NCBI RefSeq assembly: GCF_031769215.1 | Contig: NW_026782032.1 | Coordinates: 186,001 to 250,000 of the forward strand | DNA length: 64,000 bases | Source: Ylistrum balloti | Lineage: Eukaryota | Direction of reading: 5' to 3' | Part shown: positions 1 to 64,000 of the stretch, piece by piece | Position numbering within the stretch: the first letter of the stretch is position 1 | Layout: each line of letters starts with the position of its first letter | Notes under the pieces: generated by a model | What the model saw: the letters and a program-made list of their open reading frames with translations, nothing else | Databases searched by the model: none | Told to the model about the DNA's origin: nothing | Translations under genes and position numbers: made by a program

Positions 1-1541
1 AGAATATCCTCTAAATACATACAAGCGTGATAACTATACAACATTTTTTTACTTTGTGGCCCTTTGAAACGCCCTGTCATCTTTGATTTTGAAAGATCAT
101 GAACAGACATTAGATTACTAGAGGTTGGCGATTTGGTGCTACTTTTGTATGTAACAGCCTATTTAAAGAGATATTGTACTACCGTCGAAATATTTGTACT
201 ATGGTATGGTTATGTTGACGGGAGAAGCAAATCAAAATTGAAAATCCTGTATTTTCCACTGCCATTGCCATGGTTCTAGAGGGCTAACAAAGATGGTAAA
301 TACCTTGGAAGATTGATAAGCCACCAGCTGTTTGGGGTTTTTTCGAAAAAAAATTGCGTGAGCGAAATCTAATAGAGAAATAGACTTTCTTTGAAATTTC
401 TTACTTGGCAAGATGTAGTCAGTATGATAAATATCTAATGTTTATTTGGTGTTGTTACAATGGTTTCCTTTGCAATGCGTTCCTTCATATTAAGTATAGT
501 AATATTGTGTCCGACCATTCCACGAAATCTTCACATTTTGATACTTATATGTGACTGTAAATTGACGATGCTAATAACATTTTCTAGATTGCCATCATAC
601 TTCCCTGCTTTCCCTGTCACTAATTTCATTTCTACACTTCCAACTGCACCACATACATATCAAGATATCCCCCCCCCTGGTTTTTATTTATTGTACTTGC
701 GTGTCTCTTGGGCAAACTAGTTCCTACAACTGTCTGTCATCTCAGCCTGGTATAAGCTTATATTAAAGAAATGTCGTGTAAATGTGAACGTAAGTTCTGT
801 GTAGGGAAAGCCATTGTACTGTAGGATAGATAATGTGTACAATAGTCAATATTTTTGCCATATTTTATCAAATTATCTTAAGTAACACAGGCAAAACGGT
901 CAAAATTGTTACCGCCATGGTTATAGCAAAATACTAATTATTGTAACCATATATTACTATCTGACTATAAAGTATCGACTCACTCGACTCAGCTTTGACT
1001 CGTCTTTTCGCCTGCTCAAACAAAATCATAGTAGACCCAACACGATAGTATTCATCAATAGTCCACTGAATTTCAGTTGGAATATTCATTATTGTAGTAT
1101 TCCCCTCCGGGTATTAATTAATATAGAAGCATGAACTTTCAATTCAATTACAATCCAGTTTGTAATTTCTCTCTATCTCTATAATTATGTTGATCAGAAA
1201 TATAAGACCGTGACATATTTGAAGTTCCTCGTGTACAAGCATATATGCAGATGGGTTTGAGTGTCAATTAGAATCTACAGCGTTTGTATAACCTTCCTTG
1301 TGATAGTGCCAAACTGAGGCCGACTTTATAGTGCTACCACACTGAATTGTACTACCGAAGGCTCCAGTAATACACTCAACCCGGTCACATTATACTAACA
1401 GCCGACAAACCATTCGTTACACTACTACGATATTTAGCATTAAGCATGGAGAAGTAAGATTCCAAATTTAGACAGCTCTTGCCTTGTGAGTCATGCAATG
1501 GAAACAGCAGGTCAAGTTCTGACACCCTGTCTGTACTAGGT

Positions 1542-1845
1542 ATGACCTCAATACTGACCTTTAATGATGACCTACTTCATATAACCACAATGCTGACCTT
1601 TAATGATGAAGTACTTCGTATAACCTCAATACTGACCTTTAATGATGACCTACGTCGTATGACCACAATAATGACCTTTAATGATGACCTACGTCGTATA
1701 ACCTCAATACTGACCTTTAATGATGACTTACTTCATATAACCTCAATACTGACCTTTAATGATGACCTATGTCGTATGACCGCAATACTGACCTTTAATG
1801 ATGAAGTACTTTGTATGACCTCAATATTAACCTTTAATGATGACG
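1542..1845. repeat. 39-bp minisatellite, about 8 copies
   Basis: Unit acctcaatactgacctttaatgatgacctacttcatata repeated with small variants; it accounts for ORF 1479..1877 (13-aa TSILTFNDD periodicity). Confidence 0.9.
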
Positions 1846-1899
1846 TAATGGATACACGTTTCGGTCATCGTTCATAACTTCCTGATTTTGAAACTTATT

Positions 1900-2622
1900 A
1901 TGGCACCTGTGACAAAGTTTCATGGTGACCTTTTGCGTTACTTTTTGTCCGCCGTCGTCAGTCTGTAAACTTTTAACATTTTTCACTTCTTCTGGAAAAT
2001 CCCCGAACCAATTTCATTCAAACTTGGCAGAAACCTTCCATGATCAATGGTAAACCAAAATTGTAAATCGTATGGTCCCCATCCCCCAGGGGCCTGAGGG
2101 AAGGAGCCAAAAATGACTGAAATTTCAACCTTGTTCTCGACACCCAAAAATTGTAGAATAAAATACTCTTCATTGATAGAAGGGTCTTCAATGGCTTTAC
2201 CAAAATTGTAAATTTTATTACCCCAGGGACCCACATTTCCCCCTGGGGATAGGGTAAAGGTTACTAAAGCTTATATAGAAAAAAATATATTTTCGAGCAT
2301 AATTTGTTCATTTTCTATTGAAAACAGACCCAACTTATTAGAATTGTTAATATAGGAAGACAGTTTGATGTTATACATATATTGACTCTGGCTGACCCCC
2401 AGGGGCTGATGGGCGTGGCAAAAAATGTCGTATTGACTGAAATTTCAAGAAGCATCTCATAGATTAAAATGCTCATCGTGGATGGAAGAGTCTTAGAGAA
2501 AACCTCTTATATCCCTGTACAAATAGCATTTCTCATTTTCCCTGGTTTCTACTACACATTCATTTCAATCGTTTCCGTTTGCGATTTATTCAGGCGACCG
2601 TTTAGGCCCCTGGGGCTCATGT
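1900..2622 (+). mobile_element. Non-autonomous bivalve-type element (Pearl/CvA/Helentron-associated-like)
   Basis: 5' part ccgccgtcgtcagtctgtaaacttttaacatttttcacttcttc...ccaatttcattcaaacttggc and 3' end caggcgaccgtttaggcccctggggctcatgt resemble the termini I recall for this family; internal ccccagggg/cccctgggg palindromes. Confidence 0.55.
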
Positions 2623-3141
2623 AATTGACATACACTAGGCCTACTTCAAACTAAAATAGCAGGTATGTTGATCTGAGAATAGGATAGCTTCGCCGCTAGG
2701 TGTATTGGTCTCAGTACAGGAGCTGTTTTAGCTATATTTTCGAATATTTTGGATTTTATCAAGAACGGCTTTGTTTTATTCCGATCACTTTAGAATCATT
2801 CATTACTTCAGAAATTTTATTTCTTACGCGATTTTTTTACAACTCAAAACAGAATAATTAGTATTCTGATTTACGGGTCAATATAGCTGTATTACGTAGG
2901 TCGATACAGCTATTGTAAGTCTTTGAATATAGACCGATCGACAGCTTTTACGGAACCTGAGTAGGACAGGTGTATCACACCGTTAGATAATATGTATTGA
3001 CTGATTGTACAGGACAATACCCATTGTGTTACTGTTCAGAATATGATCCATTTGCCTGAAGACGCCATGCGTATCTCGATTCCTTTATTAATTATTCATT
3101 ATTGAATTGTACTATAATCAACAAAACCTATATACATACTC

Positions 3142-4593
3142 GTGTTTCCATCGATGTCTAGCACAGAGGTATATACATGTATCTTTGCTATTGTGCAGGT
3201 TATTTCCTCCACACGCACCAAGCCGAATGTGTACATGTTAACTGTGTCGGCCTTGGTTCAGAGTATAAATGCCTTCATGCAGGTTGGAAACATAGACAGT
3301 CGAACACATCAAGGTTCTAACCAACATGTTTGTAGAGGTAAACTAACATTTTTTCATTTCTTAGTCTTCATTATTGCCGCAACACGTGGCACCAGCTTAC
3401 CTGATAATACAGAAAGGACCCTCATTGAGAAATTGCTGAGAAATTATGACGTCAATGCACGCCCAACGTCTAACCCGCAGGATTCTGTTCAGGTACGCGT
3501 GGGCTTCGCGCTGGACGGGATCATCCAGGTTGATGAAGAATCCCAGACCATAACATCTACAGGTAAAGTCACGTTCGTGTGGAACGATGAGTATCTATCA
3601 TGGAATGAAACCACATATAGAGGAGTGAAAATGTTAGCCCTTGATAGATCACGCGTTTGGTTGCCCGATGCTGTGATTCCAAGCAGAAATGGCGGCGATT
3701 TCATCATTAACGAAAGCAAAGGATATGTGAATGTCAACTCTGGCGGTCAGCTGACATTGACATCTCGTGGGACGTTCGTCACTTTCTGTAGTATGGCTAT
3801 GACAAAGTTTCCATATGACCAACACAAGTGTTCTATTATTATAGAACCACATGTTTCAACGAGCCAACAACAAACATTTTCTGCCATGAAGAAAAACAGC
3901 ACGTCTTCGTTTCAACAAATTACAACATGGTCATTTCTGCGTGATTCATGGTCATGTTCGGTCAATGGTCAATCGGACTTGACTCGGTACAGCACGTGCA
4001 GGCTCCTATTTACGGTTACGAGGGAAGGCGAACGTCGTTTCATTATCTCAGCCATTCTACTGATAGTGTTATCCATAATGAGCTGTTTTGTTTTCTTTTT
4101 GTCTGCAAAAACAATGGAGAAAATGGTGTTTATATTGGTTGTTTTCGTAGCTTACACATTCGTGTTTACCTTTATCCAGGAATCTTTCCGAGATACAATA
4201 AACGGATACAGTTATTTGTATATATACTTTGTTACAGAGTTTGGCATTATAAGTTTAATGTCCATCATCGCCATCTTTACTATAAACATTACATGTAAAG
4301 ATGATTTGAATATTCCCCCTTGTCTAAGGTGTCTTGCAAGGGTCGTCACATGTAAATTGAAGAAACACGTCAACGTTATCAGCTCAGAACGAAATGACAT
4401 CATACGGGCCCCGGGGGTAGACATGGCGTACAAAAACCGGACCGGAAAGTTCAGTGACAGTTCCGGATCTGAATACGTCTATGAAATCACATGGGTGGAT
4501 GTAGCGGCTGGATTGGACAGACTGTTTTTTATTCTGTTTTTAATTGTAAATATTGTTCTACCTGTGATCGTGTTCAATATGATCAATTCTTGA
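3142..4593 (+). CDS. Intronless Cys-loop ligand-gated ion channel subunit, nAChR-like non-alpha (copy 1, highly divergent)
   Basis: 483-codon ORF with L..NYD..ARP, WNDEYLSWN, WLPD, Cys-loop CSMAMTKFPYDQHKC (C-x13-C), four hydrophobic TM segments, -1' Glu (MEK) and WVDVAAGLDRLFF before M4. No vicinal CC. True start uncertain (ATG 3154 or ATG 3277). Confidence 0.9.
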   Translation: MFPSMSSTEVYTCIFAIVQVISSTRTKPNVYMLTVSALVQSINAFMQVGNIDSRTHQGSNQHVCRGKLTFFHFLVFIIAATRGTSLPDNTERTLIEKLLRNYDVNARPTSNPQDSVQVRVGFALDGIIQVDEESQTITSTGKVTFVWNDEYLSWNETTYRGVKMLALDRSRVWLPDAVIPSRNGGDFIINESKGYVNVNSGGQLTLTSRGTFVTFCSMAMTKFPYDQHKCSIIIEPHVSTSQQQTFSAMKKNSTSSFQQITTWSFLRDSWSCSVNGQSDLTRYSTCRLLFTVTREGERRFIISAILLIVLSIMSCFVFFLSAKTMEKMVFILVVFVAYTFVFTFIQESFRDTINGYSYLYIYFVTEFGIISLMSIIAIFTINITCKDDLNIPPCLRCLARVVTCKLKKHVNVISSERNDIIRAPGVDMAYKNRTGKFSDSSGSEYVYEITWVDVAAGLDRLFFILFLIVNIVLPVIVFNMINS

Positions 4594-5904
4594 TTTTTTC
4601 TTAAGTCTTGTTAACAAGGTCATGTTTATCTTGATAAAATATCTTATATTGACAAACACCTTGCAAGATGTTGCATTGACAACACCCAAGTTTTATAACA
4701 ACACTTTTGATATTTTTTTATGGGAATGCTGAATGTCTCTATCGGTAATGCTATTGTTTACAAAATAGATAGTAACTCAGACATGGTAAGGACATAATAT
4801 TTAATTCAACACTCACAAAAACATCAACGACCATCAGGTCCCGGAGGTTAAAAGACTGGTTAGGGATAACCAGTGATTATAGAAAACAAAAATGAATATG
4901 AATGAAACAAAATTGGAAATAATTTTAACCATTGGTGAAAATCTATTGAAATGGGCCAGATTCATATATTGTGAGTATCAGTTTTGCCTTAAACACTCTT
5001 GGCTGTTCCATGGCTGTCACAAAGCAACATGGGCCTAATTACAACGTGTTGTGGACAAAACCACGATACTCAATCGGATATCGGATGGATTTTATTCATT
5101 GTTGATAAACATTATTGATTTACGAATGATCCGACTTGACATTGATAGCTTGATTTGTATCATTTTCATCTATAATATGTTAATTTGATATGTACAATAT
5201 ATGATGATTTGTCTTCTTTCTTGCATTGAACAAATGACTCTTAACGTGATATTTTTTCTGAATTTCAATGAAAAAAAAATATGTGTTTTTCCATTGCTTT
5301 AAAACATCTGTCTTTATGAAATAAAATCTGTTGATGGATTTTAACTCACAATATTTTAATAATTTTCTGTCGTTCATGTCGGGAATAAGTACTCTTTGCT
5401 ATCTCCCATCAATCTCAAATATATAGTGTTTTAGCCTTCCATATTAATGATTCCTTGCCTTTACCTGGCGGGCCTTAGGAATCTCATATATCACACGAAG
5501 ATAGAAAGAGAAAAACACACGCACACAAGCAACCTCACAACAAAACCTATGCAAAGGAGAAAAAATACAAAACAACATTTTGATTTTGTGTAAATCGTTT
5601 ACAATGTTTTATAAATCTTTCTCCTGAATGTAATGTCTATATATTGCTATCCTGATATACCTGGCCAATTTTCTTTGGATCATACGTGTCAGTGTTATGT
5701 CATTTTATATACTGAATAGGCACAGAGTAAAAACGATACAACTATAAACTCACTATATAAATGATTTTCATTATGTTTCATTTTTTTTTTTTAATTTTCG
5801 ATGGTATGAATTTTGACGCGAGACAGGTTGTTGCTAATGGAGGAAACCGGATTATCCGGAGTATCCGGATTCTCTGTTGGTCTGGTTTGAAAATTATCGA
5901 TCTA

Positions 5905-6800
5905 ATCGTATGCAGAGTTGTCATCAGTGGTAAAAAAACAAATTGGTTAACTATTAAGGCCGGTGTTCCTCAGGGCTCAATTATTGGTCCTCTTTCGTTT
6001 TTAATTTATAAAAATGATATTGCTAAAGATACACATGGTAAAATCATGCTATTTGCTGATGACACCTCTCTTTACGTAGAACTAGTGCCGAAATCCTAAA
6101 TCAAGATCGGAATAAAATTCATAACTGGTCGCAAAGATGGTTCGTTTATTTTAACTCCTCCAAAACTGAGACCCTACTCATCAGTAAAAAATTCAAACCT
6201 TTTCACCCACTGCTAACCATGAACAATATTAACATATCTGGGGTTACTTCTCACAAACATCTAGGTATTTTTCTTTCTGGAAATGGTAATTGAAATGACC
6301 TCATTAATTATATAATATCTAAAATTTCACCAAAAATAAATATTTTGCGTAAATTTAAGTTTTCGCTAGATCGGTATAGTCTCCAAACCATGTACTTTAC
6401 TATTGTTTGGTCTATGTTAGAATACAGTGATTCAATTAGAAGCAGCCAGGATTGTCACTGGTTGTGCCAGACTAACAAGTAGGGTAACGTTGTATATTAA
6501 AAACAGACTGTCTACTCCTGAGAAAAGACGGAAACATCACAAACTTTTTCACAAAATGGTGCCCGGTCTATCCCCACAATACCTCATAAATATCCTTCCT
6601 CAGCGTAACCGAAATACTCGTACTGGAAATAATTTTCGTCCCCCGATTAGCCATACATGTTTCTTTAGCAAGTTCTCCTTATCATCAGTCATTTCATGTT
6701 GGAATTCTCTACCAGATCTTTTCATGAACGACCCTTCTATTTATAAACTTACAAAAACATCTATGACCAACAAAAAAAACCAATATATTGAACCTGAGCC
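5905..6800 (+). mobile_element. Degraded 3' fragment of a non-LTR retrotransposon (CR1/L2-type reverse transcriptase)
   Basis: [27 protein letters not shown]...[12 protein letters not shown] motifs, then stops and frameshifts; downstream IQLEAARIVTG and S...WNSLP motifs typical of LINE ORF2 C-termini. Confidence 0.85.
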
Positions 6801-8714
6801 GTGTTAGTGAAAGGTGATGTGCTTTCCACTGCGCAGTCTAGCGGTCCTCAGAGTGTTAAACACAAGGATGAGGAAGGCATTCAGGAGGGAAAAAAGTATA
6901 ATGACGTCACTAACAACAAATAATGAAAAATACTTATAAGTTAAAAAAATGAAATATTTTCGTTAGTTTTGTTACAAAAATTAGCTTCTTTTTTTTTATA
7001 ATGGCCCCGATTATTTAAACACTAAAAATCGTATATATATTATTTCAAACCGCGATATTTTGTTAACGTACATTCCCACATCCCAAATGAGTAGGTAAAA
7101 GCAAAAAGCTTTGAAATAAATAATTATTAGAATCCATGTAGTCTATCTACATACACGTGGAAACAAGCAATTAAATCGCTGTGTTCATTTTGCAGATACG
7201 TGATGAATATGCAATCATACAACTTTAAAAAAGGCAAAAACGTTTTAATAGACAAAACAAAATCCATAAATAATGGACAACTGGAACATTGTTAAGGTGT
7301 TATATAGATAAAGGTACAGTTAATGTAGGTAAGCTCTATGCCCAATTAAGGGGGTCACCTTTAATCTTTATTTGATCTTTTGCATTTCTTACAACATTCA
7401 CATTGACATCTTGGGGAAGAAAATGGAAAACAAGAACAAAAACAACAAAAGTAAGAAAAAGCCGCCCGAAGTAGCGCCGTAAAAATTAGTCGCAGACATT
7501 GAAGTGTACATGTTTACAATTGTTTGTTAAGATTTAATTAATTCTTATGCAAACAGACAAGTGTCACACATCACCTTATGTCACGTTTGTTTAAGCCAAA
7601 TTACTGACATAATTCGGCTTTTTAAAAGCAAATTGACCACAGACCAGCCGATGAATAAAGTTTACCTGTAGTCGTCATGCGAGTGAACCGTCGCTGTCAG
7701 GTGGGCTGCACGCGCTAAAGGTATAAAATTTGTTAAATTAATTTCTGGTGAAACATACTGCCGTATTTGTTGAACAATTCACCAGGAAGCTTAAGGAAAG
7801 ACTCGACACTAATATTCTCTGAAGAACAGTGATTGAGAGGAATCTTTTATTTGACAACCAATCTTCAAGGTAAGTCCTTTGGATATTTTATAACATTTCA
7901 CAATTGATATATGTGAACTGATTAATTATAATGATTAATGCGGACTAATTATTTTCATTAAGAAAAAAAAATAAGAAAAAAGAAAAGAAATACAGTGTTA
8001 TTCATTTCCACACGTTGTGTCCTTTTCCTTTTTGCGAGCACGTTTATTTCAACTAATATTTGTTTCTTAATTAATAACAATGATTAATATAAACTTTATT
8101 TTATTCCATAATAACATGCGAATAATACATAGCAAAGTATACATAGGAATTGGAATTGGAAACAAGTTAAACAACTTATATAAATCCTTTTCCATTGAAT
8201 ATCTAAACTAAATCAAGCGTGATGACGTAATTGGTGAATTATTGGGAATTAAAGTACAGACAGTTAATAAGAACTCACAATTACAATGATTTACATCAAT
8301 TTTTCAATTTTCTTGAGAAAAAAAATCTAGAAAAAAAATAATAAAGAGAAAAATCGTGTTATTCATTTTCACGCGTTCTGTCCGTCCTTTTCCTTTTCCG
8401 TGCACGTTTATGAATCAAGATAATATAACCCCAGAAATCACGATCACAAATAGGAAGGTTTGTGTTTTTTTTCTTTTATAAAACTCGTTACGTAGTTACC
8501 AGCTACTTCACAGATATCTGGGGCGATAAACCAAGCTCTGTGTATGGAACGATACAAGAGCGTATATTGTAATTACTCATGCGTGGCGTAATTACTAGTG
8601 CGTAGTGTAATGGTAGTTACACAGGTACAGACCAGCATTCCATCAGTCAACTCAACGGACAGCAGCCAGTATTTTCATGGAGAGTATGTCGAATGAAGAT
8701 GAAACTGATTGAAT

Positions 8715-8993
8715 ACTTAAATATGTCCTTATATAAGCACCATAACTTTTAACAGGTTAGAGGTTTTTTTACTTAAATATGTCCTTATATAAGCACCATA
8801 ACTTTTAACAAGTTACAGTTTTTTACTTAAATATGTCCTTATATAAGCACCATAACTTTTAACAGGTTAGAGGTTTTTTTACTTAAATATGTCCTTATAT
8901 AAGCACCATAACTTTTAACAGGTTACATTTTTTTTTACTTAAATATGTCCTTATATAAGCACCATAACTTTTAACAAGTTACAGTTTTTTTTT
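8715..8993. repeat. About 55-bp minisatellite, 5 copies
   Basis: acttaaatatgtccttatataagcaccataacttttaaca(g/a)gtta...poly-T repeated 5 times. Confidence 0.9.
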
Positions 8994-10121
8994 AGTGTTT
9001 TTTTGTATTCGATGACTTTTCTTCGTTTTAACCATGTATATAACCAATTCTCTCACGGAAATAGATCATTTTAAAAACAATTTTATGAGTTAAACATATA
9101 TTCTCTTTTCTTCATTTCTTAGACTTTAGCTGGGTTTTCCAAACCACACATTTCCCCATATGCAATTTGTTTTACTTTTAAAGTATCATTTTCATGAAGT
9201 TATCATTTATTGTTAAGGTTTTAAGATGTGGAGACATTTGAAATTTAATCTAAAGTTTTTTTTTATTTTAAACCAATTGCGTAACAAGTTTTTCCAACTT
9301 AAATTAATCACTTTTATTGTCCTGGGTTGAAGCGCGCGAGGAGTCTTACTTGGTGGGGGTGGGAGGCAATAATATCACCAACAAAGCTATTACGTAAACA
9401 CTTCAAATTATATATGTATTGTATATACATAATGGTATCAATATGTGAATGAAAATAACAAAGGACCAAGAACATATCCCTGAAGTCCTCCAACGAATAT
9501 ACCCTTTTTTTTACGTTAGTTTGAATTCCATCGCCTAATAGGGTTATTTAGAGCTGAAGCAAACATAGTTGTATATGATTTTGTTTTCTTAAGTGTATGT
9601 TAAATGATGACGACGCGACAAGTAATATTTTATCAGGATGATTTGTTTTTCTATTTCAAATCATTTTTTCTTCAAGTACATATTACATACAGTACATCAT
9701 AAGGCTATGACTAAGTCAAAATATTTCAGTTTTGTTAAAGAAGTGGAAAATTCACACCATAGTTATTGAAATCACAACGCTTTTCATACATCCGATATTG
9801 AAAGTAACACTGTACACATGATTCAGACTTGAACCAATATTGTGCATTTTAATTATTTAAGCAGATCGGATCCAACTGCTAACTGACCACCATCGTAAAC
9901 TCCAACCGTAAAAGTTGTATAGTCACGGCATTGATTGACATGGTTTCTCGATTTTCAAGATTTCAAGAATTTATTTTGCACGTAGTCACACAAATGTTTG
10001 AAACAAGATATCACAATAATAAGCAGTTTTTATACATACAGATGAGGGGGGGGGGATATTTCACTTTCGTTAATATAGGACTAAGATATACATCTTTCTG
10101 TGGCCATAAGATATCTAGATC

Positions 10122-10345
10122 CGCGTAGTCCACGTTCAACTGCTCAATCATACGTGTAGCCCAGGTTCAGCTGCTCAATCATGCGCGTAGCCTAGGTTCA
10201 GCTGCTCAATCATGCGCGGAATAGTACACTTCCTTTAATATAGAGCTAAAACATAAACCGACCATATCGTTCTTAGTTAATGAGAAATACTTTCTTTTTT
10301 CCTTATTTAGATCCACGTAGCGCACGTTCAACTGTTCAATCATGT
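10122..10345. repeat. About 31-bp short tandem repeat (3 copies plus one dispersed copy)
   Basis: gtagcccaggttcagctgctcaatcatgcgc variants at 10122-10218 and again near 10313-10345. Confidence 0.7.
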
Positions 10346-11708
10346 GCAGATAAATGGATCATAGATATACATATTCATTTATGATAAAAATTAGCTGGTT
10401 TATGAAGGCGAGGCTGAACTTTAAACTAGATTTTGATATTTAAAAAAGTGATATTAATCCTTTAGACGTGGAATTAGCCTCCATAGGGCATTCTTGTCGA
10501 AAGTTGTTAAATAAGCATTAAATAGCATGAAATAAATAGAAGAGTGACTGGTATCTTTAAACACGTAGCTTCTCAGTCTCCTGAGCTTTGCGATATCTCC
10601 AGATTTTAGAGCCAAACATTATTTTTTGACAAACTTGTCAAAAAACAAAAACTAAAAACAGGAAGACAAGATTCAATATTTAAAAAAAACTTTCGGCATC
10701 TATTTTTTACAGCAAAATAACTTTCAGGTCTTTGGTCTGCAAATTACTCTTGTTTTGTTAATTTCTTTTGAAATTTAATAAAAGCCATTAATAATTAAAT
10801 TCATCGACTGTTTCAATCTTTTCTTTATCATCATACTATCTTTCATTCGTATGTATAAAACCATCGTGCCTAGCTATATACGGCTTGCTTGTGAGTTGGC
10901 CGGTGTAGCCTCGTGTGAAGATCTGACGTTCCCTATAAATAGCAGACCGAACATTTCTATCTCTTAAATGATAATCTTATGTCAATGTTGACATTCATTG
11001 TCATCTTAGATACAGAAATTTTCTGTCTATACACATGGCTATTTGTGTTTCTCAGGAAGACTGTATAGGTGTGGTTGTGTCTTTGAGCAAGGAACTTTAT
11101 TGCTAAAGACAGCATGCAACGTACCTCATGTATGTTGTTCAGCGAGGTTGCCACTAGTTACTACCAGGAGACCTCAATCGAAATGTCCCTAACTGCTCCT
11201 GCCCTAAAAATACAACAGTTTCAACAGATTTCTGTTTTTGTTTAAATAACAGTCAAACCTCTAATTTCTACAATATTCATCGAATATTAACATTTTAAGT
11301 AAAATAGCAAGCTCATCTGTTAATAATTTGGAGTTCGATCGAAACAAAAGGGAGACAAAACATGCAGAAGTTACATTACAATAATATTCCATCCTTTCAG
11401 ATCGCTACTTGTACCAGTTATCGCCGATATTAATCACATTTCCGTACGTACTATAAGTTGAGAAACTGTTAGCTGGATATACATCATTAGCTATTATCAA
11501 AAAACTTATTCTATTCCATGAAATAAAATGTTACTACAACCTGTGATTAGGCTAAGGGATTACCATGACCCCTGAATAAGTAATCTTATAACGACGGCAA
11601 GTTATCTGTAGTTCGAGATTCGTATACTCTAGTGTAATGTATTGACTGAGAATTTGTGAACATGCAAATTTCAAATATAAAATGTATATTTTTTGCCAGG
11701 TATATACA

Positions 11709-13064
11709 ATGGGTCGGAACAACGAATTTGCATCCGAAAACGACACCATCAACATTGAAGAACTAATTAAAAAGTACACATGGAAACGTTTTCTGAAAAC
11801 CAAACCGCTGCTGCGTCGTCCGTTCTACAGAAAAAGCTGTTTCACTATCGATTTCAACTGGGCATACCTAAATTTCAAACACAGAACCACTAAATTTGAC
11901 ATTCGGGAGGAATTTGTCAGCTCTCATGAAGCCAGATTAGCAACCGGAAATGATGACCCGAACCTCGTGCAACGTCAACAAGAAGGCACTGACGAAAAAC
12001 ATAACAAAAAAGTTCTCTACAAATCGAAGTACGTAAATGATACGCCATTCGACCAAATTCATAAAATCAACACGACACGTGAGACGAAAACATCTCTCAG
12101 TGTTGATATTCAGAACACTTTCACAAAGGGCCAAACTTGTGAAATCGGTCTGACAACACCCCCGCAATTTCCCGTCACAGTACAGGCGGGGTTTAGTAAA
12201 GAAGTGTCGATCAGCAACAGAAACGGAGAGTCATTTGAGGATACCGTGACCTGGGCGATCAACCATGACGTAAAGGTGGCTAAAGGGCATACTATGATCG
12301 CGACAATGTCTGTGTCACAAAAGAACAGAGTAGCCGAATTTGAAATTGAAACGACTATATCCATTTCGGATGGTAAAGACATGCCTATATTTGTACGACG
12401 TGTATCAGACAATTCGCAAGTTTATGTGGAGATGTTGAATGATCTTAAATTCGTATTTGAAAATGTGGCGGAGAGTAGTAAGTATGTCGCTCTTAAAAAA
12501 GAGGAAAAAGACCCAGGCAGAAATTTGCTGAGACAGAGTGTCGTCATTAAGACAAACGGCACGTGCAAAACTTTGTCGTGGAAGAAACATGACATCTACG
12601 TACGGAGTGTACCAACTTCAACTTTAAAATCTGAAAGAAACGAGGATAATTCGCCAGAGGTCGGCGACAGCGCGTCGACATTGTCAGATGTCGGAAACAG
12701 CGAGTCGACGTCATCTGAGGTTGGAAATATCGAGTCGACGTCGTCAGGGGTCGGAGATATCGAGTCGACGTCATCTGAGGTTGGAAATATTGAGTTGACG
12801 TCGTCAGGGGTCGGAGATAGCGAGTCGACGTCATCTGAGGTTGGAAATATTGAGTTGACGTCGTCAGAGGTCGGAGATAGCGAGTCGACGTCATATGAGG
12901 TTGGAAATATTGAGTCGACGTCGTCAGGGGTCGGAGATAGCGAGTCGACGTCATCTGAGGTTGGAAATATTGAGTCGACGTTGTCAGCAGTCGGGGATAG
13001 TGAGTGTCAAACGTCTGAAGCAATGTGTCATTTGAAGAAACCTGTTGATAATAATGACATTTGA
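11709..13064 (+). CDS. Aerolysin/ETX-MTX2-family (LIN-24-like) beta-pore-forming protein with C-terminal acidic Ser/Thr decapeptide repeats
   Basis: LYKSKYVNDT..DQIHKINTTRETKTS...TFTKGQTCEIGL..P...VQAGFSKEVSIS...FEDTVTWAINHDVKV..GHTMIATMSV matches the Ser/Thr-rich beta-strand pattern I recall for LIN-24/ETX-MTX2 proteins. No signal peptide. A splice acceptor (ttttgccag, ends 11699) just before ATG 11709 argues against ATG 11682. Confidence 0.75.
   Translation: MGRNNEFASENDTINIEELIKKYTWKRFLKTKPLLRRPFYRKSCFTIDFNWAYLNFKHRTTKFDIREEFVSSHEARLATGNDDPNLVQRQQEGTDEKHNKKVLYKSKYVNDTPFDQIHKINTTRETKTSLSVDIQNTFTKGQTCEIGLTTPPQFPVTVQAGFSKEVSISNRNGESFEDTVTWAINHDVKVAKGHTMIATMSVSQKNRVAEFEIETTISISDGKDMPIFVRRVSDNSQVYVEMLNDLKFVFENVAESSKYVALKKEEKDPGRNLLRQSVVIKTNGTCKTLSWKKHDIYVRSVPTSTLKSERNEDNSPEVGDSASTLSDVGNSESTSSEVGNIESTSSGVGDIESTSSEVGNIELTSSGVGDSESTSSEVGNIELTSSEVGDSESTSYEVGNIESTSSGVGDSESTSSEVGNIESTLSAVGDSECQTSEAMCHLKKPVDNNDI
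12654..13010 (+). repeat. Coding 30-bp tandem repeat (about 12 units, alternating A/B 60-bp dimer)
   Basis: tcatctgaggttggaaatattgagt(c/t)gacg alternates with tcgtcaggggtcggagatagcgagtcgacg, encoding SEVGNIESTS / SGVGDSESTS. Confidence 0.9.
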
Positions 13065-13802
13065 TATCACAAGACAGCGAATTCGACGCAGAACACTGTT
13101 CAGGGTTCTCGGAAACGAGGATGACGATAGCAGGATGTATTTTCTCACTTGATTTACCCATGGTTATAGATATGACTGAAGACACGAGTCCTTTCTAAAG
13201 AGAAAAGAAAAAAGATATTAGATAAAGGAGGCATATTCTTTAGAATTGGGGGAGATGGATCCGGAATCCAGGAACCTCCCCATAGATCCGGCTCCGGATT
13301 ACATTTGCATTAATGTTTATTAAATTTTGTGCAGACACCTCGGCAGTGTGGGTGTCATGTCCTTCACGACCCCAGGAAGCTGGAACAAGTAACCTAACAA
13401 TAATAATTAATAGACTGGCTTTGGAATTATGTCTTTTCTGCACTATGTCAATTACTGATAGATATATTTCATTCAATAACAAATAACTGACTCTTTATTA
13501 TAACGAAAGAGTAAAGAAGGGAGATAATCGGTATCATCCAAACATCATATTTACAGTTTTAATAAATAAATTACATCTTACAGTTGCTGTTGAATTTCTT
13601 TTCGAAACATTTCTTGTGTAGCTTTATTCGACACAATGGCGATATTTTGAATTTTCGTTCGGATTATTGTGATAGCTTATTGTCAGCGGCGTCTAAAAGA
13701 ATTTAACAATTCTATATTCTCATTTCAACAGAAAATAGTGCAATAATATATCGTTTTGACCAAGCCAAGTGCTTAATAACGATATTGCAAAAGTTATAAA
13801 TA

Positions 13803-13979
13803 AAAGTCGTACCTCATTAACTCAAAGTCGACTGGACTGTGCGGAAATTTCGAGTTATCCGAGTATTCGAGTGAAGTGAGTTCGAATATTAAGTGTGAAA
13901 TTTGGAAAGGGCCGATGAAACACTTCGAATTAAATAGGGTCCACGAGCTATGTTAATTCGAGATGTCGAGGTTCGACTG
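13803..13979. mobile_element. Degraded MITE of the cagtcgaacctcg-TIR family
   Basis: Left end aagtcgtacctcattaactc, right end ttcgagatgtcgaggttcgactg; same family as the cleaner copy at 51389. Confidence 0.6.
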
Positions 13980-14952
13980 AAGCTAAAATGTAATATCCAG
14001 GCGATTTAGTGCTCAAGATAATAAGTTCGAGGAAACTAATATAGAAAAAAACATTGTTTATCTCCTATAAGTACGGAATTCCTTTGGGGTCGCACATAAA
14101 TATTTTCATGTTGTGTACATGGGGTCTTCATCTTATTGGCACGGAGCTGATTATCTCGTGCACACTTGTTTTTTTCTTCTTGGCACGAGGTAATTACTCC
14201 GGGCTCATAAGAAGATAAAAACTTTTGTCCACGATATGTGTGTCCCCAAAGGGGTTCCGTATAAATGCGCCGACGTAATATACGCTCATAATGATGCACC
14301 CGTTATGAAGAGCCATGTCAAATTCCAGAAACTGTTAATAAATATCGACCACGAAACACTGATCAAAGTACATCATGGGTGACACAGGAGTTAATCGACC
14401 ATTTCACTAACAGACAAGTTCGAGAATAAGTAAAGACCCATCACACACAATTGCCATAATACTTGGCCTTACAGGTTTCATCAATACAACAATAGATCTC
14501 AAATGAGATTTCTAAATGTGTATGCATTGATTCAGTACTTCTACGTCCATTGATGTATTAGCGAGGACCGTCGATAATTATAAGCTCAAAAAGATCAAAA
14601 TACTTCGCTCACAAAGAAAGGCTTTTAGTGGTCATATTCATTGCCGAACATTTCTGAAATAAAACGTCACGTGAACAAATATTATATATTTGTTAGACAA
14701 ACATATTCCCGATAAAGACATACATGTTAATAAAACTAACAATGGCTACTTCCGTTATTTCTCTGTTTTTTACCGATCGGCAAATTGATTTATTGTTCCG
14801 CCTACATAGGGACGAAACTGTTGAAATATCAGGTATAACTGGCAGAGAGTATCATCCGTCCTAAAGCTGCAGGTGGTGTGACTTCCCATTGTACAATACA
14901 TCAGTCGTAAAGTTGTTTATCCAGGTGTCTCGGTGCTACATAAGAATACGTT

Positions 14953-16161
14953 ATGGGTGATTGGTGTCTTCTGCTCTTTGTCTTGGCGGGAACGTGTGTA
15001 TCAAACATCCATAGTTCATCAGAAAAACAACTCCTAAATGACCTGTTTCTTACTTATGACAACAGAGCTCTACCTGTTCTCAACAGAAGTCATGCTGTTC
15101 ACGTTAAACTGGCATTTTATCTCGACACCATTCGAGATCTTGACGAGAAAAACCAAGTGTTGACACTGAAAGGATACTTTATGCTTGCCTGGACTGACCA
15201 GTTCCTCGTATGGAACGCGACACAGTATGATAACATTGCATTAACCACGGTACGGTTAAAAGATATCTGGCTTCCTGATATCGGAATTTACAACAGCATA
15301 AACTCCTTCGAAACTATATTAGACAGTGAATCTAACATTGGAGTTCCTTCTAACGGTAACTTAGCTTTAGCGCCAGGTAAGGACTTTTCTATACTCTGTG
15401 AGGTTTCTGTTTGGAATTACCCATTTGATACTCAGGCGTGTGTGATGAGGGTGGGCCCTAAGTTCACGCATAATTCAATGCAAACAATCACACAATTGTC
15501 TGATAAAATGGATTTCTCATTCATGCGTGAAAACTCGGAATGGAAAATAATTTCTTCCGGAATCAAATGTTACGTGTTAAGAACCTCTCCAATGTGTGTG
15601 CTTAATGTGACGATTCAGAGAAGATCTGAACACTTTATACTACATTTGGTGACACCGGTCATACTGCTGTCAATCATGAACCCTATGACTTTCCTTATTC
15701 CCCCTTTGTCCGGCGAGCGTCTGTCATTTGGAATGGCGTTGTTCCTCAGTTTTTCATTCTTTATTAGCTCAATTTTGGATGATCTACCGGTGGCTCTCAA
15801 CGAAACCTGCTATTTTACATTATTCGTACAATGCATATTTTGTCTTGGTGGTGTGCAGTGTTGTATAAGTTGTGTGATTACGCGGCTAAGTTTTAGGTCT
15901 TGTGATCACCAAGTCCCTCATTGGATACTTCGAGTACTTTGTATATCATGGGACGTGTCAAAACGGACTCAGGACAGAAAAAATGACGATGTAAAGCCGT
16001 GTGTGACAAATGACGTCAGAAATGACGTCATAGTTGAAGGTCGCATCAAAGCCTTTACCTGGACAGAGGTGATGCTGAAGCTAGACCTCGTGATGTTTAT
16101 AGTGTTTAATGTCCTCACATTTGTTACCATCACAACGGTACTCATTATGATTGTACCATAG
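14953..16161 (+). CDS. Intronless Cys-loop channel subunit, nAChR-like non-alpha (copy 2)
   Basis: 402 aa with signal peptide (MGDWCLLLFVLAGTCVS), EKQLLNDLF..YDNRALPV, WTDQFLVWN, WLPDIGIYNS, Cys-loop CEVSVWNYPFDTQAC, GERLSFG at M2, LP in the M2-M3 loop and WTEVMLKLDLVMF before M4. No vicinal CC. Confidence 0.95.
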   Translation: MGDWCLLLFVLAGTCVSNIHSSSEKQLLNDLFLTYDNRALPVLNRSHAVHVKLAFYLDTIRDLDEKNQVLTLKGYFMLAWTDQFLVWNATQYDNIALTTVRLKDIWLPDIGIYNSINSFETILDSESNIGVPSNGNLALAPGKDFSILCEVSVWNYPFDTQACVMRVGPKFTHNSMQTITQLSDKMDFSFMRENSEWKIISSGIKCYVLRTSPMCVLNVTIQRRSEHFILHLVTPVILLSIMNPMTFLIPPLSGERLSFGMALFLSFSFFISSILDDLPVALNETCYFTLFVQCIFCLGGVQCCISCVITRLSFRSCDHQVPHWILRVLCISWDVSKRTQDRKNDDVKPCVTNDVRNDVIVEGRIKAFTWTEVMLKLDLVMFIVFNVLTFVTITTVLIMIVP

Positions 16162-16575
16162 GATAATACCTGTTTAGACATGTAACTCAAGCACACCCAT
16201 GAATATTTCTCTGTACTTAATTGCTCACTTTAGCAAAATATGAAATACTTTTCTAATTACACAAAGCATGGAAACCCACCTTTCAAACACAGAGGCATAC
16301 CGTAAGGGATGTCTTGATCTCCAATCACCATGTTCAGTGGTACCTAATTTTATTCTTTCGTAAACAATTGCAGGGCTTTCTACTCCAGCTGCAAGAAGAG
16401 GTCATCTTAATATTCTTGTATTTTTTCAAAAGTAGAAATCAGTATGAAAGGTTCTTTCCCGTGCCATTATGTGCACTGAAATTATTTATGTTTAACAGTT
16501 TTTTTTAAAGATTGTACACAAGACATACAAGACATCAACATTAGATACTGTACACCGAAACAGTTAATTAAACTT

Positions 16576-16617
16576 ATCACACAGCTGTTTCGTCCTTCCG
16601 GGACTCGTAGGCGATGC
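16576..16617 (-). ncRNA. Hammerhead ribozyme motif, minimal type I, family A (degenerate)
   Basis: Minus strand: catcgc CTACGA GTCC cggaa GGAC GAAAC AGCT GT G TGAT. Perfect stem II and palindromic stem III, but the CUGACGA core is damaged and the triplet is GUG. Confidence 0.65.
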
Positions 16618-17019
16618 TAAGGGTCTAGCTTCTGAAGCCTAGGAGGCGACTGAGCATTCAGGTTACGGCAAATCTCCGACTGAAAACTACCAACACCTGC
16701 AATCTCGAAGATTGTACAAAAGACACACATATTATTACAAATTTTCAGTTTTTTTTGTTTATTCTTTTTATCGGACAGAACTGACACAGCATACAAAAAA
16801 GGTGTTATGATATCACTTGTCAACCTTAAATCATGAAACTATTGGGAACAAAATTTATGACTCGCCGCCATTTGTAATAATTTGTGTAACACTTGCTGCA
16901 AAATATCAATTGCATACAGGAACGACAACAAAATTGTTCAAAAAGACACATAAATGAACAGTACCTTTTAAAACAAATAAGGGTTTAGATATCACAGAGC
17001 CAAACAATGAATTAAACTG

Positions 17020-17062
17020 CATCATACAGCTGTTTCTTCCCTCTAGGACTCGTCAGTGATAC
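17020..17062 (-). ncRNA. Hammerhead ribozyme motif, minimal type I, family A (near intact)
   Basis: Minus strand: ATCA CTGACGA GTCC taga GGAA GAAAC AGCT GT A TGAT. Stem I atca/tgat, intact CUGANGA and GAAA cores, GUA triplet; one mismatch at the G10.1-C11.1 pair. Confidence 0.75.
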
Positions 17063-17628
17063 TATGGGCCGAATTTAGGAAGAACATTTATATTATAAAA
17101 TCTATATGGGGCAATGCACTAACACCATTCAATAAATTTAATAATTTTCATGTCTGATAAGAACGTCATGTACGCGTGTATATTCTAAACCATTCGAATC
17201 AAATCATTCGAGTGAAAAAAACCCGTGACATGTAGGTTATTTATTTATTGACGTATGTCGATAAATATAAAATGTGTTCATTATCTTTCATTTGTTACTC
17301 TTACGGAATTCATTATTCATTCTGTTGATTCGCTTTTTCTTTTTCTAAGATACAACAGATAAATAAAGATAAAATGGATTGAATGGCATAAATACTACAA
17401 AATACAAAAATAGTCTCTAAAACCGTGTGTTTGTTCCAAATTCCCGTATTCCATGTTAATACAGTGAATGACCAAGAGCAAAGCAAAACCAAATTCACTC
17501 ATTTCTGAATTTAATAACCTTTGCTAGAATATTCTTGATGCTCGTTTTCCTAATTTCGGATCAAATTGTACAAAACATCCATACTTATCATATCTATTAA
17601 GTATTTCTTTGTTTTCCAGATCTTTGAC

Positions 17629-18391
17629 CAGCGTTACTGCTGACAGACTACAGAGTTTTGGACATAGTTTATAATGAAAATAATTCTTCATTTACCTTCA
17701 AGTCTGTAAAGATTCTGTTGATTCACCTTAAGTCAAAGATAAAACAGAAGAATAAAATGGAAAAAAATAAATACTATAGAATACTAAATATTCCCTTAAA
17801 TTGTATACTTATTCCAAATCCTGTATTCTATGCTAACAGAATGACTAATAGGAAAGCAAAATCACGTTAATTCATTTCTTAATTATTCAATCTCCGCTAA
17901 AGTATTATCGATATGTATTTATCAAATTTTATTGTACAAGAAACTTCCATATCTATTAATTTTCATATCTGTTATTTTTGTATTGTTTAAATAGATATTA
18001 TTATATTTGATTTACTTAATATGTAGAAATTAAATTTGAATTTGATGTATATTCGTTATATATCTTGACACATTTGAACTTTGTATGACACAAGAAAGAA
18101 GGATACTACGGCGACGACTGAAGAAAGGGGTCTGACACAGTTCTGGCGTGTTTGTCGTATACAGTTAAAAGGAAATCTAATAGTTCTGTATCCTTGCTGG
18201 CAAAACTGAATAAGCAATATCATTGAGACGTTTGTTTCTGTTGAAAAAAAGCATTGTACTTTCAGCAATCGTTCTATTACTAACATCTCCTTGTTTTATA
18301 AATGTCTGATCAGCGTTTATGTTGACAGACTACAGAGCTTTAAACATGTTTATAATAAAAATAGTTCTTCATTCACGTTCAAGTCTGTAAA
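17629..18391 (+). repeat. Dispersed imperfect direct repeat of about 80 bp (17629-17710 and 18311-18391)
   Basis: cagcgtt..tg(c/t)tgacagactacagag...tttataat.aaaata.ttcttcatt.ac.ttcaagtctgtaaa present twice. Confidence 0.75.
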
Positions 18392-18944
18392 CATTGAAAT
18401 AGCTGATTAAGGTATTTATCGTTGAAACTTTGATGACGTCCAGGTACAGAGTATGAATAAAAAAGTAAGTACATCTTCTACAATCGGATGAAAGAACATT
18501 TGAATTTCGTAAGCAATGTAGATATTAAACAATACTAAACAGTCTATGAAACGTTCCTTTACACCTGGGAATTGAATATTAATTTCGAATATTGAAATTA
18601 CGAACTTCATAGTCCATTTCATACAGACCTTTACATTTGTCCCAGAGATGTCAGAATTAGTATGGACATTTGTAATTCATTTTCACTCAGGAAAACAAAA
18701 CAGATTACTCTTTATTTATCCCTAAACTTCTTCAGTTTATTCAAGTATAGTTACGGATATACATGTTGGACAGGTGTTGAGAACTATAAGAGACACTCAT
18801 CTTCACTCTGGTTTGCCGAATGGCATTGGTCTGTGTACTGGAATATCTGACGAATGTGTGGTATGTATTTTCATGTGATAAAGAACTATTGAAGGAATAA
18901 TAAGCATAAGGATGATGGTCGGATGACGTACTGGTAATGTATTG

Positions 18945-19075
18945 TCTTTCACCTGACGTACGGGTTTGATTCCCCGATCGAACGTGAACAAAGATGGAGG
19001 CCACCCGTCCGACCACGTGCGTTTTCCCAGGATACTCCAATTTCCTCCCGCACTTCCATCCGGGTCAAAAACAGC
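18945..19075 (+). mobile_element. Degenerate tRNA-derived SINE (V/Meta-type core)
   Basis: B-box-like cgggtttgattcccc followed by ccgaccacgtgcgttttcccaggatactccaatttcctcccgca, resembling the GGTTTTCTCCGGGTACTCCGGTTTCCTCCCAC core of metazoan V/Meta SINEs. Confidence 0.5.
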
Positions 19076-21529
19076 TTTTCATATAAGCTTAAAGATTGTT
19101 TTGCATATGTTGTGAAATAAATAAAATTTATATTTATGAGTATTATGGATATTTTAGTTTCTATTGTATCAAACACATTATAATGACATAAAACAGCAAA
19201 TACAAATTTTATTTCAATTCCGCATCATAAATTTTACCTGAAAGCATTGAACGATAAAGAAAATAAATAAAATAAACTGGAACAGTAAATTAGCATATTG
19301 AAAGGTTAGTTAAAAGATCATGCTTTGAAAACATGACATTTTTTATTGTTGTTGTTGTCAAGATTGTAAGATATAAAGTTTTTATTAAGTTACAAAGTAT
19401 TGGAGACCTATGATTTCGATAATTTCAAATCAGTTCAATGATGCCGTTACGGTATTATATAGTTTTCTCACAACAAAACAAAATGGTTATCCCCCTTCTT
19501 CTTAATACCAATCATTTATTCACAAGCAATTGAATCCTTGAAGACACAACAGCATTTTCTGTATATACTATAAACACCTATAGTTACCTCCAGCATCAGC
19601 AACAGGAACAGTTTACCTATAAAACGTGATAATCTTTATTAACTTATATCTCAAGCCCAGCGCGTCATCCCTCTTTTATTCAGGAATCTCCGTGTAAGTC
19701 TTTAGTTTGTTTTTATCTTTAAAAAGTTCCATTGATTTTAAGTTTGAATTTTCATTATTTTAGTCTATACGTCTGCTATCAACATACAGCGAGAATTTTT
19801 GATATTATGAATACATCATTGTCTATATATGGAAAATTCCTAACTTATACTCTAATTTCTTGTAATAGTGTTTTAACTTCCCTGTTTTATAAATCAGTGA
19901 TTTTTGGAAGACGGACATTTTGAAATGGTATGTTTTACCAAATTTAGGCTATGGAAATAGATAAATATTTTATCAATATTTTAAACTTGACTTTTCCTCG
20001 CCACAGACAACTCAGAGCCCTGAAGTCGCCATGATTTGACTTGTCAAAAGCTAGAAATTCTGTGCGTTACGATTTATCAAGAGAAAACAAAATTGATCAG
20101 TTTAAACTTTCTGGAAGAGATTATTTTACCAACTGATATCAACCTGATATAGCTATATCTATATTAAGCACAAACAGCGATTGAAAACTGTTTTGACGAT
20201 CTTTCGAAAACGTCTGTTTCCCTTGATCAAGCAAAAATTCCAATTACCGAGTCTCGACGAAAATGAACTATTCGGCGACAGGACGAAAGTGTAAAGTCAA
20301 AGCGCATTTTCGTCTCTATATCAATCTGGCTGTAAAAATGGATAATTTAGATGACGCAGCTGTTGTCCACTTCGTCTACTGTTTTCCTGCAGATAAACAT
20401 CTCCTTATCGTGCCCATTGTTACGTGATTACAGAGTGTCTGCGTGTTAGAATCTTTGATGTTTGATCATTTGACAAATTCGTTTTTTCATTAAAAAACGA
20501 AAGGTTTAGTAATATCCCTTGAAAATATTCGAATGACATGATTGTGTCTGACGCTTCTGATAATAATCGGACCTTGTAGTTATGTCATATAAGATACACT
20601 ACAGCACGTTCAGAATAACTGCCTTTCAAATCAGATCCTAAACCAAAGTTTTCTCGAATTTTAGCGATTTTAAAAATCTCTCAGCCCTAATAATTTCTGG
20701 AAAATTTGCAGCGGGGGAATTTCAAGTACCAATTCATCATTACACTATGAATAGAATCTGTTACGATAGACACAAGAGAAAGGTAGCTAATATCAAAAAT
20801 AAATTTCTTTTATTCAAACCCCTAATTTTTCCAAGATTTGAAAAAAAAGATCTGTTGATAATGTTACTAGATAGTCCATTACCTCGGAGATTCCTCCCGT
20901 TAAGAGTCAGTCAAAACTGTGTGACGTATTTTTTATATTCAAAATAAGCAGACACTATATTTGAAATATAAAAATACTTTAGTTATCTTAAATTTAATCT
21001 TCAATATACAAGTTTCATTTACGCGTTTACCATAAATCAGAAATACGTAGGACTACAAATAAAGAAAAACAAAATCCGAAGATTGAAACTTATAACGAAA
21101 CCTTATTCGGAAATGACTAACTCGAAAGAAAGTTATTGTCAGGAACGCCTAGAAAATATCCTTTGATAAACAAGATACGTGTATGAAATGAATTAGAAAG
21201 CATTGTTGCAAAACACTACAATAATGTATATCGGTATGCAACTAGAGAGACAAATACCACAATAAGATAAAAATAGATATAATATATTTCATAGAGTTGT
21301 AAGAAAATTGATATACCATAAAACAAAACATGGTTATTCTTTCAACGATTTATTAAAATTTCTGTTAAGAAAAAAGTAACATATTTCAAGTTGTCATAGT
21401 TTTCATATACAACACTGTACAACAAACATATCAATTTTACATTATTATAACTATTTTTATTCCTTATATACCAATGTACTATATACAAGTAAATCTATAT
21501 TAACGGATTTATTCAAACATGAAACACTT

Positions 21530-22771
21530 TTAAAAAGTCTCTGTGAGATATGTAATAAGAATCAATGATTTTATAACAATGAAAAATAAAAAACAGATCA
21601 TGTTTAACTTAGATCCTAAGGCCATCCAATCAAAATCTACGTTTTCACAAGGTCGTTCATCAGTCTTGATATTTTTGGCTATATCACCTTCATTATCTCC
21701 TTTAGATAATTCCTCTACGATGATGACCGGATCAGGGTAAATTTTTCTATTCTGTTTCTGTGTGAGGAAAAGGATTTTTTCAAGCTTCATCCACCAACTT
21801 TTTTCACTAACATGCTTTGTTCTTGCAGCAAGACGTAGAGTGATATTTGACACACATAGCTCCAGCCCTCCTATGCAGAATTGCACTATCAGATAAACTG
21901 TCAGAAGACATGTTTCAGTTGAGGTCACAGGAAGTGATTCCTTTACGGGTCCAATGAATACAGCAAAGGCTAGGAATATTGCTACCCCGAATGAAGTGTT
22001 CTCTCCTGAATTGATAGGAATCACGAATATAAAACAGTTCATGTATGACAAAAGTACAAGTGGTATAAGCGTGTGAACGATCTGATAAAATGGCCGCCTT
22101 TTTATCTCTATATTGAATGACACACGAGAGTTATACGACGGTGGAATCGTGCTCACTGATGTCGATGACCCAAGAAATTCCCATTCTGTGTTCAGCTCTT
22201 TAGAAACCACGGCTATATCATCCCTTACCGAACTAAATATTTGTTCGGTAGGTCCTCTGAGCCATGATATAAGACTTATGTCGCATTCCTGTTTGTCGAA
22301 TGGATATTTTCGAACTGAGATTGGACATGATGTTGCCATTGATACATCCGGACACCAATTCACTGTTCCATCAGGAAGGATCTGAGCACCAGATATGCTT
22401 TTAACTATAGCATTTCTGTCATCATTAGAATTCAAGATAGTCACGGCGGGAAGCCAAATCATAGAGGGACTCACAATTATACTAGAGACTTGATATTCAC
22501 TCTCATTCCATACTAAAAGTTCATTCTTCCAAGAAAAAGAAAACCATCCCCGTGTTAGTATCTCTTGACTTTCCTCTGTAACTTCAAACGACATCAGAAA
22601 GTAAGAGGCAGCAATGACAACGGGAGCATTGGGATCTGTCACGGGTCTGGCATGTTTGTTGTAACCGGGATCGTTAAAGAGATGGTTCAGCAGATCTGTT
22701 TCCGTGTTGGTAACACCAAACGCTAAGTCAAAAACCCACAACAGAACGAGCAATACCAACGACACGTTCAT
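21530..22771 (-). CDS. Intronless Cys-loop channel subunit, nAChR-like non-alpha (copy 3)
   Basis: 413 aa with signal peptide (MNVSLVLLVLLWVFDLAFG), ETDLLNHLF...YNKHARPV, WKNELLVWN, Cys-loop CPISVRKYPFDKQEC, loop-B SW retained, IKRRP pre-M1, GENTSFG and four TM segments. No vicinal CC. Confidence 0.95.
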   Translation of the reverse strand: MNVSLVLLVLLWVFDLAFGVTNTETDLLNHLFNDPGYNKHARPVTDPNAPVVIAASYFLMSFEVTEESQEILTRGWFSFSWKNELLVWNESEYQVSSIIVSPSMIWLPAVTILNSNDDRNAIVKSISGAQILPDGTVNWCPDVSMATSCPISVRKYPFDKQECDISLISWLRGPTEQIFSSVRDDIAVVSKELNTEWEFLGSSTSVSTIPPSYNSRVSFNIEIKRRPFYQIVHTLIPLVLLSYMNCFIFVIPINSGENTSFGVAIFLAFAVFIGPVKESLPVTSTETCLLTVYLIVQFCIGGLELCVSNITLRLAARTKHVSEKSWWMKLEKILFLTQKQNRKIYPDPVIIVEELSKGDNEGDIAKNIKTDERPCENVDFDWMALGSKLNMICFLFFIVIKSLILITYLTETF

Positions 22772-22852
22772 GTCTTCTGTGAATGGTATGGTACGTCAAG
22801 GACTCGTCCAACTGTTCTCAAAGCGTTAGAAGTGACACACTACTGTGGTTTG

Positions 22853-22868
22853 ACTTTATATATATATA
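22853..22868 (-). promoter_or_regulatory. Candidate TATA box for receptor copy 3
   Basis: Minus-strand TATATATATAAAG about 85 nt upstream of ATG 22771; could simply be an AT microsatellite. Confidence 0.3.
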
Positions 22869-23039
22869 CTTTTCATACCGGATCAATCGATACCTCTTTA
22901 ACCTTTAATGCCTTGTATTATATGGATTGCTAATGTACCTATTAATTGTTTTATAGAAGTAACGCCCAGATGAATTGAAAGGTAAACGCGCGCCTGTCTA
23001 TTGCTGTCTTTGCTGAATGACACGTGTTTACAAAACTAT

Positions 23040-23169
23040 TACCTAAGGTTAAAATCTACAATGAGAACAATCGTCTTTATGTACAATAACGTTTAAAGTT
23101 TCGTTACCTAAGGTTAAAATCTACAATGAGAACAATCGTCTTTATGTACAATAGCGTTTAAAGTTTCGT
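23040..23169. repeat. 65-bp tandem duplication
   Basis: acctaaggttaaaatctacaatgagaacaatcgtctttatgtacaata(a/g)cgtttaaagtttcgt twice, nearly identical. Confidence 0.9.
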
Positions 23170-26100
23170 AAGCAATGTAGATCAAATAAAATGCTTCCCA
23201 TCTTATCATCTATCCCGAACACGGGTACTTGATAACAAATATTAGATAGTCACATACCTAATTGTCTTATTCAGAGCTCTGCATTTGCCACAGTTTATAA
23301 ACACATTAATCTAATTGAAATGACTTGCAAACGTGTTTACTCTACAAACTTCAGCTGTTAAATTCCAGACAAGAAGCATGGAACTTTTATTACTAAAACT
23401 TGGAATTGCTGTTTACTTTAATATCTTACAGAAAAATAATGCTTTGTACAACGGAAACATAAATTAAAAGGACAAGTTAGCTATACAGATAAGATAGCAA
23501 AATTATTGTATAATCTATACTTGTACACGAGATAAGCTATAGGTACTGAATCTAATTATAATATGCAAATAAGCAAAGAAAATCTGTGAAAAGATAGGGA
23601 ATTTATCCCAATTTTTTTCAATGAGGACATTACGCTCTTGATACGGATACGTTCACAAGAAGCCTATGTCCACAAATGATGTGATCATTCAATAACACTT
23701 TTAGAGTGCAGTCACATTCAAATATAATGACTATAAAGTTGTTATTTTCAAGCAGTTATGTCTTCTAAAATGACATCCTACGTCTGATTATTATGGGGTT
23801 TTATTGCTGGTATAGAAAACACTGTCAAAATGCCTGTTCAAATTGACGGTTGGGTTATACTGTCAATAATATATCATCTGTCTTATTACAAACGTGTTAA
23901 AACTTAATATATCATATTGTACTAGCAATATCAAAATAGAATGGTTTACTGAAAAGCACTGTTACTCATACAGACATAAGATTTCAAGAAATATATGTAT
24001 ATGTACATTCACAGTCACAGCGACAGGTTATTAAAATCAGAAATACATTGATCCATGCTGAACTCAACACTTCGAGAATATTTGTTACCATGAAAATCTG
24101 CGCACAGTTCAATAACACTTGCTTATTTGTCTCCTAACCGAGGTGAATGAAAAACTCTTTAATGTTATTAACTGGATATATCATCGTTTTCCCCGACGAT
24201 AACAGTATCAGGTACATGTGTTACCATTTCTATCTAGGATTATAGATGATCGCTGAGCATATGCCACTTCCCAAAGTCACAGATTAAAATCAATCTAACG
24301 TTACAAAAGATGCTGGGTTATTTCTAAATGCCTAGAGGTACGAATATAAGACATCGTTGCTAGTAAATTGATGCCAAATCTCATCTTTCATAGTTTCAAA
24401 ATGAAATTAATTTTTATTCATTATAAATGCCTGCACAATATTATCTGTAGGCTGTTGATTTCATCTTATTGTCAAGATATGATTATTAAAGTAATGTTAT
24501 AAGCTACAAGGGAAATCTTTAGAAAGATAATGTAAGATAAATTCTAAGAAACAAAACGGTTTTTAAACACAGCAGTTGATGAATGGTTCAATTTGCGTGT
24601 TTCGAAAAATTTTCACTAAGAAAAACAAGCAACCAAAACACAACAAAAATCAAACCAAAAAAAACCCGAAAAATTGTAAAGCAAAAATTCAAGACCGAAA
24701 AAAGGCTATTTTCACCTCCAGAAAGCCGACATTCCTGTGATATAACCATTTTGCTAGTTGTTTTGTTTCCACCCCTGACCATTTTTACAGAAGCAGTAAA
24801 TTACCAGGTATCACGAAAGCTGATCCCGCACAAAGTGTCTGTTTACAGTTCATATATAAAGAGTGTCAACAATGGAAACAGATAGTTTGACGTCTTTGTT
24901 TGGTCAATGGCTCGTAATACACAAGTACAAGTAGGTTTTGTGGAGATGTACAGAATGATAATTAATGTAATGGCCATCACAAAAGTACACTTAGAACCTA
25001 TTGAATTTATTCATATAATCAATCGAATTTGCTCAAAACATTATTGGATTTTGTTATGAAAGAAATTGGATTTGGTTATAAAACGCCATATTATGTCTTA
25101 CCATTAGTAACCAGGCAACCACAAGTTGCGACGTCTGTACCGTGCACGTGAGTTTTTGTTCTACCTCAGTGATGTAACAGAAGAGGACTCAAGATGGAAC
25201 GATACACGAATACTCATATGACCTCGTTATGATATCTACGTGAAAAGTTGTTAGATGTATTTCGTGTGGACCATGAAATGTTTTGGAGTGCCAAAATGAA
25301 GAGGATTGGGAGATATTTAGTGATGAAAATTATGCTTATAATCACATTGCAAGAGTATTGAATCTAGTTTTCCACAATATATTGAAAAATCAATAAAAAC
25401 TTATTAAGTAAATCATAATCGAATATTGGATGACGTTAATAGCTTAAAAATGTAATCAAAATGCCGACTTACGTTTTACTTATCCCTCACTCAAACAGAC
25501 AGTCGGCAGTACATATTTTGATCTTGAACTGCCTGAGATTAATAGAATCCTTCACCCCCTTTTGGGTGAGACAGAGGGATCTCAACCCGAGGGGGGATTA
25601 TTAAGTTGTCAAACACGAGGCTTGGAATTTAACATTAAAGTTTGCTTTTCTTTCTCCTCAAACACACATCTTCACACCAAGTTTTGTGTTAGCTCAAACA
25701 AAGCCTGGTGTTTTGAAAAACATATTTATGTAGCTGACATTAAGGTGTCTTTCTGAAAAAGAAGTATGTATGGCCGCCGAATGACCCAAATTATTACTCC
25801 TTCTTATCCATATATCAATGTTGCAAAGATGCAATTTAGAATAACATGAATTTTAATGTCCGCCAACGAGTAATACTATAGGGATCAAGCAAATCGCGTT
25901 TCTTTCTATATATACCATATTTCGCGGTACGATAACATGATCGCGAGAAATTTTATATGTGAATTAATGAGATACGTGTGTATAAGATGTAGATTTGAGT
26001 TGAGATCGCGAAATTTTAATTCAGTAAAATATAATTTACTTCTTGTTTAAAGGAAATCGCGAAAATCTTCACCGTTAAACATTATCAGCCATACGCTATT

Positions 26101-26974
26101 AAGCCTTTCAAACCAAATGACTGGCTTTGAAAATTGAAAGCAAATAATATCAAAATGTAACCAAAGACATGTTTTAAGTAAAACACGTTATTTCTTACAT
26201 CATCTCTCTTTTCATCGTATGACTCATCAGTCTTTATGTGAACGCGTTGCATGCACGTGAAGATAACACATTTAAACAGTTACGTAAATAACCCTTTAAT
26301 CGTCTGAAAAACATTGATTTTGTTATGAATACAATTCGATTCAGTTATAAAACGAAAATCTACTACTGACCATTAGTAGCCTGACAACCAGGAGTGTTGA
26401 CATCAGTAGCGTCCACGTGAGTTTTTGTTATGATGTGCGGTGATTTAACAATGATGACCTTGACTGTATCGTACACATCGGATGTCCAGCATACCAACAA
26501 TGGTTGTAGTTGTGTTTAATATTTTTAAACGACAGATATTAAGATGAAATAGGTTTTGTTTCGTGCATTAATTTGTTTTATTGTGTTTAAATTCAAAACT
26601 TGACGAAATGTCGTAAGAAACATTGCTTTCAAATTTTATAAAATAAAAACAGATGTCTAACACCTCCACTTGCAGTCTGGCAACGAATAGTTGACATCAG
26701 CGCTGCGCACGCGAGTTTTAGGTTCTTTACTTTACAAAGGAAAACTAGATGGAAACAACCTGTTTTCTGGCTCGGATATTTACAGGATCAGATTTGGTAT
26801 AAAATATAGTTACTAATATATTTTTGAAAAAAAAAATCTATGATAAACGTTCATTGAAAAACCTCCAAAAAATTGATGTTTTCTCATTGTATTTTTACAA
26901 TGATATTTATTTATCTAATATTTTATAGAGACACAAGAGAATAATTTCTTTCAATATGCAATTAGAGCAAAGCT

Positions 26975-27035
26975 CAATTCAGATAGTATAGAACTCGTCA
27001 GTGATGATGAGGGCCTAAATTTTGAAATCTAAGAC
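26975..27035 (-). ncRNA. Partial hammerhead family A remnant
   Basis: Minus strand: ttcaaaatttaggccctcatcATCA CTGACGA GTTC. Shares the 5' flank and core with the copies at 17020 and 43221; the GAAA half has decayed. Confidence 0.45.
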
Positions 27036-29367
27036 GCGACAAAATTGATCGGGAAAAATATCAAAATTTAGATTGAGAGATACACTGGCTTTATAATTGA
27101 ATGAAAGCTTTAACATTTACCAATCATTACCAAAACATGTTGTAAATATATACGTTAAGATTTCCGCATGTTTTGCATTATTTCTAGATGACGGTAAACA
27201 ATCTTTATCTTAATATCAACATTTGCGATTAATCTTGAACATACGGTTTTGCCATTACTTATAATGTCACAAAATTTTATATAACCATGGTTTAAATTTG
27301 AACATCTATATGTATGTTACATGATACATATATATGCAAAAAGTAAATAAAACATCAATTGAAAAATTTGTTCTTGGAAGTATTTTGTTGTTGTTCGTGT
27401 TTTCAATGACTGCAGCTACTGATTACATAATACTATTGTGGTTGTCAAATTTAAATGTAATGAGTGTTATTCACTCTCCCTGCATCGAGGTGTGTTTACA
27501 ACCAGTAACTACATGAGATGCGAATGCTCACAAAGCAATATGTAGTTAACCCAATCAAAACAATCTGTATGTTTGTTGAAACCCGTGAAAAAAATTACAT
27601 CCGATGTTTTCAGATGCGATGAAACAGTCGTTTTAGACATGAAAACGTCCATAACGATAAAACCCATAAATTAAACTTTAAACAAATTGCTTAACAATTT
27701 TAGCAGAAACATCAGGAAAATGTGTACAGTGTGGGATTCCAGGAAAAATAATTCAAATAGTAACAGATTATAAACAGTATCATTGGGCCAACTCATCATA
27801 CTTAAAACGTATTTATAAATTATAACTATAATTGTAATATAGATAATTCGCTTTGTTATATTTTTATCAGCCAGTCATATTAAGCTAAATTCTTTCCTAG
27901 TAAACAGATTTTTTCTCAAAACAATGACAAACTCCTGCATATCTATACTGTCACTCTCCCTAATTTAGAGTGCTCAAGATTTCGTTATCATTTTAGCACG
28001 GTTGCTTTGATAGGCGTCTTGTCTGCAAACAACTTAAAGTCAGACGAGATATGTTTTATGTTTCCGAAGAGGTTAAAGACGTTATGTTTACGTGTTATGA
28101 AAATTCTGTTAAAACAAGTATGTTATTGATATCGAAAAAGCAATTGCCAAGCCAACGAAAACGTCACCGATTTCTAATTCTGTTGTGTTAAAACATGTTA
28201 CGTATGAAAGCAAAGACGACACATGGTGCACATCTGTTAAAGACTCTGCCTATGTACCGCAACCCCTAAATGAATTAACAAATTACAGCCCCATATCATT
28301 AAAGATATCTGGAGATGAAGAAATGCAACGTGTTTTAAGAATGATCAATGCTTACACGATGCTTTATATTTTTATATTTGTACATGAAAATTAGGTTGGA
28401 AACATTCTGTATTCGATGCATTTTTGTTTTTTGGTATTGCTCTTGCCTGAATTTAGTACCACAGTTCAAGTATATATTCAAAACATGTACATAGTAATCT
28501 GCGACGTTCTTTATGGTTTATTTATTGGTAAGTTCCAGTAACATTCTTTTTTAATATCTTTGAATATCTCTTCACAAAAAATTATAAATACATCGGAAAA
28601 TTATTATCACATCATTATTAAGTAGAACCCAGTTTAACAGAAATTGATATGAAATACGAATTTAAAAATAAAGGTTTAAACACACAAAGACATATTAAGA
28701 AACCAATAGAAAACACCGTTCGCATTGATCACACTGATAATTGTACCATCTGATAATAGTTTTCTTATGTCATCGATGAAGACGGATGAAGAATTATCAA
28801 ATTCAGTATTCCTGATGCCTCATTAGCAAAATGTAATTAATATCTAACTGAAATGTTACTGAAATAAGGATATCATAAAGATCTAGTTTAACATTCCTTG
28901 ACAATAGACCTTTATTGTTTTACTGTTCAAACGGTGTTGAATTGAATTCCACCACTGACTAAAATTGACAGGACCACACTATATTTACATGTATATTAAA
29001 CAATCACTTGCAAACAAGATTATTATATTTCACTTTCAGGGTAGATCAAATACATTAGATCTATAATAACTAAAAGAAGTTAGCAATTTAAAATCGAATG
29101 AAAACAAAACAATTCTTAATACTACTTAATTCTGGTGGCCAGACCGCACTCGATTTGCAAACAGGTGGCTGTGCCTTTAGATGAGGCATGCAATATGAAC
29201 ATTGACTGCAAAACTATTACTTTACATGTAAATCAAAGCTTTTGATGACTAACAAAGGAAACCCCATCAACATATATCATCTTAATAGCTGAACGTATCA
29301 TAGTTGTACAATCATTCAGCTTACCCATTGCTTCACGTTAATACATTTTTACATTTAATGATTTTAT

Positions 29368-30726
29368 GAAATTTATACCTGTAAAGTACTTATACTTCAA
29401 TAAAGAGTGTAGATTGTACATCAAATTTATACCTATACTGTACTTATACTTCAATAAAGAGTGTAGATTGTACATCAAATTTATACCTATACTGTACTTA
29501 TACATCAATAAAGAGTGTAGATTGTACATCAAATTTATACCTATACCTATGTACTTATACTTCAATAAAGAGTGTAGATTGTACATCAAATTTATACCTA
29601 TACTGTACTTATACATCAATAAAGAGTGTAGATTGTACATCAAATTTATACCTATACTGTACTTATACTGTAGTTATATTTCAATAAAGAGTGTAGATTG
29701 TACATCAAATTTATACCTATACTGTACTTATACTACATCAATAAAGAGTGTAGATTGTACAACAAATTTATACCTATACTGTACTTATACATCAATAAAG
29801 AGTGTAGATTGTACATCAAATTTATACCTATACTGTAGTTATATTTCAATAAAGAGTGTAGATTGTACATCAAATTTATACCTATACTGTACTTATACAT
29901 CAATAAAGAGTGTAGATTGTACATCAAATTTATACCTATACTGTACTTATACATCAATAAAGAGTGTAGATTGTACATCAAATTTATACCTATACTGTAC
30001 TTATACATCAATAAAGAGTGTAGATTGTACATCAAATTTATACCTATACTGTAGTTATATTTCAATAAAGAGTGTAGATTGTACATCAAATTTATAACTA
30101 TACTGTGCTTATACATCAATAAAGAGTGTAGATTGTACATCAAATTTATACCTATACTGTACTTATACATCAATAAAGAGTGTAGATTGTACATCAAATT
30201 TATACCTATACTGTACTTATACATCAATAAAGAGTGTAGATTGTACATCAAATTTATACCTATACTGTAGTTATATTTCAATAAAGAGTGTAGATTGTAC
30301 ATCAAATTTATACCTATACTGTACTTATACATCAATAAAGAGTGTAGATTGTACATCAAATTTATACCTATACTGTGCTTATACATCAATAAAGAGTGTA
30401 GATTGTACATCAAATTTATACCTATACTGTACTTATATTTCAATAAAGAGTGTAGATTGTACATCAAATTTATACCTATACTGTAGTTATATTTCAATAA
30501 AGAGTGTAGATTGTACATCAAATTTATACCTATACTGTACTTATACATCAATAAAGAGTGTAGATTGTACATCAAATTTATACCTATACTGTGCTTATAC
30601 ATCAATAAAGAGTGTAGATTGTACATCAAATTTATACCTATACTGTACTTATACTTCAATAAAGAGTGTAGATTGTACATCAAATTTATACCTATACTGT
30701 ACTTATATTTCAATAAAGAATGTAGA
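29368..30726. repeat. 54-bp satellite, about 25 copies, with a 216-bp higher-order unit
   Basis: Unit tacatcaaatttatacctatactgtacttatacatcaataaagagtgtagattg; the variant ctgtagttatatttc recurs every fourth unit, and the ORF starts 29863/30079/30295/30511 are spaced by 216. Confidence 0.95.
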
Positions 30727-31564
30727 TAATACATGTACTGTATTATAACAAAGCAAACACTCTATAAACACAGTTTTACCTGCATTTACTGTGATTTAAA
30801 GAAAACAACTAAATAATATCAAAATAGCTTTAATTAACACGCCAACCTTTATATATACCAATCATCTCTACGTATAATATATTGGTAATATAATTGACAA
30901 ATGAAACGGTGCCTTAATTGGACTAAATGCTTAGATTTCGTTTTTTCCCATGCGTTTGATTTCGGGCAAGCATTGTAATACTTAAGATTAGACTCTTCAC
31001 AAAATTATAACACTGAGAGAAATTGATAAAGATTATCAGCTTCAAACTAAAGTTTGTCGACACTTGCTGTTACGTCTACCACTCATCGTTGATATGATCG
31101 GAAAATTCATCACGTGACTATTCGGGGCCTCATTTTAACCCGCCGTTTTGATATGATTTCTGAATACAATTGACGTATAATTATTTAATGAGCCAAAACC
31201 TAATTCGCCAGCCATGTTTCAAAATTTGTGTTTAAAAAATGGCCCCTTGTTTCATGCTATACGCGTGACAGAGCGAAATAAATAAATTTGAATTAAACTG
31301 AATTTAAAATTGCATGAGCAAAGACATTGTTTACACTCTACGAACGATAATGATATGAATTAGTGTTCGGTCGATCCTATTTTAATAAAAAAAAATTTGA
31401 CGTTGTTAACACAGCAGTTTTGCAAAATTTCAAATGTTTTAATTAGCAGAAAGTACACAACTATAAGAGCTATTCAGATTTTATAATGATTTTTTTATTA
31501 GTTATAAAATGAATATCTAACCGTTTATAAATGACGATAACCACTCATTATCTCTTTACCTGTA

Positions 31565-32752
31565 TCATATAATTATTAAGAGTACAACGCTAGTGATCAC
31601 GAGAACTGTAAAAGACTCAAACATGACAACCATTATAAGATTCATTTGATGGAGAACATCCGACCATGTCAGGTCCGGAATCCCATTCGCATGTGAATTG
31701 TCGGTTTCTTTTGCTGGCACATCCCCATCTGTAGCAATGCTTACTTTTTTATTTCCGTTTAGACAAGCCCGTTGCACGTAGGACCAATTTAGGTAATGGG
31801 TAATTCAATGGTCTTAGACCGAAAGGAATCTTTACAGCACTTGAACAACATTGCACGCCACCAAACCAGAACATTATTTGAACAAAGAGCGCAAAGTAAC
31901 AAGTTTCGTTAGACGCGATTGGCAATTCGTTTGCTATAGTCCCCAACATCAGCGAAAAACTCAGGAACAAAGACATAGCGAAAAAAAGTCTTTCTCCGGA
32001 TGCGCAAGGAATGAGGAAAGTAAACGGGTTCGTGATTGCGAGTAGAGTTACGGGTAGTACTGTACGTATCAGACACTTGCTGGGTTTCCTCTTCACTGTT
32101 ATACTGGTATTATAAATTGACATTTGGTCAGTATAGCACCATATGTAGGACTTGTTAAATGACCACTCGGAATTTTCACGGTAAAAGTTAGCGCGAATTT
32201 TGTCGTGGTCAGGATAGCTAATCTGCATCGAAGGAAGCGAATAGGTAGGACCAATATTGAATAAACATGTCTGTGTATCAAAAGAATATTTTCTGATCGA
32301 TATGTCACACAGTGTGGTGTAAAGTGATGCACTTCTCCTGTTTATACTTTCGTTGTTGTTTACACGTATTTTATCATGACTGTTAGGTAATGATTCAGAA
32401 CCAGACACTGAGTTATATAAAGCAACATCGGGGACCCATATATCTGATAAGGATGACAACACCATATCTGTCCCATTGTAACGATTGGGGTCCCATACAA
32501 GTGACAGATCAGTCCATACAAACGTGAAGTATCCTTTTGTGTAAAATACCTGATTCTTTTCGTCTATTTGCGTTATTTTCATCAGGGAGTATCCTATCTG
32601 TATTTCCACAGGTTCACTTTTATTAAGAGTATTCGTCTTCCGTATCCGCCCATTAGATGTTGGACCAAAGTCTGCTCAGATGGAATATCTTTACTCCACG
32701 AACCGACGATCGACGTGAACAAAATGATGGCTATTCTACATATAGCCATCAT
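31565..32752 (-). pseudogene. Frameshifted Cys-loop nAChR-like gene (copy 4), closest to copy 2
   Basis: ATG 32752 gives signal peptide MMAICRIAIILFTSIVGSWS..SEQTLVQHL..GYGRRIL. A frameshift near 32625 leads into LNKSEPVEIQIG, then Cys-loop CDISIRKYSFDTQTC (Pro to Ser), GERL, LPIASNETCYF..GGVQCC. A second frameshift near 31760 precedes WSDVLHQMNLIM/M4; stop at 31565. Confidence 0.85.
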
Positions 32753-33689
32753 AGATCTATGGATTATACGGTCTCAAATCTTCAAACAATGGCTCTTTGT
32801 CTTCGATTTGATTGTGAAGTTCATTGCATGTTTTGATGGGAAAACTGCACTGTCTTGGATTCAAGTTATGGACTAGTTCGTCAAAAGGTGGTAAACTGGT
32901 TTACGCTGAGTAATTACGCAGATGTAATCATTTGTTCAATGTCCATATGCAAATAGAATCAATTGAGTTTGTAATGACAACAGAAATGTAAATGAATACC
33001 AGAGACGAATGCAGAGCTTGCCCTTCCAGTAAATGTTTCTGCTAAAACAAATACTGTTCTCTCCAAGGATTTAAGTTATCATAGCAATAGGTACGAATGC
33101 CAGTGTCTTTATCATACAACCTTACACATATTTTATCTGACACGAAATATATGATAACGAAATATGAATCATTTCCTATACACTGTACACCACAACCAAC
33201 ACCATCAAGGTGTAAATGATATCCTACAACTGTTTTGAAATAGAAAATGAATGGAAAACAAGAGACCCTTAAATCTTAAAGGTGAGTGTATATCTATACC
33301 TAAGTTAATAGCAGTAGTAGTAATTGAATCATTGAAACAATTATGAAACTTTCAGCCCATCAAGTTAAAAAACAACCTTCAGTTTCTTAACATTTCAGTT
33401 CAAATGAACCAGTGAAACTGGAGGAAATACATGAAATAGGTTTCGAAATGAGGCCGTATTGAATTTGTGGCAAGCGCGAAAAATACTTAGTCAAAACGAT
33501 TTCGGTAGCATTTTAGGCATGTTCAGTTCAATCCAACGGATGCAACTTTCGATGAAGTGTAAGAAATAGGTGCTATCCAGAAAAACTATTACCGCATAAT
33601 CAGGGTACAAAATGGCTGCCTTGGCTGTTATGTTGATAGTATTTACATGGACGAAAAATATCAACTCTTTGTTTGTTTCCCTACTTAAC

Positions 33690-33885
33690 AAAAATAGGAC
33701 ATGGTGGCCATGTTGGATTTCGAACTAACTTGTCATGACTATACCAAGATCATTTCGGGAGAGTTTGAGCTGAATCCCACTGAAGGACCTGAGAAGAAGA
33801 TGAAAATCTGAAAAGTTTGCGCACGGTACGGGACGACAGTCGAAATACGAGGTCATCTTAATCCTTTGGGTCAGATGAACAAGTG
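33690..33885 (-). mobile_element. Fragment of Pearl/CvA-like non-autonomous element
   Basis: ggtggccatgttggattt...gaagaagatgaaaatctgaaaagttt...ggacgacag...cctttgggtcagatgaac, the reverse orientation of the motifs seen at 1900-2622. Confidence 0.45.
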
Positions 33886-34138
33886 AAAGAGATCAGATAT
33901 TTTTTTCAACTTGTTTTTTTAAAGTTGGTACTATTTCCGCTTGAGACTTTACCGTTGTATTAAACTAATTGGAGATATTTGATGTGGTGTGATATGCGAA
34001 GCGTAACGAGGACATATTCTCTGTATTTGGCCTTTGAATATGAAGCAATAACGAATGTCGTATGATAGAGTCATTTTATTTGAAACAATTAGTCAACCAT
34101 TTTCCCATACGGAAATCCTTTGGTGCGTCTTTGATCAA

Positions 34139-37100
34139 TTAATGGTGTGGTCGGGGTGAGGTGTCTAAAACAGCTGTTACTGGCACACCGACACACATCA
34201 GGTTCCCGTCTTCACAGACACACGTCTTATCGTCACCAGCGTATTCCTGACCATTCAGAAGACAATTTCCATTTAACAGGCAACCTGGAAAATCGCAAAG
34301 TCAGTGTTAGAATGTAAGGTTCATGATAGTATTGTTCGAAAAACTATTCAAACATACACCGTTCAGCATATAATAAAAAAGCTTCGTGATACATGTTGAT
34401 ATTTAAGGTAGAATTATGTAGAATTTTCGTAGGAAATGGCATAAAAGTATTTCGTCAATTATTAGCAAACCATCACATATCCTAAATGGAAACTATGATT
34501 GTCAGAAATAAGCTCCTGACCGAGAAAAGTTTGACATCACATATAATGAAACAACAGATCTCATGAAACGCAATCCTTTTAACAGCGTTTAAAACTTATA
34601 CATTACCTTGTCATATATCAAACCATGTGCAGGAACAATGTAGTTTATTTCTTTACAGGACTAACCAGAAAATCCATATGGAATGACCAAGAGACCAAAG
34701 CTACATGGATATGGCATGCTTAAATCGTCAAAGAACAGAAGTCGACATTTTTGTGTGTGGTGGTGGTGGTTTGTGATGTTGTTGGTGTGTGTGGTTTTTT
34801 TCTTCTTTTTTTTTCATTTTGAACAATTCAACGCTTGGATATTATGTAAAAGGCCTAATAATTTTCAATACATTTTAAGATGAATTATAAGAAGTCAGCA
34901 AAGGCAATATGACTAATAGACATGCAGCCTATGAACTATTCTGATCAGGAAAATCTTTTGTCTATTAAACCGGTGAAGTCTACTGTTTCCACTTGTTTGA
35001 TAAGTATATTTATCTCTTCCCTTCAAAGATCCTTACCTGATGACACTAACATGAATCCTAAGGCCCCTTCAGAATCTTCCTGACATCGGTACTGCCTACA
35101 AGAATCCATTTTCTTTTTACCCATCCTGTAGCACTCTTTGTCGATCGCCCATTCACAATCTACAACGGAATATCGAAAAGGTACAGATATGGACATTCAA
35201 TGATTCTTTATTGTAAAAATAATATGAAAAAATATATTAATTTTAAGACAATTTAATATCACGTACCACAGAGACAGTGTCAACTCATTTTGATAAGTTA
35301 AACTGTAGGGACGAAATAACTAGAAAAAGAAACAATAGCTTAACACAACGGGACTTTCAATAAGTAATGCGAATCATGTACGGAATCAAATACAAAATAG
35401 TGTATAGCCATAGAAAGCTGAAATATAATGTGTATAACGTCTTCATCACTGTTGTGAAGACGACCAAAGCCACAACACAGTGTGTACAACTATATCTACA
35501 CTGCTGTGAAGACGACCAAAGCTACAACACCGTGTATACAACTATATCTACACTGTTGTGAAGACGACCAAAGCTACAACACCGTGTGTACAACTATATC
35601 TACACTGTTGTGAAGACGACCAAAGCTACAACACCGTGTGTACAACTATATATACACTGTTGTGAAGACGACCAAAGCTACAACACCGTGTGTACAACTA
35701 TATCTACACTGTTGTGAAGACGACTAAAGCTACAACACCGTGTGTACAACTATATCTACACTGTTGTGAAGACGACCAAAGCTACAACACCGTGTGTACA
35801 ACTATATCTACACTGTTGTGAAGACGACTAAAGCTACAACACCGTGTGTACAACTATATCTACACTGTTGCACAGACAACTAAAGCTACAAAATTGTATA
35901 TATAACATTGTCTTTACTATTGTATAAACAACTAAAGCTATAATATCAATATACAATAATGTTAGACAACAAAATCACAATATCGTTTGACAACTAAAAC
36001 TGTAATATCGTATTGACAACTAAAACTGTAATATCGTATAGACAACTAAAACTGTAATATCGTATTGACAACTAAAACTGTAATATCGTATTGACAACTA
36101 AAACTGTAATATCGTATTGACAACTAAACCTGTAATATCGTATTGACAACTAAAACTGTAATATCGTATTGACAACTAAAACTGTAATATCGTACAGACA
36201 ACTAAATCACAATATCGTATAGACAACTAAAACTGTAATATCGTATTGACAACTAAAACTATAATATCGTATTGACAACTAAAACTGTAATATCGTATTG
36301 ACAACTAAAACTATAATATCGTATTGACAACTAAAATCACAATATCGTATTGACAACTAAAACTATAATATCGTATTGACAACTAAATCACAATATCGTA
36401 TTGACAACTAAAACTGTAATATCGTATTGACAACTAAATCACAATATCGTATTGACAACTAAAACTGTAATATCGTATTGACAACTAAAACTGTAATATC
36501 GTATAGACAACTAAATCACAATATCGTATTGACAACTAAACCTATAATATCGTATTGACAACTAAACCTGTAATATCGTATTGACAACTAAAACTGTAAT
36601 ATCGTATAGACAACTAAATCACAATATCGTATTGACAACTAAAACTATAATATCGTATTGACAACTAAAACTGTAATATCGTATTGACAACTAAAACTGT
36701 AATATCGTATTGACAACTAAAACTATGATATCGTATTGACAACTAAAACTGTAATATCGTATTGACAACTAAAACTGTAATATCGTATTGACAACTAAAA
36801 CTATGATATCGTATTGACAACTAAAACTGTAATATCGTATTGACAACTAAAACTATAATATCGTATTGACAACTAAATCACAATATCGTATTGACAACTA
36901 AAACTGTAATATCGTATTGACAACTAAATCACAATATCGTATTGACAACTAAAACTATAATATCGTATTGACAACTAAATCACAATATCGTATTGACAAC
37001 TAAAACTATACTATCGTATTGACAACTAAAACTGTAATAACGTATTGACAACTAAAACTACAATATCGTATTGACAACTAAAACTATAATATCGTATTGA

Positions 37101-40100
37101 CAACTAAAACTATAATATCGTATTGACAACTAAAACTATAATATCGTATTGACAACTAAATCACAATATCGTATTGTCAACTAAAACTATACTATGTATT
37201 GACAACTAAAACTGTAATAACGTATTGACAACTAAAACTACAATATCGTATTGACAACTAAAACTATAATATCGTATTGACAACTAAAACTATAATATCG
37301 TATTGACAACTAAAACTATAATAACGTAATTACAATTAAAGCTGCAACATCATAAGGACAACTAAAGTTAACATACCTTTCAATATGTAATACAGACAGC
37401 TAAGGCTAGAGATGATTTATTATTAGTATCTATGTTTCTATCAAATGATAGTATTATCGTAAATTTACATGGATAAAAAAATATTTAATATTAGATGTGC
37501 TATACCCATGACAGGCCATTGTGTTTGAGGAAAAAGTGTTTTGTTAATGTACAAATTCAATACCTCAATCTTTTGAAGAAATTTGCAGTTTTTCGTAAGT
37601 AATAAAACAAATGACTTACATCTCTTTTCAATTGAGACCTTAGCTTTGCCCCTTTTCACTTTACATTGGAACCTGGTACAATCTTCCGTCCATCTGTCTC
37701 TGTTCTTTTTACACTGGTCATTCCATTGACATCCTACCAGAAGAAGCAATATGAAAATAATCCATTTACCACTTACAGAAAGAAACATCGTCGAAGTTAA
37801 AGTATCTAAATATCAATAACGTTAATCAACTACATATATGTATATACGTGTGTATATCATAAACAGATTATACAAACCTCACGACTTCAAGGTCCTTTGA
37901 TTTTTATGTACAGAAGGAATAACTAAAACTATTCCCATACTCTCCATTGATAAAGAGCAGAAAATGGATGAAAGTGTATATTTCTTTTTTTCGGCATATG
38001 CCGCATACAGGAAAACGAAAGCAAATTATTTATTGATTTAATAAAGAAAATAAAGGACAGCAATATTTTTAATAAACAGATAAAAAATATGCGAACTGTG
38101 CAAACAAAAATAACATTGTGTTTAATTTTGCCACATTTTGAAATAATAAACTATCGAATATGAATACAATGTCACTGATTGCAGAAGATAAATCCGATTG
38201 CACAATTAATAAATTTTAGTGTTATTCATAACCTGATAAGGCATATCATCAGAAGAATCACAAACAATAAATCTAAATGGATACGTTGAAATATTATTTT
38301 GATTTTTAATGCCACACTTGTCGTATCACTATGTCATTAAACCGAGTTGATTGACCAGGATCAGTTATTGTAGGTGGCACAAAAACGCAGCACTACTTTT
38401 ATTTACATAATTATTGTTGTTATTTGATGCATTAGAATTAACAAACAAAAATATCAAACGAATAAAAAGTAGACAGATCCTGACAGTGAAAAACGATGGC
38501 TCTAACAGGAAAGTTGTTTAGCCGAAAAAGGGCCGTATATTATGTACAACACAAGTGAAAATAATCATAGATACAAAACGGGTGAGATAATAACTCACAG
38601 GATTACATAGATAGCTCTCATCGTTCTAACCTTATAGCACCTATTTTTTTCTAGTCTTTATAACAAAAGCTAAGCCGTTGATGTCACTAAGCACTACACA
38701 TTTAAAAAAATCTGTTACACGGATTGAATATTAAGTAAGCTGTCAACCTATCGGTAAGCCTAACTTCCAACGAACTTTATCATGCAACACTGACCTAAAC
38801 GTATCACATGAAACGACCAAAGGATTTCTACGACAATTCGAAAAGAACATTAATATCATAGATAGATTTCCTGTTTATAACTTCTGTTTATAACTAAGAT
38901 ATTCAAACGCAATTGCAATAAAATTGAGAAAAGTTTGAAAATGAGGATTTTTGTATCAATCTTTCATACCTCGTTAGGGCTATGAGTGATGCAGTTATTT
39001 TGTAGTCATGTTGTTGCCTTGTCTGATGATTTCGATGATATGAATCACAATTGTATGAGCATGGATGTTTAATGAATAAAGACTATTTTTAAAGTACGTA
39101 GGTCAATACATGGGAGAGCTATACCAATTTACAGAACATTTCCTACAGGTTGATACTGACAACAGAATAGAAGTTCTTACAACACAATCATTAGAAAGTG
39201 TGACGTTTCGATGATTACATGGTCACTCGAACCAGCCAAATGATCTCCGTGAAACGTACTAGTATTGGCGCATGTCGTGTACAAAACTTAGGTAGAACAA
39301 AGAGTAGAACAAAAAACAGAAATATTAATAATGTGATTAGTCGATTCGACTTTGTTTTGCTTAACACTTGGTCATAGGCAGTAAACTGCAGTAAGCACTT
39401 CTAGAACAACACAAAGACCGAAACTCGCCACAGCCCACGATGGACTTACTAATCCCAATGGAATACTTTGTACTAACGGCTACCAATTCACATGTGAGGA
39501 AGAAATCAGTGGATGGCGCTATGCCATTCCATGACACTCTCCTAGTAAAGAAAGATAACGGACGGTATTATCAAAGTATTGGTTTATATGAAAATAACTC
39601 AAACGACCAACAACTCATCTTCCTATCGCACCATCCCTTCCACCAGGTGCTAGGCGTTGTAGAACTTTGTCAAATGTGCAACTATTGTCATAGAAGAAGA
39701 AAAAAAAACAAGAAAAAAATACATCGATATCGCCATGAATACATGATTAGAAAATACAGAAAGTCTAATTTGGGGAAAGGAAGACCAAAAGACGAAATAT
39801 TAAGGAAAAGAACAAAAAGAAAGGACATTCATCCCTTACACCAAAGGCCTGTCAGAAACCTTGCAGAGGACTAACTCTGGTCATATTATTGCCACATTCC
39901 TGAAATCTTACAAGACTTCCCTTTTAAGTCTACCCTAAAAGTAAAAGACAGAATGTAGATACAGGATCGGATGCAAGAACTTTGGTGCATTGTATATCGG
40001 AGTAGGTAGATTTTTGGCCCTACTTGAACATCATAAAGACGCAGAAATATACAGAAGGTAGACAATTCACAAGATCACAATGAATCTTAAATACAGTTGA

Positions 40101-40247
40101 CATGAAAAACACTTTGAGACGACGCAGCTGTCCAGTTCAAAATGGGACGACAGGGGCTAGATTCTAGTATATCTACGACCAAGTGTTAAACAACCCATAA
40201 ACAATTCAACTACAACAGTACGTTCTTCCCTTTTTTTAATTTTTTAA

Positions 40248-40279
<32 letters not shown>

Positions 40280-41180
40280 TTTTGTTTTGTACTTTTGACC
40301 ATATGACTTTTTATTATCATCTCGTCACACTGTTTCTACCTTAGTGTATGCAGGATTATAGTATAGTCATCTCGCACAAACACTACGAACGTCAGTGCTA
40401 GTAAACTTCACAATGGTCATTTGTCTGATGAGGGTGACAGTCATCGAAACGTCACACTATTATCTCCTGCTCGTTGTGTTATAGGAACTTCTTTTCCATA
40501 TCGATCAATTGTGTAAACGAGTCGAGGTCTGAAACGCTGAGACAAAGACAACACAAAATACAAGTAGTCAAACAAATTACCTAGTTTATACACAAGCTTG
40601 CTCTTCGTTCCTCTCTTGTTTACCTTGCACTGTGCTTTCCGGCACTTTCCTGCAGACACTATCTCCCCATTCCCCAGACACGTATCACCGAACTTACAAC
40701 CTGGAACCAAGGTCAGTAAAGCAAAAATGAAATGATTCATGTTTATATCTCAAGCATTATGTATCCGATATCCGTTTGAAATAATTGACATGACATACCA
40801 GCTTCTTTTATTATCCATTTCCTCCCGCGGTAACACATAGTTGTAACGCAATTAGAAGTAACAGATTGTCCACTGTAGTAGTAAGATCCCTGGTATTCAC
40901 ACATAGGTGGACCTGTAAATATAAACAACAACAAATTTGTTTATCATGTACATACAGCACACAAAGAGATTAGGGAAAAAACTTCCGATCACTTTGATGT
41001 TAAGAAATTCATCAAGACGTTCATTGTCGACAAGCAGATTAACCATACAGCAAATGGAATGTAAATTGATCATAACTACACATAAATAGAAGAGAATTTT
41101 GAAAGTTACTTACTGCGACCATCTGATATAGAAATCATGAGCAAAATAGTGAAAACGGGTAACAAGGTATACCACTCCAT
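34139..41180 (-). CDS. Secreted small Cys-rich modular protein (VWC-like repeats, one module per exon)
   Basis: Exons read by eye: 41180-41114 (signal peptide MEWYTLLPVFTILLMISISDGR), 40912-40799, 40700-40581, 37733-37620, 35159-35037, 34284-34139 (stop TAA). All introns are GT-AG and phase 1. Modules follow GC.(W/F/Y)....C..........C....C, e.g. GCQWNDQCKKNRDRWTEDCTRFQC. Extra exons may be missed. Confidence 0.7.
35448..35870. repeat. 52-bp minisatellite, about 8 copies (intronic)
   Basis: actgttgtgaagacgaccaaagctacaacaccgtgtgtacaactatatctac repeated. Confidence 0.95.
35965..37330. repeat. 25/26-bp satellite, about 50 copies (intronic)
   Basis: gacaactaaaact(g/a)taatatcgtatt interspersed with the 25-bp variant gacaactaaatcacaatatcgtatt. 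Confidence 0.95.
39160..39285 (-). repeat. Degenerate inverted copy of the hammerhead family B element
   Basis: The reverse complement aligns over about 120 bp with 40380-40498 (ctagta..ttcac..tcatttg.ctg..gtgac..tcatcgaaacgtcacact..ttgtgtt.ta.gaacttct); the CUGAUGA core is mutated. Confidence 0.65.
40420..40460 (+). ncRNA. Hammerhead ribozyme motif, minimal type I, family B (Penelope-type)
   Basis: tgt CTGATGA G GGTGAC A GTCATC GAAAC GT C aca: stem I tgt/aca, hairpin stem II, GAAA, palindromic ACGT stem III, GUC triplet. Confidence 0.7.
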
Positions 41181-42584
41181 GACTGTGAAGATTGCACTGA
41201 AATCAGAAACAGTAGAAAATTATTGTCTAATCAATTATATAAACTAAAGAGAAAGGAAATTAATTACTTTCAACATAGATTCCTTTCTAATATGAACTAC
41301 TTTCAAATACCTTAACAGCCATTGCTTCTTCATAGAGTAATATAATCTGCTTGCGATCATCGACTTACGTGTAGTCAAGAGATGATTTCTAATAAAATTC
41401 ACTGTGACAATGCATTTCCTAATATATCTCTCGATACGGAGAGTAACAAAGTATGAATTAGTATTTTCATAAAAGAGGTAACACTTCAAATCTAACGCTT
41501 TACCAAAGTAAAAATAACATTTAAAGAGGAAAGACCTTGTCTTTGCATAATACATACAGAAGACTAAAATTTTGTGGTATTGTTTCAAATCAGTTTATCA
41601 TTACTATTTAAATACAGCACTTCCAAACAATTAGCATTATATAAATATCAGGATGAAAATATTCATGCTATCTGCCAAACAAATATATCCTTAATATACT
41701 ATAAGGATGATAACTTTATCAAGATATTTATACGATATCCTTAAGATACCATAATGAACGCTATCATATCTATAAAATATCTTTAAGACACTCTTAGGAT
41801 GAAAACGCCATCATCATCTCTATAGGATATCCCTAGGATGCTATATGGATGAACACGTTATCTTAATTTCTTTAAGATATTTTAAGACAATATAAGGATA
41901 ACATCATCATGATATCAGAGATATCAGGACATGGTATCCACTGTTCCTGGATATTAACTAAGTTAAAATATCACACTAGTTTATAAGAGACCTACCATCT
42001 ATCATAAAACTTACCAGTTTATTTTCGTCACTTTTCTCAACATCAGCTTTTATATGCAACCTCATCCTATTGTTCAAGCATCTGTTTACAATATACGTCA
42101 ATTGCCCTTTTTCCCATTGGTAACATATGTGTTCTGGACATTTGAATGAATACTTATTGTTTTGAAACAGATTGTTCGGCCATCAGAGCTGACAACTTAT
42201 TACATTTATTATAACCACACGTTCTACGTTGCCTAAAACAACTTCACGTCGAAGATAATTCAATAGAAGTGTTAATCTCGGATCAACAACTTCGCCAGCA
42301 ACTCTACGTTTCTGTGACCTTCGCTTAAGCATGACAAATATCGAAACAATTACATTGAACGCACTCCTTTCAAAATCTTCGCCTGATCGTTTTATATTCG
42401 CATAAATCATATCAGGAAAGCCGAGGCCTTCTGTATATGTATTCTCCCACAGCACTACTTAACCCAAGTGCCACGTTATAATTAATTTTGCTCAGTTTAG
42501 TACACGTGTATTTTGGAATTATTCTATATTCTAAAATTATGATACATTATGCCTAAGTGCATCTCTCCATTTTGATGCTATTGA

Positions 42585-42632
42585 CTTTAGACACTTGAGT
42601 TACCCTTAAAGGACGAAAGAGCTGTTTGATGC
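42585..42632 (+). ncRNA. Degenerate hammerhead family A copy
   Basis: gacacttgagttacccttaaa GGAC GAAA G AGCT GT T TGATG; the 3' half matches family A, the 5' core has decayed. Confidence 0.5.
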
Positions 42633-43220
42633 CATTAAATCCATTACTTTAATATACTGAATCTGATCCTTAATTTGTATTTTGATACTGAAATGCACTT
42701 TTCACTTTTCTTTTAACAATTATTTACTTCCGTTTCTCGCTACGAAGCTGAAGCTCCAAATAAATTAAAATGTGAAGAAAATATACAAATCTAGCTCAAC
42801 AAGGTACAAAATACATATCATGATTCTTTCTCTTCAACCATTTTCTTTCAATATTATTCACATAATGAGTTACACGCTCTTATGCAGAAATCTACACACT
42901 TCCTTCACTTCTTAACATATCTCTTTAGATAATATTATTCTCAATGTATTGCACACGTGTGTATAATAGAAAAAATACATGTCCAAAAATAGTCTATATA
43001 ATATAAACATTTATGCTTTTTTTGGTACCAACAGAATATATTCCTTTTCTGCTAACAAACCGATTTTTTTTAATTCACAGATATAACGATATAACTCAGT
43101 CATTACGAAATAAATAGAATTATTGGAATCGTGCACATCTCCATCCGGGTCTTTGCATTTCTTTCGATTACTTTGGATTTTCATTAGTCACCTTCTATGT
43201 TTCAAAATATAGGTCCCTAG

Positions 43221-43259
43221 CATCACTGACGAATCCTAGGACGAAACAGCTGTGTGATG
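43221..43259 (+). ncRNA. Hammerhead ribozyme motif, minimal type I, family A
   Basis: CATCA CTGACGA ATCC ta GGAC GAAAC AGCT GT G TGATG: 5-bp stem I, both cores intact, G10.1 changed to A and a GUG triplet. Confidence 0.7.
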
Positions 43260-44961
43260 GAGTCATTATTAGGCTTCATAATTAGGCTCTGTTTGGGTTT
43301 TTCCTTAATTTTTGTTAAAAGGTGCAATTCACTTGTATGTCTATTGTACAATCTTTAAACAGTTTCTATGTAATTACATAGATTTGCGTCAGGTCACCTA
43401 TTCTGCAAAAATATTTTACTCATTTACTGCATTTCACAATAATAATTCTGATAAGGAACTTGTTTGTTGCAAGTATTTTATTCACGAGACTGTGCGGGAA
43501 CCATCTCATTAAAGAATAATTCGTTGTCTTCAACACAAATGACTGCCTTTTCTTTTTTAATTGCTTCCTGGTCAAAAATTATAGATAATTTGAGTATCTT
43601 AAATACGAAATAAAACCATCATCATTATTACTTAGCTTGGACACGTGATGTTTGGATAACTGACTCTGCTTGACGGAAACTTTCCCTTGAGAAATGTCAT
43701 GGGTCTTTTTATGTTTTTGGAATATTATGAATATTTTTCTTCACTGGAGTTTCCATAAACTAGTAACGTTTTCACATTTAAAAAGGAATATGCGAAAAAA
43801 AATCAATAAAATTTAAAATTAGATGCAATTTAGCCATACAGGCTTGGACAAATCTGTGACGCTACATTATATAAGCGTGTAAGTAGTTACAAGAACGTAG
43901 AAGGCAAATAATTAAAATTACATATTAATCAAATAGTTATTTTCCGGTATAAAGTATTTCTAATTTTTGAATAGCGACCACATGTAGCAAGTTATCTTTT
44001 GGTTCCACATTGACGAAACTACTTTTTAAAATATCTAGGATAAGAGAGTAAATAAGGTCTATAACTGTACATATTTTGCAGGGAAGTCTCGTTCACAGCA
44101 CAAGCTAGTGCGATTATCTCCCTTAAAAATACAAACGGTTCTTCGTGGCAGAGGATGGTAAACTATCCCGTAAGTACATTTTTGTATATAAGTATCAAAA
44201 AGTTATAGCGGCTGTCTGCGTCATAAAGCAATTTTTTAATGAATATTACAAAAAAAGGGGTGTGCTTTCTGTGAGTAATTAAACTTGAATAACGGATGTT
44301 TATCAGACATATCGACGTCTTATCCATTTTTATTTATTTTTGAGTCGACTTTGATAGACGAATATCTTCACTATCATGCCACTACAACAGCGTCGTTTAC
44401 TGACGCTCTAGTCTACTTTATTACAAAAATTATGTAATCTGTCATTATAAATGTAAAATATAATATGCATGTATTTGTTCCTTTATCAATTGAAATTTCA
44501 TGTGAATATAACATTTATAAGCATGTCCTGAATATTGCAGTTGACCAGAACATTACCATAATACAAAATCATTTTATTTTACTGAAACATATACATTATC
44601 AAATAATATCGGCTGATCAGTCCTATCAACCAAAACCTGCATTCGGTAAAAATGAGGATTCGAGACAACTGGACAACTTAATATCCAATGAAAATAACTG
44701 GTTTGCAAAATAATTTGAAATCGTTTTTAATAAACAGAGATCCCAGAAGGATATCGGCTTCCATAATAGTATGATCTTCATTTGATATTATCTAGGATAA
44801 TTTTCAAAATTGTCAAATATGGACTTTTCAGAAACATCTGTAAGCATGAATAATGATGTGCTTGAAATTGTCCTTTTAAAGTTAACTTGTCATTCAGTTC
44901 CTGGAATGTTCGGCTATAAGAACACTTTATTTTTCGACCCTGTACACCACACTGTGTTTGA

Positions 44962-45235
44962 AGCTCATTAGTTTGCCTTTTGGTTCCGTTGTCGTATACA
45001 TTATTCTCATTTCGAATGTGACATTTCCTTCTTGGATTGAACAAGATGTACATGGTGAGTGTCTTCGATGAAGTAGAAGACGCTTATTCTTCCGGAATGT
45101 CTTGTTTTATTCTCCTTGTACTTTTTCAGGAGTCTTCGTGTGAGTTTTTCTTTTGTTCATATTCTTCACTAGTTTTATTGAATTTGAGTTTGGGTTATGA
45201 TTGTGTTGACATGTTTGTATTTTTATTATTATTTT
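44962..45235 (+). mobile_element. SINE-like repeat with Deu/Nin-like core, copy 1
   Basis: Alignable over about 250 bp with 49458-49712; core gaagtagaagacgcttattctccggaa resembles the Deu/Nin domain I recall. Confidence 0.6.
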
Positions 45236-45416
45236 ATCTTATTTTATTTCTTATTTCTTGAGTATATGCGCACATTTGACATTTTAAAATCATCAATCAC
45301 GCACATTAAGATAACTAATAATGGCAAAACATGTCCAAATGAAGAAGACAAACCAGAGAAATGGTCGTCTACTCAGTAAATCTTAAAATCGGACTAGGAA
45401 GATAATTACATGATAA

Positions 45417-48400
45417 TCACGTTTTTACTTTCTCCTCATTAATTGTTTCATAAGTATTTGGTCCAGTAAGTTTATAGTTTACAGACTTGTAGTGTACAAT
45501 GTCCTTAACCCGTGTTATATGTACTGTATCATACAGCTCCTCAACAACAGGTGGAATACGCTCGAATCCCGCAAGGTCTGCTATTTCATCATTATAACGC
45601 CACTGCAGTGTGCCCATGTGGTGAGCATACCGTTCTGGCATGCCCCTTTCCAACCTACTATGGAAGTCTTTAGCTGTGTCCGCTTCCATCTCTTCACAAT
45701 CTGGTAGATTCATTGTGCCGTCTAGAGCTGATATCACAAACAGTACCTGATTGTGAAAGTTTGGAAACGGACAAATGGTCTTTAGAATTCCAATCAGTGA
45801 CAAAGAAGTATATTTAGTATGAATGATATGCTTGTATAGTGGCGTAATACGTTCATTTTCTGTTGACACGTGGCATTCCGGAGAGAGGAAAGGAAAACAA
45901 AATCTATAGCCTGTACAGAACATTAGAGCGTCCACCTCCACTTCTTCGTCGTTTTCAAACACAACAGAGTGCTCTTTGACTTTTTTTATCCCGGGTTTCT
46001 GTTCTAGATTATCCGGAAGATACGTCTGTAGACTTGGTTTCCTATGACACATGTAAACCTGAAACAGATAACACAACCGAGATATCATAAATATACATGT
46101 ATTAACGCAATCTTCGGACGATAATTGATGACGTATGGCATTTGGGTAAATAAAAATCAATTTGGATTACAAAAACTTTAAACTCATCATCCGCTATTGT
46201 ACTTGGACACTCAAAAATGATACATACAAGCTGTTGTATTGAAGGGTATTATCCAACTCTGTGTATTATGTACAATCTTTTGTAAGGGTATTATTCACTT
46301 ACGTTTCTTTTATACAATCTATATTATTGAAAGCCGTTATTCAATAGCGCCTTTAGAACAATCCATATTTTTGAAAGCCGTTATTCAATTGTGTCTTTAG
46401 TACAATCCATATTTTTGAAAGATGTTATTCACCTGTGTCTTTTGTACAAACCATTTTATTCAAGCCTATTATTCACCTGTGTCTTTTGTACAATCCATTT
46501 TATTCAAGCCTATTATTCACCTGTGTCTTTTGTACAAACCATTTTATTCAAGCCTATTATTCACCTGTGTCTTTTGTACAAACCATTTTATTCAAGCCTA
46601 TTATTCACCTGTGTCTTTTGTACAATCCATTTTATTCAAGCCTATTATTCACCTGTGTCTTTTGTACAATCCATTTTATTCAAGCCTATTATTCACCTGT
46701 GTCTTTTGTACAATCCATTTTATTCAAGCCTATTATTCACCTGTGTCTTTTGTACAATCCATTTTATTGAAAACCCTTATTCAACTGTGTGTCTTTTTCA
46801 ATCCATTATATTGAAGGGTATTATCATTCGTGTTAATTTTTATTCTCCAACTTTAAGGCATGGAAATATTTCACCAATACATTAGAAAAATTCGATTACG
46901 AATCTGTCTCCTTTATTGTACTTGTATTAACCCTCTATTTTTCCTTGTATTTTAAAGATGGTGGTATAGAGGAGGTGTATTTCACTTGGTTTTGCTTGTT
47001 TTCGTGTTATTTAGCGTCCTAGCAACAACGATGGTCATTTAAGGACTGCCTTCCTATGTATGCGAGTTAGTTGCATGTGTTAAGAGCTTGTATTTGTGAG
47101 AGACTACGAAATATATGCCATATGTTTATCACCGATAAAACCATTTTAGTGTGTCTGAAATTGCTACAAGTTGATATCGGCCTGGGTGATACCACACACC
47201 CTGAAGTGATATCACACCCCATTGAAAGCGATATTACTTCCCTTAGAAAGCGATATCATACCCCTCTCAATGTTTTTTTTTATATTTTGCCGCTTCCGCT
47301 TATCACTGAATGTTTTGAACATAAATATTGTTGGCCAGAAAGAAATGCTATTTTTCTTACGAAAAACAGTTTAAGCACTGTAATCGAGGCGAGATGTTCC
47401 GAACGCCTGCAGCTGTCGTCTACGAACATAAACAGCTAAGCATGGATATCTATAAAGAGTGTCTCATTGTTATGATGTTGATTTAATTTTTAATTTTTTG
47501 TTTGTATCTTGTTTATTTTAAATAAAGCAAACAGTATGATAAAAAGACTCTTTTGAAGTTACATCCTTAATCAGCCCTCGAGTCCTGATATCAGCACTCA
47601 GGCCTTCGGTCCTCCGGATGATATAACGACTCTCGGTGTGATATCAAATGGTCATATGATAATCTATATTTACATTCATACCAGGTGCCCACTTAATAGT
47701 ATTTGTTCTTCAATGGGGTTTGTTTTACATGGATAACCTACCTGTTTGGCAGCAGTTGACACATCCACGCTGATGTCCTGACCAGAGGCTGCAGCACCAA
47801 GACACGCCACACGCTGTCCCTCAAACTCTGACGGATAACGATAATCATGGCTATGCATTACTTTACCTCGGAAATTATCCAGTCCAGGAATGTTTGGTAT
47901 AAGTGGAACGGAGTAATGACTGCAAACCAAGAAAACAAATATTGATTTCAATCGAAGTATTTGTGTTTGCGACAGCTTTCAACTCCTTCAACAAAAAAAA
48001 TGGTTCAACATTTTGCTGCGATAATAAGAATTTTCAATAACAAAGTTTTTAACATGGTAAATTGGTTTAGATATTTCCTAATGACACCGGCGTATTTAAT
48101 GCAAGCCATAAAACAAAGGCTACGCGATTTAATATCGTCTCTTTACATAGACAAGTCTCGGCAATGAATACAATCACTCTGATCATAGATTACAGAAATA
48201 ACCTGATTATTTCTAGAAATTGACCACAGTACAATTTTGTCTCTTACAAGATTGCATCGAAATATTTTGTCATAAAGGTGGGTTTTCCAGCAATGCTTAC
48301 TTCCTATAGAGGGCGGCCTAAGGATGTTTTCATCCGACGAGACCACTCACCGAAACATTGCTTGGTGCCATCAAGCTTGGTTCTATTGACTTTACATCTA

Positions 48401-50983
48401 ATCTAAATTAACCGAAGATGCATTTGCCTAATTAACTAATTACGTAACTTAATTACCAAACTATGAACGCCGATTGTCACAAAACAGAGAAAAAATAATT
48501 ATTTTAACGAACTAGGAATGTTCGAACCATAAACTAAATACCAAAATACTAAAACAGTAAGTATGCCGCCTATACTATTGATTTTCTAAGCATTCTGTGT
48601 TGAAAGTTAAGCTTTGTGAACAAAAGACATTTTGAATGTCTTCCATATTCAAAATTATTTAACATATATATAGCTTTATTTCTTACCTTAACTCTCCTCA
48701 ATAATCGAAACTTTACCATTTGTGCAAAGTGTTAATTTCTGACATTACTTTCTACATTTTCTACTGACAGAGACTTTAAACACGTAATACAGTATAGTTC
48801 TCACAATGAGAGGTAGATGTGTAGGTGCGGGTTGTAAAGTTGTCTTAAGGAGAGACATTAAAAACAAGAAATCTGCTACAAATACAAGATTTCCCCCCAG
48901 CACAATTGGTTGTTCGATTTTTTAAAAGCTGATGGCAATAACTTTACTAATGATCAAAAGATTGGTATGTGTATTAAACGTTTTAGGAATTATCAGTATT
49001 ATCAATTTTTTTTCCTGTCATAGGGAAAGATCTTGACACGAAGGTTGAAATTATACTTGACAATAGTCGGATTGATCTAGAATTTCAAGGCTGTTGTCGA
49101 TGAAGCAGAATTGGGAAGTACAGTTCCAGAATACCCATCTATGATAAGATGACAACCAATTCTATTCACTTCAGGGTAATTTATTAATTTTCACTATGCA
49201 TCATCATACAACTTGTTACATTGTGTTATCTAGTTATTTGTTATTGCGTCTGATGTTAGTGCCATCTAATTACAACGTTATCTGGTTATTGACAGTGTTA
49301 CCAAACTTTATACACGATGTAATATTGTGATTGATTAGTCCTTTAATTTAAGAAGTGTAAATGGCAACGCTTTATTCCCAAAGAAAAATATATAAATGGC
49401 AAAGAGTATCAAATCTTCAGTCAAACGACGGCTATATGAAGCAATCATTTGATTTGATGCTCGTTAGTTTGCCTGTTGGTTCCGTTGTTGAACACTTTGT
49501 TCTCATTTGAGCACGTGACATTACTCACTTGGATTGACGAAGGTTCACATGGCGGGTGTCGTCGGTGAAGCAGAAGACGCTTACTCTTCTGGAACACATG
49601 GTCTTTTATTTTTCAGGAGTCTCCGTGTAATTTTTCTTGTGTTCATATTTTGTCCTAGTTTTGTGGAATTTGAGTTTGGATTATGATTATGTTGCCATGT
49701 TGGTATTTTATTGATGTTTTTTCAGTCTAGCAAAAAAAAATCTTCCAAATCAATATCATTATAGACACTTACCCATTACAAACCATGACAGCATCAAACG
49801 TTTCTGTGACAGGACTTACATCGGAGTTTACCAAGTCCTTGTAGGTCACCTGCCACGTTACTTTGTCAGGGGACTTTAGGGGATTAACACTATTTACTGT
49901 CGTAGAGAACTGAAGTTTAAATTTTTAACACATATTGGTTTCCATATGCAAGCAGGCACTTCACACATTCAAAGATGTACATCGGTTTTAATCTCTCTTC
50001 AGTAAAAAGTACTTTTTTCGCATATTCGTCAGAAGTTATGAAATTATGGCCAGGATAATTTGCGTTTATTCTAATTATTACTATCGCTTGAAATATCCCT
50101 TTCCTTTTCACATACGAGTCTTCGAGAACTAGTAAGCCATACATCAGATCAAGGTTTTAAAAATATCATTCTTTCCTTATAGTATTCATATAATCAAACC
50201 ACAGTTGAAAACAAATTGTAAAAGTGAATACGAGGGTCTTTCATCCTTCTTTTATATGAAACACAAGAGGAAAAAACACGTTCAACTTACCTTGATATAT
50301 TTCAATAAATCAAAGGAAGTTGCGTAACTCTCTAGATATTCTAACATGTCTTCGTGTCGTACAAAAGATGGTAGATCTTTCCGGAATGGGAAATCAGGAA
50401 AGGCCATCACTTCCTTCGGAAGATTCGTCCTGATGAAAAAACCCGATAGAAATGTTCATATTGGTGAATAAAGATTCTTACGTTATGAAATCTTAATTTT
50501 AGATGCAATATATCATATGTCTAACGTTTGTGGCGGTTTAATGATGCACGTGGACAAATATACCTAAATCCAGAACGGACACTGGTCAGACATTGTGTCG
50601 TACAATGTCACAGTTTACAAGAAAGGACCGTAATACAATACATCTTAATAAAATGACACTTCATCAAAACATCCTTCTCCTTACGACAGATATTGTGGTA
50701 AAATGATTGACAGATTAACTGGTTTTATTGGTGTTGGTTGTTATATCATACATATGTGACGTCAGGTATAATCAGTGTCTCACTTCAGATTTCTGTACAT
50801 GCTGGAGTGGATGGGGAGACCGTGATCATCCACGCCTGTCTTGTCAGTGTAAATCCAAGTGCCACCAAGACGACTATTCTGCTCGAAGCACACAGCCTGG
50901 AACTTCGGCTGTCTGGTGCTGAGGTGCCTAAGGGCACACAGGCCTGCAGCTCCCGCTCCTATCACGGCCACCCGCATCGTCAT
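45417..50983 (-). CDS. Flavin-containing monooxygenase (FMO; FMO-GSOX/senecionine N-oxygenase-like), 5 exons, about 431 aa
   Basis: Exons 50983-50784, 50429-50291, 49909-49773, 47919-47742, 46058-45417, all GT-AG and in frame (1296 nt). FAD motif VAVIGAGAAG, GGTW, SSMYRNLKTNLPKEVMAFPDFPF, AVMVCNGHYS.P, FMO signature FRGKVMHSHDY, NADPH motif GAAASG, CTGY. Confidence 0.95.
46245..46815. repeat. 44-bp minisatellite in FMO intron 4 (about 8 near-identical plus degenerate flanking units)
   Basis: tattattcacctgtgtcttttgtacaa(a/t)ccattttattcaagcc repeated; it accounts for ORFs 46391..46885. Confidence 0.95.
49458..49712 (+). mobile_element. SINE-like repeat with Deu/Nin-like core, copy 2 (FMO intron 3)
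   Basis: ttagtttgcc..ttggttccgttgt...ggtgaagcagaagacgcttactcttctggaacac...caggagtctccgtgt...gaatttgagtttggattatgatt, homologous to 44962-45235. Confidence 0.6.
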
Positions 50984-51388
50984 AATCACCAATGTTCAAT
51001 CTTAAGACTGCTCCTTAAATACAAATAAAAAGGCATTAAGATATTCGCATGACACGCAAAATATACTGTTATTGATATTACCTACAGTATGAATTACTTA
51101 CACAAAACATACAGAAAAGAATTAGCCAGGAATTTAAAACTTTCAAAACTTCGTCGCATCAAGTATTGCAATAATCGTATAGTCAATATCGTGAAAGGTC
51201 GGAATGGTGATACGAGAACCGAGGGATCTACGTGGAAGAAAGATTCTTAAATGTCACACCGAACAACAGCTGAACAGAAAACATTATATGAAACATAAAG
51301 GGTGACGTTCAATGTTAGATCAGCTCAAACTGCAAATAAATCTATTTGCTCTTAGTTTGCCGCATTTCTGGCAAATAATATATACTTA

Positions 51389-51562
51389 CAGTCGAACCTC
51401 GTTATCTCGAACTCGATGGGACCACGGAAAAAACTTCAAGATAACCAAGTAATCCATTTCAATGACTTTGAATGTTTGTGTAAAATAAGGCAGGGACCGA
51501 AGAAATGTTTCGAATTAAACGAAGTCCGAATTATATGAGTTCGAGATAACAAGGTTCGAGTG
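51389..51562. mobile_element. MITE, Tc1/mariner-type with TA target duplication
   Basis: TA|cagtcgaacctcgttatctcgaact ... agttcgagataacaaggttcgagtg|TA: about 25-bp terminal inverted repeats flanked by TA. Confidence 0.8.
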
Positions 51563-51929
51563 TATATTACTCAAACATGCCAAAACTGTCTATATTTCCT
51601 TAAGCTATATTAAGGTACGTTATAAGATTGATCTAGTATGCAGTTCAGATAGTAAACATTGCACGCCGACGAAAGTGTGTATTTGAACTTTTGTATTGAT
51701 AAGGAATGGAAATCTACAGACACGGAGCTAGAATCGCAGATTGGAAGATTACTTGAAGCATAATTTCGACTCTTATTGCAGTTAAGTCGGCTGTCTCGCT
51801 AAGGCATTTGAGATTTAAGATTTTTCTTATTTATTATTGAAGACTATGTGTATTTAAGAGATTGTACAAAGTAAAGTGTGTTGAAAAGACGTGAAACAAG
51901 ACAGTGAACAGAATACAAACTTGGACTCA

Positions 51930-52590
51930 ATTAAGAGAGGAATCATCCACGTGAGTGTCTTGTTTCTGATCTCCCGGAACATCTGACGACAACAGCATAG
52001 CTTATTATCGACGATGGTCAGAGAATTCAACTCATCCAAATGCAAGTATCTACACTTCGGTTTGACCAACTTACACTATGAAATCGAAGGGGGTGGGGCA
52101 CAGCCATGAGTGAAAGCCTATACGAAGCAGAAAATTTGTAGGAAAAACTGCTTCTCCAATACTGTAATGACTCAGAGAAGCAGTTGCAGAAACAGCCGCA
52201 ACAGAAACACTCGGGGTCAAAATATACAGCTATTGACACTCCGAGTATACAAAATACCTCTCCGTCATTGACGCCATTCGCCAAGCATTTTCCCAATCAG
52301 CAAATGTTTTGGTGAATTGAGACAATGTTGCCTGAAACTATGTTCGAGGTTCATGTTACCACGAAAGAGTCACCTGCTCGGTGTCTCCGACAGTATACTT
52401 CAGTTTGATAACACTATAAAGTTGGCCCACCCACACTACCACAATGAGGCTTACAAGAACATATTGCAGTATCTACAAACACACACTCAACTCAGGCACT
52501 CGTCTCGAATGCATGAAGAGCTAGACCGTACTTGGATGGCCATAGCTGTTGCGTGAATGTACTCAAATGGTTTCCATTACACACCAACTA
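51930..52590 (+). pseudogene. Decayed ORF, possibly a tyrosine-recombinase-like (Crypton-related) domain
   Basis: Broken frames give, in order, QLTL*NRRG, SEKQL, RGQNIQLLT, NYVRGSC, TQLRH, ELD and LDGH. This order resembles the FNRRR.GE / RG.KVPVLLT / YRG..C / T.LRK / ELD.LA.F.GH motifs I recall for uncharacterised metazoan integrase-fold proteins. Many stops and frameshifts. Confidence 0.35.
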
Positions 52591-52607
52591 ATGACAATGG
52601 TTTCTAT

Positions 52608-53387
52608 GACAAACCAAAGAATGACAATGGTTTATGTGACAAAACAAAGAATGACAATGGTTTATGTGACAAACCAAAGAATGACAATGGTTTATGGGAC
52701 AAACCAAAGAATGACAATGGTTTATGGGACAAACCAAAGAATGACAATGGTTTATGTGACAAACCAAAGAATGACAATGGTTTATGGGACAAACCAAAGA
52801 ATGACAATGGTTTATGGGACAAACCAAAGAATGACAATGGTTTATGGGACAAACCAAAGAATGACAATGGTTTATGTGACAAACCAAAGAATGACAATGG
52901 TTTATGGGACAAACCAAAGAATGACAATGGTTTATGGGACAAACCAAAGAATGACAATGGTTTATGGGACAAACCAAAGAATGACAATGGTTTATGGGAC
53001 AAACCAAAGAATGACAATGGTTTATGGGACAAACCAAAGAATGACAATGGTTTATGTGACAAACCAAAGAATGACAATGGTTTATGTGACAAACCAAAGA
53101 ATGACAATGGTTTATGGGACAAACCAAAGAATGACAATGGTTTATGGGACAAACCAAAGAATGACAATGGTTTATGTGACAAACCAAAGAATGACAATGG
53201 TTTATGTGACAAACCAAAGAATGACAATGGTTTATGGGACAAACCAAAGAATGACAATGGTTTATGGGACAAACCAAAGAATGACAATGGTTTATGTGAC
53301 AAACCAAAGAATGACAATGGTTTATGGGACAAACCAAAGAATGACAATGGTTTATGTGACAAACCAAAGAATGACAATGGTTTATGG
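52608..53387 (+). repeat. 30-bp tandem array, 26 near-identical units, dimorphic at one base
   Basis: gacaaaccaaagaatgacaatggtttatg(t/g), reading DKPKNDNGL(C/W); diverged older units flank it (52575-52607, 53388-53575). Confidence 0.97.
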
Positions 53388-53629
53388 GACAAACCAACCC
53401 ATGAAAAATGGTTTCCAAGACAAACTAACCCATAACAATAGTTTCGAAGACAAACCATCCAATGACAATGGTTTTCAAGACAAAACAACCCATGGCAATG
53501 GTTTATGTGACAAACCAACTAATGACAATGATTTCCATGACAAACTAATTAGAGACGATAGTTTCCGTGATACATTAGGATGAGTAATAACAGAGTTGTT
53601 TGGGGAAAAAACGATAGTTAACGAATGCC

Positions 53630-54000
53630 TGGAATATAGTGCGAACCGGACGGTCCTACAAGGGACAGTTAACTAATGACGGAGATATAGTGCGTACAGG
53701 ACGGTCCAACAAGGGATACTTTACTAATGACGGAGATATAGTGCGAACATCATGGACTAACAAGGGACGATTTACTAATGACCGGGATAGAGTGCGAACG
53801 TGATGGACCAACAAGGGGTAGTTTACTAATGACGGAGATATAGTGCGAACCGAACAGACCAAGAAGTGATAGTTAACTAATGACCGGGATATAGTGCGGA
53901 CACGGTGGACCAAGAAGCGACAGCTTACTTCTGACTGGGATTTAGTGCAAACGGGCCGGTCTTACAATCTTTACCTTACTAATGACCAAAATATAGCGTA
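53630..54000 (+). repeat. 51-bp diverged tandem repeat, about 7 units
   Basis: gatatagtgcg...caaggga...ttactaatgacgga unit (DIVRTGRSNKGYFTNDG in one frame, with stops). Confidence 0.85.
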
Positions 54001-54749
54001 AACATGACGATTCAATAAGTAATAGCTCAAAATTATTAACGAATATTGTTCCGTACATCGTTCAGTGTTTTAGTATGTCCCCAGCATTGAACCCAACCGC
54101 AGTAACCGATTTAAATATGATTTTTTAAATAAACTGTCCTGTAACTTGTGATATAAGAAATAAAATAACTGTCCCGTTGCCAAAGACGACTTTTAAAATA
54201 AAGAACTATCAGCACACTGTTGATATTTTCATACAGTGCTCAGAAATGTGTCCTATAACCGCGGCATGACAAATGTGCAGACAATGCTGTCATTCATAAC
54301 ATGTTTAGTGAAGAGTTTTTTTCTTTTCGTATCACTTTGGAAAAGACGATATAGTTCAAGTATAGCCTTGCTGGAGCCACAGATTCACTATTACTTCACC
54401 GGTACTTACGCCTCAAGATTTCTCTTCCGGTGTTGTGTAATGCTATCTGTTCAACATCTCGGTAACAGTAATATATTTTCAACGAATGTATTTTGATGAT
54501 CCTGAGGTCGTTGACATTACTGATATTCACTCTATTTGAATAAGAAACCCTAACTTAATCAATAATTATCAACTGAAATCATAAATACACAGCAGAATGC
54601 AAGTTTTAGCTATAATCCGACAGGAAAAGATAAAGAAATCTCGTGTAAAGTAATATTGATAATGGCTGCCTCCATGTGCGGTGCATGACGATGCTTTTGT
54701 TTACATGAAGTACTGATGTTGATTTAAATAGCATTCTTAAAATTTGACC

Positions 54750-57700
54750 ATGTTTATACAATCGGATCCAAAAAGAAAATTAAGGGAATGGGGAGACTAC
54801 ACCCTGATCATGGTAAGATTTCCTTTTCTTACAGTGTGCGAATTTTTCTTATAATGTTACAGTAACTGGTAAGAGGTCCAAGGATAATCGGCTTATTGAA
54901 TTGCCATCGCGCCAGACCGAAACGGAAATTTCTTTTTCTTGTTTCTTTGTCTTATTAAAGCTCCGTTTTATTTTAGAATTATTAATTTTTAACGAAACCG
55001 ATTTTTACCAGATGTGTTAAACATTTTTGACACAACCTTTCATATGAGTAATAGTTTGTCTTAACAGTCATGAATTTCAGGAATAATCATCATATTATTG
55101 CTTTGAGCTATTATTTAGTCTCTCAAATCCAGGGTCATTTTGAAATAGATATACATATTTTTTTTAACTTTTGACATGATCCAATAGGCCTAACCCATGC
55201 AACATTGTACTTGTTTACGCAAAATGTGAAGAATTCAGTTTTCGCTTCCTTTATTTCGTAAAAATCTCAAGTTTATCTCCTCCATTGCTTCAAGTATGGC
55301 TAAAAAGGTCTGATCAAGGTTAAACTCATGCTCATCTCTGACATTTGCACTAAATGCTCCCAGTGGCTTTACACTTTAGTCAATAGAGAATAAAGTCGGT
55401 GATACAAATTGTAATTTACCACAAAGTTAATTAAGTGTGATAAATTAATGAGAAATATATTTGAATATTTTGTAGCCAGCAGTGTCGGTAGGAAATGTTG
55501 GACAGCTTGCTGTGGACCTGCTTATCTCGACACTATGGATGGAACGAGTGGGTCATATCCACCATGAAAGCATCCTCCCTCTGGTTGGCAATGATCCATT
55601 TGCTCATGAAGACTTCAGTGACTGTAAACTTGTAACTAGCTGTGATGGTGGGTTGATTTCATTCCAATATCTTTAATATTTCAACGTTTTTGTTTTTGAT
55701 TAAGCGTATTAGTAAAGTTCATAAGTTTATTTTGTTTGATTAACTTTTTGTAAATGACAATATACTTTTTAAAATTGAGCATTAAATAATATAATTCATC
55801 AATATGGTAAATGATTAGATATTAGTAAATGTAAATTTGTGTTCTTTTGAAAAATTAAGAATTTTGGATATTTTAATTTCTACTGGATATAATGAACAAA
55901 GGTAAGTTAAATAAAATTTCTAATATGAACACATTGTGGTTCATGTTTCTTGTCCAAACATACCATAAACAAAGAATGATAGTCTTTGTGTCCAGAGCTT
56001 TTGATTGATGAGATGTGTTTGTTTTCAGTGTATGAGAGCATTGAACACAAAGTAGTGGTTATACAGCAGAGGGCTCCATTTGTCAGGGTAAGGAATAATA
56101 GGTACAACTATTGTATGTATATTCTAGTAATCCTTGAGGAATCTTACCTCATTTCATGATTGTAATGAAAAATACATCCTTCTTGCTTTAAACTTTTCGT
56201 AAAACTGCCATATTTGACACCATCAAAGAAAACATCAACTTTAGGACAGAAATACTGATCTCTGGTTATAGACAATTCAGTGGTTTTATCATGTAAAGAA
56301 AATTGTCAGTGTTGTCATTGGAACAAACAATTCTGTGCATTGAATCAAGTGCCTTTGAGCTTCTCAAAGTTTCTTAGTTGAGAGTGCTTGCTTGGAATCG
56401 TAATATGTGGAAAGGCAGAAGGATAAGACCATCATTTTGTCAGTGTAGGTCATCAGTTTTGTCATTTAAACAAATAATTCTGTACAATGACACAAGTTCC
56501 TTTGAGTTTGCCAAACTTACTTATAGTTTTTTTGTGTGGAATTCTTTTATGTCTAAAGTGGAAGGACCAGACCATCTATGCTATAAATAGAAACTTGATT
56601 TCGATGAAAATAATTTGATTGCACTTAGACTCAACAAACTTAATTCTGTATTAGGTGTACTTTGGATTATAGTTCCTGTTAGAATGTCTGAGTTCAAAGT
56701 CAATTACTAGGAATAGAAAATTGGTTCCCATCTTGACCTGCCTGGTGCCTTTCAAACTTAAGTTTGTACATTTCTTTCTTGCTGTGTGTGCTTTCTTAAG
56801 ATTTCTCTCGTGGTCTGGACGTCAAAAGTCAACATCACTGTTACTCTATCTAGAAAGTTGGTTTCCTTGTGACTCTCTGTATATATTCTCTCTTATTGCA
56901 AAAAATCCTTCATCCTAGAATTGGTTGACATTTGTATTAGGTTTCAATTTCCAATCCCTTGATTAACAATAATTTTATAAACAACTCTGAAAAAAACAGT
57001 AATGTTTGGTAAATCATGATTTTAGTAATCTGTTGTGGTTAGACATGAAATTATATACTACATTATGTTCTGTGTTATATGATACTATTTGTTACAGGGG
57101 AAAATGGCAATGTTTAGAAAATGGTTGAAAGAATGGGTCACCAGCATGTCCTTTACAAGGCTGGTTATCCTGACAAGCAGTCGCAGTGAGGAAAGACTAG
57201 ATGTACAGCTGCAGGGGTGAGCTTTTAAGTAAATTTCAATATGACCTCATCATGAAAACTGCCATCTCATGCAAAGTATATATCTCATCAAACACCAATA
57301 TCAGAACTGGAAATTGGTTTAAATTTTTGTGGTTTCGTCAAGACTTTTATACAAAAGAATTTTTTTTTTTATGGAAGTAGTGTTTTCATTCTTCATGTTT
57401 ATTTGAAAAAGAATTGATATTTTTTTAGTTCTTTCACTTTAGTGGCAGAAATATGACAAAGCTAAAATTAGATTTCCTTAATTTGATATGAAATGATAAA
57501 ATTTGGGTGTGGCAAAATAAATCAGTTTTGCAGTATTTTTATTTATCATTATTCTACCTTGAAAAAAACCCAAGAACAATGAAATATACAACCCTGCGAA
57601 AATAACACCCTCTTTAGTACTCGTTTTAGGGAACACAGATTGGTACCTTAAAGAACATGTGAATGTGTGCTAAAACCTTAAACCACTTTCAACATGTTAA

Positions 57701-59330
57701 GGTCAATTTCAAACTTCTTCTAATCAAATATGAGGCCCAGAGTAATGATATTTGTTTGTAACTTGATGTTGGAATCGCAATATGTTCCCGAGTTCTTTAC
57801 ATAAACAGATATGCATATTTAGATGGGTTTTTTTTAATCAACCAATGATTAGTGTACAGCAAGATTACTTGATAACTTTTTTTTATTTGTTAAGTTTGTT
57901 GTCATTAACAAATGATGGTCAAATTAAAATAGTAGATCTTAGAAGAAGTTAAAATGTGTAATTTTCAAATTCAATATATCTGTTTGAAGAGACCAACTTC
58001 GTTTCCTTGCCTCCCAGTCCATGGAGGACTCCTCAACGTGCCAAAGGCTGCGTGCTGCTCCACTTAATTGGCTGGATCTAGAACGCAGGCACACATTTCC
58101 AGCTCCAACCCCAGAAGAGCTTCAAAATGGACAGAAACAACCAGATTATATATACATACCAGGAGGTGGAATAGCCAAGTCTTTACTGGAGGAATGGTAA
58201 GACAGGAAAAATATCACATAAAGGTACCACACAGATCATACAGGACAGAACAATCTAATACTTGGTACTGTGTGAGATCACAAACAAGACAGTGTATATA
58301 AAGTTTATCTCTGTACTGAGGCATGTCTGTATCCTTCCTAGACTAATAGTGTAATCACATGACAATATGTATTTATAAAAAAAAGTCTGTAATGGAGAAA
58401 CGGCCTTACCACATTATGTCCCTCTGTCTCAACAGTATTAATGTGAAAGTTACAAAAGCTATTAGTCTGTGTTCACTTTATATCTACAGCTGGTGTAAGG
58501 CATCAGTGTATACATATGACATACTGCAGTGATCCTGAACAAAGCCCAGGGAACAAACATGTTACTTCTTGCTCATTCCAGTAAGGTTGTACTGAATTAT
58601 TCTGATATTCTATATCGGTCTTGAGTCCAGATACTGGATACTGGATTTGTGGAGTCCAAACCGATATAAAAAAGTTGATACAATGTTAGAATGATTTGGA
58701 CTACATTTTAGGTGATTAACTAACAACAAATATGTATCATTGTCCTGGAGGAATTTGGACTTATTCCTGAATAAATATGTTACCTTCATTTTTAATACAT
58801 ACCTGTTACAGTGGGAAGGAGATGCCAGTTTTGGTTTTGATGCTGTTCTGTTCAGAAGGAGACAATGCTCAGGATGCTATTTATCTGGCGTCTCGACTAA
58901 ACATGTGGCTCGATCTCGTGGACATGAAGGTTGGTACTGAAACAAAATGGAGACTAGGCAAGATTACTCTATAACATACCTTAGCCTGTACAGATTTTGT
59001 GATATCACTTTTGGTCCTCACAGGGAAAGCCAGTTGAGATTTTGTTAATCACTTTTCATCCTTGTAGGGAAAGCTAGTAAAGATTTTGTGACATCACTGT
59101 AATGTTCTCACAGAGAATTCATATAGAATTATTTTTTTTGATAGAGTATTACTTCCGAATATCTCTTTTTTAATTTTAAGATTTTAAGTCATAAAATGTT
59201 TGATTTGTTGTCTTTTCAGCCAAAGAAAAATGAAGATGGAAAAATAATTAAACCACTTCCAGGATGGAAAATTCCTTTGTCGTGGCGGCATTTATTTGGT
59301 GCTCGGGTAGATCAGACATTATACCACTGA
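54750..59330 (+). CDS. PSMG2: Proteasome assembly chaperone 2, 7 exons, about 282 aa
   Basis: Exons 54750-54812, 55476-55647, 56029-56087, 57098-57216, 57990-58196, 58812-58929, 59220-59330 (849 nt, GT-AG, in frame). Motifs DYTLIM|PAVSVGNVGQLAVDLLISTL, LVGNDPF, YIPGGGIAK, FCSEGDNAQDA, WKIPLSWRHLFG. Confidence 0.95.
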
Positions 59331-60659
59331 CACAGCCTGATTGGGACATATAAAGATGCCGTTATGTTGTATGGAAATACTGATATCACATTCACTGCCT
59401 TGTGTGAGTTTCCTTGCTGGACAGGCTGTCACAAACAGACAATATCACACATAAGAGAGAATTTCACATATGTGATAAACTTGTGTAAGTTTCTACAGGA
59501 TATTTGTGATAGGTGTATATGTGACTGGATATTTGTGAGATTGTTTTATCTCAGTTTCATTCTAATATTCTCATGAACTGACATGGAATTTACTTGACTA
59601 TGAAATTTTAGTGATTTATCAACAATGGGACATTTTTATGGAAAAAAAAAGAAGAATTTCCAAACATTTTGAACATTATGTAGATAAGTTGTCCTGCTGG
59701 TTGTTATACAAGTATAGCCACCATCTTTCGACCCTGAAACAAAAATTCAATACAATGTTGAAAGGCATTTGTTGTTGAAGTAACAAATAAGAAATATTGT
59801 TTGACAGGAAATTGATAGAATTTCTGTCTACACATTTGTGCTTATTTTAAGCAATATAAGTTGATTGTGGCAGCTTTCAAATGAACCAATATGAAAACAA
59901 TGATTCATCATTGATTGCGGCCATAACTTACCTTTCAAATGAAGCAATATTTCAAATCAAGTGATTGTGTATTAAAAAATTCATAAATATAAAAACAGGG
60001 GCTTTGTATAATTTCAAATGAAAAAATTGATATATATAAAAACAGGAGTTCTGTTTCATTTCAAATGAAGCAGTATTTCAATATATCCAAGTTTAAATTA
60101 AGTGGGGTGAACTTAGGTATTAAAGGTGTATTTACGTAATTATTGGAAATTGAATGGTTATCTCAAATCTCAATCCAACCAACAATCCTCAAGTTGTTTG
60201 ATAGATATAATTTATCAGTACTTTTACTTAGAATGGTAAAATAGAATTAATAACACAAATAAATATGTCTTAAAACACTTAACACTGAAATTTGTAGCCA
60301 ATAATACACTTAACACTGAAATTTGTAGCCAACAAAATCTCTTTGGAATGGTATCATTTTATTGTTGTGTGCACTTGTGTTATAAAAATTGCCATGTTGT
60401 GTTGTATTCAAATGTGCACGAAGTTGAAACTTTTGAATTAAAAAAATTTATGACAAAAGTTTCTGCTTTGTTTTAAATATGTGGATTTATGGTTGTGACA
60501 TTCAGTACTTTGATTGTACTGAGGTAAATTTAATGTCAGTAAATTTCAATAAATAGAAATTGAAAATGTAAACTGCATTTAAATTCGTTGATAGTGGACA
60601 TTTAGATAAGGTTTTCCATTCTCTCTCTCCAAAATGACAGAGGGAGTTGTCTAACATTA

Positions 60660-61712
60660 GGGGTAAGTTCGGTATGGGGACATCACTTTTTGAGCATGAT
60701 GCAACATTTAAGATGGCTGTCAGCAGCTATTGTCGATTTGTCTGTTCTGAAACAATTATTGTTATCATTATTTTATAGGAAGTATTGCTGTAACTCCAAA
60801 ACAGCGATGGCGGACAAGCAGATGTTTTGGATTTTGATAGTAGAAATTTATCGTTCTCTCTTTAGAAGTATTAGATGGATCTCCTTGGTCCCTAGTTGTG
60901 CATATTTAACTGACAGTATGTTATCGCTGTTTCTTGAAAAATACAAGATGGATCATCATCAAATTTTAATTGTAAGTTTCTTAGGTCCATAGCAGTGCAT
61001 TGCTTGGTTATAGCACTTACCAGAAAAAAATATGGCCGTTAGGCTGCCATCTTGGATTTTTACAGTAATATCTTTTATCACTATTTCTGGAGAAGTATTG
61101 CATGGATCATTCTCCAATTTCTTATGGTGTTCAGCTTTAGTCTTCAGTTGTCCATACATTATTCTGAGACTAATCAAGAACCAAAATGGCCGACAAGCAG
61201 CCATCTTTGTTATTGACAGTAATAATTTGTCAGCTTTGGAGAAGTACTGGATGGATCCTTCTCAAATTTCATGTATATGTTCGCTTTGGTCCATAATTGT
61301 GGCGGAAATGCGGCTATCTTGGATTTTGACTATGAAAATGTATTATTGCTATTTCTTGAAAGTACTTGATAAATCTTTCTTGGATTACTTTTAGAATATG
61401 GGTTCCCCTAAGTCCCTAGTTACACCCTTTTGATTTTGGGATCGATCGGAGAAACAAATTGGCTGGCAGATAGCCATCTTGGATTTTGACTAAGATTATT
61501 ATAACTATACTTTTAAACTTTTAAAGACAAAAAATATGACCAAACAATTGTGGGCACCAAGATCACTTTGGGATCTCATTTTTGGACTGAAAAAGTAAAA
61601 TGGCTGACAGGCAGCATTATTATATTTTGAAAGTTGAACTTTTTGCTATTGGATAGATCCCATCTACTTTTTTAAGTGTAGGCCCTTTAGGTTCCTTGTT
61701 ATGTATGTGGAT
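60660..61712 (+). mobile_element. Degraded non-autonomous element with internal aaaatggcc.../...gccatcttggattt subrepeats (Pearl/CvA-like)
   Basis: Repeated aagatggc/aaaatggccg and gccatcttggatttt(g) motifs; the end gtgtaggccctttaggttccttgtt resembles the family 3' end. Confidence 0.5.
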
Positions 61713-63843
61713 TTTGACAGGTTTGTTTTCTCTAACTTGTCATAGGCCTTGATCAATGATTAAAATATATTTAATTTGAGAGGCAAATGCAATATTCTGT
61801 TTGAAGTGAGTTTTTCTTCACAGGAAGCAGTTCTATTCCATAAAAACTTTACATATTAAAGGATAGGATTAACTAAAACAATTCGTTGCTAGCATACAAC
61901 TGCCTTAGGTTAAGGTACTGATGCTTTACTTCGCTTCATAAGAACTGGTTTAGAGAATAGATACATGTGTTGTACCTGTTTTAATATACCCTAACTTGAT
62001 AATTAGCTCTCGACTCCTTGAGCAAAGGCACTGTACACAAACCCAAAAATAGCCAGATGTAAAAATTAAAGAATGTATGTAAGACACTCATGCTTCTGCT
62101 ACACAGGTATTAATGGCCACCACATTTCTATAGATAGTAACACTGACCTTTGAACCAGGAAACATAAAAATCATCCAAGACCTTGTCATAGTCTCAGCAT
62201 ATGTTTAATCAAAATCCCATGAGAAATGATGTTCTATAATCATGGCGTTCATTCAGGATGGAACAGACAAGGATAACACTACTTTATACCCCCTACCTCC
62301 ACCTTGCCACCTCCCATAAAAATGGAACATTAGAAGGTTACTAGACTTACAGTGCCAGCAAATAAGTACCTGGTACAGTTGTAGTAACTACAAAGTAATG
62401 ATCACTGTTGATGGGTAGGAAATCAAGATACACAGATAAAAGTATGGCTTAAAATGTTTATTTCTATTATCACAATAACATATTGTTGTACTATATACTA
62501 ACTATGATTCACATGTCTACCATTTGTAACACCTCAATATTATTGTAATCCGAGGATAAGACCAGGAAACTAGAAATAAGAATTTCTATCATGGTAGACA
62601 TGTTCTCAAAACACAAATCTTTTCAAGAGAAATATCACAAGAAAGATATCAAACTGCGTTTACACGTTTTGATAATCCTGGGATCCAGTACACACAATCT
62701 GATAACATACTTATGTACCAATTTTGAAATCAAGGTCTTTCTACATATAACTTCATTCTAAAAGTTCATTTTTTCTGAAAAAAGAAGCACACACTAAAAG
62801 ACATCTCCTTCAATATATTTTTTAGCAATGTCACCAATATATACTCATATGTTTTAAACCATGTTAATTACAAATCTTATACACAAGCTAATGACTCAAT
62901 GATACAGAGAATGTTCGACAAAGTCAAGTTACACATAACCACCCATACACAAAAAAGACCATAAAGGAAACAGAGAAGAAATGAGGAAGTATGGAAAGTA
63001 GATACATAAAACAATAGGTGAAATTCTAAAATAGTGATAACATTTCATTTGAGTGAAGGCATGATTAAGTGTTATAATTACAAATGAGTGCAAAATTACT
63101 ATAATACAGTTCTGTCTTTAATCTTTCACTCACTCATCCATACTCCTATCAATTCTACATTAATATGTCATGCTATTCTGTTTAACTGTACATGCCATAT
63201 CAATGATTTTATAAACAAGAATATGACAAATACAATGACATATCAAAAATTTGTTTGATGAAAGTTGTTCAAAGTCAAAGAAATCCGATGTCTGATACAT
63301 ATGATTAAAGAAAGGCTTAAGTTGTTGTCCTAGACAAAGAAGCAGTTGGCACTGTCTATTACAGAAGGGATTTGATTCTCAATACTGTCTATAACAGAAG
63401 TGCTATAGGACGAACACAACTGCATACTTTCTGATTTGAATAAATCTACCTACTCATCTCAAAAAATAACAAATACAGCATGTGTTCTCAAAAAGAAAGT
63501 GATTTAAAACTAAATGCTGATGTATATCTTACAATTATCCAATACATGAACAATTCAAGATGAAAAAATAAACATGTACCAAGAGTGATTTGAACATATT
63601 CAGATATCTCCAAATGTTGATAAGCATACACCTCCTGAATGATCAATAATAAAGGTGAAGAAACTATGCGTGTCTTGTAATTAAGATCAAGTATGGTAAG
63701 TCAAACAAAAGTTTACACAGGATTAATAATTAATATACATGCAATCCAAATGATAAACATTCAGATGTCTCTCAAAATGATAAATAATACACTTGCATTT
63801 GAAATAACTGATGTTAACATGTATATCGAAATGATTAAAGATT

Positions 63844-64000
63844 AATATATACATGAACTTCAATGGTCAATAAGGTACACTAACAAGTGTCTCGAAATGA
63901 TTTAAGATTCATATATACATGAACTTCAATGGTCAATAAGGTACACTAACAAGTGTCTCGAAATGATTTAAGATTCATATATACATGAACTTCAATAGTC
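63844..64000. repeat. 66-bp tandem repeat running off the window end
   Basis: atatatacatgaacttcaatggtcaataaggtacactaacaagtgtctcgaaatgatttaagattc, two copies plus the start of a third. Confidence 0.9.

Follow-up and report, generated by a model that had tools for sequence, protein, structure and literature searches.

Four receptor genes of a single family are found in the 64,000-nt stretch of Ylistrum balloti DNA analysed here (the window). Two are on the plus strand, g1 (3277..4593) and g2 (14953..16161), followed by two on the minus strand, g3 (21530..22771) and g4 (31565..32752), which is the +,+,-,- pattern given by the first-pass annotation. All of them matched the Pfam ligand-binding domain (LBD) PF02931, with E-values of 1.5e-37 (g1), 1.3e-37 (g2), 6.1e-36 (g3) and 1.8e-26 (g4), and a tblastn search of the whole window revealed no further nAChR-type loci. 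They belong to the Cys-loop pentameric ligand-gated channel family, within its nicotinic/5-HT3 branch. The annotation had described four single-exon Cys-loop genes. The four loci stand, and g1, g2 and g3 are each readable in one frame from the signal peptide through M4, as single ORFs of 438 (from the ATG at 3277), 402 and 413 aa, respectively; the fourth copy is a frame-broken pseudogene of the g2 type.

The Cys-loop is intact in all four copies, with 13 residues and both cysteines. Also as annotated earlier, every copy has Glu at -1' (the M2-mouth motifs across the cluster are GER, GEN, MEK and GER, with GER in g2 and GEN in g3). Pro-Ala-Arg is absent, and the M2 mouth is of the cation type as judged from sequence. 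The 9' residue is Leu in g2, g3 and g4 and Val in g1. The M3-M4 loops comprise 66 (g1), 56 (g2) and 66 (g3) residues, and are thus as short as had been noted. The transmembrane domain PF02932 was recognized in g3 (E-value 3.4e-11), scored below the cut-off in g2 (21.8 bits) and had no Pfam match in g1. Four transmembrane helices were modelled for g1 only (AF2); in g2 and g3 they are deduced from the continuous frame, and M4 of g4 is out of frame.

Residues of the acetylcholine site were assigned by alignment to a canonical Haliotis alpha10-like subunit that bears the vicinal cysteines (CC). In this alignment none of the four copies has vicinal Cys at the loop-C tip. The positions of loops A, B and D are occupied by P, H and K in g1, by Y, K and Y in g2, by L, W and W in g3 and by Y, T and Y in g4. 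Both observations agree with the earlier read-out. The Tyr positions of the aromatic box were not alignable in loop C of g1-g4, and no copy carries the alpha-type box (loop A Tyr, loop B Trp, two loop C Tyr, loop D Trp).

The first-pass annotation took this degenerate acetylcholine site as a chemosensory mark. The residues are indeed altered, but the trait is family-wide in this genome and not specific to the cluster. The genome holds at least 151 PF02931 matches in many tandem arrays, and approximately 120 of them have the whole LBD within one open frame of 350-630 aa. Among 60 sampled single-ORF paralogs none had the vicinal Cys, only two kept the loop-A Tyr (missing in 58) and eight kept the loop-D Trp (missing in 52). 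The altered pocket is therefore no marker of the g1-g4 cluster. These counts fit the large bivalve expansion of intronless nAChR-like genes named in the annotation. In published bivalve genomes the nAChR genes number 99-217, most of them tandem and poor in introns, and a fully conserved principal site is found in only 13 of the 132 genes of C. gigas (Jiao et al., 2019; PMC6896357). With single-exon coding regions, tandem neighbours of the same family and close relatives restricted to molluscs, g1-g4 are new members of this already described expansion. They resemble it in being highly diverse and in having mostly degenerate acetylcholine residues. Unlike recent tandem copies, they represent four deep lineages whose order is kept in three species.

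Pairwise identity among g1-g4 is 24-43%, and recent tandem duplication is ruled out as the origin of the cluster because of it. The closest paralogs elsewhere in the genome are 26-41% identical, the stem of each lineage measures about one substitution per site, and the tree supports a common origin of the four only weakly (SH-aLRT 86-87). The order and orientation g1+ g2+ g3- is common to Y. balloti, Pecten maximus and Mizuhopecten yessoensis. Chromosome LR736848.1 of P. maximus reads g1+ g2+ g3- g3'-, with RefSeq models that are single genomic ORFs, and NEDP02003738.1 of M. yessoensis, read in reverse, is g1+ g2+ g3- g3- g2+ g3- g4- g3+ (orthologs OWF48029, OWF48030 and OWF48032); its g2-like and g4-like copies are in pieces across frames. 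Purifying selection acts on g1-g3, with dN/dS of about 0.14-0.22 against scallop orthologs, values that are rough because dS (1.2-1.8) is near saturation; in the comparison with P0002 it is saturated. The open frames of g1-g3 are intact in three or four species at dS >1.

The g4 locus is readable only in three frames. Its N-terminal piece (32752-32594, from the ATG at 32752) and its M4 piece (approximately 31740-31565) share one frame, and the middle piece (32648-31749), which ends at an in-frame stop at 31749-31751, is in another. Judged by the frames of P0002 and g2, the first frameshift zone (32620..32655) falls between the signal-peptide/N-terminal piece and the LBD; the second (31740..31790) adjoins an A-rich run. 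Short-read contigs spanning 31493-33000 from four DNA runs, which represent four individuals and two studies, contained no indels at either shift site. Assembly error is thus ruled out for both shifts, since the contigs of all four individuals match the window there. Two of the runs (X1 and X5) contain additional frame-breaking indels, -1 at 31981 and -2 at 32321 in one and +A after 31980 and +A after 32066 in the other. The three pieces were never joined, and in protein comparisons g4 is the middle piece alone, which shares 43% of its residues with g2 and 49% with P0002. It lacks the second loop-C Cys and has a long terminal branch in the tree (1.02). g4 is a dead gene, and this status applies to g4 only.

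The intact copies differ in where they are conserved. The g1 frame is open from 3142 (3142-4593), with the ATG at 3277 as the likely start and a second ATG at 3154. g1 has His where its orthologs have the start Met, so translation would begin 21 codons upstream, and its start is uncertain. Orthologs on the A. irradians gill RNA contig L004 and in P. maximus (L070) are 65-66% identical (dN/dS 0.14-0.21). The AF2 model of g1 (pLDDT 84.5) has the full pLGIC fold with M1-M4 and superimposes on nAChR chains with TM-scores of 0.7-0.89, at 19-23% identity in the fold alignments. Its M1 has no Pro and its M2 is very hydrophobic and poorly conserved; the best-conserved part of the protein is the intracellular M3-M4 loop, with an almost invariant motif predicted to be disordered. 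Given this pattern, an accessory or signalling role for g1 seems likelier than that of a stand-alone channel.

Conservation in g2 and g3 is high in the pore helices (TM1-3 77-100% identical), and these two would be the pore-forming subunits of ligand-gated cation channels. The P. maximus ortholog of g2 (400 aa, 62-63% identity, dN/dS 0.19-0.22) is 77-81% identical in TM1-3 and 61% in the extracellular domain (ECD). Orthologs of g3 in P. maximus, M. yessoensis and A. irradians are 57-63% identical (dN/dS 0.20-0.21), and its M1-M2 linker and M2 segment are 100% identical to those of P. maximus. Within the g3 lineage, entropy is 0.22 in the transmembrane part vs 0.91 in the ECD; positions in loop A, the loop-C tip and loop E rank between the 80th and 99th percentiles of ECD variability and the pore is nearly invariant. 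The agonist faces of g2 and g3 themselves probably no longer accommodate acetylcholine in the canonical manner. g2 has Lys at the loop-B position of the cation-pi Trp; g3 keeps both Trp residues and varies in loops A, C and E.

A second pair of cysteines, flanking loop C, was found in three lineages (g1, g2/g4 and the unlinked gene L010) and is missing in 59 of 60 other paralogs and in g3. The two residues are on the two strands of the hairpin, 7-13 residues apart, and may form a disulfide in g1 and g2. Glycine receptors and GluCl have a loop-C disulfide. The Cys of g1 and g2 are likewise cross-strand and without a vicinal tip pair; unlike those receptors, g1 and g2 are nicotinic-type cation channels by sequence.

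Regarding expression, the g1 ortholog P0012 comes from run SRR23580857, where its contig measures 2,370 nt; the depositors describe this run as a gill metatranscriptome of Argopecten irradians irradians. Residual DNA is an unlikely source: to assemble so long a contig, a genome of hundreds of Mb would have to be covered several-fold. A run search with positions 14953-22771 returned five DNA holders and no RNA holder, and so long a stretch may hide small RNA. Contigs similar to g1 and to g2/g4 also occur in runs SRR26445940, SRR26445941 and SRR27895284 (DNA or RNA). Gill expression, seen here for one ortholog, is a feature of the bivalve intron-poor expansion, in which nAChR genes peak in the gill (PMC6896357); the supplement of that study gives genes under PY_T identifiers.

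Among known receptors, vertebrate non-alpha subunits (muscle delta/beta, neuronal beta2/beta4) and alpha7 were the best sequence and fold matches. They have in common with the cluster the Cys-loop, four transmembrane helices, the -1' Glu and, with g2 and g3, the 9' Leu. By comparison, g1-g3 are single-exon with short M3-M4 loops (56-66 aa), and the pocket residues of the cluster are replaced by charged or small ones. For g2, phmmer scores against the PDB were 135 bits for human alpha7, 116 for Alpo4 and 92 for octopus CRT1. Alpo4, an orphan nACh-like receptor from Alvinella pompejana (PDB 8bx5; PMC10338036) and the next-best PDB protein for g2 after alpha7, is also lophotrochozoan, CC-less, nicotinic-type and without a known agonist; it keeps the whole aromatic cage (F103, W159, Y199, Y205 and W65), whereas g1 and g2 do not.

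As the best explanation of these data, to which we give about an even chance, the cluster is an old, syntenic group of CC-less non-alpha genes, three alive and one dead, that acts in local epithelial signalling. The likeliest use would be non-synaptic signalling in water-exposed epithelia such as the gill, a role already suggested for the other genes of the expansion, and the ligand of these receptors need not be external to the animal.

A different and less probable account is that g1-g3 are beta-like complementary or structural subunits that assemble with CC-bearing alphas from other loci into acetylcholine-gated non-neuronal heteromers, for instance in the control of gill cilia. Vertebrate beta, delta, gamma and epsilon subunits normally lack the vicinal Cys and the principal-face aromatics, the best-scoring PDB entry for g3 is muscle delta (137 bits), and of nine g3-lineage sequences all have the loop-D Trp and eight the loop-B Trp. 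With Trp in both loops, g3 could face acetylcholine as a complementary subunit, and g2 and g4 retain an aromatic Tyr in loop D. A conserved cluster of differing subunit types also resembles the vertebrate CHRNA5-A3-B4 cluster, the products of which co-assemble. Against this account, the g1 lineage has Lys or Glu in loop D and g2 has its loop-B Lys, and the loop-E positions of g3 are variable instead of conserved and hydrophobic. No alpha-type gene occurs among the 60 sampled single-ORF paralogs, so that the alpha partners would have to be multi-exon genes.

A chemosensory role of the cluster is possible. In its full form, an ionotropic array for waterborne or contact cues with retuned pockets, a bivalve parallel to the cephalopod chemotactile receptors (CRs), we regard it as unlikely. 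PMC11526382, through which we cite the work on CRs (CRT1; PDB 8eis and 9e6b; van Giesen 2020; Allard 2023; Kang 2023), presents them as nAChR-derived, intronless, clustered, devoid of the acetylcholine residues and with a cation-channel M2, all of which applies to g1-g4. The gill that yielded the g1 ortholog is water-exposed, the g3 lineage combines variable pocket loops with a nearly invariant pore, and g3 duplications are specific to Argopecten and to Mizuhopecten. In a 2026 MolluscaGenes preprint (PMC13174522), bivalve genes are among the members of a 'CR-like' clade, and a chemosensory function is suggested as possible for divergent clades. Nevertheless, the traits shared with CRs (no introns, clustering, loss of the acetylcholine residues) are common to the whole bivalve expansion and occur in more than 100 paralogs, and bivalve nAChR genes are expressed in the gill by default (PMC6896357). 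In sequence, CRs are no nearer to g1-g3 than any nAChR is: for no copy does octopus CRT1 outscore ordinary nAChRs, and CRT1 was missing from the best 60 PDB sequences for g1 and for g3 (phmmer). It ranks far below alpha7, Alpo4 and the muscle subunits, which, as an order of PDB scores and not a tree, speaks against membership of the CR clade. Furthermore, g1 and g2 show stable one-to-one orthology and conserved order, with dN/dS of approximately 0.2, unlike the birth-and-death typical of chemoreceptor arrays, and one copy is dead.

Quite improbable, in our opinion, is a narrower version in which g1 and g2 are non-cholinergic receptors of the scallop lineage on exposed epithelia, possibly for waterborne ligands, with g1 as a dedicated signalling or anchoring subunit by way of its intracellular motif. 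It would constitute a second conversion of nicotinic receptors to chemosensors, independent of that in cephalopods. This reading draws on the cross-strand Cys pair at the CC-less loop C and on the charged residue that replaces the cation-pi Trp. That all four copies are decaying, functionless retrocopies is hardly credible: the broken g4 with its segregating indels, the split M. yessoensis copies and the finding that silent oyster nAChR genes are more often intron-poor than intron-rich (PMC6896357) point that way, and we accept decay for g4, but it is refuted for g1-g3 by their conserved open frames, and both the invariant g3 linker and M2 and the g1 ortholog in RNA also contradict it.

On present evidence, the cluster exemplifies, in an ordinary way, an expansion already described. 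What makes it useful as a compact set of targets are three intact, conserved single-exon genes with clear orthologs in farmed scallops, accompanied by a natural pseudogene control (g4) and a subunit with an unusual conservation pattern (g1). If external chemical sensing proved true, bivalves, like cephalopods, would be animals in which a neurotransmitter receptor has become a sensory one, and the function of part of the more than 100 unexplained bivalve nAChR-like genes would become testable.

Four nicotinic-type Cys-loop loci were recovered in the window by ORF listing and Pfam: g1 (open frame 3142-4593, + strand), g2 (14953-16161, +), g3 (21530-22771, −) and g4 (about 31565-32752, −), with PF02931 matches at E values of 1e-26 to 1e-37. 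No fifth copy was found when the three intact proteins were searched against the whole window by tblastn. The best-matching relatives of known structure are the vertebrate muscle delta and alpha, alpha7, beta2 and 5-HT3A subunits. The first-pass annotation had described four single-exon genes; this holds for g1, g2 and g3, which are intact, but not for g4, a pseudogene split over frames, and the start of g1 is less clear than had been assumed. In the column occupied by the start Met of its orthologs g1 has a His, and the nearest in-frame ATG lies at 3277, 21 codons upstream.

Binding-site residues were assigned by aligning all four copies to P0006, a canonical, CC-bearing Haliotis alpha10-like subunit in which loop A Tyr, loop B Trp, loop C Tyr-x-Cys-Cys and loop D Trp are all present. 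In the order g1 to g4, the residues are P, Y, L and Y in loop A, H, K, W and T in loop B, and K, Y, W and Y in loop D. None of the four copies has the vicinal Cys, and all four keep the -1' Glu and both Cys-loop cysteines. The residue calls made earlier, including the missing vicinal Cys and the -1' Glu, were thus correct, as was the description of short M3-M4 loops (66, 56 and 66 residues in g1, g2 and g3).

The degenerate acetylcholine site of these loci is not special within the genome (648.5 Mb, the window being C175:186001-250000). PF02931 has at least 151 matches there, and in about 120 of them the whole ligand-binding domain lies in a single open frame of 350-630 aa, these being spread over many tandem arrays. 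We aligned the ORFs of 60 single-frame matches, chosen from the best ligand-binding domain matches and hence biased, if at all, towards conserved members: none has the vicinal Cys, loop A Tyr is kept in 2, loop D Trp in 8 and loop B Trp in 46, while -1' Glu is present in 58 and both 9' Leu and M1 Pro in all 60. These statistics agree with the published bivalve expansion, in which genomes carry 99-217 nAChR genes, most of them intron-poor and in tandem, and only 13 of 132 oyster genes have a fully conserved principal site (PMC6896357). A 2026 preprint sorted 3,586 molluscan sequences into 15 clades, among them divergent ones with altered binding residues and a bivalve-containing 'CR-like' clade (PMC13174522).

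The reading frame of g4 is broken. Its first frame has a start codon at 32752 and a signal peptide and is closed by a stop at 32594. A different frame carries the stretch from the ligand-binding domain to M3 (32648-31749), and the first frame resumes with M4 and the stop at 31565. Contigs from four DNA runs of two studies were compared over 31300-33000, and in each run one contig covers 31493-33000. At neither shift zone is there an indel in any of the four, two of which show no gap at all. The other two carry additional frame-breaking indels within the middle piece: in X1 one base is missing at 31981 and two at 32321, and X5 has an extra A after 31980 and a second after 32066. Both shifts are thus genuine and common to all four runs, and g4 is a pseudogene whose decay is ongoing. 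The second member of the loop C Cys pair described below is gone from g4, whose branch in a tree of 71 sequences is long. Immediately downstream, at 31300-31527, lies a high-copy repeat with many contig ends, where contig word depth sums to 400-3,400, compared with 10-17 across the unique gene region.

Recent duplication as the source of the cluster is ruled out by the mutual identity of the four copies, only 24-43%. The best match elsewhere in the genome is 26-29% identical for g1 and 35% for g3, and for g2 the best match is g4 (41%); the genome search found no closer paralogs of g1-g3 outside the cluster. In the tree the stems of the individual lineages measure about one substitution per site each, and together the lineages group, with weak support (SH-aLRT 86-87), with the unlinked paralog L010. 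The four loci are thus deep lineages. Gene order is conserved among the window (g1+ g2+ g3- g4-), Pecten maximus chromosome LR736848.1 (g1+ g2+ g3- g3'-) and, in reverse reading, M. yessoensis scaffold NEDP02003738.1 (g1+ g2+ g3- g3- g2+ g3- g4- g3+). On the latter scaffold the g4-like and both g2-like copies (L069:9905-11108, L069:20587-22033 and L066:16594-17911) match only in pieces, in two or three frames, and the breaks in the two g2-like copies lie at similar places; all three copies may be pseudogenes, have acquired introns or reflect assembly errors. Values of dN/dS were 0.14-0.21 for g1 against A. irradians and 0.19-0.22 for g2 and 0.20-0.21 for g3 against P. maximus, all of them rough because dS (1.2-1.8) is near saturation. 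On these ratios g1, g2 and g3 are constrained.

Between g1 and g2, at 11682-13064 (+), lies an ORF of 460 aa that matches no Pfam family and ends in a 60-nt tandem repeat (12674-13005, 5.5 copies) of acidic, Ser/Glu-rich units. As tblastn detected nothing equivalent in the g1-g2 interval of the P. maximus (L070) or M. yessoensis loci, the ORF appears to be an insertion confined to this lineage. Beyond the cluster, an open frame at 45417-46160 (−) corresponds to the C-terminal half of a flavin-containing monooxygenase (PF00743, E 2.1e-15, profile positions 296-481) and is probably one exon of a multi-exon monooxygenase gene adjoining the receptors. Tandem arrays at 29369-30734 (54 nt x25), 35447-35891 (52 nt x8.6), 35965-37366 (26 nt x54), 46289-46824 (44 nt x12) and 52579-53534 (30 nt x32) explain the long repetitive ORFs listed on both strands.

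Conservation in g2 and g3 follows the usual channel pattern, with identities of 77-100% in TM1-3, about 60% in the extracellular domain (ECD) and 44-49% in the intracellular loop; the M1-M2 linker plus M2 segment of g3 is 100% identical. Across nine full g3-lineage sequences from four species, loop D Trp is present in all nine and loop B Trp in eight, with an invariant Arg two residues past the latter. Column entropy within the ECD reaches the 80th-99th percentile at the loop A position, at the tip of loop C and at two sites in loop E, and entropy is 0.22 for TM versus 0.91 for ECD. The pocket walls of this lineage thus vary and its pore does not. Duplications of g3 are species-specific in Argopecten, and Mizuhopecten has a near-identical pair.

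A different loop C feature marks the g1/g2 subfamily. A pair of Cys, one per hairpin strand and 7-13 residues apart, occurs in g1, g2, their orthologs, the related proteins P0002 and P0013, and L010; it is absent from the g3 lineage and found in one of the 60 other paralogs, L010 itself. Glycine receptors have a disulfide at loop C, which this pair recalls by position, and from the positions of the Cys we infer a loop C disulfide in the subfamily. L010 (G000:C442:1352950-1355150, single ORF 262-1569, +) is the nearest relative outside the cluster (32-35% identity). It retains loop A Tyr, loop B Trp, loop D Trp and the loop C pair, and may show a less degenerate ancestral state.

The g1 lineage was compared over window 3277-4593, L070:3613-4872 (P. 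maximus), L004:106-1362 (A. irradians) and L066:20926-21249 (−; M. yessoensis). Only about 60% of M1-M3 is conserved, as against 82% of the intracellular loop and 79% of M4, the two regions conserved best in g1, so that here the M3-M4 loop and M4 are conserved above the pore helices, the reverse of the usual superfamily pattern. The M1 Pro is missing from g1, and 9' is Val in g1 and P. maximus and Ala in A. irradians. The four species share an almost invariant motif around KFSDSSGSEY. An AlphaFold model built on a 44-sequence alignment has the full fold including M1-M4 (mean pLDDT 84.5; TM-score 0.7-0.89 to nAChR chains) and places the motif within a predicted disordered segment. A 1512-nt Logan contig of SRR26445940 (L005) carries the g1-like gene P0013, 45% identical, as two overlapping ORFs (179-1138 and 1120-1452), with M4 in the second frame.

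Among the runs listed for the species as containing the g2-g3 stretch none is RNA, a result that says little. Indirect evidence for expression of g1 comes from its 65%-identical ortholog P0012, whose coding sequence lies on a 2,370-nt contig of SRR23580857, according to its depositors a metatranscriptome of Argopecten irradians irradians gill tissue (PMC10989825); it is unlikely that a contig that long stems from residual DNA. Gill expression fits water sensing, and fits equally the general bias of bivalve nAChR genes, whose expression peaks in gill (PMC6896357). Cephalopod chemotactile receptors (CRs) are likewise intronless and clustered, with ACh residues lost and a cation pore, a likeness to g1-g4 of kind only. 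Scores for g2 were 135 bits against alpha7, 116 against the Alvinella pompejana orphan receptor Alpo4 and 92 against the octopus CR CRT1, and CRT1 was absent from the 60 best structure-database matches of both g1 and g3. With no special affinity to CRT1 in these scores, any functional similarity to CRs would be convergent. An external chemosensory ligand for the cluster seems to us unlikely, and so, to a slightly lesser degree, does a beta-like role of its subunits in ACh-gated heteromers. Wholesale non-function is excluded for g1-g3. Most probably the four loci, three live and one dead, represent subunits of orphan nicotinic-type cation channels belonging to the known bivalve expansion; the pore would be formed by g2 and g3, with g1 as a candidate accessory subunit.
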